DNA from: Sedimentisphaerales bacterium
GTDB lineage: Bacteria; Planctomycetota; Phycisphaerae; Sedimentisphaerales; SM23-30
DNA: 64,000 nt
Reading direction: 5' to 3' (one strand)
Assembly (NCBI GenBank): GCA_963666285.1
Contig: OY762711.1
Below are positions 1 through 64,000 of the stretch, one piece after another. Position numbers and translations under genes: made by a program. Below the pieces are notes generated by a model, which saw only the letters and a list, made by a program, of their open reading frames with translations, had not been told where the DNA came from and searched no databases. The number at the start of each line of letters is the position of its first letter. Position 1 is the first letter of the stretch.

Positions 1-738
1 ATTGCAAACGGCACGGGCCAGGATATCAATGGTACATGCCGGTGCCTTGCGAACAAAAAGGTCGCCATGGTTGCCATGCTCGAATGCAAACAAAACAAGT
101 GCAACAGCTTCGCGCAACGGCAGCATAAAACGCGTCATTTCAGGAACAGTAAGAGTCAGCTCCTTACCCTGTTTGATCTGATTGACAAACAGAGGAATAA
201 CAGAGCCGCGAGAGCACATTACATTTCCATAACGAACCGAGCAGATAACGGTATCACCAGAAGCATTCTGACGGGAGGCTGCCTGAGCAACCTTTTCCAT
301 CATTGCTTTGCTGATACCCATGGCATTGATTGGATACGCCGCCTTGTCGGTACTAAGACAAACCATCTTATCAACTTTATGCTTGATCGCGGACTGGATA
401 ACATTATTGCTGCCAAAAACATTGGTCATCACCGCCTGCATCGGGAAAAATTCACAGGAAGGAACCTGCTTTAATGCCGCGGCGTGGAAGACCAGGTCAA
501 CGCCGATCATGGCATTATCAACGGAATCGCGGTCCCGGACATCGCCTATGTAGAATTTTAACCTGGGTTCGGCAAAATCAATTCGCATGAGTTCCTGCTT
601 GAGCTCGTCCCTGCTGAAAATTCTAATTTCCTTTACTCCAGTTTCTAACAGACCCTTTACAACGGTTTTGCCAAAAGAGCCGGTACCGCCGGTAATAAGG
701 ACTGTTTTACCTTGTAGTCTATTTGCTAAATTATTCAT
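1..738 (-). CDS. UDP-N-acetylglucosamine 4,6-dehydratase/5-epimerase (CapE/FnlA/WbjB type), runs off the left edge
   Basis: Not in the ORF track; translated by hand from ATG at 738 (GGAG RBS upstream): MNNLANRLQGKTVLITGGTGSFG...GDVRD...HAAALKQVPSCEFFPMQAV...STDKAAYPINAMGISKAMMEK...RYGNVMCSRGSVIPLF. Confidence 0.92.
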   Translation of the reverse strand, partial: MNNLANRLQGKTVLITGGTGSFGKTVVKGLLETGVKEIRIFSRDELKQELMRIDFAEPRLKFYIGDVRDRDSVDNAMIGVDLVFHAAALKQVPSCEFFPMQAVMTNVFGSNNVIQSAIKHKVDKMVCLSTDKAAYPINAMGISKAMMEKVAQAASRQNASGDTVICSVRYGNVMCSRGSVIPLFVNQIKQGKELTLTVPEMTRFMLPLREAVALVLFAFEHGNHGDLFVRKAPACTIDILARAVCN

Positions 739-835
739 AATATCTCCGAATAATACTTGTAGATAATTATCCCATTTTAAGTAACAAACATTTGAATTAG
801 TAATACTACCAATAATTAAAAGGGATGACCAGTTG

Positions 836-1001
836 AGTGCGGTTTATGCTTCGCATCATATGCATGACGCACTTTTAACTGTTCAACGTTATACGCAAAG
901 GATTGTATTTCGAGTTATTTCTCGAAAGTTTATTATAATCAAAGTGTTGCATGAAGGCCCTTTTAGGCGATTTTTGCAACTTAAAAACAGGGAAAGAAAA
1001 C
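836..1001 (+). repeat. Dispersed multi-hairpin repeat, copy 1
   Basis: AGTGCGGTTTATGCTTCGCATCATA...GAAGGCCCTTTTAGGCGATTT...GCAACTTAAAAAC; matches copies at 26866, 30612, 35151, 40752, 50398, 59929. Confidence 0.92.
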
Positions 1002-1022
1002 GTTGCCATACAACAACAGATA

Positions 1023-2243
1023 TCAACAGACTTTCCAAACCTCTTTTTCGACAAACTCAAGAACTCTTTTTGCCTGAATCGTATTACTCTTATTTTCTAA
1101 AACAAATTTTTTGGCATTAAGGCCAAATTCATGTAATTCTTCCCTGGGCCTACCGAGTAAGTCTTGAAGGGTTTCACGCATCCCCTCAACAGTTTCATCA
1201 TTAAACAGATAAACATGAGGATGATATTCCTGAGGCATACCGGGAAGATTCGTAGTAACCAATGGTGTACCAGATACCATCGACTCGATGTTTTTGGATG
1301 GAAAAGAATATTTGGTTAATTCTTCAGAAGTTGGGCGAGGATTCAACAATAAGGTTGCCTGCATCTGCATTTTTACAACTTCTGCATTTTCAACAACTCC
1401 AAAATATTTAATACGAGAATCTTTTTTACAATAATCCGGCATATCCTTCGCCATCGGACCATCACCATAAATATAAAATCTATAGTCTTCTCCTTTTAGC
1501 TGCAGAAATGCATCTATAAGAGTTTTAACCCCATAAATTTCATATATCCCCCCTGCATAGATAATAATTTTCTCTTTTGCCTTGTTTACTAGCCTGTTTT
1601 CCATTTCTGCCATTGCTTCATCTACAAGACCTTCCATAATTATATGAGGCTTTCCTGCAGTATTAACAACATCATTAAGCTGCCTGGTTAAAACGACAAA
1701 ACCGTCAAAAGCAGATATGATTTTATAATTAAACCAGAAACGGAGCTGCCTAATCAGTTTTGCATTACCACTGGTAGAGACAGTCAAATGAGGCATATCT
1801 GTAACAATTACAACAGTTTTCGATCTGGTTATTTTACCGGCAACCATAGCTGCTGTTGCTATTGTTAAGTTCAAGGCATCACAAAATACAACTCTTCGAC
1901 ATCCAATAGAACTTATTGCCCAAATAAAAGTTTTTATAAAAGAATTCAAATAAACCATAACATTTTTCAAAAATGGCAGATTAACCATATGTGCATAACT
2001 ATATTTAACTCTATTAACATTCTCTGAAGGCAAAAACCATATACGACGAGAATGTGAAGAATGAATAACAGGTACCGAGGTTAATGTTCCAACCTTACAA
2101 TTTTCATCAGACTTCGCAAAACCTTCGACCAAAAGGCGACTAAATTTCTGTATTGACTGAACAGGTTTTCTTGAAGCCGTTTTAAGAAGATAGTCTACCA
2201 TCTTCGGCGAACATAATGTACTTACGTATAATATTTTTTTCAT
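1023..2243 (-). CDS. Glycosyltransferase family 4 (GT-B)
   Basis: YAGGIYEIYGV, YGDG, FPSKNIESMVSGTPLV (E-x7-E-like region). Confidence 0.9.
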   Translation of the reverse strand: MKKILYVSTLCSPKMVDYLLKTASRKPVQSIQKFSRLLVEGFAKSDENCKVGTLTSVPVIHSSHSRRIWFLPSENVNRVKYSYAHMVNLPFLKNVMVYLNSFIKTFIWAISSIGCRRVVFCDALNLTIATAAMVAGKITRSKTVVIVTDMPHLTVSTSGNAKLIRQLRFWFNYKIISAFDGFVVLTRQLNDVVNTAGKPHIIMEGLVDEAMAEMENRLVNKAKEKIIIYAGGIYEIYGVKTLIDAFLQLKGEDYRFYIYGDGPMAKDMPDYCKKDSRIKYFGVVENAEVVKMQMQATLLLNPRPTSEELTKYSFPSKNIESMVSGTPLVTTNLPGMPQEYHPHVYLFNDETVEGMRETLQDLLGRPREELHEFGLNAKKFVLENKSNTIQAKRVLEFVEKEVWKVC

Positions 2244-2269
2244 CTTAATTCAATCTTCAATCAAACAAA

Positions 2270-3535
2270 TCAATAATTACAATCATTAATAATTTGACTA
2301 TCATTCAGCCCTGACTGTTCATTTTCATAATAATATTCAGCTAATTTAGCCTTATAATTCTGAAAATCGGCAATTGTCATACCCCAAAACATTGTTAAAC
2401 ATAAAAACCAATCAGTCTGAGATAATAAAATACTGAACATAGACCCCCAGGCAAACCAAACCAAAGATACAGCATATGCTCCCAGATGAGGATATTGATA
2501 TTTTTTCATTTCAATTAATATTTTTATGAGGGATACAATAAAAGCTATATAGAAAAACAAACCAAAAAGACCATAGTCAAAAAGAATTTCTAATAAGTCA
2601 TTATGAGCATACTCACCCATAGTAATAAATACAGCTTCACGCCCGTGACCAATCAACCAACAACTAGGCTCAGAAAGAAATGCATCTATCACACGCTGAT
2701 AGATATATAATCTTCCACTACCAGCATCCTGAGTAAGGCTACTAAGTCTGCTCGACCAATCTATCTCAAAAACCATAGACAAATGTTTATAAGCAAAAAA
2801 TAAAATAGAGATAAAAACTAAAGCACCGAAAAACACAACAAGATTTTTCCATAATTTATTGCCCGAATTAAGCTTATAAAGACAATAAAAATAAACTGCC
2901 ATTGATGAAACATACGCCATAATTGCCATGCGTTTATAAGACAGGACAACACAGATGAAAATAACAAGAAGCAAACCTATCTTTACAAGTTTAATCCTTA
3001 AAAATAAGACAATAGGCATAAAATATGCAACAAAATAAACCGGGTTCAATGCAGTATATGTTGTATTAGTTACTCTAAAGCTTAACGCATAATATACATA
3101 TGCAATAAAAATAACCATAAAAACCATAATTGCATTATGATATTTAACTGTCTTAAGTTTCAAAACAGAATAGTAGGACAATATCATTACTGAAACCCAA
3201 TAAAATATAATAACAAACCTAAACGGAAGCTTATTAATTACATATAAGCCGCTTATAGCCGTTGTCAAACAAGCAAAACTAGCAAACACTATTGCAAGCC
3301 ATAAAAATCGCCCAGTATTTCTCATCATACTATTAACAACCAAATCAATAAAAGATATAACGACAACCATAGCCATAAAATAGGAATACTTGCCTACGCC
3401 TACATCTGTAAAACCATCAACATAGACATAGATTTTATATCTAAAATTAAAGATTATTGCAATAAAGAGAGCAAAAGACAATAATACTTCAAAACTAAAT
3501 AATGAAGAAATACATGTTTTATTTTCAAGTAACAT
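2270..3535 (-). CDS. O-antigen polymerase/ligase family (Wzy_C) membrane protein
   Basis: About 10-11 hydrophobic segments; SGRLYIY, GHG, AHNDLLEILFDYGLFG motifs; located in a polysaccharide locus. Confidence 0.85.
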   Translation of the reverse strand: MLLENKTCISSLFSFEVLLSFALFIAIIFNFRYKIYVYVDGFTDVGVGKYSYFMAMVVVISFIDLVVNSMMRNTGRFLWLAIVFASFACLTTAISGLYVINKLPFRFVIIFYWVSVMILSYYSVLKLKTVKYHNAIMVFMVIFIAYVYYALSFRVTNTTYTALNPVYFVAYFMPIVLFLRIKLVKIGLLLVIFICVVLSYKRMAIMAYVSSMAVYFYCLYKLNSGNKLWKNLVVFFGALVFISILFFAYKHLSMVFEIDWSSRLSSLTQDAGSGRLYIYQRVIDAFLSEPSCWLIGHGREAVFITMGEYAHNDLLEILFDYGLFGLFFYIAFIVSLIKILIEMKKYQYPHLGAYAVSLVWFAWGSMFSILLSQTDWFLCLTMFWGMTIADFQNYKAKLAEYYYENEQSGLNDSQIINDCNY

Positions 3536-3577
3536 CTAACTACCTTTTTTTACAACTTAATATGATCAATAATTATA

Positions 3578-4756
3578 TCATTCATTATCTTCAAATAATG
3601 CTAAGTACATATTAGAAATATTATCCCATGAATATATATCTGATTCAAAAAAGGATAAAGCTCCATCTTTAAGTTTTTTATATAAATGTGAATCATTAAT
3701 CAATTGAATCATTTTCATAGCCAATTCCTCTTGGTTGTCAGGAGAAACAAGTAACCCATTCTCACCATCAACAATATATTCATTAAAGCCTCCAACATTT
3801 GATGCAATAATAGGTTTACCAAAAAGAAACGATGTGGAAACAATACCGCTCTGAGAAGCAGACTTATACGGACAAACAACACAATATGCTTTTTTATTTA
3901 AATATACTATTTCTTCATTAGATAGATATCTATTTATAACTATATATCTTGGATCATTTACTATTTTACTCAAACATGGATCATCACCACGCCCTGCAAC
4001 AACAATTTTAATTTTATCAAGCTCAGAACCAAGAATTTCAACAGCACCACAAAAAACATCAAGTCCTTTATAAGGTAACAAATTTCCATAATTAAGAATA
4101 TACGGCTGTTCAATTGATAGGTCACACTGGCTATCATCGATAATAGTATATGTTTCAAAAACTCCAAATGGAATAACGCTAATATGATTACTTGCTGATT
4201 CATCAAGCTGAAGAAGTCTTTCTTTGGAAGCGTTTGAGTGTGTAATAATATTTATTCTATTAGTTAACAAATAATCTATCAATTTATAATCTGTACTTTG
4301 AGAAGAATAATGTGGTGTCACCTCATGAAGAGACACATAAACACATTCTTTTACAGACTTTAACGTTTTAATAAGATCAAGCAATGGCGGATTTTGGCCT
4401 ACAACATTTATATAATCGTATTTCTTGTATTTTATCCACAACCCCATAAAAATAAATAACAAACGAGAAAACCAAGATAAATATCTTTGAGGATAAGGAG
4501 GTAAAACAACCAAATATATATTTACCCTATCAGACTCCATGTAGTCATAATAAGGCTTCATATATTTTCTATTATTTCTCCAAAGGCCGGGCAGTCTCAT
4601 TTTTCTCCCAAAATCAAATGCAGACGAACAATGATTACCAAAACGAGTCACAAAATAGTAATCAACACAACATCCTTTCTTTGCCAGATGTTTTACCAAA
4701 GGCAAAGTACTTTCAGGGTGATTATATGCGAATACAGCTATTTTTTTATTTTCCAC
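3578..4756 (-). CDS. Glycosyltransferase family 4
   Basis: YGNLLPYKGLD, PYKSASQSG, GKPIIASNVGGFNEYI-x-DGENG. Confidence 0.9.
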   Translation of the reverse strand: MENKKIAVFAYNHPESTLPLVKHLAKKGCCVDYYFVTRFGNHCSSAFDFGRKMRLPGLWRNNRKYMKPYYDYMESDRVNIYLVVLPPYPQRYLSWFSRLLFIFMGLWIKYKKYDYINVVGQNPPLLDLIKTLKSVKECVYVSLHEVTPHYSSQSTDYKLIDYLLTNRINIITHSNASKERLLQLDESASNHISVIPFGVFETYTIIDDSQCDLSIEQPYILNYGNLLPYKGLDVFCGAVEILGSELDKIKIVVAGRGDDPCLSKIVNDPRYIVINRYLSNEEIVYLNKKAYCVVCPYKSASQSGIVSTSFLFGKPIIASNVGGFNEYIVDGENGLLVSPDNQEELAMKMIQLINDSHLYKKLKDGALSFFESDIYSWDNISNMYLALFEDNE

Positions 4757-4758
4757 TT

Positions 4759-6003
4759 TTATATTCCATTTTCAATGACAGAAACAATATCAGCCATCAT
4801 TGTTTCATATTCAACTTGAATAGATGTACTAAACTCAGACAGTAAGTGCCGGTTACTTTTAAGATGCAAAACCGACTCCAACACATCAGATGGTCTAGGA
4901 AGTTCACACAAAAAACCAGCATCCCTGGAACGCTGACTCAACATTCCTGCTTTATTTATAATATGATAGATTTTACTAGATTTTGAATTAACAAAACCTC
5001 GCAGATATATAACTCCATAATAATCGAAAATATAGTACGGCACATTGTTATGCATAGAAACAACCATTGGGTGCATATTATGGCCAATGTATGCCGAAGA
5101 ATTTTTAATCAAACCATACCAGTCTAGAGGAGGCAACGGGAGGTCAATTTTTCTCGCCCCGGGGATATCTCTAAAAATATGCCCCTTCGGCATAGGCATA
5201 ATTAGACATTCCAGTTTTTTTGCACGAGCTAGTTTCACAAATTCGGCGATCCACTTTTCATCAACTGATGATTTTCTAATAAAACTAATCAGCAGGTAAT
5301 CCTCAGAAATACTATATTTATTTAAAATGTCTTCTTTTGATAATATTAATTCACCAGCATTTTGATTAAATGAAAACACAGGATCAGGAGTGACAGGAGG
5401 CACTATTTTCCCACATGTTATATGTTTGAACATGGCTTGCGTCCAGTTGTCCCTAACGGAAACATAGGCAAATTCACTGATTGAGTTTGCCATTTCACTT
5501 CTCACTTGTCCTTGGATACCATAATATTTTTCATTCTGAGAAGAAACTGACATCAAGATAACAGGTATTTTTTTATCCAGACTATTCGAGAAGCTTCCCC
5601 AAAAAGGATTAGGATAAATAAGATGAGCCGGAGGCTCAGGAGAAACAGTAACAATCTTTCTTGTAGGAAAATTTATTCTAGCCCAAAAAGATTTGTGTTG
5701 AGCAACAGCATCACTACCAATCACTACAGCGTCTATATTATGATTTTTGATTTGCTCAACAATATCCTGTTCTGTTCGACACCTAGAAGTAAGGGGCAAA
5801 TATTCACTGACAAATTTCTCATGCTCAGCATACTGCTCAGGAAGTATAGATTTACGATATTGGCTATCAACAGCATCTGGAACCCAGTCAATCACCATTG
5901 GATTATACCCTTTTCTCCTAAAGAATCCAACCGTCGATAATGCCTGTAAATTTGCACCAAAATTGCAGACAGAATGGTATGTTAAAATACCAATATTCTT
6001 CAT
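4759..6003 (-). CDS. Polysaccharide pyruvyl transferase family protein
   Basis: IGILTYH..NFGANLQA, VIGSD, VSVRD, PDPVF motifs. Confidence 0.88.
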   Translation of the reverse strand: MKNIGILTYHSVCNFGANLQALSTVGFFRRKGYNPMVIDWVPDAVDSQYRKSILPEQYAEHEKFVSEYLPLTSRCRTEQDIVEQIKNHNIDAVVIGSDAVAQHKSFWARINFPTRKIVTVSPEPPAHLIYPNPFWGSFSNSLDKKIPVILMSVSSQNEKYYGIQGQVRSEMANSISEFAYVSVRDNWTQAMFKHITCGKIVPPVTPDPVFSFNQNAGELILSKEDILNKYSISEDYLLISFIRKSSVDEKWIAEFVKLARAKKLECLIMPMPKGHIFRDIPGARKIDLPLPPLDWYGLIKNSSAYIGHNMHPMVVSMHNNVPYYIFDYYGVIYLRGFVNSKSSKIYHIINKAGMLSQRSRDAGFLCELPRPSDVLESVLHLKSNRHLLSEFSTSIQVEYETMMADIVSVIENGI

Positions 6004-6087
6004 TTAAAAAACAACTCCTATTAACCAATATTTACACATTCAACAATAACTTATCACAATTATTTGATAATAAGCCAAAGAAATCAA

Positions 6088-7623
6088 TTATTTTTTTACT
6101 TTAATCCTGCTTAGAAAACGATTAAATATTTTTGCAAACAGCTCTTTCTCATATTTACTAAAAGCAACAATCCAGGTAAGACATAGAGAAACAAATACAC
6201 TACCTGCCAAAATGATTAGTAATCGAGCAAATGAAATTTCCATAAATTTATAAACAGTAAATCCTGTTAAATATGAAACGGACAATACAACAAAACAGGG
6301 AATTACAACATAACTAAACCACCGTTTCACAGTAACTCCAAAAAGTCGTCGCATCCAATAGACTCTTCCAGCTGTAACTAAAGCTGCCATTATCACAAAA
6401 GCCCACCCAATACTAACCACTGGTCCGCCGAGTTTGATAAAACCCCAGGCAAGAGGCAGAGTTAACAGAAATAAACCTCCAACAGTGGCCTGATAACCGG
6501 CTATTTTACCAAAGGCACTAACTGCCAACATATTTCCGTATGTCAAATGGTTTATAATTAAAGAGACCAAAATCAATCTACACAAAGAAGCAGAATTTTC
6601 TGGAGGATTCTTGAGCCATAATTTCAAAACATAATCCATTTCTACAATAATAGGAATTGCGAATAAAAGCAGAAGAATTGTTCCAAATTTACATGCAAAA
6701 AGAGATAAGGTCAACATTCTGTCGCGGTCACCACGACCTTCGCTTGCGGTAATCTCAGGCGCAAATGCCCCCATCATAGCATTTGCAAGTTGAGTAGTTT
6801 GTGTTGATACTTGATTAGCAATACCATACGAAGCGTTTGCCGATGGTCCAAAATACAAATTGAGCAGTAGAGCAGAACCTTGGTTACGCAATAATGTTCC
6901 AGTGTTCCCGATAAGATTCCAGCTGGCAAAAGAAATGATCTCTTTCAATCTTGCCAATCCAAACCAGTAAGAGACACAAATTCGACATTCCTTAAATCGT
7001 AATAAAGCCCATATAATTTGAGTTGCCTGAATGGTCACAACAATTAAAACCATTCCGCTGGCGTAAAATATTAGACGGTCACTTGATACCGCAGTCAAAT
7101 ACCATGCTAACCCAAAAGTCAAAACAGATTGCAATATTCCCCAAACAGATAACAATGCAATATTCTGCTTAGCTCTATACATAGCAATAAATGGCACAGA
7201 AAGCATATTAACAAAAGCAGAAATTAGAGAAATCCGAAAAACTTTAGTACAAGCACACAACCTTTCCTGCGGAATCGTTAAGAAATGAGTAATGACATAC
7301 TCACCAACCAGCCAACCTAATAAAACTAAAACTATACCAAGAACAACATGTAAGCTAAATGCGGTATTAAACCATCTATTAACTTCTGCAGTATCTTCTT
7401 TCCCTAAATAAAATGCATAATGGCGAGCTGCACTATTTGACATAACAGCATTTAAAAACACAATAAAAATAATAATAGATCCAACAACGCTGAAAAGGCC
7501 AAAATCAGTCTTTCCCATTGCATTCAATACCCACCGACTGCTGAATAATGCTAATGCCACACCAAGAACAGATCTAATATATGTTGCTGCAATATTTAAA
7601 ATTATCCGATGAGAAGGTTTCAT
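6088..7623 (-). CDS. Oligosaccharide flippase (Wzx, MOP/MATE-like)
   Basis: 12-14 TM segments; N-terminal RWVLNAMGKTDFGLF; NASYGIANQV. Confidence 0.88.
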   Translation of the reverse strand: MKPSHRIILNIAATYIRSVLGVALALFSSRWVLNAMGKTDFGLFSVVGSIIIFIVFLNAVMSNSAARHYAFYLGKEDTAEVNRWFNTAFSLHVVLGIVLVLLGWLVGEYVITHFLTIPQERLCACTKVFRISLISAFVNMLSVPFIAMYRAKQNIALLSVWGILQSVLTFGLAWYLTAVSSDRLIFYASGMVLIVVTIQATQIIWALLRFKECRICVSYWFGLARLKEIISFASWNLIGNTGTLLRNQGSALLLNLYFGPSANASYGIANQVSTQTTQLANAMMGAFAPEITASEGRGDRDRMLTLSLFACKFGTILLLLFAIPIIVEMDYVLKLWLKNPPENSASLCRLILVSLIINHLTYGNMLAVSAFGKIAGYQATVGGLFLLTLPLAWGFIKLGGPVVSIGWAFVIMAALVTAGRVYWMRRLFGVTVKRWFSYVVIPCFVVLSVSYLTGFTVYKFMEISFARLLIILAGSVFVSLCLTWIVAFSKYEKELFAKIFNRFLSRIKVKK

Positions 7624-7656
7624 TATTTCTTTCTTACAAAATTGTCCTAATTTGCT

Positions 7657-8730
7657 TTATTTATGTTTTTCGTCAATTTTATCAAGAAGTACTTTCAACT
7701 TGTCGGTACTACCTTTGCGACAAATCAATGTTGCATCTTTTGTATGAACAACAACCAGATCTTCGATATCAATTCCAGCAATTAAATGACTCGAATCATC
7801 AGAAATAATAATAATGCCTGAACAATTATCCAAAACAGTTTCTATGCCATGAGCAATACTATTATTATGGCAGTCAACTTGGCCAATATTTGAGGTTAGA
7901 GCCTCAAATGATCCTACATCCTGCCAATCACAATCTAACTTAATCATACAGACTTTCGCCGCCTTCTCCATAATGCCATAATCTATACTTATTTTAGGCA
8001 AAGTTGGGAATACTTCAGAAAGAAATGCTTCAGCCTGGTCTGAACCCCACATAGATGTAATTTTTAATAGTCCTTCAGCATTTTCAGGAAGACTTTTATT
8101 AATCTCTGCAAGAATTGTGCCTGTTTTCCATAAAAACATTCCACTATTCCAGCAGTAATTACCAGATTCAAGGTAACGCTGAGCTGTTGCAATATCTGGT
8201 TTTTCTTTAAATTGATCTACTCTAAATACTTTAGAAGATTTAGTAGCTTCTCCTTGTTTAATATAGCCAAAACCAGTATGAGCACTCGTTGCTTTTATGC
8301 CAAGAGTCATTAGCACATCTGGATTACTATTAACAAAATCAAATCCTGCCTGAATTCCAGACTGAAGCTCTCTTACCGGGGAAATAACCTGGTCAGCACT
8401 GAAAACAGCCATAGCAGAATCACGATCCTTCTGATATATTATATTGGCAGCAAAACCAATAGCATTCGCAGTGTCTCGCCCTACAGGCTCACCAAGAATA
8501 TTATCTTTTGGTATGCCTTCCAGATGGCCTTCAACTATCCCTTTATATTGCTGGTTAGTAACAATATAAATATTTTCCAACGGAAAAATTGACTTGATCC
8601 TATCAATACAAATTTCAAGCAACGATTTCCCTTTGATTACTTTGATCATTTGTTTTGGCATCTTTTGCCGACTTAGCGGCCACAACCTCTGACCACTACC
8701 TCCTGCCATTATTACTGCATATTTATTCAT
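7657..8730 (-). CDS. manC: Mannose-1-phosphate guanylyltransferase (no PMI domain)
   Basis: VIMAGGSGQRLWPLSR..PKQ, EPVGRDTA, FKEKP, WNSGMF, SIDYGIMEK, WQDVGS. Confidence 0.93.
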   Translation of the reverse strand: MNKYAVIMAGGSGQRLWPLSRQKMPKQMIKVIKGKSLLEICIDRIKSIFPLENIYIVTNQQYKGIVEGHLEGIPKDNILGEPVGRDTANAIGFAANIIYQKDRDSAMAVFSADQVISPVRELQSGIQAGFDFVNSNPDVLMTLGIKATSAHTGFGYIKQGEATKSSKVFRVDQFKEKPDIATAQRYLESGNYCWNSGMFLWKTGTILAEINKSLPENAEGLLKITSMWGSDQAEAFLSEVFPTLPKISIDYGIMEKAAKVCMIKLDCDWQDVGSFEALTSNIGQVDCHNNSIAHGIETVLDNCSGIIIISDDSSHLIAGIDIEDLVVVHTKDATLICRKGSTDKLKVLLDKIDEKHK

Positions 8731-8759
8731 AACTAATCTGTAAGTTAATACTACTTATA

Positions 8760-9647
8760 TTAAATTTCATAATTACTTAGCTTCTCCATAACTAATATTA
8801 TTGAATAGCAATTATCGCCAAACTGCTTAATATACCTGGCTTTTAGTGTGCTTATGGCAAATGGGGTAAATGCCAGTATTGTTTTAACGGCATTTCTTTT
8901 CCAGCTTCTGCCTTTCGTGAGGAATCGTTTTCTGGTGTATAGCTCATCGGCATAAGAAACTGATTCCATGCCGGTGATTTTCATTTCATACTTTTGTGAC
9001 AGATATTCAGGAGTTTTCATCCCCATAAAATGCAGATGGTCCGGCACTTCCCAGTCAAAAACACTGTTTTTCTGAACTTGAGCAGTATATTGCCCGGTTT
9101 TTATCACAAATTTTCCACCTGGAGCAAGCAAATTCTTCACAGCTTCAAATAGTTTGTCATAGCTATAAACATGCGAAAGAACATCTATCAGCGTTATGAC
9201 ATCAAACCTTCTGTCTGAATGAAACTGCTCTATAGGCAGTTCAGTTACCTGACAACCGGTATTTTTCCTGGCAAACTCAGCCCTTTTTGAATTAAGCTCT
9301 ATGCCTTCGCAATAATTTATGCCGGAATTTTTCGCCAGCTGTAACAGATGCCCGGTACCGCAACCAATATCCAGCAAGCTGTCGGCACCCTCGAATGCCG
9401 GCCTGACCAAAGGAAACAGGTCTTCATAATAGGCCTTTCGAGCCAGCGAATACTGCTCCGGGCCAATAACCGTAATATCCGAATGACTATTATTGGCAAC
9501 CGCCTCGAAACGCTGTTGTTCTGATTGAGGATATGGGGAAATATATAACAGGTCGCAATGGCTGCATTTCTGCATATCGTAGCCATTTGTTTCAAATAAG
9601 AAACAGCTTTCCAGGCTATTACATAATGGACATTTATTATCTGTCAT
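8760..9647 (-). CDS. Class I SAM-dependent methyltransferase with N-terminal CxxC..CxxC
   Basis: CPLC..CSHC, LLDIGCGTG, FDVITLIDVLSH, LAPGG; ATG at 9647 preferred over TTG at 9656. Confidence 0.88.
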   Translation of the reverse strand: MTDNKCPLCNSLESCFLFETNGYDMQKCSHCDLLYISPYPQSEQQRFEAVANNSHSDITVIGPEQYSLARKAYYEDLFPLVRPAFEGADSLLDIGCGTGHLLQLAKNSGINYCEGIELNSKRAEFARKNTGCQVTELPIEQFHSDRRFDVITLIDVLSHVYSYDKLFEAVKNLLAPGGKFVIKTGQYTAQVQKNSVFDWEVPDHLHFMGMKTPEYLSQKYEMKITGMESVSYADELYTRKRFLTKGRSWKRNAVKTILAFTPFAISTLKARYIKQFGDNCYSIILVMEKLSNYEI

Positions 9648-9657
9648 AATCAGCAAA

Positions 9658-10572
9658 CTACTTCGATTTGAAAAACTCCACTGTGTCGGTCAGGCCTTCT
9701 TCGAAACGATTTTCCAGAATCAACCCGGCACCGGTTAACTTATCAACGGCTGCCAGAGAGTGTTTTACATCTCCGGCACGGACCTGACCGTGTATGATTT
9801 CGCTGGAAGAATTTGTCTTTGTGATAATCTTTTCAGCCAGCTCGTTTATCGTTTGACAGCTACCGTAGGCCGCGTTAAATACGCCTGAAACACCCTGCTG
9901 CTGAGCCATCCAGACGTTTGCCCGCACAACATCTTTTACATAGATAAAATCACGGGTCTGTTCGCCGTCACCATGAATGGTTATCGGTTCACCTTTTACC
10001 GCCTTGTCAATAAAAATCGGGATAGCGGCGGCATAGGCACTGCCCGGATCCTGACGAGGACCGAAAACATTGAAATACCGGAAACAAGCTGTCTCCAGCC
10101 AGCCTTCATCATTAAACATTTTGCAGTAATACTCACCATCCAGTTTAGTTACCGCATAAGGACTCTTGGGTTCGGGAAACATGGTTTCAATTTTAGGCAT
10201 TTGCGGATTATCGCCATAGATCGCTGATGAACTGCTGAAAACCAGTTTTTTAGCACCTGCTTTTGCTGCAGCCTGAAGAACATTAAGCGTTCCAACTGCA
10301 TTGATCTCAACACATTCTCCCGGTAAGTCCATAGATTCAGGAACACTTACCATCGCAGCAAGATGGAAGACATAATCAATGCCTTCAACAGCTTTTTGCA
10401 CCGCGGCTTTGTCGGTAATTGATCCCTGGATTATTTCGACATCAAAATTCTCCAGATTCTTCAAATAACCGGTCCTCAGGTTATCCAGCACTCGAACATC
10501 AGCTTCACCTTGAAAATGTTCGACAATATGTGAACCGATAAACCCGGCACCACCTGTTACTAATATTTTCAT
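9658..10572 (-). CDS. NAD-dependent epimerase/dehydratase (UDP-glucose 4-epimerase-like)
   Basis: GGAGFIG, SSSAIYG, YAVTK, RYFNVFGPRQD. Confidence 0.92.
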   Translation of the reverse strand: MKILVTGGAGFIGSHIVEHFQGEADVRVLDNLRTGYLKNLENFDVEIIQGSITDKAAVQKAVEGIDYVFHLAAMVSVPESMDLPGECVEINAVGTLNVLQAAAKAGAKKLVFSSSSAIYGDNPQMPKIETMFPEPKSPYAVTKLDGEYYCKMFNDEGWLETACFRYFNVFGPRQDPGSAYAAAIPIFIDKAVKGEPITIHGDGEQTRDFIYVKDVVRANVWMAQQQGVSGVFNAAYGSCQTINELAEKIITKTNSSSEIIHGQVRAGDVKHSLAAVDKLTGAGLILENRFEEGLTDTVEFFKSK

Positions 10573-12083
10573 TTATTATTCCATTCCAACTTATAAATAA
10601 ATTCACCGCCGGTTAGCTCTACCGGAATAAATTCAACTTTGTCATCGGTACACTTGCGATATAAGTCTATATTCATCAGAAAATAGACATCCTGATTTTT
10701 ATAATCATTGATATTAAAATAATCCAAATCGATTAGATGTATATCTTTTCTATTTTCCTCGATATAAATTGCATACTCTAATGCTGAATAGGGAGTAGAA
10801 TCGCATACAAAAACAGCATTTGGCGGGAGAACACAGAAAATATCATTAACCATACGCCGTGGGCCTGTCTGATTTTGCTGCCAGGGCTCCAGGTAATACT
10901 CATATTCCTGTCGAAATGGTATGTGTCGATTATGACCCCATTGAAAACCTCTGCTTTTTGCCTCAAAACATATACCGGCATAAGTTGGCACTATCCATAT
11001 GAGCAGAACCATGGCTACAAGCCAGTCGGCAGCAAGTTCATGTGTACGCAAATAAATATAGCCTATCCCAATGAAAATACTGACAAGCATATATGCAGGC
11101 ATAAAAAAGTGATTTTGATTTGGAACATCATAGCGAAAGGCAAACATTATATATAATACCAAACTCGCCAGAAGGAAATTGTAAATACGGGAATCAATTA
11201 CTTTTCTTCCAAATATTATCCCCGGTACGGCTAATATTACCAGTGGAGTTGGAAAATTCAAAATAAAGAATTGTATACTCCTCGTAACAAGACGAACAAT
11301 ATCACCAGAATTAAATACCGCTTTTCCCCAGCGACCGTATATTCCAGACAAAATCGAACCAGAAAGATCGCCGGTTACTTTGTATTCCAGTCCGATAGCA
11401 TACAGCCAGAATACTCCGCCGATCAGCCATAATAACAGACAGTAAATGACATCTTTTACATTTAATTTCTTATGAAAAAAGCTATAGCATATATAAAAAG
11501 CTAAAACTACAAATGCAATCTGGCTCATATTGTGAACACTTACACCTAAACCAAAAATAAAGCAGGAAATGAATAAATAAGCCCTGCGATTGGATAAGAT
11601 ATATATAATTGCATATAGCATGCCCCATATCGTCATAGAATTTGACATACTATATGTCTGGGCCTGGGTAGCCATAAACCAATAGGTATGCCCAAGCCCG
11701 CAAACGCCTGCTGCTAAAACAGCCGGCAATAACCTCCTGGTCAATACATAAACAAGAGCAGTAACTCCTGAGATACCTAATGCAGCAAATATCGCACTTG
11801 TCAGGTTAGCGGCATATGCAAAGCTAAGCGAGGTAAACTTAGCAAGCCAATGTGCAAATACAATATAGAGAGGATGCACACGAACAACATCACCAAGACG
11901 CTCACCAGAGGGAGTGATAATATGCTGCTCAAGTTTGCACTGGGCAACCCAAACCTGGAAATCGCCCTGGTCCTGCCAAACCAAATCAGGAGCGAGAGTA
12001 TAAAAGTATAAGGTAAAGGCAATAATACCAGCAAAAAAGGCTGGTAACCAGCTTATACTGACCTTTGGTTTTATAATATTCAT
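10569..12083 (-). CDS. GT-C fold membrane glycosyltransferase (DUF2723-like)
   Basis: YFYTLAPDLVWQDQGDF, HPLY, W-x-MAT-x-AQTY; multiple TM segments; ATGA-type overlap with the next gene. Confidence 0.72.
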   Translation of the reverse strand: MNIIKPKVSISWLPAFFAGIIAFTLYFYTLAPDLVWQDQGDFQVWVAQCKLEQHIITPSGERLGDVVRVHPLYIVFAHWLAKFTSLSFAYAANLTSAIFAALGISGVTALVYVLTRRLLPAVLAAGVCGLGHTYWFMATQAQTYSMSNSMTIWGMLYAIIYILSNRRAYLFISCFIFGLGVSVHNMSQIAFVVLAFYICYSFFHKKLNVKDVIYCLLLWLIGGVFWLYAIGLEYKVTGDLSGSILSGIYGRWGKAVFNSGDIVRLVTRSIQFFILNFPTPLVILAVPGIIFGRKVIDSRIYNFLLASLVLYIMFAFRYDVPNQNHFFMPAYMLVSIFIGIGYIYLRTHELAADWLVAMVLLIWIVPTYAGICFEAKSRGFQWGHNRHIPFRQEYEYYLEPWQQNQTGPRRMVNDIFCVLPPNAVFVCDSTPYSALEYAIYIEENRKDIHLIDLDYFNINDYKNQDVYFLMNIDLYRKCTDDKVEFIPVELTGGEFIYKLEWNNK

Positions 12084-12112
12084 ATTAGAAAGAATAAGAA
12101 TATAAGAACTGA

Positions 12113-13162
12113 CTATTTATAGAAACTCTTATACCAATCAACAAAACGGTTAACCCCATCCTGAATATCGGTATCAGGTTTATAACCTAAGTCATTTATC
12201 AAATCATCAACATTTGCCCAGGTAGCCGGCACATCGCCAGGCTGCATAGGCAGCATTTGCTTTTCAGCTTCAATTCCCAAAGCATTTTCTACAGCTTTAA
12301 TAAAATCCATCAATCCAACGGGCGAAGAATTGCCAATATTATATATTTTATAAGGGGCCTTTGAACTGCCCGGATCGGGTGATAAACCGGTCCAACTTTC
12401 ATTTCCTTTAGGCGGGTTGTTAATAACCCTAACAACACCTTCTACAATATCGTCAATATAGGTAAAATCACGTTTCATGTCGCCATAGTTGAAGACTTTA
12501 ATGGGCTTACCACTTGAAATAGCACTGGTAAATAGTATAGGTGCCATATCCGGTCTGCCCCAAGGGCCGTAGACAGTAAAGAAACGCAATCCGGTAGTAG
12601 GTAAATTGAATAAATGGCTGTAACAATGAGCCATCAGTTCATTTGATTTTTTACTAGCAGCATAAAGACTTACCGGATGATCGACATTATCGCTGGTGCT
12701 AAATGGCATCTTTTCATTGCAGCCATAAACACTTGAACTACTGGCATATACCAGATGTTCAACCTCATTATGGCGGCAAGCTTCAAGAATATTAGCAAAG
12801 CCAACGATATTAGAATTGATATAAGCACCTGGATTTACAAGGCTATAGCGAACACCAGCCTGAGCGGCTAAGTTACAGACTCTATAAAATTTATGTTTGG
12901 TAAATAGATTGTTAAGAGCTTCATTATCTTCCAAATTCAATTTTACAAAACTGTAATTATCAAATTTTGAAGATATAACTTCTTTGTTATATTCCAAAGA
13001 CGCGCCATCAATGCCAGTTTCAGCTAAACGGCCATATTTTAATTGGACGTCATAATAGTCATTGATACTATCAATGCCGACAACTGAATCGCCACGCTCA
13101 ACCAGCCTATTGGCTAAATGATAACCAATAAAGCCTGCGGTACCTGTGATTAATACTTTCAT
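12113..13162 (-). CDS. UDP-glucuronate 4-epimerase
   Basis: [49 protein letters not shown]. Confidence 0.93.
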
Positions 13163-13261
13163 TATTATATAAACTTAAGGGAAATCAATGAATTGTGATA
13201 AGAATAATAAAAATGGATATTTACCAGCTAATAGGTTAAACTGAATAAAAAGCCATAAGAC

Positions 13262-13936
13262 TTATCTATTACTTAAGATACTGGAAGTAGAATACTTAGT
13301 TGTAGAAAGAATACTTCCGCCGTTAACCCGAGTTTTTTTATTTAATATGGAGCGATTCATGCTCACTTTTGAGTAAGAAAGCCTTCCTCGCCTATTGCCT
13401 TGTAAAAGTCTCTTGTACCTGTCAGTTAACATAGTTGAATTACCAGATATCAATTGCTTTAAGGCCTGATTTGATGTTCTTTTTATCCTTAACGGGAATC
13501 TGTCATAATTATACCCTGCATACCTGGTTGACGTGCCTGGGTTCTGCTGATCATTAGAAGTAGATAAAGACATGTTGGAGCGAGAGTTATATGATCCCAG
13601 CTTAGATCTAACTTTTAAAGAGTTCATACGGGCATTGACCATGCCGCTTCTCTTTCTAAAACTTCCGTAACCTGATTTAGGCATCTGATTAGATGCTTTG
13701 TTGTTATAGCTAAGGGGGTTACCACTGTAAAGAGCCCTAGGCTGACGAAGACGGTTTACGCCGGTAGAATACCTAGAAAAAGAGCTGATATCAGAGTAAC
13801 CAATACTCGCCTTACCTGGAACGTCAAAACGCGTCACTCCCCTGGTAGAACTGTTGCCATAAATCGGATTGGATTCTTCAGCAGTTGCAACAGCAGAAAC
13901 AGACAGTAGTATTAAGATGTATAGTAACTGTTTCAA
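13262..13936 (-). CDS. Hypothetical secreted, basic Ser/Arg/Asn-rich protein
   Basis: TTG start with AGGA RBS; signal peptide ending ATA-EE; low-complexity body. Confidence 0.7.
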   Translation of the reverse strand: MKQLLYILILLSVSAVATAEESNPIYGNSSTRGVTRFDVPGKASIGYSDISSFSRYSTGVNRLRQPRALYSGNPLSYNNKASNQMPKSGYGSFRKRSGMVNARMNSLKVRSKLGSYNSRSNMSLSTSNDQQNPGTSTRYAGYNYDRFPLRIKRTSNQALKQLISGNSTMLTDRYKRLLQGNRRGRLSYSKVSMNRSILNKKTRVNGGSILSTTKYSTSSILSNR

Positions 13937-14031
13937 AATAATTTCCTAAAATTGCATCTTATAGGCACTTATCAGTCATTACCATATATATTGCATACTT
14001 ATATTATATCATAAATATAAGTAAATTGATT

Positions 14032-14487
14032 CTATTTTTTGAGTTCCTTAACGACATTTCCTGTTCTTGAATGGAACTCCTTATCACTAATATAGCCAAC
14101 GAGTTTTCTGTATTCGTCTGTATTATATAGTTTTATGACAATCGCAGGTAGCTGTGAAACATCATATTTTTTTGCAACTGATTCATTGTTATCATAATCG
14201 ATAAGAACGGGATTAAATGTCTTATTGATGAATTTCACGACATCCGGTTTGTTAATCGTAGCATAACTCATTCTGTTGCAATCACTTTCGTATTTACCGG
14301 TTTTAGTAGTAAAAAGCACCATAATGGGCTTACCATTGTTTTGAGCTGCTTTTTCTGCAGATTCAATTGAATCGGCCCATTTGACTTTTTCAGAACCACT
14401 GGTAAGATTTACGGCAAGGACGGCCAAAAAAGCGACTATGATGATAATTAACCCAGGATTTTTCTTCTTTTGTTTTGGTTCACTCAT
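14032..14487 (-). CDS. Membrane-anchored thioredoxin-fold protein
   Basis: W..SIESAEKAAQNNGKPIMVLF, C-x-RM, KYDVSQLP, LVGY; only one Cys in the CxxC position. Confidence 0.75.
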   Translation of the reverse strand: MSEPKQKKKNPGLIIIIVAFLAVLAVNLTSGSEKVKWADSIESAEKAAQNNGKPIMVLFTTKTGKYESDCNRMSYATINKPDVVKFINKTFNPVLIDYDNNESVAKKYDVSQLPAIVIKLYNTDEYRKLVGYISDKEFHSRTGNVVKELKK

Positions 14488-14527
14488 GTATATAAATCCC
14501 TATTTTATAATATATTAAATACTCATA

Positions 14528-15439
14528 CTAATATAAACTACGGCAGAAACCGCCAAAGGTTTGGCCTTTGGCGACGATCAGGACAGCCATTACTATCCAG
14601 ATTATAGTACCGATGAGGAAAGGTTTGTCTTTGAGAACGATGGAAGTCGGTCCGTCATAAAGGCCTTTCATACTGATGGCAGCGAAACGGAAAATGCAGT
14701 AAGTTACTACCGGCACAGTATATATGAAAGCTGCGGTACCGAATCGATTGATAGTTGATTCGCTCATGCCATAAAGCATGAAGGTAACAATAGCAAGTGC
14801 CGCAGACGTTGTAATTAAATGAGTTAAGAGCTCCGGAGTGTATTCCAGAAGCGACTGACGGTGGTTAACGGCCATTTCCTGATCGAGAGTAACCAGCTCA
14901 TTGATACGCTTACAGAAGCCCATAAAGAGGCAGAGGGTAAAAATGCAGACTATAAGCCACTGGCTGGCAAAGACCTGGATCGCCACAGCTCCGGCGGCGG
15001 CACGTAATACAAAGCCAATAGCGATGACAATGACATCAATAATAGCATAACTCTTTAGCCAGAAGGAATATAGGACATTCATGCCGAAGTATATTGAAGT
15101 TATGATCAGGAACAGGATTGATATCTTAAAGCCAATAACAGCAGATACTAACAGCAAGATAAGGGCAAGGACCGCAGCGGAAGGTTTGGAGACCTGGCCT
15201 GAAGGAATTGGCCGGTTACGTTTTACAGGATGATAACTATCTTTTTGACAGTCACTTATATCGTTAATAACATACACTGCAGAGGATACCAGACAGAAGG
15301 CGACAAGTGCCCGGAGTGTTACGAGATTGTTACTTAAAGCGTTTTCACCAAGGAACTTACAACTGAAAAGTAAAGGCGCAAGTACAAAGATATTTTTAAC
15401 CCAGTGGGCAGGTCTGATGAGTTTTAAGTACGCTAACAA
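14528..15439 (-). CDS. UbiA family polyprenyl-phosphate phosphoribosyltransferase
   Basis: RPAHWVKN, YVINDISD..KD..HPVKRNRPIPSG, YSFWLK, GFVLRA, CKR..E. Confidence 0.88.
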   Translation of the reverse strand: MLAYLKLIRPAHWVKNIFVLAPLLFSCKFLGENALSNNLVTLRALVAFCLVSSAVYVINDISDCQKDSYHPVKRNRPIPSGQVSKPSAAVLALILLLVSAVIGFKISILFLIITSIYFGMNVLYSFWLKSYAIIDVIVIAIGFVLRAAAGAVAIQVFASQWLIVCIFTLCLFMGFCKRINELVTLDQEMAVNHRQSLLEYTPELLTHLITTSAALAIVTFMLYGMSESTINRFGTAAFIYTVPVVTYCIFRFAAISMKGLYDGPTSIVLKDKPFLIGTIIWIVMAVLIVAKGQTFGGFCRSLY

Positions 15440-15836
15440 GATTTGAATATAAGATCTTATATTTCAGATATTTATAAATGCAAGCGGGCGCACCCCGTCC
15501 CTGTGGGTTGCGTTGTAAATAATACGTCACCTACTTGTAATCAGATTGATTAATCTGTTTATAATCTCTTATATCGGTTGAATTTACCGATATTTTAAGC
15601 TAAAAGTTCAGATAAAATATAAATTTAACTCTAATTGTCAGAATAAGTTAGTATCATTTCCCGCTATGCCGGAAGCGGTATATTAATACTAACAAAGCTA
15701 GCACATATGATATCGAAGAATGTTATAATTGTATGACCGAAAAGCAGTTTTAACAAGAATTCTGGTATTACCAAAAACATGCAAAAGATTGTCAAAAAAA
15801 GATAAAAAATCTCAAAATGACATTTATGTTGGTTTT

Positions 15837-15902
15837 ACGGTCGGCCACGGAGACCAACGGAACGCATACGGAAGCGAACGGCGCTATACGGATTATAACG
15901 GA
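15837..15902 (+). repeat. Array of seven ACGG cores at 10-11 bp period
   Basis: ACGG at 15837, 15847, 15857, 15868, 15878, 15888, 15898. Confidence 0.7.
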
Positions 15903-16055
15903 TGCGAATTGAACGCATGCCGAGGGGTATATGAAACAGATACTAAGTCCCATTCTTCAGCTGAAAATGCACTTTAGAAAAAACATTATACTGATGGTAG
16001 TACCACATAGCAATGAATGACTCAAAAAAAAACAGTGTGAAAAAGACAAGATTTT

Positions 16056-16538
16056 TTATTCGGCTTTGATCTGCCGGATTTCCTGGGGGATGGTAATTTT
16101 GTCGTTGGTCCTGAGTGACAGTCGAGCGACGGTGCCAGCGGGCAGCTCGATGACATATTTAGCCGGTAGTCTGCCGGAATATAGTTCGGTTTTGCCGGAT
16201 CGCGGGTATTTCATATCTTCGATATTGAGTATTCTGCCGGAGGCGGTGAGGAATATGCCGTCGAGGTCGATGTGGCAGTTCTCCATGTGGAAAGTCAGCA
16301 TCTGCGGATATTGAAAGATGAAGATCATGCCGGAGTTGCGTGGGATGGAATGGCGGTGCATCATGCCCATGGCACGGGTGTCTTCGGTAGAGGCTATTTC
16401 CATGTCGAAGATTTCGCCTGCGATCTCCATCTGGATGGATTGGAGCTTCTGCGGCTGCGGGCCGGACGGAGCTTTGTCTTTTTCGCAGCTGTTCATGAAG
16501 AAGCAGGTAAACATGGCTATTAGTACATGGAGTTTCAT
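16056..16538 (-). CDS. DUF192 family lipoprotein
   Basis: EIAST..TRAMGMMHR, GMIFIF, FHMEN, LDGIF, YVIELPAG; lipobox-like MNSC. Confidence 0.88.
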   Translation of the reverse strand: MKLHVLIAMFTCFFMNSCEKDKAPSGPQPQKLQSIQMEIAGEIFDMEIASTEDTRAMGMMHRHSIPRNSGMIFIFQYPQMLTFHMENCHIDLDGIFLTASGRILNIEDMKYPRSGKTELYSGRLPAKYVIELPAGTVARLSLRTNDKITIPQEIRQIKAE

Positions 16539-16773
16539 AGAGGTTGATTATCGGAAATTTGAAGAAAATAGTAAAGGGGAAAATTAGAAGAGAGAAGCGT
16601 ATTAATTATGAATTTTGAATGCTGAATTATGAAAATAAATAAGTTAGAAGTCAGAAGCGAGGAGGGAGGGGAGAGGTAAAAGGTAAGAAGTAAGAGGTAA
16701 GAATTGAGTGTCTGGTCCTGTGATAAGTTGTCACATTATAGAAATAATGTACTAACTTTTTCAGGAGACAGCA

Positions 16774-17199
16774 ATGGCAATAATTAAGAAGGCAAACAAT
16801 AGATATAGTGAGGCATTTAAGTTACAAGTTGTAAATGATCTGGAATCTGGTAAGCTGGGTAGTATATCGGAAGCTAATCGTCATTATGGGATACCAGGTG
16901 GCGAGACAGTAAAGAAATGGCTAATTAAATATGGCCGTAACCACTTAGTACCAAAGGTTATACGCGTGGAAAAACCAGAAGAGCAGAATCAGATAAAGAA
17001 GCTAAAGTCTGAGATTAAGCAGCTGAAAGAGGCATTAGCAGATACTCATATGCAGAGTTTGTTGAATGAAGCAGTATTTGAGGAGCTATGTGAGGAAGTT
17101 AGCGTCGATCCAGAAGCTTTCAAAAAAAAAGTAAGCACACAGCAGTTGAACGTGCCTCGCAGAAGCCGCAGGAAGGTAGTTCCCAAAAGGCGACGATAG
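16774..17199 (+). CDS. IS3-family transposase OrfA (HTH)
   Basis: RYSEAFKLQVV..HTH..W..KYG, coiled coil; A9G slippery site at 17122-17131. Confidence 0.9.
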   Translation: MAIIKKANNRYSEAFKLQVVNDLESGKLGSISEANRHYGIPGGETVKKWLIKYGRNHLVPKVIRVEKPEEQNQIKKLKSEIKQLKEALADTHMQSLLNEAVFEELCEEVSVDPEAFKKKVSTQQLNVPRRSRRKVVPKRRR

Positions 17200-17222
17200 C
17201 AGGCTTTTGTCGTCTTGTAGGT

Positions 17223-18008
17223 ATGAGCAGGCAAAACTACTATAAAGCACGCAAGGAACGTAAGAAGAAATCTATAGATGAAGCTTTGATTATAGAACTG
17301 GTTGAGGCAGAGCGCAGATTGCAACCAGAGCTAGGCTGTCGTAAGGTTTTGGAGTTGATAAGTCCAGTACTGGAGCTTGTTGGTATAGAAATAGGCCGTG
17401 ATCGCTTTTTTGAGCTTATGGATAAGTATGATAAGCTGATAAAGCGTAAAAGACGATATGTTACAACTACAAATAGTCGTCATAGTTTTAAGGTTTATAA
17501 TAATTTGTTGAAAGATGCAGAACTGACAGGAGCTAATCAGGCTCTGGTAAGTGATATAACATATATACGTACAAATGAAGGTTTTATGTATCTGGCATTG
17601 GTAATGGATGCTTATAGCCGCAAGATAGTAGGTTATGATTGTAGTGATAGCTTGGAAGCCGAAGGTTGTTTAAGGGCATTGTCGATGGCGATAAAGCAGC
17701 TGCCGAAAGGGAGTAAAGCGATTCACCATTCGGATAGAGGCTGTCAGTATTGCTGTCACAGATATATTGATAAGTTGCAGAGAAATGGATTACAGATAAG
17801 CATGACCGAAGAGAATCATTGCTATGAGAATGCCAAGGCAGAACGGTTAAATGGTATATTGAAATATGAATATGGATTAAAAGAAACGTTTAAGGAAAAG
17901 GCTCATGTATATGCAGTAGTAAGGCAGGCAATTGAGCTTTACAACACTCGTAGACCGCATGTTGCGTTGAAGTATTGTATACCTGCGGAAGTGCATGCCG
18001 CGGCGTGA
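17223..18008 (+). CDS. IS3-family transposase OrfB (DDE); likely fused to OrfA by -1 frameshift
   Basis: VSDITYI, DAYSRKIVG, HHSDRGCQY, ENAKAERLNGILKYE, YNTRRPH; the -1 frame is open back to the A9G site. Confidence 0.93.
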   Translation: MSRQNYYKARKERKKKSIDEALIIELVEAERRLQPELGCRKVLELISPVLELVGIEIGRDRFFELMDKYDKLIKRKRRYVTTTNSRHSFKVYNNLLKDAELTGANQALVSDITYIRTNEGFMYLALVMDAYSRKIVGYDCSDSLEAEGCLRALSMAIKQLPKGSKAIHHSDRGCQYCCHRYIDKLQRNGLQISMTEENHCYENAKAERLNGILKYEYGLKETFKEKAHVYAVVRQAIELYNTRRPHVALKYCIPAEVHAAA

Positions 18009-18391
18009 TATATTCCTCCGTTCCGGTCGCCCTCCGGGCTCCCTTCACTACGGAATATATCACCAAAATACAATAGGAAATAGAAACGGAAAGTGACAAC
18101 TTTTAATCAGGACTTGACAGAGGGGTGCTGCAACGTACGGTACAGAACCTTATTTTAAATTGGCTAACGCCGAGAAGATATTTCACGAACGGACACGAAA
18201 ATACTGTTTAAAATCGCCTGAGGCAAAGAATAGCCCTTACTGCCGTGCGGGGCTCTGATAATTTAATGCAATGTTGGGGTAATTGGAAATAGTATAGAAA
18301 GATATCAGTATAAGCGGTATAATAAGATGGGCAGGATGAGCCATGAGGAAAAAATATTTGATTTATATTCACCATGAAGGGAGTGAAGTTA

Positions 18392-18487
18392 ATGAAGTTT
18401 TATTTAATACTCAGCTTAGTATTGATCTCTGGATGTATATTTGTTAGTAAAGATTTTATTGTTCATGAAGACAAACTTATATTATAA
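18392..18487 (+). pseudogene. Truncated lipoprotein (31 aa), similar to the N-terminus of the next gene
   Basis: MKFYLILSLVLISGCIFVSKDFIVHEDKLIL* versus MKYFVLLMLSLTLFCGCILDSDRLCQDSTELIL; GGAG RBS. Confidence 0.6.
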
Positions 18488-18511
18488 ATATTTGATCTCG
18501 AAGGGATTACT

Positions 18512-18970
18512 ATGAAATATTTTGTATTGCTTATGTTATCATTGACTTTGTTTTGTGGTTGTATTTTGGATTCAGACCGTTTATGCCAAGACAGTACAGA
18601 ACTAATATTACATAAAGGGCTTTCTGAAGAAGAAACAGAAAACATATTAAAAGATTTTGGTTTTCATGACATAGCCATGTCCTCTAGAATTATTGATAAC
18701 GACTTTACTTTTTCGTTTGTAGAAGGAGAAATAGACTATGCGGTTGATGGTAGTGAGACTGGCCTTGCGATTCCTAACACAAGTATACTCGAAAATAAAT
18801 ATTGCCATGAAGTAGATACTACCTTAATGGAAGAATTAAAACTATTTTCTACCCCTAACTTAATAAATAGTGATTGTGCTATATTGATTGAATATATGAT
18901 TGATGGCTCAGGAAATAAAATTCTTAACAGATACTCAATGATAAAACTCAGCAAACTAACTCCAAATTAA
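18512..18970 (+). CDS. Hypothetical lipoprotein (candidate orphan immunity protein)
   Basis: Lipobox FCGC; AT-rich; in the RHS-remnant array. Confidence 0.75.
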   Translation: MKYFVLLMLSLTLFCGCILDSDRLCQDSTELILHKGLSEEETENILKDFGFHDIAMSSRIIDNDFTFSFVEGEIDYAVDGSETGLAIPNTSILENKYCHEVDTTLMEELKLFSTPNLINSDCAILIEYMIDGSGNKILNRYSMIKLSKLTPN

Positions 18971-19090
18971 AAACAGAGAACCCAGCTAGTTGAGAAGTGT
19001 AATAAAGATTACCCATACGCTTTTCTTGGAATGTGGTGGTTTGGTGATGGTTCTAATTGCCAAGATTGGGCAAGAGGATTTGCTGAATAA
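18971..19090 (+). pseudogene. Start-less remnant, putative toxin C-terminal tip
   Basis: KQRTQLVEKCNKDYPYAFLGMWWFGDGSNCQDWARGFAE*, with a Y..L..NC..W motif. Confidence 0.5.
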
Positions 19091-19116
19091 TTTTTTAATG
19101 TAAGGAATAGGTACTT

Positions 19117-19959
19117 ATGTATAAATGTTTGTTATTCTTCCAATTATTATTGATGTTAATAGGGTGTGGATGTGAAAAGGAATCAGATAGTTCATCTGCT
19201 GACGATGTTTCTGGGTTAAGATCACAAACTGATAGAGTTGAGATTTATAAATTATTAAAAGAGTTGAATCATCCTGGAAGGGTTCAAAGCTTGCTGAACA
19301 CGAAAGTTAAATTGAGTAATTACCCCATTTCTCTTGTGTTAGATATTGTATGCAATGACTCTGCTAAACTAAGCGAAGAGTGCCGCATTAAAGGGCTCTC
19401 ATATGTCTCGGATCGTAATTTTTTAATTTATCGTTTGGCTTTGCCAACACTATTAAATGATCCGTCCGAAGTTATCAGAAATTACTCACTTGCTTTTGTA
19501 AAAGAAGAAGATATCACAACAGATGAGATTCCTTTTATTGAGAATATGCTAGATGATAATAGTTTAAATGTAAGGATTCGTGCAGCTAAAATATTATATT
19601 TTCATTCTCCGGATAATTCTACTTTATTAGATAGTATTATTTCGAGTCTCTCTTTTGAGGTAAGGGTTACTGATAATGAGAGTTTCTATCGTCCTCCCTG
19701 GAAGGTAGCAAAAACATCATTACAGGATTTAAGAGAAAAAAATATAATTGATCCAAATTTATTTTTGTTAAAAGCGAAGAATTACAGAAACGAAGACTCA
19801 AAGATATTTTATCACTTGATCAGTTTGTATAAAGGTTGTCAGGGAGAATCAGGTTTATATGAGTTTGATATTAATTTTGATGATAAACACTTACTCGATA
19901 AACTTGATGAAATATATGAACAAAAGATAGCCGAATTAGGTTGTCCTCCTCAAAAATAG
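19117..19959 (+). CDS. HEAT-repeat lipoprotein (candidate immunity protein)
   Basis: Lipobox LIGC; LLNDPSEVIRNYSL and MLDDNSLNVRIRAAKIL HEAT-like repeats. Confidence 0.75.
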   Translation: MYKCLLFFQLLLMLIGCGCEKESDSSSADDVSGLRSQTDRVEIYKLLKELNHPGRVQSLLNTKVKLSNYPISLVLDIVCNDSAKLSEECRIKGLSYVSDRNFLIYRLALPTLLNDPSEVIRNYSLAFVKEEDITTDEIPFIENMLDDNSLNVRIRAAKILYFHSPDNSTLLDSIISSLSFEVRVTDNESFYRPPWKVAKTSLQDLREKNIIDPNLFLLKAKNYRNEDSKIFYHLISLYKGCQGESGLYEFDINFDDKHLLDKLDEIYEQKIAELGCPPQK

Positions 19960-20076
19960 ATTTGAGATTAAATTTGGAATCTCTGTGTCTTACTCAAAAA
20001 CTCATCTGAGCATAAATAGCAGTATTTTCAGATAATTAGCGATGAGAACAAGTATAAATTTCGTCTGGATAAGACT

Positions 20077-20397
20077 ATGGATTTGGCATTTATAAGCTCT
20101 TTGAAAAGAAAATATAGCGATTTAGGCGTACCAGTGCTGTTGTCAAAAACAAAAATATTGTACGATGGAAGCTTTAACTTTAAGCAGCTTGTCTATGACA
20201 TGACTTTAGCAGTCCGCCAAGTCGTTCGATACAGAATATCTCGCCGGTGTTGCCTTTGTAGATTGGTTTGGGATTATACTGATACCTTGCTGGTTGAAAA
20301 TGAATATGATGCGCTTTGCAGACGAATTTTGGCGATTTTATATGACGAAAATGAAGATGTTGACAAAATTGTCCGGTACTATCATAATATCCCTTAG
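20077..20397 (+). CDS. Hypothetical protein, possibly a 5'-truncated remnant
   Basis: ORF; frame is open for about 19 codons upstream with no clear RBS; followed by hairpin CCTTAGCGG-TTATG-CCGCTAAGG. Confidence 0.5.
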   Translation: MDLAFISSLKRKYSDLGVPVLLSKTKILYDGSFNFKQLVYDMTLAVRQVVRYRISRRCCLCRLVWDYTDTLLVENEYDALCRRILAILYDENEDVDKIVRYYHNIP

Positions 20398-20533
20398 CGG
20401 TTATGCCGCTAAGGAAGTGAAAAACTAAAAATGAAAAGTGAAAAATTGCGGTGTTGCTATCGCAACCTAAGTTTTAATCGCCTGACGGTGAGGAAAACAG
20501 AACCACAGATGGACACGAGATGAACACTGATGA

Positions 20534-20797
20534 AGATATCGAAATGAGTTTGTTTATGGAAATGGAATTGATGAGCCTTTGGTTATGTATTGTTTTGTAG
20601 ATAATGACCCTAACAGCAGCGAGACTTACTACTATTGCTCTGATAATCTCGGCTCAGTTGTTGCTCTGGTTGATTCTTCTGGCGATGTAGTTGAGCGGTA
20701 TTGTTATGATGTTTGGGGTGAGTCGGTGATATATGATGGAAATGGTACTGAGATTGACCAAAGGAAAATAGATACCCCTACGAGAATAGTCCATTAA
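20534..20797 (+). pseudogene. RHS repeat-associated core fragment
   Basis: RYRNEFVYGNGIDEPLVMY...YYYCSDNLGSVVALVDSSGDVVERYCYDVWGE; no start codon upstream of the motif; ends before the GNPY/FTGR and DPxG motifs. Confidence 0.88.
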
Positions 20798-20880
20798 ATA
20801 GTGGTATAAAAGCATTAAATATTGCGTTTAGTGTAATGCAGGACTTGTATAGTTCTCAATGTAACTGATTTGGAGGCAAA

Positions 20881-22041
20881 ATGAATCGACTAATATTTCC
20901 TTTTTTGCTTATTATTATATTTTCGGGTTGCCATAGCCCAATGTCTAAATTTTCTTATACTATTTCCTCAGAGGAAAATTCGTTTATCAAAAGACTAAAT
21001 ACTTACGACTTTGATAAGTCAAAACTTAGTGATTTTGTTAAAATTGCTATCGACAACAACTGGTTGTTTTTGATGGAACAACTAATAAATGAAGATATTG
21101 CAAACAGCGAGATACGTATAGAGAAAAAGATAAACTTAAAAACTCATTATTTCAATATGTGGCCATTAGATTATGCTGTTTGTCAAAGAAGGTCAGAAAT
21201 TGTTAAATTACTATTGCGAGCAGGAGCTGACGTTGAAAAAGGTTTGGAACCTCCACTTTGTCAGGCTGTATTAAATGATGATCTTGAAATTGTAAAGATA
21301 CTTGTTGAATCTGGAGCTAAAGTTTATTATGAATCTGATTTTGCTCCGCTATGCACTGCCGTTGGAAATGGAAATATTGAAATAGTAAAATATTTATTAG
21401 AAAATGGTGCTAACCCAAATGAAACCTGGTATGAAAGAGTAACTGCATTACACGAATCGCAAAGTGTTGAAATGGCAAAATTATTAGTTGAATATGGAGC
21501 GGAGCTTAAGTCAGATGAATATGGAAATACGCCTTTACATGAAGCTGCTTTGGCTCATAATGAACCTTTGGTAATGTATTTTATATCAATTGGAGCTGAT
21601 ATGAATACCGTAACTGATTATGGAAAAGTTTCGCCATTATTTTTATTCTATTCATATTATTTAGCAGATAATTTTGGAGATTCATGGTATTATCGCGGTA
21701 ATCAGCAAGGCTATGTTTATAATATACATAAGGTTTTGTTAGAAAGAACATATAATGTTAATCATATTAATGACAAAGGCCAAACTTTACTTCATATTGC
21801 CTCATCTATCCATTGTGAATATGACTATATTTTTGTCCAAGATTTGATAAATAAGGGTGCAAATGTAAGTCTTCATGATAATAGCGGTAAAACTCCATCT
21901 CATTATGCTGCTGAAATTGGTAATATAAGAATACTTAATCAGCTTGTTAAAGCTGGAGCAGACTTGACAATAAAAGATAGTAACGGAAATTCGCCTTTAG
22001 ATGTTCTTAAAGAAAAATATTCCTTTTTGAAATTGAATTAG
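20881..22041 (+). CDS. Ankyrin-repeat lipoprotein (candidate immunity protein)
   Basis: Lipobox FSGC; multiple TPLH/PL..A..G..EIVK.LL..GA repeats; GGAGG RBS. Confidence 0.9.
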   Translation: MNRLIFPFLLIIIFSGCHSPMSKFSYTISSEENSFIKRLNTYDFDKSKLSDFVKIAIDNNWLFLMEQLINEDIANSEIRIEKKINLKTHYFNMWPLDYAVCQRRSEIVKLLLRAGADVEKGLEPPLCQAVLNDDLEIVKILVESGAKVYYESDFAPLCTAVGNGNIEIVKYLLENGANPNETWYERVTALHESQSVEMAKLLVEYGAELKSDEYGNTPLHEAALAHNEPLVMYFISIGADMNTVTDYGKVSPLFLFYSYYLADNFGDSWYYRGNQQGYVYNIHKVLLERTYNVNHINDKGQTLLHIASSIHCEYDYIFVQDLINKGANVSLHDNSGKTPSHYAAEIGNIRILNQLVKAGADLTIKDSNGNSPLDVLKEKYSFLKLN

Positions 22042-22169
22042 AAGTTACACAATATCGATAATAATTTTTCTCACTGAAATCATTTCACATAAACCCTTAT
22101 ATTTCAGTTTGTTAGAAGCCATACTTCCAACATCCTATAATAGGATTTATGTATCGTTGAGTATTATTA

Positions 22170-23190
22170 GGTGGTAGGCGGCGGAAATGGAGCGGGAATG
22201 CGGAAAGCGTTTCTGAAGTATAAAGTATAAAGGATAAAGGATAAGAAGAAGAAAAAAGCGAGAAGAGAGAAGTGAGAAGATGGGTGGTAAGCTTCGCTAA
22301 ATGAAAAATGAAAAGTTTAGGTGCCCTGATGTCGTTGACATCAGGAATAATTCGCTGCGCGACGTATTTTAAATCGCGCGGGTGGGCTAAGAGTTGAACC
22401 ACGAATCAACACCAATGAACACCAATAATATATAAGGTGACTCGCTACCGCTCGTGTTTTATTAATATAGGTACTTGGGAAGGAAATCCCGATGTGTCGG
22501 GAAAGCTGATTAATTGTTGCAGGTGGGGCGGGAAAATGCTTTACTACTGAAATAACTGAAGAGACGGAAAAAGGATATAGGATATATACGACGTATGTGA
22601 CATATCGGAAGGATGAAAGAAATGTGGTCGCTGCGTGAGGGCTGGTTTATTGACAGGCAGGGATGCCTATCCTACTATGTCCTTAACGATGTCGGTTTGG
22701 TTGGAAATTGCAATTGTGTTATCTGGTGAAATATTACATATTATTTTAATCGAAGAGACGAATAAATGGATGAAAATTAAGTATAAAAGATTAAAGAAAA
22801 CCTGGACAAACACGAACAGAACACAATAAAAACACTATTGCTCGCAGAGGCCGCAAAGAATATTATTTCACCATGAAGGGAATGCTTAAAATTAAGAATT
22901 CAAAATTAAGAATTCAGAAAATAACTGACATTAAAAACCACGGCTACGGGTAAGTACAAATAACTATAAGGTGACTTGCTTCAGCCTTCGCTAAAGCTAT
23001 GGTTCGACAAGACCGCACGTGATTAATAATTCTGAACCACTGATGCACGCGGATGGACACCGATAAGAAAATGTTTAGATAACTTGACGGTAATTTTTTC
23101 ACGAAATTCACGAAAGAACACGAAAAAAAACGATGTTGCTCGCAGAGGGCGCAGAGGCCGCGAAGAAAATTACTTGTCACTGTGAAACAT
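22170..23190 (+). repeat. Cluster of short modular repeats (7-mer and 9-mer purine tracts, small hairpins)
   Basis: AAGGATAAAGGATAAG; AAATGAAAAATGAAAA plus CCTGATGTCGTTGACATCAGG (22319-22356); AACCACGAATCAACACCAATGAACACCAAT (22397); AACCACTGATGCACGCGGATGGACACCGAT (23035); CACGAAATTCACGAAAGAACACGAA (23100); CTCGCAGAGGGCGCAGAGGCCGCGAAG (about 23139). Confidence 0.8.
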
Positions 23191-23306
23191 GGCATAATAA
23201 GTTTTGATATGTAAGGAAATAATTTGGGCTGGCAAGAAGAGGGCTGAGGGGGTAGAATTGGGTGAAATTCTATTAACTGGGATTGCACATATTGAAAGGT
23301 GTTATT

Positions 23307-24269
23307 ATGAAAAGAATCGTTTTGCTGATAATAGCGGCGCTGGCGTTGGCAGTATTGCCGTTTGGCAGGAGTATGGAAGAGAATGACAGCGGCAGCGGTT
23401 TGGTATGCAGCTGGGAGTGCGGCCGGGATTGTAACGGCGGCGGAGCGGTTGAGCAGGATTGCGCGGATACGACCGGGTGTATAAAGAAAGATGAGCGAAA
23501 ATACGATATTGAGATAATGACTCAACTAAGTAAAGATATCCTGGAGATGAAAGTAAGCGAGACGACGGAGGCGACCGGGGTTCTGTTATGCCAGCTTATA
23601 CGTAATAAGGCCAAAGTTGAGGGGATGGCGGGAGCAGCGGATAAGAGAAAGAGCCCGGCGGAGATATATACAGACTGTATCGATAGTGTGGTGGCGGTGG
23701 CATATGTCTATAAGTGTGATAAATGCGAAAACTGGCATGCTAACGCCGCAACCGGTTTTGTGGTCGGGCCGGACGGAGTGATCGTAACGAACTATCATGT
23801 GATCGGTGCGACTAACGCGTCAGCGTTCGGGGTGATGACACATGACCGTAAAGCCTACCCGGTTAAGGAGATACTGGCAGCGAGCCAAAAGGATGATATC
23901 GCAATATTGAAAATAGAAGCTGAGGGGCTGAAGCCGGCAGCGATTAATACTGTGCCGGAGATCGGCTCGGCAGTGTCGGTTATCAGCCATCCGGCGAATC
24001 ATTATTATACCATGACGACCGGGATAATAAGCCGGTATCTGAAAACCGAAGGAGATATCAGCAGGATAGAGATAACCGCGGATTATGCATATGGCTCGAG
24101 CGGCGGGCCGGTATTTGATGAGTGCGGTAATGTTGTCGGGATTGTAAGAACGACAAGCTCGATATATTACGGTAAAGATGAGAACGGTAATAAGAGTAAC
24201 CTGCAGATGGTGGTGAAGACCTGTGTGCCGGCGGAAAAGATATTGGAGATGGTGGAAATGGAAGAGTGA
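23307..24269 (+). CDS. Trypsin-like serine protease (S1) with signal peptide and Cys-rich N-terminus
   Basis: TNYHV, DDIAILK, GSSGGP triad motifs; ATG at 23307 with AAAGG RBS. Confidence 0.9.
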   Translation: MKRIVLLIIAALALAVLPFGRSMEENDSGSGLVCSWECGRDCNGGGAVEQDCADTTGCIKKDERKYDIEIMTQLSKDILEMKVSETTEATGVLLCQLIRNKAKVEGMAGAADKRKSPAEIYTDCIDSVVAVAYVYKCDKCENWHANAATGFVVGPDGVIVTNYHVIGATNASAFGVMTHDRKAYPVKEILAASQKDDIAILKIEAEGLKPAAINTVPEIGSAVSVISHPANHYYTMTTGIISRYLKTEGDISRIEITADYAYGSSGGPVFDECGNVVGIVRTTSSIYYGKDENGNKSNLQMVVKTCVPAEKILEMVEMEE

Positions 24270-24490
24270 GAAGGGAGAAGCGAGAAGGGAGAAGCGAGGA
24301 GGGAGAGGTAAGAGGGAAAAAGTAAGAGGTAAGAGGTAAGAGGGAAGAATTGAGGTACCAGAAAGCTGCATCCCTTCGATGAACTCAGGGCAAGCGGCAG
24401 ATCGTTTAAAATTTGAGATTAATAGATCGTCTAAAAACATGTTATAATAATATCCTGATCGGTCAGTTTGAGTAACTGAAACTGACCGAT
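24267..24490 (+). repeat. Composite repeat: purine heptamer tract, CCCTTCGATGAACTCAGGG hairpin and GGTCAGTTT inverted repeat
   Basis: GAGAAGG/GTAAGAG units as at 16640-16708; 3' part is homologous to the 156-bp tandem unit at 41437; ATCGGTCAGTTT..AAACTGACCGAT at 24458-24490. Confidence 0.82.
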
Positions 24491-24513
24491 GGCAGGTTTG
24501 GCAGACATAAGTG

Positions 24514-24711
24514 CTATTTTTCGTCGGAATCGCCGGCAAGCCATGCCAACCAGCCGTGGTCGGTATCGGTATCGACCCGTTCTAATTTTATTAAGTCCTC
24601 GCCATCCCACACACCGCCGCTGAGAAGAATAACAAGTTTTTCGATTTTAGTAGTGCCCGATCCAGTATCTTTTTCCCATTTATCAGCTCCGCCGGGATAA
24701 GGTTTTTTCAT
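24514..24711 (-). CDS. Small hypothetical protein (65 aa), possibly truncated
   Basis: AAGGAG RBS; starts 13 nt after the stop of the upstream lipoprotein gene; ends next to the repeat. Confidence 0.5.
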   Translation of the reverse strand: MKKPYPGGADKWEKDTGSGTTKIEKLVILLSGGVWDGEDLIKLERVDTDTDHGWLAWLAGDSDEK

Positions 24712-24724
24712 GACAGACTCCTTG

Positions 24725-25495
24725 TTATTGAAGTAGTTTTTGGCAATAATTTACAGCAGTTATGACTTTTTTATTGACTCTCAGGATAGTAGAAATCCTG
24801 GCGAGCCGTTCTGATTCGGAATTATAAATACCAATATAATCCTGTGCCGATTCTTTGTTGATTTTAATATAGTTCTCCAGGTCGATAATAGACAATTTCA
24901 GGTTAGCTAAATAGCTATAAAAGTTTCCACCGCTGTTTATCAGACGGGATTCCAGCTCACCTTCATTGAGAATATACCTGTTAAACTCGTTGAAAGGATA
25001 TTCGTTGATTTTCAGCATGGCAGCAAATTCGCTTTCCAGCTCAGCAAGTATTTTTTGGGCAACCTGGTCACCCTGCCTTAACCTGATTTTGAGAATATCC
25101 CTGATAAGATCAATATTGTCGACGGAGAACTGAGTAACATTGACGTCGGCAACGGAATTAAAGATATCCGGCAGTCTTCCACGACCATTCAACTCTGAAT
25201 AAGCATCTCCGGTAATGAATACCGAATCAATAACGAGTCCGTTTTCGCTATCATTACTCATATTGAAATAGTTTATCAGGGAGACAGCTTCCCAGCTGCC
25301 GTCATCTTTCTGTTGCGGCGGGATGACAGTTGCCATGTGGGTACTGGCTGAGAGCGAGCCGGATACCGGTTTTGACGGGTCAGGCCTGGTTTCAAAACTT
25401 AAAGCGAGCTTGCTGGACTCGTAGAAATAAATTGAATCGCAGCCGGCGAGAAAGTATGCCGTAACCATCAATAATAAGATATACAGTTTTTTCAT
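24725..25495 (-). CDS. Hypothetical lipoprotein (beta-rich N domain plus helical C domain)
   Basis: Lipobox LAGC; ATGA overlap with the upstream gene. Confidence 0.8.
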   Translation of the reverse strand: MKKLYILLLMVTAYFLAGCDSIYFYESSKLALSFETRPDPSKPVSGSLSASTHMATVIPPQQKDDGSWEAVSLINYFNMSNDSENGLVIDSVFITGDAYSELNGRGRLPDIFNSVADVNVTQFSVDNIDLIRDILKIRLRQGDQVAQKILAELESEFAAMLKINEYPFNEFNRYILNEGELESRLINSGGNFYSYLANLKLSIIDLENYIKINKESAQDYIGIYNSESERLARISTILRVNKKVITAVNYCQKLLQ

Positions 25496-25893
25496 TTTTT
25501 ATCCCCATTAACATCATTTACATTATCAAATATTTTTTCATTGATTTTCCTGATCTGCTCACCATTGGTGATAACAGATTTGGAAGCGTCGCCACTTGCG
25601 ATAAGGTGACAGAACCTGATCTTATCGATTCCCCTGGCACCGACATGGCAAAATGAAACAAGCGACATGGCATCGGCATCGGCAGAATTACTTTTGCGAG
25701 GAACGACAGTGAATACATCGCGTTCGAAGCCCACCATAAGTTTGCTGGTGCCGACCTCCTTTACCGGCTCCAGTACAATACCCAAATTAATATCCTGTAC
25801 ATATACAATCGGTTTGGGCTTACCGGAATTTGCGGTATTGCAGCCAACGAGGCAAACCAGGACCATAGAAACAGAAAGAAAACGTATTATCAT
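25492..25893 (-). CDS. Hypothetical lipoprotein, paralogous to the N domain of 24725-25495
   Basis: Lipobox LVGC; TVVP..DAMSLV..SGDA versus TVIP..EAVSLI..TGDA. Confidence 0.8.
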   Translation of the reverse strand: MIIRFLSVSMVLVCLVGCNTANSGKPKPIVYVQDINLGIVLEPVKEVGTSKLMVGFERDVFTVVPRKSNSADADAMSLVSFCHVGARGIDKIRFCHLIASGDASKSVITNGEQIRKINEKIFDNVNDVNGDKK

Positions 25894-26432
25894 TGCGAGT
25901 CTCCTTTTAATAAGAACATCTCAGGTTTAGAATCATTGTTAGTATTTATATATAAGACATTGTCTCGGTCAGACGGCAGCCTGATAACCGATGAACTGCT
26001 GCAGCCGATAGTAATACCCGGACGGTGGCCGGAGAGCCTGAGAGCAAGCCCAAAAGACTGATCCTGCAGAGCGACGGTATCGAGAGCAATCCAGTTAAAA
26101 GAATCTTCGGTCGGCAGCAAAACGTAATTGGAAGAGTCCAGATCCGGCATGTGCAATTTTTTAGTGTTACTTTGGGTACCTTCGAGATAGTAGAATCGTT
26201 CGGTAGAACCGAGGATAATGCCAAAGTCGTCTTTTTTGGTAATCAGGCATATGCCGGCACTGTTTAGTTTGACCGCGGAAGCGGTATTATCCTGATTGGT
26301 ATAAAACTGCAGTTTTGCCGGAGGGAACGAAACTATGCCGGTACTGCAGCCGTTACACAGAAATACAGCAATAGCCATTACAGCTATAAGAATTTTTTTA
26401 TTGGTAATCCATTTTAACATAGTATCAGTCAT
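25890..26432 (-). CDS. Hypothetical lipoprotein, beta-strand rich
   Basis: Lipobox-like CNGC; ATG at 26432 with AGGA upstream preferred over the ORF-track start. Confidence 0.72.
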   Translation of the reverse strand: MTDTMLKWITNKKILIAVMAIAVFLCNGCSTGIVSFPPAKLQFYTNQDNTASAVKLNSAGICLITKKDDFGIILGSTERFYYLEGTQSNTKKLHMPDLDSSNYVLLPTEDSFNWIALDTVALQDQSFGLALRLSGHRPGITIGCSSSSVIRLPSDRDNVLYINTNNDSKPEMFLLKGDSQ

Positions 26433-26577
26433 ATATCCTAGGTAAAACACACGCAATTGTCTTAGTAAAACAATTTTACTATTTTGGAAATATTCAAATA
26501 CTACCTCAACCAAATAGTAAAAAGTAGAGTTTTTGAAAAATACCAACGGATACTAAAAACACCTGAGTAATAAAAGT

Positions 26578-26607
26578 ATTGTACCGCTTTGCGCAAGCAG
26601 GTGTCAA
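26578..26607 (-). promoter_or_regulatory. Sigma70-type promoter for the lipoprotein operon
   Basis: TTGACA-N18-TACAAT on the minus strand. Confidence 0.6.
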
Positions 26608-26865
26608 TATAATAATATGTAAAAACCGGATTGGGGATATGCTGCATGAGTGAAGCATAATCGGGCCAAAGACTTACAGCCGGCAGTCAAAGAGATGTAT
26701 GGGTAATATTGCAGGTACTTCAGGATAGATGCCGGATAGACGTGGGTTGGGGCGAGATATAAAGGTTATTTTTTGATAAGTAGTGTCTTGACAACTGTTA
26801 AAAGTACGGATAATATGAAAGTAATTATAAAAATGACGGTTTAGGGATAAAGTATCATATCCCGC

Positions 26866-27118
26866 AGTGCGGTTTATGCTTCGCATCATATACATGACGC
26901 ACATTTGACTGTTCAGCATTTCACGCAAAGGCCGGAACAGGGCCAATTAAGTGAAAAATGAAAAATGAAAAATTAAGGTGTCCCGATGTACGTTGACATC
27001 AGGAATAATTCGCTTTCGTCTCACATTTTGTTTAAATTCAAAGCGTTGCAGGAAGGCCCTTTTAGGCGATTTACCAAAGGCACTTCGTTATTGCAACTTG
27101 AAAACTGCGAAAGTAAAC
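26866..27118 (+). repeat. Dispersed multi-hairpin repeat, copy 2 (with internal CC(C/T)GATGT..GACATCAGG module)
   Basis: AGTGCGGTTTATGCTTCGCATC...AAAACTGCGAAAGTAAAC. Confidence 0.92.
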
Positions 27119-27358
27119 CCGCGAATGTTCAGAAAAAGAGGTATCTGGTAAATATCATTTCGGAATATTCTTTATAATTTTTTTCATGGATGAACGTTTC
27201 ATACACATTGTGAATGATTTTGTCCGATCGGTCGAAAGGTAAGTAAAGATTAATATAATCATTTATACCAAGCTCGAACGGGCATTTTCAACTGTTATGG
27301 GTATATATATTTGCATATATCATTTATTAAAAAACGCTTACATAAAGGGGATTACAAA

Positions 27359-30166
27359 ATGAAAAAGGCATTGTTTGTTATTGCCGCGCTCGTGGGATTA
27401 TTTACTATTGAACTATCGGCTTATGAGTTCAAGGCCGGTGACTATGTCGTTATGGAATACGACGGCTACCAGATGCGGATAGATGTTGAAAAATATAATA
27501 AGAAGGTAAACGGATTTTCGGCACTCAGGTTAATTAATGAAGAAGATTATTACGGCGGCGGCAGCTATGTAGCGAAAGTTTCAGGTATCGGCTGGGCTTC
27601 TGTTGGAACAGATGTTCACGATGCAATGACCAGTGAGTACCTGGGAATAGAATATTATTACCCGCCCTGCCCTTATGACGGCGAAATAGAATACGGTGAT
27701 GAGGTTGGCACCAAAACCGAATGGAGAGGATATTTATGCCTGGATGGAGAAGAGCCAGAGGATTATGACCGGACAGTATGGGAAGTAGTAGGCTACGAGG
27801 ATGTGAGTGTGCCGTATGGCGACTTTACCAATGCAATGAAAGTGTTAATAAAAGAATATTACTCTTATGACTATTATGATGAAGACCTGGACCCATATGA
27901 TATCGCCGAGGATGACTGGGAACTATCAGAATCCTGTTCGACCTATGAATGGATTGTGCCGACGGTTGGTACCGTTCAGATATCCGACTATGAATATTAC
28001 GGCGAGGAAGGACCTTACCCGACAGAACTGGTAAGCTGCAAGATAAACGGTAAGACAAACCCGGAACCCGAAGAGCCTGCAGGTCCGGCGGAGTTGTCAC
28101 TGAACATGACAGGTAAGAAGATACCGACATCGGTTTTGTCAGGGACAGAGACCAAGCTTCAATTCCAGGTGGAAATAACCAATGACGGCGGCAGCAGCTG
28201 CGAGAAAGGCGAGACGGTAGATTTGTACTTTTACGCGGAAAATGTTGCTACCGCAGCACAGAGAGCCCTTGGCAGTGTCGAAGGATTTTCGATAAGCAAC
28301 CTGGCAGCGGGCAAGACAAAAAAAGCCAAAGGAACGTTAGTGCTGCCAAGCGATATGGAAGAAGGGACATTCATAATAATAGCAGTATGTGGCGACCTGG
28401 AAGCAGCTTACTATGAGTATATCACAGTTGAAGAAGGTAACGTAACCCTTTCATTGGAAGTGAGTAAATACAAAATACCACCATCAATAATAGCCGGTAC
28501 CTCATCAAAATGCAGCATCGACCTGATAGTGACAAATGACGGCAACCTTAGTACGGATAAGACTGATACTGAGACAATAGAGATTTATGCAGAGTCAAAG
28601 ACAAGTGACTATAGCGATGAGCTTAACTCGGTAGAGGCAAATATCGGCGGCATGAAGCCTGGTAAGAGCAAAAAAGTTAAACTGCCGGTGGAATTTCCCG
28701 CCGATCTGCCGGAAGATGATTATGAAATTGTGGTCTATTTTGGCGATACGAGCCTGATTGTAACTGAGGTATCGATAAGCGAACCTACGGTGGAGTTCGA
28801 AATCGAGTTGGAAAGTTCAGATATTCCATCGGCGATAGTGGCGGGAACAGATGTTGATTGCGAACTAAAGCTGAACGTTACTAATTGCGGCAATATATGT
28901 TCTGAGAAAGATGAAGCGTTAAATATTCAAGTAATTGCCAGGTCGGTAACAGACAGTTCTGAGCAGACACTTGTGTCAGAAGATGCAGGGGTGGGTAATT
29001 TTAAGCCGGGAAAAGGGAAAGGTATCAAGCTGCCGGTGGCATTTCCAGCTAATATGGCAGAAGGAAGCTATGACATAGTGGTAAGCTACGACGGAGAGGA
29101 ACTGGCAGTGACGACCGTCGGAATAAGTGAACCATATATCGAACTGACAGGCTCGACCGATGAAACCGACAGCCCGCCGGCGATTTTCGCAGGCCAGGCA
29201 GGCGGTGTAGAGATTGACCTGGAGATAACCAATAACGGCAACGACACAACCGCAAAAACACAGACAATAGATATTGCCGTGTATCTCAAACCGGAAAACG
29301 GAGATAATACCCTGCTGGAAACTCTGACCGGTCAGGATATCGGCGGACTGGCAGCGGGAAAGAGTACGAAATTGAAACTCGATGCCGATGTTCCGGCTAC
29401 CCTGGAAAGCGGCAGCTATCAGCTTGTGGTGCATATTGACAGCAGTAATGCGATATCGGAGAATAATGAAGATGACAACTGGCTAACAATCGACTTTGAG
29501 ATAATAATAATCGATAGTCTTGCAGATATAATGGAGCCGTCATTATCTGAAAGCTATGATTACTCAGCACTGGTAAAGGGTGACTATTTCTACGGTTCGG
29601 GCCAGGCTACTATCAACGGTGTTTTCTATGAAGAATTCGAATTTGATGATGATTCAGATGCTCATGATTATTCGCTGAGCTGGGAAGACGACGGTGTATA
29701 TTTTTACGAATACAGCATAGGCAGCGGCTATGCTCATTATTATTTTAGCACGGACGATGACATCCTGCTGACATCTAATGAACTGGCACTCAAAACAACA
29801 ATAAAATCAACTAAAACCGGGTATGTCGAACATCGTGTTTATGGTTTAGATTTTGACTTTGACGCAACCATAGTAAGTGAGTTTGAAATCGAAAAAATGG
29901 AAACAGTAAAAGTCAACGGCACAACATACCAGGCATATAAGATTAACTGGAGTTTCTCGATCAGCGGATCAGATATTCTGGATCTGACAGATTATGGCGA
30001 CAAGGCATATAATTATACAGATACATTTGAACAGAACATAACCTATTGGGCGGTTCCAGGTGTCGGCGTGGTCAAACAGACCTCGAAAGGCAAGTTAAAA
30101 CTAAGTATTAACGGTATGGGAACAGACAACTGGACCTTTGACTATACCAAGGAGCTGATACAGTAG
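27359..30166 (+). CDS. Secreted acidic protein with about 4 CARDB/Ig-like repeats
   Basis: Signal peptide MKKALF..LSA; four (I/V)TN-x-G...G(K)-x-KK..L..P..L.EG.Y repeats; ID.SNAISENNEDDN CARDB signature. Confidence 0.8.
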   Translation: MKKALFVIAALVGLFTIELSAYEFKAGDYVVMEYDGYQMRIDVEKYNKKVNGFSALRLINEEDYYGGGSYVAKVSGIGWASVGTDVHDAMTSEYLGIEYYYPPCPYDGEIEYGDEVGTKTEWRGYLCLDGEEPEDYDRTVWEVVGYEDVSVPYGDFTNAMKVLIKEYYSYDYYDEDLDPYDIAEDDWELSESCSTYEWIVPTVGTVQISDYEYYGEEGPYPTELVSCKINGKTNPEPEEPAGPAELSLNMTGKKIPTSVLSGTETKLQFQVEITNDGGSSCEKGETVDLYFYAENVATAAQRALGSVEGFSISNLAAGKTKKAKGTLVLPSDMEEGTFIIIAVCGDLEAAYYEYITVEEGNVTLSLEVSKYKIPPSIIAGTSSKCSIDLIVTNDGNLSTDKTDTETIEIYAESKTSDYSDELNSVEANIGGMKPGKSKKVKLPVEFPADLPEDDYEIVVYFGDTSLIVTEVSISEPTVEFEIELESSDIPSAIVAGTDVDCELKLNVTNCGNICSEKDEALNIQVIARSVTDSSEQTLVSEDAGVGNFKPGKGKGIKLPVAFPANMAEGSYDIVVSYDGEELAVTTVGISEPYIELTGSTDETDSPPAIFAGQAGGVEIDLEITNNGNDTTAKTQTIDIAVYLKPENGDNTLLETLTGQDIGGLAAGKSTKLKLDADVPATLESGSYQLVVHIDSSNAISENNEDDNWLTIDFEIIIIDSLADIMEPSLSESYDYSALVKGDYFYGSGQATINGVFYEEFEFDDDSDAHDYSLSWEDDGVYFYEYSIGSGYAHYYFSTDDDILLTSNELALKTTIKSTKTGYVEHRVYGLDFDFDATIVSEFEIEKMETVKVNGTTYQAYKINWSFSISGSDILDLTDYGDKAYNYTDTFEQNITYWAVPGVGVVKQTSKGKLKLSINGMGTDNWTFDYTKELIQ

Positions 30167-30359
30167 GATAAGACAGCAAATACCTGTATAAGGGATAAGG
30201 GATAAGTGGAAAGCCGCGTTGCGGCAAACTAACTTATTGTTAGCTGACGCATATGTTCGTTTAGTTTGAAACTGCTGTAATATTTAGATTTGCGATTGCT
30301 CATGAATGACATATGTAAAAACGATAGATAAAAAACAAGAATACGATGAATAGCAGTAT

Positions 30360-30401
30360 AGAGCATATGAGAGGATAAACTCTTGTATGCTCTTTTTTTT
30401 T
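30360..30401 (+). terminator. Intrinsic terminator
   Basis: AGAGCATATGAGAG-GATAAA-CTCTTGTATGCTCT followed by a T-run. Confidence 0.65.
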
Positions 30402-30611
30402 GAACTTTGCGGCAAAAGAGGCTGAATTTTTTTAGGTAGGTTTTAAATATGGATATTTTTTATACCAAAATACGAGTGTAGAATTGAGAATAAGACAAAC
30501 ATTAAAATTCTTAAAATATATCGTCGAAACGCCCTGTTTTTTCTTTGACCCTGCAATATGATATTTGGCATAATAGGAATATGTCTTCTTGATAAATTCT
30601 TATTATCATAA

Positions 30612-30794
30612 AGTGCGGTTTCGCACTTTTGACTGTTCAACATTACACGCAAAGGCCAGAACAGGGCCTTGTGAATGAAAAACTTTATATTTAAATGTAT
30701 TTCCGAGCTAATTCTCGAAAGTACATTTAATTCAAAGCGTTGCAGGAAGGCCCTTTTAGGCGATTTATGCAACTTAAAAACTGCGAAAGTAAAC
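30612..30794 (+). repeat. Dispersed multi-hairpin repeat, copy 3 (simplest form)
   Basis: AGTGCG-GTTT-CGCACT...GGCC..GGCC...CGAG..CTCG...GTTGCA..TGCAAC..AACTGCGAAAGTAAAC. Confidence 0.92.
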
Positions 30795-30915
30795 TTAAAC
30801 AATTAGAGAGAAATACCAGACCAAACAGAAGGTACTGGCTTACCTGAAGAACGTGTACTGACAGAGAATATAGTAAGTAGTTAACGCATCAGTTTGAAAA
30901 GAAAAAGGGGTTAGA

Positions 30916-33900
30916 ATGAGTACAATCATAAGAACATGTTTGCAGGTTTGTATTTTTACAATGCTGATTACATCGCTTAGTTTTGCGGAGGTAATTGTAG
31001 ATACATTCGATGAATCGCATAATTATCTGACCGAGGGAGTAAGCGATACAATCTGGGACGGTTTTATCGGACAGGGAACCGGAGAGACTATAACGGAACT
31101 GAACGCATCGCAGACCGCATCAGGACAATTATACATATCGTCCCAAAACGGCAGATGGGAACCAGGCTGGGTAGATCTTGGCCCGTTTTTATATATAAAC
31201 GTTGAAGGCGATTTCAGCGCAACGGTACGAGTTGTCAGTGCCTCTGCGACAAACTGGAATACCGCCGGGCTGATGGCGCGAGCGGCAACAGACAGCGACG
31301 GTGGAGCGGGAGAGGATTTCGAATCGATAGAGTACTTTAAGGCGATCAGCCAGAATATGGCGAGAACGATTAATAACGGGAGCGAAAATGAGTTTGCCTT
31401 ATCGAGCGACTTTATGCCTTACCTGCGGCTACGCCGGGTAGGAAATGATTTCTATCATGAATACAGCAATGACGGCAGCAACTGGATAGCGATGAGCGGC
31501 TCGCCCATAAGCAGAACAGACCTGGACGGACTTAGCCTGCAGGTCGGCATCCACCATGCCACATATGTAGATACGCTGGGCTATTTCCAGTTTGACGACT
31601 TTGCCATTGAAGTTGAAGACCCAGACAACGAAGCACAGCTCGAGTCACCGGCTGACGGGGCAACAGGCCAGGCAGCTGACGTTACCCTGCAATGGACGGC
31701 AGGAGCTGCGATCGACCCCACCGGCGGGCATGACCTATATATAGGCCAGGATTATGACGAAGTAGAATCAGCAACTCGCAGCAGTCATCCGAACGTTGAT
31801 TATTACAGCCTGGACACAAATTACTATCAGCCGGGGAATCTTACCCCTGGAACAACATATTACTGGCGAGTAGATGAAGTTAATATGCCGGATATCTGGA
31901 AAGGCCAGGTATGGAGCTTTTCGATACTGGGCAGCCAGTCGGCCGGAGCTATACCGGCTGACGGTTCAACCGGCGTGGAAATACTTTCGGTATTGAGCTG
32001 GCAGAATGGGCTGGGAGCGGACAGGCACGATATATTTTTGGCTGAGAGTTATGAAGCTGCCGCTGATGCCGAGAAGTATATGGGTGATATCGATTTTGAC
32101 GGGATTGTAGATATAACTGACCTGGCAGAGCTGGTTAGTAAATGGCTGGGCGGCAGCTGCAGCGGAACTGGCTGTGGTGATATAGAATTGGACGGTAAAA
32201 TTAACCTGCCGGATTTCGCGATGATGGCTAAAGACTGGCAGAAGGTATCGCCAGCTGAGTATAAGGCGAGCCAGCCGGCAACGAATAATACGTATGATCC
32301 CGGACTGCTGAGTCCTGCGACAACATATTACTGGCGGGTAGATGAATATGATTACGATGAAACAGGTTTGAGCAGCGGAAATATATGGAGTTTTACAACA
32401 GCAGCGGACGGACCGCTGGACTTTGGTAATGATAGATTTGACCTTACGTTTGACCTGTCCAGCGGCGGGTTCAGTAAGGTGCAGCGAACCGGTGACAGTT
32501 TCGAGACTAATTTTGTAGGCGAGCCCGGCTGGCTGCTGGGCGATCTTGAGATGACATACCGGATAAACAGCGGCAGCTGGCAAAATGCCAAGACATCGGC
32601 ATCGGACGATAACCGTAAAGTGGCATTGAGCAAAGACGGCGAGGCAACGCTAATTGATGTAACATATCCCACGGCCTCAGCTTTAAGCGGCGGGATAAAA
32701 GATTTTGATATCGAGCAGCAATGGCGGCTGGACGATGGTCATTTGAGCCTGGCAGTAACCATAACCAATACAACCGGCGGCACCCTGGAACTGGGCGACC
32801 TGGCGTTTATGCTGCCGTTTAATACCGATTATAACGGGCTTGATACAGATACGATCCAGACCGGTCGAGTAATACGTCACGGATATTTTTCCGGTCATGG
32901 TTCACATTGCTACTGGACGAGGGTAAACGGCATGCCTGACTTCCTGGTGATGAGTACGCCGGGCAGTGACACACGGTTTGAATACTGGGACAATATCGCC
33001 GACAGTGACGCCGAGTTTCGTGCGTATGTATATTCCGGTGTGGCCGGACCGGCCAGAGCCGGCAACTGGCGGCAGGAACATACGACAAAAGAGCTGGCGG
33101 CAGGCGAAACAATCGAGCTGGGCCTGAGTTTCAGCTGGGCAGAGAGCCTGGCAGAAGTGCGTGAGAGGCTGTACGAAGATGGCGATATAGATATCGAATG
33201 TGTGCCGGGGATGACGATACCGCAGGATCTGCATGCGGTAGTAAAGCTGCGAACAAAACACAATATCGATTCGCTGACGGCAGAGTACCCGGCGGAGACA
33301 ACAATCGAGTACCAGGGTACATCGGATGAAGATACACATTTGTATAAGATATCGTTCGGGCACCTGGGCGAGAATATAATAAAGGTTAACCATAACGGAG
33401 CCGAGCAGACTATACTGGAGTTTTACTGTTGTGAGCCGCTGGAGACCTTGTACAAGAAACGTTCGGCTCATATGACTGACTATGAGCAGGTAGTGAACCC
33501 AAGTGTCTGGTATGACGGTCTGTTTGGCGAATGGGATATGCGAAGCGGTACATTGAGAACACCGGATAATACCGACGGGATGGATTTGCCGTGGTGGATA
33601 TATGTTATATGCTGTGATGACCCGGGCAATGCTCATGCACCGTTTCTCGCAGGAAAAAATGTGCGGTTCCCGGTACAGGCAGAAATTGATGCTCTGGAAT
33701 ATCATATCGAAAATTATATCTGGGGCGGAATGCAGTACACAGATACCGAGGCGTATCCATACGGTATAATTGGTGTGCCGACCTGGGAATATAATCGAGA
33801 GAACGATCCGACGCATTACTGGCGGGTGTTTGACTATCCGCATATTGTGATGATGTATTATCATATGTACGAGATCGCGAAATATTACCCGGATATGGTG

Positions 33901-35079
33901 AACTACCTGGACGCGGACGGATATTTGAACCGGGCATACCAGACGGCATTGAAATATTTCCAGGTAGCAGACGGCTGGGGATACATAGTCGGAACATATA
34001 ACGAGGTTGTTTATGTCGACCTGATAGAATCTCTGCGTGAAGAAGGCTGGACAAGCCAGGCAGATGCCTTGCAGGCGGAATGGGATGAGAAGGTAAAATA
34101 CTTCATCTTCGATAAGGAATATCCATACGGTTCGGAATATGCGATGGACTCGACCGCATTTGAGAGCACTCATGCACTGGTGAAATGGGCGATAGAGAAC
34201 GGCCTGGAGCCGGACGCGGAACATCCGGAGATCGACCAGTCTAGAATCGAAGAATTCATGCACAACCAGATGAAAGCAAACCTGGCAGTTCGAGGGTGTA
34301 TCGAACCGTCATTTTATACCTACGGCAGCGACTATCGCGTATGGGGTCAGGCCCGCTATACATTGAGCTATATGTCGCAAATGGGCGGCTGGGCAGTGCT
34401 GGACTATGCGTTTAACTGGGCGGATGATCCGATAGATTATATCAGACTGGGCTACGGCTCTTACCTGAGTTCATGGGCGTTGATGAACACCGACCCGACC
34501 GGTGCGAATCAATACTGGTATCCATCGGCTAATAATGACGGTGCGATCGGCTGGGCATTCAAGCCTGAGAAGAACGGACCGATATGGCTGCAGGAGCGTA
34601 ACCAGGACCGGGGCATCTGGTATTATAACGGAGAGATTGATCTTGGCCTTTGCGGGGCGCTGCGTATGGCGAAATCGGTGGTGGCAGATGACCCGATATT
34701 CGGCTTGTTTGGTTTCGGCTGCGAGGTAGATCATGCCGGGACTGATTACGAGGTAATATTGAAAGACGGGCTGCGTGAGTGGCTGGTTATGAACAACCTT
34801 GGAATAGAACTGCATCTTAACCGTGACGCCTTTGCGGCCGGTATGCCGGTAGTGATAAGCGAGAGCAAAGACACGTTAAGCTTTACACTGGAGAATGAAA
34901 GGTCGGACAGCCATATAACAACACTGACGATAAGCGGCATGGCAACCGGCAGTTACAGCGTAAAAGTAAACGGGGTAGAACAGACAACATTAACATTCAC
35001 AGATTTGGCTGATTCAGCTTCAATTGATCTTAACATTGGAACAGGATCGACCATTGCGGTCTCAATAACGAAGCTGTAA
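30916..35079 (+). CDS. Large secreted modular protein: ConA-like domain, Ig/FN3-like (YYWRVDE) modules, dockerin-like pair, C-terminal DUF5695-like putative glycoside hydrolase
   Basis: Signal peptide; GDIDFDGIVDITDL..W and GDIELDGKINLPDF..W; YPYGSEYAMDSTAFES, LSYMSQMGGW, EIDLG motifs. Confidence 0.78.
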   Translation: MSTIIRTCLQVCIFTMLITSLSFAEVIVDTFDESHNYLTEGVSDTIWDGFIGQGTGETITELNASQTASGQLYISSQNGRWEPGWVDLGPFLYINVEGDFSATVRVVSASATNWNTAGLMARAATDSDGGAGEDFESIEYFKAISQNMARTINNGSENEFALSSDFMPYLRLRRVGNDFYHEYSNDGSNWIAMSGSPISRTDLDGLSLQVGIHHATYVDTLGYFQFDDFAIEVEDPDNEAQLESPADGATGQAADVTLQWTAGAAIDPTGGHDLYIGQDYDEVESATRSSHPNVDYYSLDTNYYQPGNLTPGTTYYWRVDEVNMPDIWKGQVWSFSILGSQSAGAIPADGSTGVEILSVLSWQNGLGADRHDIFLAESYEAAADAEKYMGDIDFDGIVDITDLAELVSKWLGGSCSGTGCGDIELDGKINLPDFAMMAKDWQKVSPAEYKASQPATNNTYDPGLLSPATTYYWRVDEYDYDETGLSSGNIWSFTTAADGPLDFGNDRFDLTFDLSSGGFSKVQRTGDSFETNFVGEPGWLLGDLEMTYRINSGSWQNAKTSASDDNRKVALSKDGEATLIDVTYPTASALSGGIKDFDIEQQWRLDDGHLSLAVTITNTTGGTLELGDLAFMLPFNTDYNGLDTDTIQTGRVIRHGYFSGHGSHCYWTRVNGMPDFLVMSTPGSDTRFEYWDNIADSDAEFRAYVYSGVAGPARAGNWRQEHTTKELAAGETIELGLSFSWAESLAEVRERLYEDGDIDIECVPGMTIPQDLHAVVKLRTKHNIDSLTAEYPAETTIEYQGTSDEDTHLYKISFGHLGENIIKVNHNGAEQTILEFYCCEPLETLYKKRSAHMTDYEQVVNPSVWYDGLFGEWDMRSGTLRTPDNTDGMDLPWWIYVICCDDPGNAHAPFLAGKNVRFPVQAEIDALEYHIENYIWGGMQYTDTEAYPYGIIGVPTWEYNRENDPTHYWRVFDYPHIVMMYYHMYEIAKYYPDMVNYLDADGYLNRAYQTALKYFQVADGWGYIVGTYNEVVYVDLIESLREEGWTSQADALQAEWDEKVKYFIFDKEYPYGSEYAMDSTAFESTHALVKWAIENGLEPDAEHPEIDQSRIEEFMHNQMKANLAVRGCIEPSFYTYGSDYRVWGQARYTLSYMSQMGGWAVLDYAFNWADDPIDYIRLGYGSYLSSWALMNTDPTGANQYWYPSANNDGAIGWAFKPEKNGPIWLQERNQDRGIWYYNGEIDLGLCGALRMAKSVVADDPIFGLFGFGCEVDHAGTDYEVILKDGLREWLVMNNLGIELHLNRDAFAAGMPVVISESKDTLSFTLENERSDSHITTLTISGMATGSYSVKVNGVEQTTLTFTDLADSASIDLNIGTGSTIAVSITKL

Positions 35080-35096
35080 CGCCATCTAAAAACGGG

Positions 35097-35141
35097 GAAA
35101 ATGCCGACAGTCGCTTTCCGGGCAGTCGGCATTTTCATTTT
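35097..35141 (+). terminator. Intrinsic terminator
   Basis: GAAAATGCCGAC...GTCGGCATTTTC just after the stop. Confidence 0.65.
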
Positions 35142-35150
35142 TAAAGTGAT

Positions 35151-35397
35151 AGTGCAACTTCACACTTTTGGCAATCCAACTTACATGCAAAGACCGGAAC
35201 AGGGCCAATTAAGAGAAAAATGAATAATGAAAATTGAAGGTGTCCCGATGTACGTTGACATCAGGAATAATTCGCTATCGTCTCACGCTAAGTTTAAATT
35301 TGATGTATTTTCTTCTTCGTCAGCCTCGCCCTAACAGCGACATAAATCAGAACAGAAAATATTAAACAGGAGTGCTCTAATAACTGCGAAAGTTAAT
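35151..35397 (+). repeat. Dispersed multi-hairpin repeat, copy 4 (diverged)
   Basis: CCGGAACAGGGCCAATTAAG..AGGTGTCCCGATGTACGTTGACATCAGGAATAATTCGCT..AACTGCGAAAGT; near-identical middle to copy 2. Confidence 0.88.
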
Positions 35398-35568
35398 TTA
35401 TAATATGCAGGCGTAAATTCGAGAAATTTAGGATTGAAATGGTCAAATTGCCAGCATATAATGGAAATCACTGATATCGAATTTTTCAAATGCAACTTGA
35501 TTTAAGCACTGGTTTATAACCATCGTATTTACCAAATCTGGCAGATACAAATTTAAAGGAGCAACATT

Positions 35569-36906
35569 ATGTCTGAAAAAAAGATTGACCGCCGCAGTTT
35601 CCTGGCAACATCAGCCGCCCTATCATCATTCACAATAATCCCGAGCCATGTCCTGGGCGCAGATGGTAATACCGGCGCAAATGGCAAGCTGAATATAGCA
35701 GGCATAGGAATAGGCGGGATGGGCAGCAACAATCTGCATAACCTGGAGAGCGAAAATATAGTAGCATTATGTGATGTAGATCACGGTTATGCCGGGCATG
35801 TTTTCAACCGATATCCAAATGCAAAGCGATACAAAGATTACCGGGAAATGCTGGAAAAGGAAAAGAATATAGATGCCGTGATGATTGCTACCCCCGACCA
35901 TTCTCATGCACATATTACTATCGACTGCATGAAGGCGGGCAAGCATGTTTATTGCCAGAAGCCGCTGACGCATACTCCGTTAGAGGCCCGCAAGGTTAAA
36001 GCAGTAGCCAAGGAAACCGGGGTAGTCACCCAGATGGGTATCCAGGGTCATTCGGCAGAAGGTATCCGTACGATAAGCGAATGGATATGGTCCGGCGCGA
36101 TAGGCAAGGTTGAAAAAGTAGATGCATGGTGTTCGCTGACATATTACCCGGCGAACCAGGCATACTGGTGTACAACAGAGTTGAAGGTTCCAACGGAAAA
36201 GCCTGCGATACCGGATACACTGGACTGGAATTTGTGGATTGGTCCGGCCCCATACCGCGATTATCATCCGACCTACCACCCAGCCAAATGGCGTGCCTGG
36301 TACGATTTCGGCAGCGGCTGGATGGGTGACCGGGGAGTGCATACCTTAGATATAGTATATACCGCATTAAAACTAAAGCTGCCGGAAGTAATCAGTGCCA
36401 CTGCATCAGATATCAATAACCAGGTTCATCCAATCGCTTCAATAGTCAAGTTTTATTTCGGCGAACGGGAAGGAATGGCACCGGTTGAACTGACATGGTA
36501 TGAGGGGCTGGAAGTACCGCGTCCGGACGAGCTGGAAGACGGTCGCAGCCTGCCAAATGAGGGCGGAATACTCTTTAAGGGTGATAAAGGAACAATTATG
36601 TGCGGCATTTACGGCGACAGCCCGCGTATAATCCCGGAAGCGAAAATGAAGGATTTCAAGCAACCTAAGAAGACACTAGCAAGAATTCCTCACAGCCATG
36701 AGATGAACTGGGTAAACGCAATCAAAACAGGCGGCAAAGCAACGGCAGATTTTGAATATTCAGCGGATTTGACAGAATTTGTTTTGCTGGGCAACTATGC
36801 CAAGCGTACAAGGTCAAAGCTATATTACGATGCTGAAAATGCCCGGTTTACTAATAATGACCAGGCAAATGCATTAATGAATAAAACATATCGGACAGGC
36901 TGGTAG
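35569..36906 (+). CDS. Gfo/Idh/MocA family oxidoreductase with Tat signal
   Basis: DRRSFL; GIGIGGMG; ATPDHSH; HVYCQKPL; DRGVH. Confidence 0.93.
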   Translation: MSEKKIDRRSFLATSAALSSFTIIPSHVLGADGNTGANGKLNIAGIGIGGMGSNNLHNLESENIVALCDVDHGYAGHVFNRYPNAKRYKDYREMLEKEKNIDAVMIATPDHSHAHITIDCMKAGKHVYCQKPLTHTPLEARKVKAVAKETGVVTQMGIQGHSAEGIRTISEWIWSGAIGKVEKVDAWCSLTYYPANQAYWCTTELKVPTEKPAIPDTLDWNLWIGPAPYRDYHPTYHPAKWRAWYDFGSGWMGDRGVHTLDIVYTALKLKLPEVISATASDINNQVHPIASIVKFYFGEREGMAPVELTWYEGLEVPRPDELEDGRSLPNEGGILFKGDKGTIMCGIYGDSPRIIPEAKMKDFKQPKKTLARIPHSHEMNWVNAIKTGGKATADFEYSADLTEFVLLGNYAKRTRSKLYYDAENARFTNNDQANALMNKTYRTGW

Positions 36907-37603
36907 TTAAGTTCTCTAATTGACAAGACGGGCAGTTTGAAAGGTACCCGGTGTATATGATTCTGTTTGATAGCTCGGAGGGAAAGTAATGATAATATCA
37001 TAGCACTCGAAGCAGAAACTGCTACAGCAGGTGTAAGAATATATGAAAAAAAATTTTTACTATTTAACATGTGTTTATATAAATACGTAATGTGTAAGAG
37101 ATGATAAAATACTGGTAATACAAACACAATAAAACAGACAAATGCCTCAGCCTTAAATGGAGACAACCTAAATATACGAAGATTAGAATTAATCCACATT
37201 AAGCATAAACTCTTATGGAAAAACAACTAAATTGACCATAAAACCACACCGCACAGAAAAAACTGTCAAACACGCAACAGACTCTCCGCCTATTCAGTCA
37301 GTAATTAAAAACAGCAAAAAAATACCTGTAATAATATAGTCATCCTATATTCTGCTAGATGTCAGGTAAAATTAAAACTCATGTCATGTTAAAATAGTAA
37401 AATTGGGGGCTTTAAGTAATGCCCATTTGTGTAGTATATATCGATTATTCCAGTTTACATGGAATATTGTTTCAGATATGAATGTGTTTTTGTATGTCGG
37501 TATACTATTTTAATTATCCAACGTCTAATTTTATGGTAAAATTCAGTTTGGTTCTAAACATAATAATCTTTATGTAACTGTTTAATATTTGAAAGGAAAA
37601 GGA

Positions 37604-39576
37604 ATGAGAAAGAGTAGATTATTGTATTTACGTCGCTGTTACTGGCATTGACCTTAAACGTTGTCCGGGCAGAGGACCCTGACTATAGCAACGATGCGGA
37701 AAATGCCCAGGTAATTGCAACGGACGGCAGCCATATTTATGGTGAATTAGCGACAAGTGCCGACCAGGACTGGTTTAAGATAACTGCACCGGCACACATG
37801 CGGTATTCGATAACCCTTAAAGGAGAATATGCAGCGGGATACAAAGTTGTAGATATTTTCCAGGCCGATGAGTTTGGCACCCTGTACAAAACATTAAGTG
37901 CAACAGTCTGGAGTAATGATATCCAAAGCAGAACATTTTATATCGAAGAAGACTATGATGTTTTCATAAAGATCTATTACGATGCAGGCGATTATGAATT
38001 TTACGTCCAGAACCTTGGTCAAATACTGCCGGACAATTATTCGACTGACTGCTCAGCCCCGACATATTTAGCCGTTGAAGATGAACCGCAAATCGGGATA
38101 CTGGCACATTATGAAGATGAGTCACTGGAGAGTGACTGGTTTACTTTTGATACAGAACCGCTGCACAAATATGAAATTAATATTACTCGCAGCGACAATG
38201 CCTATGTTAATATCAGGTTATACAACTCTGACTGCGAACAATTAGTTGGCAACAACAGCACCATCACAACAACAAGCTGGTTTGGCGAACCATATAAGAT
38301 TATGGTAACAGGCGATGCTGGTTACCTGGGCTCATATTACACACTCGATATTACAGACCTTGGTTTATATTATGATGATTATTCCAATGTATTTTCAGGA
38401 GCAACAGAGGTACCTGTTAACGGGACAATGATTAATGGTGAGATTGAATTCAGTTCTAACTATCATAGCGATGAAGACTGGTTCAAGTTTACCCCATCAG
38501 TTAACCATCTGTATAGAATTACCCATAAAGGTGAATACAGTAAAGGCTATAAAGTAGTAAAGATTTACCAGATTGATGAATTTGACACCATGCATGAAAC
38601 ACTGAATATAACATGCTGGAGTGACGACATTCAATCCAAGACATTCTTTATCGAAGACCCGGAAGATATATATCTGAAGGTGTATTACGACAATGGTGAA
38701 TACCAGTTTTATCTTGAAGACCTGGGAGCATATACACCAGACGGCACGGAAGACAGCTGCGTGAACCCAGTCGATATAACAGTTAATGCCAGCCCGATAT
38801 CCGGCACATTAAGCCATAATCAAGATGGAAGCCTGGAAAAAGACTGGTATATTTTTGAGACAGAAGCATTACACAAATATGAGATAAGGTATACCAAGAG
38901 CGACAACACATACCTTGATATGAGAATATATAATGCTGACTGCGGCCAGGTAATAGGAAATGGCAACAACCATACGGTTGTAAGCTGGACAGGTGAAGAT
39001 TACAAGATCATGGTAGGCGGTGACGCAGGATACCTTGGCACATATTATACACTGGAAGTTGTAGACCTAGGCATATTTAGCGATGATTATCCAAACACAG
39101 CAGCTCAAGCTGTAGAAATGCCCAAAGACGGAACCCTGATAGACGGCACAGTAAACTACAGTGCAAACTATCACGGTGATGAGGACTGGTTTACCTTTAC
39201 AGCTGCATTAGATGGAACATATACCTTCACCCTGACAGGTGAATATGCTATGGGTTATAAATCAATATACATATACTCTATGGACGGCTATGGCCAGCTG
39301 CATAGTGTTCGCAATACAAGCGTATGGTCAGACAGTATTAATACTTTTGACGTAACCCTGGGAGCAGGCGAAATATATGTAAAAGTATATTATGACCTGG
39401 GCGACTATTCGCTAAGCGTATTGTCTCCAGATCCTCGCTGCGGCGACCTGGATCATCCATACCCTGTCGGAGACGCTAACCAGGATTGTACAGTTGACCT
39501 GACAGACTTTGCACTAATGGCGGCTAACTGGCTGACCTGTTCAGCACCTGGGTGTGAAGAGGAGATAATTGAATAA
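37604..39576 (+). CDS. Secreted protein with 5 PPC-like beta-sandwich repeats and a C-terminal dockerin-like motif; apparent 1-nt frameshift in the signal peptide
   Basis: Five D-W-(F/Y) repeats in A-B-A-B-A order; GDANQDCTVDLTDFALMAANWL; ATG at 37604 (after AAGGA) is out of frame with IIVFTSLLLALTLNVVRA. Confidence 0.78.
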
Positions 39577-39631
39577 CGGATAATAAATATACGAACCGGC
39601 TGAATTGCCAGCCGGAACAAACCCAAAATAT

Positions 39632-39669
39632 AAAGACTGCCTGGAATAGAACCGGACAGTCTTTTTTTT
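39632..39669 (+). terminator. Intrinsic terminator
   Basis: AAAGACTG...CAGTCTTTTTTTT. Confidence 0.65.
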
Positions 39670-39713
39670 GTTAAATCTGGAATTCGGAATACAGTATAGA
39701 TATAATATAACAT

Positions 39714-40667
39714 ATGTTTTTGACCTTGATATTAAATGTAGGATGCGTGTTTCTGATGATGGTGCCCGGTTTTGTCGGTCGGCGTAAAAGCTGGCTGGAC
39801 GATAGCGGGGTATTGTCGATTTCGAAACTAATGCTGTATTTCTTTTACCCATGCCTGATCTTTAGTTCGATAACGAAGAATTATTCGCTGTCGGAGCTTG
39901 GAAGCTCAATCTGGCTTCCGGTTGGTTCGGCGGTGATAATGCTGGCCGGTTACCTGATCGGGCTGATATACTGTATGTTTGACAGGAGCATAAAAGGCGA
40001 AAATAAGCGATCATTTTTGTTTCAGACGACGATGAATAACTACAGTTTTTTTCCACTGGCGATAATACTGTCGATGTATGACAGCAGCCTAGTAGCAGGA
40101 TTGATATTGTCAACACTGGGAGCAGAACTGGTGATGTGGACGGTCGGTATGCTGACGATAAGCGGGCATAAACCAGGCAGAAAATCGCTGGAGGCATTGT
40201 GCAGTCCGCCACTGATGGGAATGTACGCGGCACTGGCGGTACTAGTGGTATTTCATATATTCAAAATCGATCGTTCGATATTTACGGAGCAGGGAACGAT
40301 CGCATTTTATTTCCATAGCACACTGGAAAGGGTGGGAATGGGAACGGTTCCGATTGCGATGACAATTGCCGGGGCAAGAATGGCAGTATTGAAACTGCAT
40401 GATGTACATAACAGGACAGTATATATTCTTTCGGTACTGAGGCTGGCAGTGATACCGCTGGCGACAATCGGGTTGATATACCTAGCACCAATACAAGAAG
40501 ATTATAAGATAATATTGACAATAGTTGCGGTTATGCCGGTAGCGATGAACAGCCTGCTGCTGAACGAGATATATGGCGGTAACCGAGAACTGATAACCGG
40601 CTCGGTTCTGCTGACGCATCTGCTGTCGATCGGGACAATACCGGTGCTGTTATATTATTTTCTATGA
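39714..40667 (+). CDS. AEC family (auxin efflux carrier/membrane transport) protein
   Basis: PCLIF, NYSFFPLAI, SPP, LRLAVIP, MPVAMN; about 10 TM segments. Confidence 0.88.
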   Translation: MFLTLILNVGCVFLMMVPGFVGRRKSWLDDSGVLSISKLMLYFFYPCLIFSSITKNYSLSELGSSIWLPVGSAVIMLAGYLIGLIYCMFDRSIKGENKRSFLFQTTMNNYSFFPLAIILSMYDSSLVAGLILSTLGAELVMWTVGMLTISGHKPGRKSLEALCSPPLMGMYAALAVLVVFHIFKIDRSIFTEQGTIAFYFHSTLERVGMGTVPIAMTIAGARMAVLKLHDVHNRTVYILSVLRLAVIPLATIGLIYLAPIQEDYKIILTIVAVMPVAMNSLLLNEIYGGNRELITGSVLLTHLLSIGTIPVLLYYFL

Positions 40668-40679
40668 AAATAATATAAC

Positions 40680-40905
40680 AAGTGAAGAGTGAAGAACGAA
40701 GAGTTAAGAATTATTGTGTTCGCCTAACGGCTCACGCTTTGTTAAAAACATAAGTGTTGCGGAAGGCCTTTTAGGCGATTTACCAAAGGTAGCTCGTTAT
40801 TTCAACTTAAAAACTGCGAAAGATAACGTATAGTGAGTTAAACGAAGAGTTGAGGTGTCCTGATGTACGTTGACATCAGGAATAATTCGCTATCGCTCAC
40901 GCTTT
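40680..40905 (+). repeat. Dispersed repeat copy 5 (right half) flanked by heptamer and hairpin modules
   Basis: GAAGGCCTTTTAGGCGATTTACCAAAGG..AACTGCGAAAG (40752-40827); AGGTGTCCTGATGTACGTTGACATCAGG (40853). Confidence 0.88.
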
Positions 40906-40950
40906 TTAATTATAATCAAGCTCAATAGAATTGATAAAGAAAGATATAAT

Positions 40951-41421
40951 ATGGAAATCAAACAGATAGGCACGATACATTCGCCATTTATTGAGGCAAG
41001 CGGAACACCGATACAGCCAAAATTTGCCAAAGATGCAAACGGCACAGTTGTGGTAAATGAGGAATATGCCGAAGGATTGAAGGATCTGGACGGTTTTGAA
41101 CGTATATGGCTGATATATTATTTTGACCGGGTAAAGAATGCAAAACTTACAGTTGTGCCGTATATGGATACGGTTGAGCACGGTGTATTTGCCACTCGTT
41201 CGCCAGCGAGACCGAACAAGATAGGCATGTCAGCGGTAAAACTGGAAAAGGTAGAAGGTAACACCCTGCATGTAAGCGGGATAGATATTCTGGATGGAAC
41301 TCCCCTGCTGGATATAAAGCCATATGCGAAACGGATGGACTATTTTGATGTGGAGCGACAAGGCTGGCTGGGCAAAGTCGGCAACCATGAAGGCAAAGCC
41401 GATGACAGGTTCCATAAGTAA
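40951..41421 (+). CDS. trmO: tRNA (N6-threonylcarbamoyladenosine(37)-N6)-methyltransferase TrmO/TsaA family
   Basis: IGTIHSPF, GVFATRSPARPNKIGMS, IDILDGTPLLDIKPY; ATG at 40951. Confidence 0.9.
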   Translation: MEIKQIGTIHSPFIEASGTPIQPKFAKDANGTVVVNEEYAEGLKDLDGFERIWLIYYFDRVKNAKLTVVPYMDTVEHGVFATRSPARPNKIGMSAVKLEKVEGNTLHVSGIDILDGTPLLDIKPYAKRMDYFDVERQGWLGKVGNHEGKADDRFHK

Positions 41422-41917
41422 CTCAAACTGACCAATGGTCAGTTTGAGAGGCATAAGAGATAAGGGATATGGCATAAGTGAAGGAAAGCCGCGGCCCTTC
41501 GATGAACTCAGGGCGGGTGGCAAACTAATTTTAATATAATAATCTTAATAGATTATCGAAGAACATATTACAATAACATGCAAATCCCAATCGGTCAGTT
41601 TGAGAGGCATAAGAGATAAGGGATATGGCATAAGTGAAGGAAAGCCGCGGCCCTTCGATGAACTCAGGGCGGGCGGCAAACTAATTTAAATATAATAATC
41701 TTAATAGATTATCGAAGAACATATTACAATAACATGCAAATCCCAATCGGTCAGTTTGAGAGGCATAAGAGATAAGGGATATGGCATAAGTGAAGGAAAG
41801 CCGCGGCCCTTCGATGAACTCAGGGCGGGCGGCAAACTAATTTTAAATATAATAATCTTAATAGATTATCGAAGAACATATTACAATAACATGCAAATCC
41901 CAATCGGGCAGTTTGAA
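41422..41917 (+). repeat. Tandem array of three near-identical 156-157 bp units
   Basis: GG(T/G)CAGTTTGA recurs at 41437, 41593, 41749, 41906; starts with perfect hairpin CTCAAACTGACC-AAT-GGTCAGTTTGAG. Confidence 0.95.
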
Positions 41918-42027
41918 TAAGCAAACCAAACGGCCTTTGGCAGATTTGGTTTAAGTGAAAAATGGTAAATTAAGGTATTCGCTTAAAGCGGAATCTATTA
42001 TAATAGGATTACAAGAGCCCGTAAGTT

Positions 42028-42972
42028 TTAGTTAATATGACTAAGGATAAGGTCAAGAATGGCATCTGCGTATAAAAGCTGACCGGATGCATTGATATGG
42101 ATATCATCTCTATAAAATGAGTTAACTGCCCCGTTATCATCTTTTAACAAAGAACTGAAGTCAAACTTTTCCACATTGTTTTCCTCAGCCCATCCGGCAA
42201 TTTCGAGAAATCCCTGGTCCGGCCCATTTATCAATTCGCTAATAGTCAAATGCTGAACCAGCATCAGGTCAACATTTTTACTTCTAAGAAGAGCCGTCAT
42301 TTGTTTGAAACAATTATGGTTCAATTTGACACATTCATCATAGTCTAACCTTTTCCCAGTTGTATCGAGTGCGGCAGCAGAGATTATCCCTGCCCTGCCA
42401 AGTAACTCGGTAGAGGCACATAACGGTTTGGATGAAGGGAAACTGGTACTGTTGCCGGCAAAAGAAACATTCGGCACATAATCACTGTAATCATGGCTGG
42501 ACATAACCCAAACAGCAATATCAGCGTCAAAAGTGCCAAAATGCCTGATATATTCAAGCTGGTTTTTAGGAGCCCATCCGCCGCAAGATATGTTAGCAAC
42601 AACTACCGGACGTCCGGTAATAGCAGATAATTTACTTTTGATAATTTCAGAGGCCAATTCACCCTGGTCGGTATGTACCCCGCCAGCAATTATACTATCA
42701 CCGATAAGCAAAACTCTTATCTCATTAGAATCAGGTTTATTGGCGGGAAATTCTTCAGATCTCATGCCATAGGAATTATAAAAATAATGATTATGAAGCT
42801 GAGTACCCGACTGAGAAGGTCTGGCCATATAACCAATAGCAGGATGGTCCATAATTAATATTGGATCACCAGCTCCGATAACAAACCTGGCGAATAATTC
42901 CGAACCAACAGCCAATAAAAACATCAAAGAGACGATTGCTAATAATTTATTCCGCTTAAAAAGATTTTTCAT
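42028..42972 (-). CDS. SGNH/GDSL hydrolase family protein with N-terminal anchor
   Basis: NSYGMR, IGDS, DDIHINASG (DxH); ATG at 42972. Confidence 0.85.
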   Translation of the reverse strand: MKNLFKRNKLLAIVSLMFLLAVGSELFARFVIGAGDPILIMDHPAIGYMARPSQSGTQLHNHYFYNSYGMRSEEFPANKPDSNEIRVLLIGDSIIAGGVHTDQGELASEIIKSKLSAITGRPVVVANISCGGWAPKNQLEYIRHFGTFDADIAVWVMSSHDYSDYVPNVSFAGNSTSFPSSKPLCASTELLGRAGIISAAALDTTGKRLDYDECVKLNHNCFKQMTALLRSKNVDLMLVQHLTISELINGPDQGFLEIAGWAEENNVEKFDFSSLLKDDNGAVNSFYRDDIHINASGQLLYADAILDLILSHIN

Positions 42973-43216
42973 TACCGATTTTCCCGTACTGAGCTGCCCA
43001 TCAACAGCACAGAACAAAATCATATTGAAAAACCACAACTCTATAATGAAGTGTCGTATTTAAAATGGCTTAAGTCAAGGTCCTATAAGCAAAATATAGC
43101 TAATATCAGTATTATTAAAGCGGAATAAAACTAACAAATAGAAAAAGCAGGAAATGTCCGTCAGAAGTGGTACTGCCAGAATAAACAGAAAAAAACGGCC
43201 ATATCAGTATTGATAT

Positions 43217-43251
43217 AAAAAAGCCTCACGGGAAGAACCCCCGCGAGGCTT
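43217..43251 (-). terminator. Intrinsic terminator of the peroxiredoxin gene
   Basis: AAGCCTCGCGGG..CCCGTGAGGC-TTTTTT on the minus strand. Confidence 0.7.
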
Positions 43252-43372
43252 GCAGTCAGGAGGAAATCAAATTTGTTCATCAAGTTATTGAAATAGTACC
43301 AAATGCACAAAAACTGATTAAATCTGTTCGCTTTTGCGAACGAATGTTTAGAAAATTTTGTTATTAGTCATT

Positions 43373-43960
43373 TTAGGAAGCGTCTTTGAAAAACTCTTTG
43401 AGCCCTTCATCGTCAGCTTTCATAGATTTATCGCCCTTACTCCAGTTAGCCGGGCAAACTTCGCCATTAGCTTCAAAGAACTGGAGAGCATCAACCATAC
43501 GTATAGCTTCGTCAACATTTCTGCCAAGAGGAAGGTTGTTAACTACCTGATGCTGGACAACACCATCTTTGTCGATTAGGAAGAACCCGCGAAGAGCGAC
43601 GCCGGCATCTTCCAGAAGGACATCATACTCTTTAGAGATGTTTTTAGTGATGTCAGCAACGATCGGATATTTAACACCTTCGATACCACCTTGCTTTTTA
43701 GGAGTATTCAACCAGGCGAAGTGCGAATAGTGAGAGTCAACACTTACGCCAATAACTTCAACATTTCTTTTTTCAAATTCCGCATATTTATCCTGAAAGG
43801 CATGAAGCTCAGTCGGGCAAACAAAAGTAAAGTCAAGCGGGTAGAAGAACAAAGCAACATATTTCCCTTTATAATCAGACAGTTTCAAAGTTTTGAATTG
43901 ACCATCAACAACCGCTTGTGCTTCGAAATCAGGTGCAGGTTTATTAACCAATACGCTCAT
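43373..43960 (-). CDS. ahpC: Typical 2-Cys peroxiredoxin
   Basis: [13 protein letters not shown] and GEVCPANW. Confidence 0.95.
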
Positions 43961-44029
43961 AATTAATCTCCATTTTTAATTTAGTAGTTTAGTTTTATAT
44001 ATTCCTATATTCCATTCACTTATCAAGCG

Positions 44030-44059
44030 ATTATAGAAGGCTTAAAAATGGATAGTCAA
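44030..44059 (-). promoter_or_regulatory. Sigma70-type promoter of the peroxiredoxin gene
   Basis: TTGACT-N18-TATAAT on the minus strand. Confidence 0.55.
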
Positions 44060-44194
44060 AAATATAGCAATAATTTTGAAGATTTTTATGAGCCTGGCCA
44101 ACGATACCATAATGTCCCATAAATTTAGCATTTACAGGGCATTAAAATATAATTACTGCTCAAATACATTATCAGCTATGGTATTGATAATTGA

Positions 44195-45610
44195 TTAGTC
44201 TTTGATATTTAGTGGATCGTTCATTTTCAGACACAGTTCGGTGAGGGCTTTGGTCATATCTTTAAGTCTGTCTGAGCAATCCGGGTTAGCGGCGAGATCT
44301 TTCATTTCCTGCGGATCATCGTACAGATTGTATAGCCGTTTGACTTTAATGCCGGGGTAGTATATCAACTTCCAGCCATCACGGACAACCATTCGCTGGC
44401 GGTTCATATATGCACCGTAAATTTCCTTGTAATGACTCTTTGTTTCGCCGCGAATTAACGGCATAAGACTTTGGAAACTAACCTGGTCTGCGGAAGCCCC
44501 GGCAAGATCCAGGACAGTTGCCATAGCATCCTGCAGATATATAGGAGTGTCGATTGTTGTGCCGGGTTTGAGTTTCGGACCAACGATGAGAAATGGCACC
44601 CGCATGCTGTGCTCGTACATATTCTGCTTGCCGCATAAGCCGTGGTGGCCGACAGCGAGGCCATGATCAGCGGTAAAGAAAATATAAGTATTGTCAGCTT
44701 TACCGGATTTCTCCAGGGCATCAAGGATACGCCCGATCTGAGTATCAGTATGAGTTATCAGGGCGTAATATTCCTGACGATTGACCTTGACCGCATATTC
44801 AGTCCTGGGGTACGGCATAAGTGTTTCATCGCGTAAGTCTTTGCCACAAATCGCTTCTGCATATGGATACTCAGGTAGAAAGTTTTGCGGAAGCTGCACA
44901 CGTTCGAGCGGATACATGTCAACATATTGCTGAGGCGACTGCCGCGGGTCGTGAGGAGCATTAAAGGCCAGGTACATAAAGAAAGGATCGTCCTGAGCTG
45001 ATGCCTGCTCGATGAACTCAATGCCATCGTCGGCAAGTACCTCACTCCAATGTTTGCCGCCCTTCCAATACCCTTCATTTTTAGTATCCCACGGTTTCCA
45101 TCCGGCCTCATAATCTTCCAGGTCCTTTGGTCGGTTATATCCCTGCGGGGTCTGATTGGGCATACCCGGTCGTTCATGCTTTACGGTATCAAAAACATTA
45201 TTTACTTTAGTAAAAACATGCCATTTGCCGCTCATGTACGTATGATAGCCAGCATCTTTCATTCGCTGGGACCACATACGTTTATTTTTAACGTGTTTGC
45301 CCAAATTGGCAGCTTTGGCATCCCAAACGAAATACCCGGTATTGAGCATTTTGCGACTGGCAACACAAACAGCCCCACCCCAGGCGCCCATATTATATGA
45401 ATGTGAGAAAGTAACACCCCGTTCTGCCAGTTTGTCAAGGTTGGGAGTATCGATGTCGAGATGGTTGAACGCACCGATAGTTTCATAGCTCAGATCATCG
45501 GCAAAGATGAACAATATGTTTGGCTTTTTGCCGACAGTATCAGCATGCAGTAAATTTGTCAGAATTGATAAGCAAATAACAGTTAAAGTGATTAATCTCA
45601 CAGGTTTCAT
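44195..45610 (-). CDS. Sulfatase (S1 family), secreted
   Basis: PNILFIFADD, TPNLDKLA, CVASR, GKWH, APHDP, ADHG, KQNMYE. Confidence 0.93.
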   Translation of the reverse strand: MKPVRLITLTVICLSILTNLLHADTVGKKPNILFIFADDLSYETIGAFNHLDIDTPNLDKLAERGVTFSHSYNMGAWGGAVCVASRKMLNTGYFVWDAKAANLGKHVKNKRMWSQRMKDAGYHTYMSGKWHVFTKVNNVFDTVKHERPGMPNQTPQGYNRPKDLEDYEAGWKPWDTKNEGYWKGGKHWSEVLADDGIEFIEQASAQDDPFFMYLAFNAPHDPRQSPQQYVDMYPLERVQLPQNFLPEYPYAEAICGKDLRDETLMPYPRTEYAVKVNRQEYYALITHTDTQIGRILDALEKSGKADNTYIFFTADHGLAVGHHGLCGKQNMYEHSMRVPFLIVGPKLKPGTTIDTPIYLQDAMATVLDLAGASADQVSFQSLMPLIRGETKSHYKEIYGAYMNRQRMVVRDGWKLIYYPGIKVKRLYNLYDDPQEMKDLAANPDCSDRLKDMTKALTELCLKMNDPLNIKD

Positions 45611-45664
45611 AATATAAACAACCTTTAAAACAGTCTAAACAGGAACATTAAAAACTAAAGTGTA

Positions 45665-46363
45665 CTAATTAGCTCCACCAGAGCTAAACAGGAAAAAGAA
45701 TACATCAAAATAGACCATATGTGCCTGGCCAAAAAGATCATTCAGTTTCGGATCGATCTGCTTGAGTATTTTATCATGAGTTTCCTGGTCCATGCCTTTT
45801 AGAGCCTCACGGGTATAATTAAATAGATCCTGATTATTATCGCCGCTATTATTCATATCCCGAATTCTCTTTATGACATCTTCCGGAATAATTTTTGAAG
45901 GATTGCCGGCTTCCACTTCTGAAACAACAACGCCGGAAACCAGTTTATTGATATAAGAATATTCATCAAAAGACATTTTATTGTTTTCAAGCTGACTAAT
46001 CAATGTATCAAATACCCTGGTACTTGACCCGGCAATAGTATCAGACATTTTCATCAAATCGCTAAAGCCAAAATCGCCATCAGCAAACAAATTATAAAGC
46101 TCAGTCTGGGTAAGAGTTTCATTTGCCGCATTTCTGACGGAAGAATAAATATCAAAACGAGTCGGCTCAAGAATGAACCCTTCCGGCTGAGTAAAGGAAT
46201 AAGCCAGATTCAGCCTTTCAGCTTCCTGCTTGACATGCAAAGTCAGTTTTTCCATTTCCTTAGCCATGGTAACAAAGTTTTTTGCAACCTTTCCAATGAA
46301 AAATACGACACCACCAACGAGAACAATAAAAATGATAATTGAGATAAGACAACCTTTTTTCAT
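45665..46363 (-). CDS. Hypothetical membrane-anchored protein
   Basis: MKKGCL plus a hydrophobic N-terminal helix; AAAGGG RBS. Confidence 0.75.
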   Translation of the reverse strand: MKKGCLISIIIFIVLVGGVVFFIGKVAKNFVTMAKEMEKLTLHVKQEAERLNLAYSFTQPEGFILEPTRFDIYSSVRNAANETLTQTELYNLFADGDFGFSDLMKMSDTIAGSSTRVFDTLISQLENNKMSFDEYSYINKLVSGVVVSEVEAGNPSKIIPEDVIKRIRDMNNSGDNNQDLFNYTREALKGMDQETHDKILKQIDPKLNDLFGQAHMVYFDVFFFLFSSGGAN

Positions 46364-46568
46364 AATAAATCCCTTTCAAAATAAAGCATAAGTCTATGTT
46401 TACCAAGTAAATAAATTTTAAATACAATTTAATATTCAACCAAATCAAGCTTTCTAAAAAGATTATACATATTTTTAGTAATAACACCAGAAATGGTTAC
46501 AAAAAATGTAAAGCCAGCGGAAAATACAAACTTAATTGAACCAACTTGCGGCATAAGCAAATAGAACA

Positions 46569-46597
46569 TTGACAGTGGAATTGCAGTTACCTATCAT
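46569..46597 (+). promoter_or_regulatory. Sigma70-type promoter
   Basis: TTGACA-N17-TATCAT. Confidence 0.6.
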
Positions 46598-46673
46598 AGG
46601 TATGCTTAGAGCAAGTTATGAAAGATCGGATTTGCCTGATCGTCATTAAAATCATCAAGAAAAGGAAATAATT

Positions 46674-47360
46674 ATGAAAAAGATCATTGTCTGTATTCTG
46701 GCGTTATTTATGTCATCGTGCCAAATGAGCCAGCAAAGTAAAACTGCAAGTTTATTTAACGGCAAGGATTTAGACGGCTGGCATGCGGATGTGCCCGAGA
46801 TGGATAAAAATCCTGATGCCAGAAACCCGTTTGTTGTGCGTGATGGAATGCTTGTGAGCCTGGGCAGCCCTGGCGGGCATTTGATAACAGATGCGGTTTA
46901 TGAGAATTATCAGCTGGAAGTGGAATATCGTTTTTCCGCCAAGCCGGGCAACTGCGGAGTGCTGGTGCACAGCTCTACCCCGCGCAGGCTATACGGGATG
47001 TTTCCCCAGTCGCTGGAGGTGCAGATGCAGAGTAAGGATGCCGGGGATTTCTGGTGTATAGGTGAGGATATAACCGTAGAGAATATGGTAGAACGTCGCG
47101 GACCGAAAGAAAAATGGGGTACAGACGGCGCTAAGCTTCGCCGGATAATTAACCTTACTGACGGTTCAGAAAAGCCGGTTGGTGAATGGAATACCATGCT
47201 GATAAAATGCCTGGGAGATAAGATCAAGGTGTGGGTAAACGGCGACCTTGTAAATTACGGCTGGGACTGTACCACAAGCAAAGGTCAGATAGCGATCCAG
47301 GCAGAAGGTTCTGAAGTAGAATTCAGGAAGCTGGAATTGACACCAATAACCGAGCTATAA
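46674..47360 (+). CDS. DUF1080 (3-keto-disaccharide hydrolase family) lipoprotein
   Basis: SLFNGKDLDGW, GNCG, EVQ, GEWN, VWVNG, GQIAIQAEG..VEFR. Confidence 0.9.
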   Translation: MKKIIVCILALFMSSCQMSQQSKTASLFNGKDLDGWHADVPEMDKNPDARNPFVVRDGMLVSLGSPGGHLITDAVYENYQLEVEYRFSAKPGNCGVLVHSSTPRRLYGMFPQSLEVQMQSKDAGDFWCIGEDITVENMVERRGPKEKWGTDGAKLRRIINLTDGSEKPVGEWNTMLIKCLGDKIKVWVNGDLVNYGWDCTTSKGQIAIQAEGSEVEFRKLELTPITEL

Positions 47361-47434
47361 ACAGAATAAGCTGGACTTATCAGTTCAGTAATGCAGGTTT
47401 TAAAAGAAAACAGGCTCGTTTGAATGGTATACTG

Positions 47435-48961
47435 CTATTCGAACGGGCCTATATTTATTTTATCGCCAACAGGTTTGCCGGTGTAGTCTTTGCCCTCATT
47501 ATTGGTAACTTTTGTTCCGGCATCAATACAGGGAGAGTCCGGGGCGAGTTTGAAGGCGTCGAGATTCCATTTACCATTTATTTTTTTGACGGCATCGACG
47601 AATTTCGGATCTGACAGGATTGCCTTTTGGTCATCGGGCAGGTTTTCAAACTCACCAGAATACAGATTATTGATAAAGTTATTTTCAGACGATTCTTTCC
47701 AGACGAAATCATGCTTTTGGTCAGCTACAATTATATTGTTGGCAAAAAATGTATCCTGAGGGAACGGTCCGCCCCAGTTGTCCATCTCGATAATGGTGCG
47801 ATCAATTTTATCGTTTGGCTTTTTAGGGATATAAATCAGATTGTTGTATATCCTGGTTCTTTTCACAGGCCCTGAGATATGGAAAATGGGCGAGAACCCG
47901 GCGGCATAGCCGACGTCACGCAGGCCATCGTTTAAGCTTATATTGTACCGGACAATAGTGTCATTATTGATAGCAGACCGCCTGTCGGCAGCTCCGTTAC
48001 AGCATATCAACAGAAACCCACCTTCGTTATCGTGGCTGAAATTGTACTGTATAATTGTGCCGTTACAGTTCCAGTCGGAATCGAAACCCTGCCCGTCCCA
48101 GCAAGCCTTATGGTCGGACACTTCATTATACTGGATGACGGTATTATCAGAAGACCAGGGCCATATGCCGGCGGCAGCATCGCCTTTTTTGAGCATACGA
48201 GGACAGTCTTTCATAACGTTATGTTCGATAAGGGCACCATCGCAGCCGATCGGGACAATGCCATCACCGGGTATGCCGATGAGGGTGTTATTACGAACGA
48301 TAACGTTCAGGCTTGGATACCAGTCTCTGCGGTTGGTATAGCCGTCTGAATTTATGCCGTTGCGGGTACAGTCTTTGAGCAGGCAGTTTTCGATGATGAG
48401 TCCGTCGAAACGCGATTTGACCTTGCGGCCGCCGTTCTGCCAGATAATTGCAGAGCCTCCGCCTTCGGCTTTGATAATACTGCCGTTGACATCGTGGATA
48501 AAGAGATTGCTGACCGTTATGCCTTTGGCGGTGCCATAGTCGTTGATCCGGATTTTCAGGCCGCGACGCCTGGGTTTCGGTTCTGGTCCGGTATTGGTGA
48601 TTTCCAGACCGTCAAGATGCAGGTATCCGGTATTATAGATAAGGACGGTTTCTTCGAACAGGCCCTGTCCGTTGAATTGAGGCTTTGAGGAATCCTCAGG
48701 TCCATAGGACCCGATATAGACAGGAGCATCCTGGGAACCCTGGCCTTGAGGGGCAAAATGGCCGTTGTATACACTGCCGGTTTTGAAAAACATTTTGTCG
48801 CCGGGAGCAAGGATGATGCTATTGGCTTTTTCCAGAGACTGCATAGGCATATCGACAGTCCCCGGGTTGGAATCAAGTCCGTTCCGGCTGCAGAAATGAT
48901 AGTCGCGGGCATAGAGAGTAAGCGAAACATATAGAATTATGATAGTAATTTTTCTTTTCAT
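47435..48961 (-). CDS. Secreted right-handed parallel beta-helix protein
   Basis: NGLDSNPGT..P..SL, PGD, AAGIWPW, DGQGFDSD, IQYNFSHDNEGG, SPCIDAG; ATG at 48961 with AGGAG RBS. Confidence 0.85.
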   Translation of the reverse strand: MKRKITIIILYVSLTLYARDYHFCSRNGLDSNPGTVDMPMQSLEKANSIILAPGDKMFFKTGSVYNGHFAPQGQGSQDAPVYIGSYGPEDSSKPQFNGQGLFEETVLIYNTGYLHLDGLEITNTGPEPKPRRRGLKIRINDYGTAKGITVSNLFIHDVNGSIIKAEGGGSAIIWQNGGRKVKSRFDGLIIENCLLKDCTRNGINSDGYTNRRDWYPSLNVIVRNNTLIGIPGDGIVPIGCDGALIEHNVMKDCPRMLKKGDAAAGIWPWSSDNTVIQYNEVSDHKACWDGQGFDSDWNCNGTIIQYNFSHDNEGGFLLICCNGAADRRSAINNDTIVRYNISLNDGLRDVGYAAGFSPIFHISGPVKRTRIYNNLIYIPKKPNDKIDRTIIEMDNWGGPFPQDTFFANNIIVADQKHDFVWKESSENNFINNLYSGEFENLPDDQKAILSDPKFVDAVKKINGKWNLDAFKLAPDSPCIDAGTKVTNNEGKDYTGKPVGDKINIGPFE

Positions 48962-49047
48962 AGCTGCTCCTGTCAAAAACTTCAATTCAATATCAAGTGT
49001 TTCCATTATTGTAAGACAATGAAGTCAAATAATTAAGCAAAAAACAG

Positions 49048-50376
49048 CTATTTAGTTACTGCCTGTGCCAGCTTTCTTTGCGGGTTATGGACGGTTAAAG
49101 CTGGGATAATACATAATACCGGAATGATAATTGAAATAATAGTAACGGTTTTGAAACTACCGGTAAGATCTTTAAGAAAGCTGAACGCAATAGGAGCAAT
49201 AGAGCTGGCAAATACCAGAATAGACATAGTAAGCCCACTGATAGAGCCAAGGTGTTTACGGCCATAATACCTGGGCCAAACAACCGTAAGCATAATTCCG
49301 AAGAGAGCTCCAGAAATAGAATATCCGGCAATAAAGAAATTACGGAAAAGATCAGCTGAAAAATTGAATAACCCCAGAGCCAAAACAATCTGGCCGAGAA
49401 CCATAACCAGCAACAGCCATTTCAGCCTAATGCGGTCACTGAGTCTTCCGCCAATAAAAACAGTACAAGCACTAACAATAGCAATTGGCGTAAAAACCGA
49501 AAGACTATGCTCGCGGTCGATACCAAACTGCTCGCCAATGGAAGTCATATGAAACGAAACAGCCGTCATAATAAATGACTGCCAGCCGGTAACAAAAGCA
49601 TATATCCAAAACTCTTTAGTCCTGAGAGCTTCAGACCTAGTAAACTCTTTCACCGTTTCAGGCAGGTTAGAACGAGACATTTTTTTGCTATCGAAATTCG
49701 CTACCCCATCCATTACCAATCCACATTGTTCGGGATTGTCGCGGTAGAAAGTCCACCCGACAGCCGCCATTCCCAGCCCCATAAACAGCGCCAGAAGCCA
49801 ATAGGCCTGCTGCCAGCCAACACCTACAACTAAATAATTGAGCATAGCGGGCGAACCATTGAAAGCTGCGGCTACAAGTATGCTGGAAATGCCTGATGCC
49901 AGACCTCGCCGATGGTTAAACCATTTGCCGACAGTAATCCTGGAAACAAGAGTAAGGCACCCCTGTCCAAAAAAACGAATAATAAGAAACAAGACCGCCG
50001 CAACGATAAGAACAAGAGTCTGGTTATTGAGTAATTTTGCAAACCAGGGAGCACAAGACAATAGGCACAGCCCCCCAGCAAGCCCAAGAGAACTGATAAC
50101 GACAAAAATTCGCGACCCGAGACGGTCTATGTATGAACCGGCAAAAGGCAGGATAAAGCTGCTGGTAAGAGTACCAAACATATATGCCAGACTAAGTTGA
50201 GTGCGTGAAAGAGAATATGCGGCTATAAGGCTATCAGTAAAAGCACTCACTCCGATAGTCTGGCCAGGTATGCTGGCAACCATCCCAATTGTAGTAACAG
50301 CGACAATAACCCATCCGTAAAAAAAAGGAAACTTTTGGGGTGAAAAAGGTATGTCGGCCCAGTTGTTTTTGTTCAT
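49048..50376 (-). CDS. MFS transporter
   Basis: FFYGWVIV, GSYIDRLGSR, WF..RRGLA, GRLSDR, YYGRKHLGSI; ATG at 50376. Confidence 0.9.
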   Translation of the reverse strand: MNKNNWADIPFSPQKFPFFYGWVIVAVTTIGMVASIPGQTIGVSAFTDSLIAAYSLSRTQLSLAYMFGTLTSSFILPFAGSYIDRLGSRIFVVISSLGLAGGLCLLSCAPWFAKLLNNQTLVLIVAAVLFLIIRFFGQGCLTLVSRITVGKWFNHRRGLASGISSILVAAAFNGSPAMLNYLVVGVGWQQAYWLLALFMGLGMAAVGWTFYRDNPEQCGLVMDGVANFDSKKMSRSNLPETVKEFTRSEALRTKEFWIYAFVTGWQSFIMTAVSFHMTSIGEQFGIDREHSLSVFTPIAIVSACTVFIGGRLSDRIRLKWLLLVMVLGQIVLALGLFNFSADLFRNFFIAGYSISGALFGIMLTVVWPRYYGRKHLGSISGLTMSILVFASSIAPIAFSFLKDLTGSFKTVTIISIIIPVLCIIPALTVHNPQRKLAQAVTK

Positions 50377-50397
50377 AATAAATATACGTTTTCCATA

Positions 50398-50487
50398 AGT
50401 ACGGTTTAGCTTCGCATCATATACATGAGAAACTTTTGACAGTTCAACATTACACACAAAGGTCTTTGCAAGGCTTTGTGAATAAAA
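50398..50487 (+). repeat. Dispersed repeat copy 6 (left half)
   Basis: AGTACGGTTTAGCTTCGCATCATATACATGA..CTTTTGACAGTTCAACATTACACACAAAGG. Confidence 0.85.
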
Positions 50488-50670
50488 GCAAACGTCATAT
50501 TATAGCTGGAGAAATAAAGATATAACAGCGTATTTATCCGAATATCAAAACCATGGCAAAAAGTTGCCAAATGCGCAACCATGTGATATAATATATATGA
50601 GAGACATATGGTATATTAGTGTACAAAAAGGCTAATTGCTTTGATACTAATATTTTACGAAGGGTAAGCT

Positions 50671-50970
50671 ATGGCAAAACAAGAACTTGGCAGAATTGTT
50701 AAGCGATACATAGAACAAGGTATGACAACAATTGATACAGCCACATATGTGCTAAAGCAAAACAGGAATTTACGAACAACTTGTAACCTAACATGTGTCG
50801 CTAATATAAGTAAACACTTGAGCATACTGGTCTATTTTGACAAAGCTATTGAAAAACCTGCGTTTTCATTGGATTTTGGGTCAATAATAAACCAGATTGA
50901 AACCAGTATTTATCAGGTTCAATGTTCAACAATGAGTTTATCAGAAAACTGCCTCTCAGAAAATAAATAA
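50671..50970 (+). CDS. Hypothetical protein (99 aa)
   Basis: ATG with AAGGG RBS; apparently co-transcribed with the HTH gene. Confidence 0.55.
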   Translation: MAKQELGRIVKRYIEQGMTTIDTATYVLKQNRNLRTTCNLTCVANISKHLSILVYFDKAIEKPAFSLDFGSIINQIETSIYQVQCSTMSLSENCLSENK

Positions 50971-50985
50971 TACAGGAGAGTTATC

Positions 50986-51333
50986 ATGGCAGAAAAAAAC
51001 AATGTATTATTAAAAGCTACCCAGGATATAGTCCTTGAGCTTAAAAAAAGGAATATACCGCAGATTGAAATTGCGCGCATAACCGAAAAGAATAAGGGTA
51101 CTATTTCTAAAATTTTTAACGGTAAGTATGCATTTACACTGGATGATTTATCTGCAATATCATGCGAATTACACATACCCGTAATTTCACATATTTCAAA
51201 ACATGTATACAGTAATCTTACCCCATATCTAAAGAAGCTGCTAAAGGCCCTGGAACAAGCAGATGAAACATTTGCCAGCACCATGGAAGAACTGGATGCC
51301 ATAAAAAAAGAAGCCGGGAAAGCGGCATCGTAG
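50986..51333 (+). CDS. XRE/Cro-like helix-turn-helix protein
   Basis: QIEIARITEKNKGTISKIFNGK..TLDDL; AGGAG RBS. Confidence 0.8.
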   Translation: MAEKNNVLLKATQDIVLELKKRNIPQIEIARITEKNKGTISKIFNGKYAFTLDDLSAISCELHIPVISHISKHVYSNLTPYLKKLLKALEQADETFASTMEELDAIKKEAGKAAS

Positions 51334-51493
51334 TTAGATATATCAAATAAAGCACACAAATATTTTCACATGGAAACTCTTATCCATCGGTCGCACGATC
51401 TATATACCAATAGCTGCACGCTTATCTATTGAAACATATCGATTCTATATGTTTTACCTGAAACTGGTGAAGTAGTAATACTAGAGCAATAAA

Positions 51494-53215
51494 TCAGATT
51501 GTTATTTTAACATGCCCAATTTCTTTTTTCGTATCAAACCGAAATTCAGTTTCAGGAGTTTTGAGGGCAGCGATATTATCAGACAATTCTATAATTATCT
51601 CCCCTATTTCGCCACGACTGCGAATGACATTGGCAAGAAGGATAGCTTTTTCTAGTCCGTCGCCGCGTCGGAAGTTCCATACTTCATCCGGTTGGGCCAG
51701 GCGATAATCTTCGGCATAGATAGACTCGTTGGACAACTCCCTTAGAACATTGAAAGCATCTTCGATAGATTTCTCTTTCAGAGCATCGATAGAAACCGGG
51801 TTGCGTTCGATGGCAGCCCTCATGAACGGTAACGGATCAGAATTGACCATATCACGCAGTGCATAAAAAGTGTACTCTGCCGTTTTATTGGAATCTCTTA
51901 TGCCGAGCAGGTAGTTGCGTATGTCATGTCGAGTCATAGAATGATCAATTTTTATCGGCTTGTCATCATGAACAAGCTGCTTTTGTTCGATTTCAGGAAG
52001 ACGAGGCTTAACATAGCAAAAGCTGATAAGTTCATCGACAAACTGCTCAACCGCCAAACCATACTCATCCGGGATAATATTAATCAGTTTTTCCCTGGTT
52101 TCCGGATTAGCAGGGTCAAGACGATGTTTCCGCAGCCATTGCTCGAAATCGTTGAGTAGAATCCTTCCATCCATCTCGTCCAGGTAATATTCTTCGCAGT
52201 CAACTTCATCAAAAAGTTTTTTGCGTGACGCAGTAGAAACGGAAAAATTACTGCCATGCTCATAAGAGAAGAGTCTTTCAAGCGGAATATAACCGCCGCA
52301 ACGGTTGGAAGCATTTCTTTCGACCTGAAAATATTTCATATACTGACTTTTCCAACGGATAAAATTGCAGAGCAGTTCGGGAGTAATATTAAAATGCAGG
52401 AACCTGGTCAAACCTTTGACAAAATGCTTAAACTGATCTGGATCGATGGTTGCCTGATCATACATAATATGAATATATCCGGAGATATGCGAAACAATAG
52501 TAACGCGTTCATTTTCCAAAGCCCTGCGAGCCTTGGCGGAGAGTTCCGTGCCATTGACCCACATATTTTTGGTAACGATACGCCTGTTGTTGGTTATAGT
52601 GCCGTCACCCTGAAGCAGGATATTCTGGGAATGAAGCGGGGTGGCGATCATAAAGATGTCTTCAAGCGGGACTTTACAGATAATGTACAATGCCGCGGCC
52701 CACAGGGCTGCCAGTGATACACATTCACCGGCACCAGTCTGGTACCCCTCTTTATACTTAAAAGCCGCCATAGCCTCTGCCGTTTCAGTTTTCCAGTACG
52801 GGATAGTTTCGTCAGTATATTTATCAAGCCCGAAATGCCGACGAATATCCATATCAAAGTAAAATTTATCACCTTCATAGCCAAAAAGAGCATTGGAGTG
52901 ACGAAGAATCTCCGGGTCGATGAAGTCGTTGAAACGCTGCAGTTCCTTTTGACGTGTGGTCAGTCCCCAAGTGTCAAGATCAAGGTTGAAAGAGTAGTTA
53001 TCCATAATGTACTGACGGAGCCGCTGCAGTTTTTTGGCAGGCTTTTGCTCATCAATATCGGCAAACCACGGATCGTCGAGCCAGTCCCATATTACCGGCG
53101 AAATAATATTGGCCAGAACCAGAGAATACATAATCTCCGGAAAGACAAAGATTTCCATATCTGACAGCGAGACCGCCGCAGAACACTTTTCCAATTCAAT
53201 TGTATCAATATCCAT
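51494..53215 (-). CDS. Hypothetical protein with transglutaminase-like motifs
   Basis: GECVSLAAL...LHSQN; second copy GDGLEKAILLA. Confidence 0.75.
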   Translation of the reverse strand: MDIDTIELEKCSAAVSLSDMEIFVFPEIMYSLVLANIISPVIWDWLDDPWFADIDEQKPAKKLQRLRQYIMDNYSFNLDLDTWGLTTRQKELQRFNDFIDPEILRHSNALFGYEGDKFYFDMDIRRHFGLDKYTDETIPYWKTETAEAMAAFKYKEGYQTGAGECVSLAALWAAALYIICKVPLEDIFMIATPLHSQNILLQGDGTITNNRRIVTKNMWVNGTELSAKARRALENERVTIVSHISGYIHIMYDQATIDPDQFKHFVKGLTRFLHFNITPELLCNFIRWKSQYMKYFQVERNASNRCGGYIPLERLFSYEHGSNFSVSTASRKKLFDEVDCEEYYLDEMDGRILLNDFEQWLRKHRLDPANPETREKLINIIPDEYGLAVEQFVDELISFCYVKPRLPEIEQKQLVHDDKPIKIDHSMTRHDIRNYLLGIRDSNKTAEYTFYALRDMVNSDPLPFMRAAIERNPVSIDALKEKSIEDAFNVLRELSNESIYAEDYRLAQPDEVWNFRRGDGLEKAILLANVIRSRGEIGEIIIELSDNIAALKTPETEFRFDTKKEIGHVKITI

Positions 53216-53330
53216 AATAATCCTGTCGCTATGCCCCCATTAATTAAGCGTATATATTACAAGATTTTATGTTTCATATTATTCAATGTCAAATAATTAT
53301 AGTGAAAAAGGCTCACTTGAGCCATCAGGC

Positions 53331-56300
53331 TCATCTATCCTCTGTGCCGGAAGGCAGCCAAACCGAAATGGTAGTACCTCTATCTGGTTCAGAAACAATA
53401 TCAATCTTTCCGCCGTGATTATCAACCACAATTTTCCTGACAATATCCATTCCCAGGCCGGTACCCTCCCCGGCAGGTTTGGTAGTAAATAGCGGCTCAA
53501 AGATTCTGGCCTTAACTTCATCCGTCATGCCGCAGCCACTATCTGTGATTATAACGGTAATACCGCCATCCTTAGGTACAGCCTGAATTTTAAGACTGCC
53601 GGCACCTTGCATGGCATCCAGAGCATTTTTAATAAGATTGGTCCAGACTTGATTGAGTTCATCAGAATCACCAACAATTTTCGGCAGATTTTTATCACAT
53701 TCGAAGTCAAGGGTGACAGTATATTTAATAGCATTATAGAAAAGAGTCAATACATTATCCAGGCATTCATGAATATCAATAAGGTCCATGCTAGCCTCTT
53801 TGTCTCCGGAGCCGCCCTTCCTGATATATTTATTGAGAGCATTAACAATTTTCGATGCCTTAGAAACAGCAAGATCAATTGTATCGCAGGCAATAGCAGA
53901 TTCGACAATGCTCCCTATAATATCAAGCCTGTCCATAATGCCATCCTCTTTGAGCATTGGCAGCATATATTCAATATTATTATAAATATGAAGTTCAATC
54001 AGCCGATGGCTAATTTCTTCAGGATTGCCAATACCATTCTGCTTAAGCTCAGCAACAAACTTATCACGAACGCTACGTTTTTCCCTGGGGGACATAGAGG
54101 AGCTGCTGTCCCTATTAGCAAAGCAGTTTTCGATTATAGACTCGACAACGGAACCATACGGCCCTTTAAGCCAATCAGAAATGAGAGTCATATTACGAGT
54201 AAGCTTTTTAATATTACTTATTAGAATTTCGCGTGAGGTACTAATAGCACCAAGGGGCGAGTTAATTTCATGGGCAATACCTGATACCAAATGCTTAAGT
54301 GCACCAAGTTTTTCAAAAAGAATCAACTGAGCCTGGGTATCTTTTAGCTGGGCCATGGCATAAACCAGTTCTTCATTTCGCTTTTTAATTTCTTCAGCCC
54401 GTTCTTCAACCAGCTCTTCAAGATGCAAACGGTGCTTTTCAAGTTCCTGCTCAGTGGCTTTGCGCTCGGTAATATCACGTCCGGCAATAACAATATACTT
54501 TAGACTGCCGTCAGGATTGTCAAGTCTAGTAAGGATAAAATCAGCAGGAATTGCCTTACCATCTTTTGTAATAATATTCAGTTCACAGGTAGCCCAGCCG
54601 TTGTCAATAGCATCCTGAATTGTTTCCATGGCAATACCCATATCTTCTTTAGCGAAATATTTCCCCGGCAAATGGTTAACTCGAATTTCATCATCCGAAT
54701 ACCCCGTAATAGCATTTGTGGATTTATTCCATATAACAGGGGCATTTCCGGCGGGATTAAACACAACAAAAACATCCTGTAAAGAGTTAATAGCTTCTTC
54801 AGTGAATTTATTAGCTCGCTCCAATTCCTCGGTCCGAGCTATAACAGCGTTGCCAAGCTGGCGATTCCAGAAAATAACAAAAACCAAACTAACTAGAGGA
54901 ACCGAAGCAATAATAGCAACCCATATCCATAATTCATACCAATTAGTTACCTGCTCATACCTAACACTCATCCATTTATTAAGAATAGCGTTATGTTCCT
55001 GCTCGGTAATAGACCGCAACGACTTATTAAAAATAGAAAGCAGTTCAGGAGAATCCTTTCTCACGCCAAAGCAGAAATAATCATTCGGACAATCAGCCGG
55101 AACCGCAATCTTAAGATTAGAAAATTTTTCAGCTAAGATTGTATATGACGAAGAAACAGAATCACCAATGTAAGCATCAGCACTACCGGTAGAAACCCTT
55201 TCCAGCCCGGAAGTAATATTATTAACCGGAACAACTTCAATTTGTGAATGATGAGAAATCAAATATCGATGAATAGCGGAATCTTCAATAACAGAGACTT
55301 TTCGGTCATGAAGCCAACTGATATCCTTAATAAACGGCATATCATTCCTGGTAATAATTACATAGGATATATTAAAGAACTCTTCGCTAAAATTGACATA
55401 ATCAGCAAGCGGCTCCACTTTCACAGCCGGAATAACATCTAAACTTCCATTTCTGGCGATTTTGATATAGTCGGGCCAATCAAACAATTCTATATCAAAC
55501 TGGATTCCAGCCCTGCTGCTAATAATATTCAAATAATCATTGAATATACCTATAGCATTACCATCTTTATCACCAAATGAATAAGGCGGGATAGTATCAG
55601 GCATACCAATCTTTACAACAGGGTTCCTACTCAACCAGCTTCGTTCAGTATCCGAGAACTCTATTCCAGGCCCAACCTTCCCAATAGACCATTTTTCCAG
55701 CAGGGCATTAATACCCTTATCACCAATTTCCATTAAAGCCTTATCCAGGATAGAAGCAAATTCTGGGGCATTACCGCGTACACCGATAACCAGATCCATT
55801 TTCTGGTCACTGAGTACCAAAGCCGGCTGAACATTTCCCAAATAATTTTCGCTAAGCAGGAAATTTGCGACAGAATTAGCCAAGGCGACATCAGCTTTTC
55901 CTTCAAATACCACCCTGAGCGAATCAAAATAATTATCAGTTTTAATCAGCTTGATATCATCTTTAATTGGATCCAGGATATTTTTTATGTAATGAAAATC
56001 AGTCTGAGCAGCAACAACTTTTCCTTTCAAATCATCAATGCTATTGATATTGAACGGCGCATCTTTCTTTGCATAAACAATCGGATAAACAGTAGTAATC
56101 GGATAAGTCGTCAGCAGACCATTTTGCCTTGCATGTTCGGGATCAATAGCCAAAGCCCCATCAATAAATTTTTCCCTGGTATTTTTAACAATTTCAGGCC
56201 AATCGTCAACAACCAACTGGATATTGGCACCAATCTTATCATTTATAAGTGTAATCACATCGGGTACAAGTCCGGAATAAGACCCATCATAATTTTTAAT

Positions 56301-58694
56301 CAGATACGGTTCATCTTCAGAGAAGAATCCCAAGGAAAGATTCTGGTTTTCAGCAAGCCATTTTCTTTCTGACTCGGACAATCTCAAAAGCGGTCCAAAG
56401 TCTATTGATGACCACTTGGCATGAATCGCATTTAATTCATTTTCACTAATTGTCGAAAGAGCTTTGTTAAGAATCGTAACCAGTTCCGGATAATCATTAC
56501 GCACCCCGGTAACTCCATCAATTCTGAAACGAGGCAGGACCAGTTTAGGCTTGAGTCCGGTCAATTCGTATTTATCAATAATATAATTTGACGTAGAAAC
56601 AGCAATACAAACGTCAGCCTTTCCCTCGTAAACACAATTAAAAGCATCGAGAATTGAATTGAACGGCATAAGTTCAGCATCATCTAAATACGGCTTGACA
56701 ATATTTAAGACATTTGCACTATTATCAAGATAAGTAACTTTTTTACCGGCGAGATCATCTAAGCTGTTAATAATAAATGGAGAATCATCCCGGGCGAAAA
56801 TTGTAGGAATTGCACTAAAATGAGGTTGAGTTCTCAGGCATCCAATTTTATCAACAGCTTGCTGAGACATTCTCAACAATCCATCGATTTCCCCGGCATT
56901 CAGAAGTCTGGCATTATCAGCCCAATTTATAGCCTCAACAGTAAAATCAGTTCCAAGCCGCTGATTTATCAAGTTCAGTAAATCAACCAGCATGCCGGAA
57001 TACGAGCCATCAGAATTAGCAATTAACAAAGGTTCGTATCCAGCAGTAAACCCAAAATTTATTTTAGGATGCTCATCCAGCCATTTTCTTTCTTCGGGAG
57101 TCAGTGCAATTTTCTGCTCAGGATCATTCAAACTGGTCCATTTCGAAACGAGCTCCTGGATCCTCGAAGGACCGACAAGCTCCAACCCCTTATTGATAAT
57201 ACCCACCAGTTCCGGCCAGTCATCACGTATGCCGGTGGCAATCTGAGCCTCATGTTCAAGATCGAAATATACAATCTTCAGACCGGTTAAAGAATTTCTG
57301 GCAACCGTATAGTTTTCAAAGTTAACCGCCATTGCAATATCAACTTTACCTTCTAAAAGCAACCTTAATGATTCTAAAGTATTTTTGGTCGGATATAGTT
57401 CACATTGCCCTTTATATTCATCCACCCTGATCTCCAGCATTTTAACTTCTTTATGATATGCAATTTTTTTACCAATCAGATCATCAAGGCTGTTAAAAGA
57501 AATCGGCGAATCATAACGAGTATAAAAAATAGGATATGAAGAATGAATTGGTTTGGTCCTGAGAAGCTTACATGCCTTTGACTGGCTTGGAGCATTTCCT
57601 AACAATCCGTCAATTTCTCTACTTTTAGTCTTATTGACAATAGTTTCCCAGTCATCAATAACAATTTTAATATTCAGTCCAAGTCTTTTGTTTATTTCAT
57701 GAAATATTGAAGGATATACCCCTTCCAGCGAGCCATCATTTTTTTGGACCAGGAGCGGTTCCATATGTGGATTAAAACCCAGCCGGATAACAGGATGAGC
57801 GGCAAGCCAGTCTTTTTCTTTTTGAGTAAGAACAAATCCACGTTCATTCTCTAAAATATCAGAGAACCATTTTTCATATAACTTGTCATATGTACCATCT
57901 TCAATTACCCGACCCAGCCCTTCGCTAAGAAGGCTTTGAAGTTTTTTATCACCTTTTCGAACAGCAAAGCAGAAATCCTGACGAAAATTTCTGAGCAAAC
58001 TACCAACAGGCCTAATATTGTCGATCCCCATTTTTTTCAATAGATTGGTTCCCATAAGATGCTGAACAACAATAGCATCATATTTCCCCTGGCTTAGCAG
58101 TTCGAAGGCAATTTCGAAAGATTCAACGGTAATAATATGTGAGGAGACATTTTCTCTTCTGACATATTCTTCAGAAGTATCCCCCTTCATTACAACTACT
58201 TGCTTACCAGACAAATCTCCGATATTATTGATCCTGCTGTCATCATTTCTGACAAAAATAGCGCCATAATTCGTGGTATACGGGAAAGTGAAGTCGTAAA
58301 GCTTTTCTCTTTGTGCAGTTCGGCCTACTAATGGTAATACCTGAATTTTGCCATCTCTAAGGTCATTTTTCAGTGAATCCCAATAGTCAACCTTATAATT
58401 AAGCGTTAACCCGACCTCAGCCGCCGCGGCATTAAGAAGCTCAACCGAAAAGCCATCAGCATTTCCCTGTTCATCAACAATACAAAATGGCGGATAGCTG
58501 TACTCACACCCGGCAATCAGAGTATCAGATTCCTGAATATTTGTATTACTACTAATACTCTGTATGCTAAAATTGCCCGATTCTGAACCATTACCAGGAA
58601 CATTATCGGAAGAAACTGCAGGATTATGGAAGACTAGTAGTAATACAAAAACTGCAAAAAAAATAATTCTATTTCGAATAGTAACACATATCAT
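53331..58694 (-). CDS. Sensor histidine kinase: 5 periplasmic solute-binding (PBP2/Venus-flytrap) domains, TM, PAS, HisKA, HATPase; start codon uncertain
   Basis: Five P(P/L/Y) binding-domain starts with LT..E..WL linkers; GIAHEINSPL, NQVWTNLIKNA, DSGCG, FTTK, GTGLG. Confidence 0.9.
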   Translation of the reverse strand: MICVTIRNRIIFFAVFVLLLVFHNPAVSSDNVPGNGSESGNFSIQSISSNTNIQESDTLIAGCEYSYPPFCIVDEQGNADGFSVELLNAAAAEVGLTLNYKVDYWDSLKNDLRDGKIQVLPLVGRTAQREKLYDFTFPYTTNYGAIFVRNDDSRINNIGDLSGKQVVVMKGDTSEEYVRRENVSSHIITVESFEIAFELLSQGKYDAIVVQHLMGTNLLKKMGIDNIRPVGSLLRNFRQDFCFAVRKGDKKLQSLLSEGLGRVIEDGTYDKLYEKWFSDILENERGFVLTQKEKDWLAAHPVIRLGFNPHMEPLLVQKNDGSLEGVYPSIFHEINKRLGLNIKIVIDDWETIVNKTKSREIDGLLGNAPSQSKACKLLRTKPIHSSYPIFYTRYDSPISFNSLDDLIGKKIAYHKEVKMLEIRVDEYKGQCELYPTKNTLESLRLLLEGKVDIAMAVNFENYTVARNSLTGLKIVYFDLEHEAQIATGIRDDWPELVGIINKGLELVGPSRIQELVSKWTSLNDPEQKIALTPEERKWLDEHPKINFGFTAGYEPLLIANSDGSYSGMLVDLLNLINQRLGTDFTVEAINWADNARLLNAGEIDGLLRMSQQAVDKIGCLRTQPHFSAIPTIFARDDSPFIINSLDDLAGKKVTYLDNSANVLNIVKPYLDDAELMPFNSILDAFNCVYEGKADVCIAVSTSNYIIDKYELTGLKPKLVLPRFRIDGVTGVRNDYPELVTILNKALSTISENELNAIHAKWSSIDFGPLLRLSESERKWLAENQNLSLGFFSEDEPYLIKNYDGSYSGLVPDVITLINDKIGANIQLVVDDWPEIVKNTREKFIDGALAIDPEHARQNGLLTTYPITTVYPIVYAKKDAPFNINSIDDLKGKVVAAQTDFHYIKNILDPIKDDIKLIKTDNYFDSLRVVFEGKADVALANSVANFLLSENYLGNVQPALVLSDQKMDLVIGVRGNAPEFASILDKALMEIGDKGINALLEKWSIGKVGPGIEFSDTERSWLSRNPVVKIGMPDTIPPYSFGDKDGNAIGIFNDYLNIISSRAGIQFDIELFDWPDYIKIARNGSLDVIPAVKVEPLADYVNFSEEFFNISYVIITRNDMPFIKDISWLHDRKVSVIEDSAIHRYLISHHSQIEVVPVNNITSGLERVSTGSADAYIGDSVSSSYTILAEKFSNLKIAVPADCPNDYFCFGVRKDSPELLSIFNKSLRSITEQEHNAILNKWMSVRYEQVTNWYELWIWVAIIASVPLVSLVFVIFWNRQLGNAVIARTEELERANKFTEEAINSLQDVFVVFNPAGNAPVIWNKSTNAITGYSDDEIRVNHLPGKYFAKEDMGIAMETIQDAIDNGWATCELNIITKDGKAIPADFILTRLDNPDGSLKYIVIAGRDITERKATEQELEKHRLHLEELVEERAEEIKKRNEELVYAMAQLKDTQAQLILFEKLGALKHLVSGIAHEINSPLGAISTSREILISNIKKLTRNMTLISDWLKGPYGSVVESIIENCFANRDSSSSMSPREKRSVRDKFVAELKQNGIGNPEEISHRLIELHIYNNIEYMLPMLKEDGIMDRLDIIGSIVESAIACDTIDLAVSKASKIVNALNKYIRKGGSGDKEASMDLIDIHECLDNVLTLFYNAIKYTVTLDFECDKNLPKIVGDSDELNQVWTNLIKNALDAMQGAGSLKIQAVPKDGGITVIITDSGCGMTDEVKARIFEPLFTTKPAGEGTGLGMDIVRKIVVDNHGGKIDIVSEPDRGTTISVWLPSGTEDR

Positions 58695-58893
58695 ATTACC
58701 ACTAACCCAAACTAGACTAAGTCTAATAAAAAACACAATTACAATATTCTTATGAGCATGTATATGAAACCAAATTTGAGTTAAAAAGGTCAACCTGTTT
58801 TAACATGCCAACAAAATAAAACAAAATATTACAAATCAAACCAAACAATTATATACTTATATATCGTATCGGTATTACATGCAAGTTAAATAT

Positions 58894-58933
58894 AAAAAAA
58901 GGCCGCAGCTCAATATGTTTTACTGCGACCTTT
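58894..58933 (-). terminator. Intrinsic terminator after hisG
   Basis: AAAGGTCGCAG..CTGCGGCC-TTTTTTT on the minus strand. Confidence 0.65.
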
Positions 58934-58956
58934 GAATATTCAGATAAAAATATTAA

Positions 58957-59829
58957 CTATGGAATAACCAGGTTAAGCGGATAGGTAAAAATACCAGAAG
59001 CGCCAATAGCCTTGGCTTTAGGAATAAGCACTCTAGCCTCTTTTTCTTCCATAACAACTTCAACAGCAATAAACTTTTCATCCGCCAGTTTATTTACAGT
59101 AGGCGACTTTTCAGCCGGAAGCAGCTTGAGAATTTCGTCAAGCTTAGCAGCTTCAAGGTTCATTTTCAGACCAACCTTGGCCTTACCTTCGATAGCCGCT
59201 TTAATCAACATGGCAACTGATTCGATTTTCTGACGTTTAAATGGGTCTTCCCATGCAGTCTTATTAGCAATAAACCGAGTTGTACTTGTCATCAGTTCAT
59301 CGATGATCTTCAGATTGTTCGCCTTGATACTGGACCCGGTTTCAGTAATTTCAACGATAGCATCAAGAAGCCTGGCTTTGACTTCGGTGGCACCCCAGGA
59401 AAATTCAACTTTTACGTTAACTCCCTTATCAGCAAAGTACTTTTTAGTAACATTTACCAACTCAGTAGAAATAATAGCACCTTCCAGGTCTTCGGCCTTT
59501 TCGATATTGCTTTCAGCGGGAACACAAAGCACCCAACGAGCGGGTTTAGCAGTGGCCTTTGAGTAAACCAGTTCGCATACTTCTACGACATCTGACTCGT
59601 TTTCACAAATCCAGTCTTTACCAGTCAGGCCACAGTCAACAACACCGTCTTCGACATAGCGGCTCATTTCCTGGGCACGGAACAAAACCATATCCAGTTC
59701 ATCATCATCAATAGAAGGGAAATAGCTTCTAGATGAGCATTTGACAGAAAAGCCAGCCCGATCAAGAAGGTCAAAAGTAGCATCCTGAAGACTACCCTTT
59801 GGTAAACCCATTTTAAGAATATTAGCCAA
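58957..59829 (-). CDS. hisG: ATP phosphoribosyltransferase (long form)
   Basis: GLPKGSL, DCGLTGKDW, SWGATE, DAIVEITETGSS..AN.L, C-terminal SPTV; TTG start with AGGAG RBS. Confidence 0.95.
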   Translation of the reverse strand: MANILKMGLPKGSLQDATFDLLDRAGFSVKCSSRSYFPSIDDDELDMVLFRAQEMSRYVEDGVVDCGLTGKDWICENESDVVEVCELVYSKATAKPARWVLCVPAESNIEKAEDLEGAIISTELVNVTKKYFADKGVNVKVEFSWGATEVKARLLDAIVEITETGSSIKANNLKIIDELMTSTTRFIANKTAWEDPFKRQKIESVAMLIKAAIEGKAKVGLKMNLEAAKLDEILKLLPAEKSPTVNKLADEKFIAVEVVMEEKEARVLIPKAKAIGASGIFTYPLNLVIP

Positions 59830-59928
59830 TTTAGTTTCTCCTGTATTTTAGTACTGATATTCAATACTTATTTTTTAGTTACCTGAGAAAGAAGTATTTT
59901 AACATCTTTCTTCTTACATCTCTCTATT

Positions 59929-60067
59929 AGTGCGTTATATACTTCGCATCACTATGCGGCGAGCAATTTCTCGAAAGTATATTTATTCGATGTGCTGCAG
60001 GAAGGCCCTTTTAGGCGATTTACCAAAAGGTACTTCGTTATTGCAACTTAAAACTGCGAAAGTAAAC
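59929..60067 (+). repeat. Dispersed repeat copy 7
   Basis: AGTGCG..CTTCGCATC..TTCTCGAAAGTA..GCAGGAAGGCCCTTTTAGGCGATTTACCAAA..AAAACTGCGAAAGTAAAC. Confidence 0.9.
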
Positions 60068-60069
60068 TA

Positions 60070-60855
60070 TTACTTAGTCTTTTTTTTAGTTGTCTTCTTT
60101 TTAGCTGTTTTAGTTTTAGCAGTCGTTTTTTTAGTCGTTGCAGTTTTAGCAGCTGATTTCTTTGCGACAGTCTTTTTGGCTACTTTTTTCTTTGCAGAAG
60201 TTTTAGCAGCAGTCTTTTTATCTTCTTTTTTTTCTGCAAGCTCAAAACTGTCACAATAATCTCTTAAAGTAACAAAAAGTTCTCGTCCCTTAGCAGCCGG
60301 TATCTGTCTGTCCAGAAAGCCATGAACGTCAGCGTAATCGCTGTCAGGATTGACAATGCCCTCTTCCTGAAAAACTTTCCACATATGTTCATTTAGTGGG
60401 AATGCGTGAGACTCAAGATAATAAAGCTGGAAAACAGAAAGCATATATGGAGTAAGCCCCTTGATTTCCTTAACAACCGCAAGTGCCTCTCTTTTACCCA
60501 TTTCCGATAGACCTGCCATATCAAGACCGTCATGTTTTTCAAAAACAGAATTCAATACTTTAATGAGAGTTGCAGCAACAGTGCCGGCATTGGGAAAGTT
60601 AACCCCGATAGCAAGAATTATCTCACGAGGCCGGCTTACACGCAATTCATTGAAATCGACAAAATTGCTTTTCAATTTCCGGTAAGCTGTTTGTGCTTTA
60701 CTAATAGTAGTAAACTCAGACAAAGCCGCCAGAGCCAGCAAGGATGCCGGCTCTACAGCAGCTGAATTATCTACAAGATCTGTAACATCTTTATTTTTTT
60801 TAGCCGTGGTACAAAGTTTTTTTAATTTCTTGGCATACTCTGCACTATTTTTCAT
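60070..60855 (-). CDS. HhH-GPD/endonuclease III-like protein with Lys/Ala/Thr-rich (histone H1-like) tail
   Basis: FVDFNELRVS, IKGLTPY..HAFPLNE; C-terminal KKTAAKTSAKKKVAKK...; overlaps rbfA by 11 nt. Confidence 0.72.
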   Translation of the reverse strand: MKNSAEYAKKLKKLCTTAKKNKDVTDLVDNSAAVEPASLLALAALSEFTTISKAQTAYRKLKSNFVDFNELRVSRPREIILAIGVNFPNAGTVAATLIKVLNSVFEKHDGLDMAGLSEMGKREALAVVKEIKGLTPYMLSVFQLYYLESHAFPLNEHMWKVFQEEGIVNPDSDYADVHGFLDRQIPAAKGRELFVTLRDYCDSFELAEKKEDKKTAAKTSAKKKVAKKTVAKKSAAKTATTKKTTAKTKTAKKKTTKKKTK

Positions 60856-61243
60856 TTTCGTGTTCCTCAGCCTGATCTGACTGCTCTAAATTATTTCGTT
60901 CGTCTGCCAGACGATCTAATATTTGGCAAACTTCAAAACCTTTTTTCAATGAATCATCCTGATAAAACTTCAAAGCCGGGCATGTCCGTGTTGTAAGGAT
61001 TTTAGCAAGATGAGAACGCATAAATCCTGTCGCGTTCTGGATTGCATCGAAGGTAAGTTTTTCCTGAGGCTGCTCCACCCCTGTTACACTAAGATAAATT
61101 TTTGCGATACTGAGATCAGGTGCAACTTCTACCCTGGTAACACTTACCAACCCCTTAACCCTGGGATCAGATAAATGATTCTGGATTAAATCACTTATCA
61201 CATCCCGCACCGTCCTGGTTATTTTTTCTATTCTTCGGCTCAT
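60845..61243 (-). CDS. rbfA: Ribosome-binding factor A
   Basis: SRRIEK, DPRV, VTRVEVAPDL..AKIY, GFMR, P.LKF..D; downstream of infB. Confidence 0.95.
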   Translation of the reverse strand: MSRRIEKITRTVRDVISDLIQNHLSDPRVKGLVSVTRVEVAPDLSIAKIYLSVTGVEQPQEKLTFDAIQNATGFMRSHLAKILTTRTCPALKFYQDDSLKKGFEVCQILDRLADERNNLEQSDQAEEHENEK

Positions 61244-61260
61244 CTATACCCCACCGTAGA

Positions 61261-63999
61261 TCATTTTACCGAATCCAACAAACGTGATACTTCAACTTCT
61301 TCGTAGACTTCGATAATATCACCCTGTTTAAGGTCATCAAATCCAGTCAGTTTAAGACCACATTCAAGCCCCGCCTTAACCTCGGTAGCGTCATCTTTTT
61401 CTCTTCTTAATGTTTCGATAGTATTTTCGTCTCGGATAATAACGCTGTCACGAATAACACGTACTTTGGCATTTCTGTTGATTACACCTTCCTGAACATA
61501 ACATCCGGCAACAACACCGATACGTGAGATTCTGAAGATCTGCCTGACTTCAACCTTACCAAGTACCTTGATTTCGATATCCGGAGTAAGCATACCTTCG
61601 AGAGCCGCTTTAATATCATCCATAATCTTATAGATTACACGATACATTCTAATTTCTACATTACTCTTATCGGCAAGCGATTTAGCTCTATCATCAGCAA
61701 TAACCTGGAACCCGATAATAATTGCATTCGATGCTTCAGCCAGCAGGACATCGCTTTCGCTGACACCGCCAACAGCTGAATGGAGAACTTTAACAGCAAC
61801 TTCAGAAGTATTCAGTTCTGTTATCGATTTACAAAGAACATCGACCGAACCCTGAACATCAGCTTTAATAACAACGTTAAGTTCCTTAACATCGCCAGCT
61901 GCGATTTCAGAGAATAAGTTTTCCAGAGTAATCTGGCGACGAGATGCAAGAGTTTTTTCACGCTGCATCTGTTTCTGCTCACCTGCAATCTGAGCAGCTT
62001 TTGCCATATTGTTAATAACAAAGAACCGGTCACCGGCAATAGGGACCTCATCAAGCCCTGTAATTTCAACAGGCATAGCCGGTCCGGCTTCCTGAAGGCT
62101 TTTACCGGTAGCATCACATAAAGTTCTAACACGCCCGTAAGAACAACCACTTACAATGATATCACCAGGTTTGAGATTACCTTCTTTGACCAGCATACGG
62201 GCAACTACACCAGTTTGAGTAGACATTTCGGATTCAACAATCCAACCGGTTGCAGGGCCGTCAGCAACAGCTTTCAAATCGTGCAATTCAGAAATCAGAT
62301 CAAGATGTTCGACAAGCGTATCCATACCTTCACCAGTTATGGCACTGGTCTTTATGACTTCAGTATCGCCCCCCCACTCTGCCGGAGTCAAATCATGTTC
62401 AGCAAGCTGGCCATAAACCCTGTCCGGATTAGATGTAGGCATATCGATTTTATTCAGAGCAACGATAATAGGTACCTTAGCTGCCTTTGCGTGGGCAATA
62501 GCCTCTTCAGTCTGAGGCATGATACCATCATCAGCAGCGACCACCAAAACAACAATATCGGTCATATTAGCACCACGGGCACGCATTTCAGTAAACGCCT
62601 TATGGCCGGGTGTATCCAGGAAAGTAACACGACGTTCACCGTCATCATACAGGTATGAGCCAATATGCTGGGTAATGCCGCCGGCTTCACCGGAAGTGAC
62701 CTGAGTTTTCCTGATATAATCAAGCAAAGAAGTCTTGCCATGGTCGACATGTCCAAGAAAAGCAACCACAGGTGCTCGAGGAGTCTTTTCCGATTCCTGA
62801 CTTTGCTTATCGAATTCTTCAACAAGCAGCTCGAAATTAGTTTTGTCCTGCTCAATTGTAAGCTCAACTTCGTATTCAAGAGCAAGCATTTCAGCAACTT
62901 CAGATGTAATAACCTCGTTGATGGTAGCCATAACACCAAGGCCAAGAAGCTTACCGATAATATCTGCAGCCCTTATGCCCAGTGCTGAACTAAGGTCTTT
63001 CACTGTAATAGGTTCTTTTACAGTCGCCTTTTCAATCCTTTGGCGAGTCTGCAACCCGTAAGTGCCGCTTCCACCGCCGGATTTTCCTCTTCGGATCTGC
63101 TTTTCGATGCGGTGAACACCCATTCCCGAGGCTTTGGCAAGTCTTTCATTTCTTTCTATAAGGTCCTGATCACGGAATTCAGAATCAGTGCCAAACCTGC
63201 CGCGTTTACTGCGTTTACCGCGTTTACCCTTGGCGATAGAGCTTGAATCTTCAGATAGGGTAACCTTTCGGCTGCCTTTTTTGCCCTTGACCTTACCACG
63301 AGCAGCACCAGATTCATCTTCAACAACAGCTTGCTGAGGACCAACTTCCTCTTCCTGACGTCGAGGAGGTCTCTTACCCCTTGGTACAGGTACAAAATCC
63401 GGCCTCTCAGTACGAATAACATCAGGTCCCGACAGTTTTGCCGGAGCAGGAACAAACTCTACAGCCTTAACCTTGACTTCCTTTGTATTGCTATCCTGCT
63501 TAATCATCCTGGTGACAGGAGAGACAGGTTTTTCCTCAACGGTTTTTTCCTCAGTAACCGTCGGCGTTTCAGCCACAACTTCAGCTTCATCTTCAGCCGG
63601 CTGTTCTACCTGACTATCATCAGAAGTTTCAATTTCAGATGCAACATCAACCTGCTCAGAAGAAGCCTGCTGTTCTTCTTCCAGAATTTCCTGAGGACTT
63701 TTACGCTTAGGTTTTTGTGCTTCTGCGGTCTCAGAATCAGCCTCTATTTCTTCGGCGATATTGCTATGAGTCTCAGCGGAAGCTTTAGTTTTTTTAATTC
63801 GAGCTTCTTCGAGGTTAACTTTCTCAGCCTTTTCAACTGTAGTGTGCTCTGAAACTTCATCGACACTAAACCATTCCCTGATGGTAGCTTCCAGCCCCAC
63901 TGAAACAGTACTCTGATGTCCTTTAATAGCTGAAAGTCCTTCAGCTACGCATTTGTCTACTATTGCCTTGCTCTTGATTCCAAGCTCTTTGGCTATTTC
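61261..63999 (-). CDS. infB: Translation initiation factor IF-2; start lies beyond the right edge
   Basis: [32 protein letters not shown]; frame stays open to the window edge ([11 protein letters not shown]..., IF2_N). Confidence 0.97.
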
Positions 64000-64000
64000 A

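Follow-up and report, generated by a model that had tools for sequence, protein, structure and literature searches.

Very small hairpins sit inside other hairpin repeats in this Sedimentisphaerales genome, and the core of one of them, M2, crowds at UPF0213-type GIY-YIG genes. Micro-inserts are not new in kind, but this crowding is new. Our favored reading, to which we give a little less than an even chance, is that the genome carries three stacked layers of parasitic DNA and that most of the micro-elements are minimal recognition hairpins of small stand-alone GIY-YIG nucleases. The first layer is the hosts: a ~185-bp MITE, with a putative DDE-type transposase as its mover, and small anchor hairpins with their heptamer arrays. 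In the second, hosts, tRNA copies and genes gained micro-elements of 15-31 nt, with 0-6 target bases replaced, occasionally more. In the third, recombination between host copies reshuffles filled and empty alleles. Sequence comparison shows the hosts, the gain of micro-inserts and the reshuffling.

A preliminary description of the window, the 64,000-nt stretch of contig OY762711.1 analysed here, had proposed five pairs of repeats that differ by an inserted module. All five are real, their anchors lie where they had been placed, and the junctions are sharp. The features in the window are as follows.

837..1001, +: MITE copy 1, internally deleted, M1 filled and M5 empty
846..867, +: M1, 22 nt, a twin mini-hairpin in the loop of the MITE left-end hairpin
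22324..22350, +: 27-nt variant of M3; it lies in a non-MITE anchor hairpin, after a heptamer array
22432..22456, +: host H4, empty allele (13 empty copies genome-wide)
22981..23011, +: M4, 31 nt, within host H4 (22966-23021)
24372..24393, +: M2 with a T-A closing pair, inside the loop of H2 (host hairpin at 24361-24403)
26867..27118, +: MITE copy 2, 'beta' arm, three sites filled (M1, M3, M5)
26876..26897, +: M1 in MITE copy 2
26981..27008, +: M3, 28 nt, in a heptamer-plus-anchor arm that is itself a MITE insert, the third nesting level
27073..27090, +: M5, 18 nt, in MITE copy 2
27270..27302, +: host H9, empty allele, absent from the earlier list (genome: 11 empty, 1 M1-filled)
30209..30232, +: host hairpin H2, empty allele, 5-bp stem and 3-nt loop
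30613..30794, +: MITE copy 3, 'alpha' arm, all sites empty, the form in related genomes
35152..35398, +: degenerate MITE copy 4 with an approximate right end; M3 filled at 35243-35270, M1 site empty
40716..40827, +: empty anchor hairpin (pair 3) joined to MITE right half (copy 5), M5 variant at 40782-40799
40858..40885, +: a 28-nt M3 inside an anchor hairpin
41437..41904, +: three tandem 156-bp units, each H2 plus M2 (41494-41516, 41650-41672, 41806-41828)
50399..50480, +: MITE copy 6, left part only, M1 variant at ~50408-50429
59931..60067, +: MITE copy 7, internally deleted, M1-type variant at ~59939-59959, M5 variant of 19 nt at 60022-60040

In window-slice alignments the filled form is longer by 22 nt in pair 1 (846-867 and 26876-26897 vs the empty 30612), by a net 21 nt in pair 2 (41640 vs 30209), by 31 nt in pair 4 (22981-23011 vs 22432) and by 18 nt in pair 5, with 19 nt in the copy at 60023. 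Pair 3 differs by 28 nt (40858-40885 vs 40716). In pair 2, M2 replaces 2 loop bases relative to the empty copy at 30209, and one A only relative to the other empty alleles genome-wide. The pair 2 copies at 41484, 41640 and 41796 all lie within a 156-bp tandem repeat, so they count as one event. Short-read contigs from the source study are identical to the window over 23102-26895 and 35260-40877, so the filled/empty pattern is not an assembly artefact. Each module has 8-80 copies genome-wide, far above chance. A de novo bubble search gave mostly chance results until a recurrence filter was applied.

The inner modules make pure insertions or replace 1-6 nt, occasionally more target bases. They are not MITEs themselves, as they have neither a target-site duplication nor fixed ends: in 107 of 145 M2 matches the base at -1 equals that at +1, against 96.5 expected. 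Some junctions have a 1-nt ambiguity. The modules had also been called mostly palindromic. This is true only loosely because M5 and M4 fold no better than shuffles. It must be noted that filled and empty are compared here between paralogous sites and tRNA copies rather than orthologous genome pairs. The three sequencing-run matches, contigs from one study, gave no orthologous empty site for any window locus, since the repeat joints in them come from paralogues. No RNA run is among the matches listed.

The main host is the MITE, with 126 near-full copies in the genome and a 5-bp target duplication. The 5-bp flanks are identical in 36/90 copies, where shuffles give 1.5, and have at most one mismatch in 57/90. 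Its ends, read from the copies, are imperfect terminal inverted repeats of ~20 bp, and it has no coding capacity. A search of this genome found no autonomous partner of 0.5-4 kb with the same ends. Rfam gives no match in the window at gathering scores, and two weak chance matches in 26700-30900. The optional modules M1, M2, M3, M5 and M7 assort almost freely among the copies. Site 5 is empty in 86 of the 126 near-full copies (exactly 6 nt in 79) and filled in 40 (24 or 25 nt), and site 1 is mostly 13 or 35 nt long. The middle site measures 25 nt when empty, 48 with M2, 51-52 with M3 and 56 with M7. In the 55 beta-arm copies it is empty in 33 and holds M2 in 14, M3 in 7 and M7 in 1, and these modules are mutually exclusive. 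Likewise, host H4 has M4 and Mx as alternatives at the same site. Heptamer arrays and anchors flank the 10 four-helix-bundle gene matches; by eye, no module brackets these 10 consistently. The replication-strand bias of the modules is weak and mixed.

It had been claimed that the modules are independent micro-elements. We agree for M1, M2 and Mx, each of which has at least 3 unrelated hosts. M1 has 4 hosts, each with empty alleles. M2 has at least 4 in this genome and many elsewhere, and Mx, a sixth type, has 3. Independence is plausible for M4, with 9 copies in 2-3 possibly related hosts. It finds no support in M3 and M5, which are essentially single-site modules. All 80 copies of M3 share a single left and a single right context, and 55/56 copies of M5 are inside the MITE. 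Their patchiness need not mean repeated insertion because host copies recombine: linkage falls with distance (rho -0.29; mean r2 0.126 below 15 nt vs 0.037 above 45 nt). M1 and M5 are not associated (Fisher p = 1.0), and every site pair shows all four combinations. A backbone tree (126 copies, 107 columns) rejects a single clade for M1, M5, M3 and M2 (AU p 8e-6 to 0.017) and has 30 changes each for M1 and M5. The suggested copy phylogeny therefore rejects single clades, but it cannot count insertions since the MITE backbone recombines. Variants of the second hairpin of M1 are compensatory, and in some module variants only the loop is swapped and the host stem stays as it was. Neither M1 nor M5 has a clear bias relative to transcription.

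M2 is the most widespread module, found in at least 12 phyla and also in phages. It is a constant 22-nt core within genes and heptamer arrays that have no homology to the donor, and it has a single orientation within each host. In Pfam-confirmed genes it adds one 8-residue peptide in frame, whose position is a gap in this genome's AlaRS, kinase and MutL homologues (distant homologues, so approximate). The base preceding M2 is a pyrimidine in 144/145 matches and the 3' tail is variable, with many copies terminating in CT. This pyrimidine may simply belong to the unit. The closing pair of the core covaries. At genes it is C-G in 69 cases, T-A in 9 and other in 4; the counts in this genome are 16 for T-A, 11 for C-G and 5 for other. 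M2 is on the sense strand in 50/66 ORF-embedded cases by crude ORF calls and in 7/7 Pfam-confirmed genes. In this genome both neighbor genes are co-oriented with it in 24/42 cases and opposed in 3/42. All three reading frames stay open in the sense orientation, and selection can therefore account for some of this bias. None of the 80 titled loci listed is cyanobacterial, and none of the 102 ORFs scanned out of 151 near M2 is a mobiliser gene. The M1 pattern occurs in 5/151 genomes of the order, nearly all from one genus; its 21 matches in viruses are apparently chance, and the M4 pattern has 0 matches in viral sequences.

The proposal that insertion is structure-targeted fares less well. M1 and M2 also occur in unstructured heptamer arrays, and M2 in coding genes. 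Reconstructed M2 target sites lean only slightly that way: 25/139 fold at z < -2 vs 20/266 control windows, and the junction is inside a hairpin loop in 49/139 vs 63/266.

The preliminary description held that no gene in the window explains these insertions. That is correct for the window, but there is a candidate elsewhere in the genome, a GIY-YIG gene at G000:C1:2936025-2936294. Its 90-aa product keeps the invariant Y, Y, G, R, H and E residues, and the gene has two Mx-type hairpins at its 3' end. It belongs to the tRNA-Asn clade, one of three hairpin-linked clades and the one this genome encodes. The M2 core lies within 250 nt of 41/73 UPF0213-type genes, seed loci removed, vs 6/58 other small GIY-YIG genes. 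Core density is 3.4/kb at 0-125 nt, 0.08 at 375-500 and 0 beyond 500, and the orientation of upstream copies is 39 vs 8. The M2-clade protein matches UPF0213 structures 1ZG2 and 1YWL. On the protein tree (FastTree, 97 columns) hairpin labels change 20 times for M2 vs 41.7 when shuffled, and 15 vs 31.9 for the TCC type; related genes are not independent, so p-values overstate this. In two other genomes (L386/L393/L395; L391), genes of the tRNA-Asn clade are flanked by M6 in exactly the 18-nt form that it has here. An M4-like core, its pattern refined after the flanks were viewed, is near 13/17 genes of its clade vs 12/105 others. We infer one hairpin type per clade: M2 with UPF0213, TCC...GGA (M6, Mx) with tRNA-Asn, and M4 with the tRNA/tmRNA-linked clade. 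Similarity would place M3 and M7 in the TCC...GGA type as well. The TCC label is not exclusive, as 21/121 genes outside the tRNA-Asn clade carry it. These associations suggest that the nucleases may mobilise the modules.

Some results weigh against a role of the nucleases. In this 97%-complete genome the M2-linked clade has no match at E 1e-20 despite ~42 M2 copies, and the M4-linked clade none at E 1e-17 despite 9 M4 copies. The GxxExxY and DUF559 families have no match in it either. A search for genes that correlate with the modules had been suggested. In 120 genomes of the phylum, exact M2 is in 6, UPF0213-type genes in 15 and both in only 2, not significant by hand calculation. M3 was not seen beside any nuclease gene, the M1 motif is near 0/109 genes, and M1 and M5 have no cognate gene. 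There are no GIY-YIG relatives in the viral contigs. Our literature search, with most subscription journals outside it, found nothing linking micro-inserts or UPF0213/YhbQ to GIY-YIG-flanking hairpins; a term search of PMC4679880 turned up nothing about these modules.

Against a role in insertion, GIY-YIG enzymes hydrolyse DNA and are not known to carry out strand transfer. By analogy with Ssn, the most likely mechanism would be a nuclease cut followed by template switching. The nuclease would bind its own hairpin in single-stranded DNA and cut on the 5' side, a few bases away. Elsewhere, a strand that is stalled or nicked would switch template, copy the hairpin up to the cut end and return, and host repair would seal the insertion. 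The outcome would be a junction that is fixed at the foot of the hairpin and, at the other end, a short tail that varies in length. Inserts in loops would persist because such enzymes tolerate loop changes. According to the accessible text on Ssn, that enzyme binds its hairpin in ssDNA only and in a single orientation, makes its cut just upstream and accepts changes in the loop; that text shows cutting and does not show mobilisation (PMC11893778). The general form of this idea is that bacteria carry 15-31-nt mobile DNAs, a family per clade, that are bare recognition hairpins of ~90-residue GIY-YIG clades including UPF0213. A ssDNA cut would define the unit end and host repair would copy the unit into repeats, tRNA genes and proteins. 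We offer this general form tentatively, and it is rather unlikely to hold as a whole.

One can imagine a scenario where the hairpins are recognised by GIY-YIG enzymes but the nucleases have no part in insertion, and replication template switching and gene conversion spread them. The decay of linkage among recombining host copies fits this, as do the single sites of M3 and M5, the plain loop swaps, the absence of two of the three clades from this genome and junction edits that differ by 1-6 nt from host to host. However, unassisted switching should yield ragged ends and many hairpin kinds. M2 is the same 22-nt core, almost always after a pyrimidine, in one orientation per host, with no donor homology across at least 12 phyla and phages. 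We regard such passive accretion as unlikely, if still worth serious attention. Another scenario has one long ancestral repeat that lost internal hairpins by slippage deletion, which would make the short forms the derived ones. Hairpins are indeed prone to deletion, and a 1-nt ambiguity is seen at some junctions. One related-genome copy (L244) has M1 at the same site, so the M1 insertion may be old with later losses. But among 20 host copies in related genomes, several of them partial, M3 or M5 is in 0 and M1 in 1. The interrupted targets include tRNA copies and conserved genes; in tRNA-Asn it is always the same 6 nt that a TCC...GGA hairpin replaces, beside an intact copy. Together with discrete lengths and same-site alternatives, these exclude deletion from one long ancestor. 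It is contradicted as a general explanation and we give it almost no weight, although single copies may have arisen that way. The preliminary description had named ragged junctions, one long ancestor and single-host modules as the case against itself, and that case is what the copies contradict.

A further possibility is peel-and-paste movement of the modules in single-stranded form by an HUH (Y1) transposase, either RAYT or IS200 TnpA. Three identical Y1 genes are present in the genome, together with a broken Y1 and one RAYT-like gene, and the chemistry fits scarless insertion without target duplication. CT, at the end of many M2 copies, is the dinucleotide cut by the E. coli RAYT. However, by eye no module is beside the RAYT-like gene, no Y1 gene is among the 102 ORFs adjoining M2 matches, unit ends differ between hosts, and the hairpins crowd round GIY-YIG genes instead. 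We find this improbable. Equally doubtful is that short hairpin RNAs were joined into transcripts or reverse-transcribed and then recombined into the chromosome. Reverse transcriptase matches at three places in the genome, the sense-strand bias of M2 and its co-orientation with neighbor genes favor it, and RNA-mediated spread has been proposed for yeast GC clusters (PMC4478555, accessible part). Against it, M1 and M5 lack a clear transcription bias, and Ssn is described as inactive on RNA in the text available (PMC11893778).

Similar systems are known. Elhai et al. reportedly described SDR1-8 of Nostocaceae in 2008, 21-27 nt in size with conserved secondary structure. Compared by description only, SDRs resemble the 18-31-nt modules here in their very small size and discrete filled/empty sites. 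Structure is conserved here in M2 (the covarying pair) and M1 (compensatory variants); M4 and M5 fold no better than shuffled sequence. The modules here differ in being planctomycete, with one family in at least 12 phyla, several families per host and the GIY-YIG clade link. In the accessible parts of the sources, SDR5 inserts between bases 3 and 4 of HIP1 (PMC4390886) and SDRs are reported only from Nostocaceae among HIP1-rich cyanobacteria (PMC5861425). Ssn nucleases are GIY-YIG enzymes (cd10448) with NTS/SRM hairpin repeats (Chenal et al. 2025, PMC11893778). As far as that source is accessible, its authors noted an IS-like layout as a possible cause of repeat expansion and reported an effect on transformation besides cutting, and it has neither mobility nor minimal hairpins in other repeats. 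The likeness is in small single-domain GIY-YIG genes with oriented flanking hairpin repeats that also occur genome-wide. However, the three clades tied to M2, TCC...GGA and M4 are outside the CGTC-flanked clade (FastTree, 97 columns), and the CGTC motif is near 0/78 M2-clade genes. At most the nucleases here would work like Ssn, and on sequence grounds we do not class them as Ssn.

REP/REPIN/BIME repeats with RAYT, including GTAG- and CGTC-tagged REPs, are also 20-40-nt tagged hairpins with variable loops that insert into or next to other repeats and occasionally occur in frame in genes, in the accessible parts of PMC3116915 and PMC3733652. REPINs, however, are described there as paired units moved by a Y1 transposase. 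The modules here are single and have no GTAG tag; they lie within other repeats, and the genes that they track are GIY-YIG genes, not RAYT. In yeast mitochondria, GC clusters such as GC42 are palindromic units of ~40 nt without genes. They merge and shuffle, and they spread through recombination where their flanks are shared; endonuclease help has been proposed (PMC4478555, in its accessible part). Unlike the modules here, which show no target duplication, they are organellar and have a putative one of 2 nt.

Several unrelated 18-31-nt hairpins without target duplication are among the smallest mobile DNAs known. Annotation has to reckon with them, since they lengthen essential proteins by 8-residue loops and make mosaics of intergenic repeats. 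Three hairpin types match the flanks of three groups of tiny nucleases, which gives a testable candidate mover for some micro-inserts. The map of clades to hairpins yields enzyme-substrate pairs open to oligonucleotide tests. Among them is a proposed substrate for the UPF0213 proteins, whose structures are solved but which are listed as hypothetical. This could widen sequence-specific ssDNA nucleases beyond Ssn. If the general form of the idea given above is true, it would be transposition without transposase strand transfer and a general answer to the spread of SDR-like elements and CGTC-type REPs.

The window covers G000:C1:4672001-4736000 of a genome of 6.35 Mb with a G+C content of 41%. 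Among the 34 of 96 window ORFs that were scanned are polysaccharide, sugar-degrading and housekeeping genes with a single transposase of the IS3 type; a repeat-associated nuclease was not found among them. No Rfam families or tRNAs were found in the window. The preliminary description proposed five filled/empty pairs, and all five lie where it placed them, with inserts (modules M1 to M5) of 22, net 21, 28, 31 and 18 nt. Short-read contigs from the source study match long stretches of the window without differences and break at repeats. The repeats and neighbouring features are as follows.

window:16630-16722, 22238-22320, 24270-24355 and 30185-30208, purine-rich tandem heptamer arrays, most of which terminate in a small anchor hairpin
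window:16774-18008, IS3-type element (HTH ORF and integrase-core ORF), immediately following a heptamer array
window:18512-22041, orphan ORFs of low G+C together with an ankyrin-repeat gene, with a short Rhs-like fragment at 20579-20797; the whole has the look of a polymorphic-toxin immunity region in decay
window:22400-23170, degenerate decamer-like repeats in a cluster, which we take to be of the kind that flanks GxxExxY genes; no such gene was found in this genome
window:30613-30794, a near-full copy of the main host repeat
window:41437-41904, three tandem copies of a 156-bp unit, the first two 99% alike, each holding the hairpin H2 with M2; the array is a recent local amplification
window:50671-51333, small ORF and HTH_3 gene adjoining copy 6 of the main host repeat, apparently forming a toxin-antitoxin or regulator pair
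G000:C1:45310-46043 (outside the window), four-helix-bundle gene and heptamer-like flank amplified in tandem, with two complete copies plus part of a third

Pairs 1, 3 and 5 share one dispersed repeat of ~185 bp, with 347 blast loci and 125 near-full copies besides the one listed (n=126). Its inverted ends are imperfect, and 36 of 90 copies carry the same 5 bp on both flanks versus 1.5 by chance, which makes it a MITE with a 5-bp target duplication. It apparently has no published name, and neither a longer element with its ends nor its transposase was found in this genome. It was detected in 9 of the 41 genomes searched. The middle of the MITE is an alpha arm in 60 copies, a beta arm in 55 and unclassified in 11. 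The alpha arm is the ancestral form. A heptamer array with an anchor hairpin makes up the beta arm, which is a separate repeat family of this genome in its own right. Of the 55 beta arms, 33 contain no module, 14 contain M3, 7 contain M2 and 1 contains M7, a further module type. Nesting thus reaches three levels: module in beta arm in MITE. Heptamer-array anchors are the preferred sites of M2, M3 and another type, M6. M1 fills 44 of the 126 copies and M5 fills 40, and the two assort independently (p = 1.0). Arm type is partly linked with M1 (p = 0.0001) and M5 (p = 0.015), yet every combination occurs. Insert lengths in the MITE fall in discrete classes.

It was claimed that the modules are independent micro-elements. 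This is supported for M1, M2 and Mx (a further type), but M3 and M5 have essentially one sequence context each. Four unrelated hosts carry M1 and also exist as empty alleles: the MITE, two other host repeats (H8, 4 empty and 11 filled; H9, 11 empty and 1 filled), and a heptamer array, in which M1 stands in place of a single A. The sister genomes carry M1 mostly within a different heptamer array, and variants of its second hairpin are compensatory. In this genome M2 lies in the MITE arm, in H2 (where it replaces one A of the corresponding empty alleles), at a long palindrome's tip, and 3' of a four-helix-bundle gene. An exact 22-nt pattern for M2 is present in 7 of the 41 relatives-set genomes, in 20 stretches of viral DNA and in at least 122 stretches from genomes, and by the titles of 80 loci spans at least 12 phyla. 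Elsewhere its hosts include REP-like hairpins of other kinds, heptamer arrays and its own parent repeat, as well as genes, in which the identical 8 residues are added in frame. Sense-strand examples in other bacteria (L171, L164, L139, L111, L091, L167, L134) include AlaRS, RecJ, M48 peptidase, kinase, MutL-like and tRNA-ligase genes. In each of three hosts, Mx takes the place of a 3-nt loop. The proposed targeting of structure survives only in modest form: the folding z is below -2 in 25 of 139 M2 targets versus 20 of 266 control windows of nearby DNA, coding DNA included.

The preliminary description also held that no gene in the window explains the modules. That is right for the ORFs scanned, but a single small, stand-alone GIY-YIG gene exists elsewhere in the genome (L006, G000:C1:2936025-2936294). 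At its 3' end it overlaps with a broken copy of tRNA-Asn that bears two Mx-type hairpins. The intact tRNA-Asn (G000:C1:2975774-2975847) is ~39.5 kb away on the same strand, which suggests that an island integrated between the two. At E 1e-24 this clade was found in 12 of 151 genomes, and in relatives it adjoins an intact tRNA-Asn. The broken copies in relatives have the same 6 nt swapped for a TCC...GGA hairpin, which in two genomes is the exact 18-nt M6 of this genome's repeats. M3 and M7 start with this kind of hairpin, and M3 is M6 plus six extra tip bases. Two genomes of the same genus have the GIY-YIG and broken tRNA-Asn unit three times in tandem (G003, L383/L392/L394; G001, L386/L393/L395). 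By eye, two genomes of the order have small GIY-YIG genes within apparent 23S rRNA sequence (L225:1504-1845, L232:1432-1707).

A second clade, built from six seed genes with M2-like flanks, 80 metagenome loci and 17 phylum loci, matches UPF0213 structures. With seeds removed, the M2 core lies within 250 nt of 41 of 73 clade genes versus 6 of 58 other small GIY-YIG genes. The core thins out from a density of 3.4 per kb to none past 500 nt. Copies upstream of the genes favor one orientation by 39 to 8, and the closing pair of the core covaries. The loops of flanking hairpins at these genes are often lengthened by nested hairpins, M2 itself among them. The third clade lies at tRNA and tmRNA ends, and the M4 core, a pattern tuned after flank inspection, is near 13 of 17 of its genes versus 12 of 105 others. 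Hairpin labels cluster on the protein tree. The flank survey (109 loci) and the tree (136) cover loci with a recognised protein.

We argue that the filled forms are very probably gains. The alternative is deletion from a longer form. However, alternative modules are mutually exclusive at a single site in the MITE and in the host repeat H4 (13 empty, 4 with M4, 2 with Mx), and a single long ancestor cannot explain this. MITE copies from four relatives (n=20, several of them partial) are also mostly empty, with M3 or M5 in none and M1 in one. Short forms derived from one long ancestor, the case named earlier as fatal to the idea, are contradicted on both counts, and we regard deletion as very improbable. 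The copy tree rejects a single clade for each module, but recombination may mimic repeated gain. Backbone linkage decays with distance along the MITE, so recombination could scatter one old insertion. This is the simpler reading of the patchiness of M3 and M5, because of their single contexts.

Ssn nucleases, a GIY-YIG family related to these clades, bind only the ssDNA form of their own hairpin, in a single orientation, cutting a few bases upstream and tolerating loop changes (PMC11893778). We tentatively favor nuclease-assisted template switching, by analogy. The module-linked clades would act like Ssn and cut beside a donor hairpin, leaving a defined end. A nascent strand would switch to the donor, copy the hairpin and tail, then return, and gene conversion would distribute alleles among host copies. 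Such a model predicts a fixed foot junction, a short variable tail, no target duplication and small target losses. M2 junctions are fixed at the foot with a short variable tail, module edits are pure insertions or replacements of 1-6 nt, and no target duplication beyond 1-nt ambiguity was seen for any module. Several facts speak against the nuclease link. The M2-linked and M4-linked clades were not found in this genome, the M2 pattern and its clade overlap in only 2 of 6 at the genome level, and neither M1 nor M5 has a partner nuclease clade. Passive template switching is a somewhat unlikely rival. Movement by Y1 transposases and an RNA route each seem improbable.

From the parts of their literature consulted, cyanobacterial SDRs and yeast GC clusters are among the closest to the modules in behaviour. 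Ssn/NTS and RAYT/REP are closest in gene layout, but the modules do not qualify as Ssn proper, RAYT-REPs or MITEs. No published account linking micro-inserts to GIY-YIG genes was found in the literature searched. This locus contributes several module families in one host together with a polarity test, and a three-way map of clade to hairpin that includes UPF0213.
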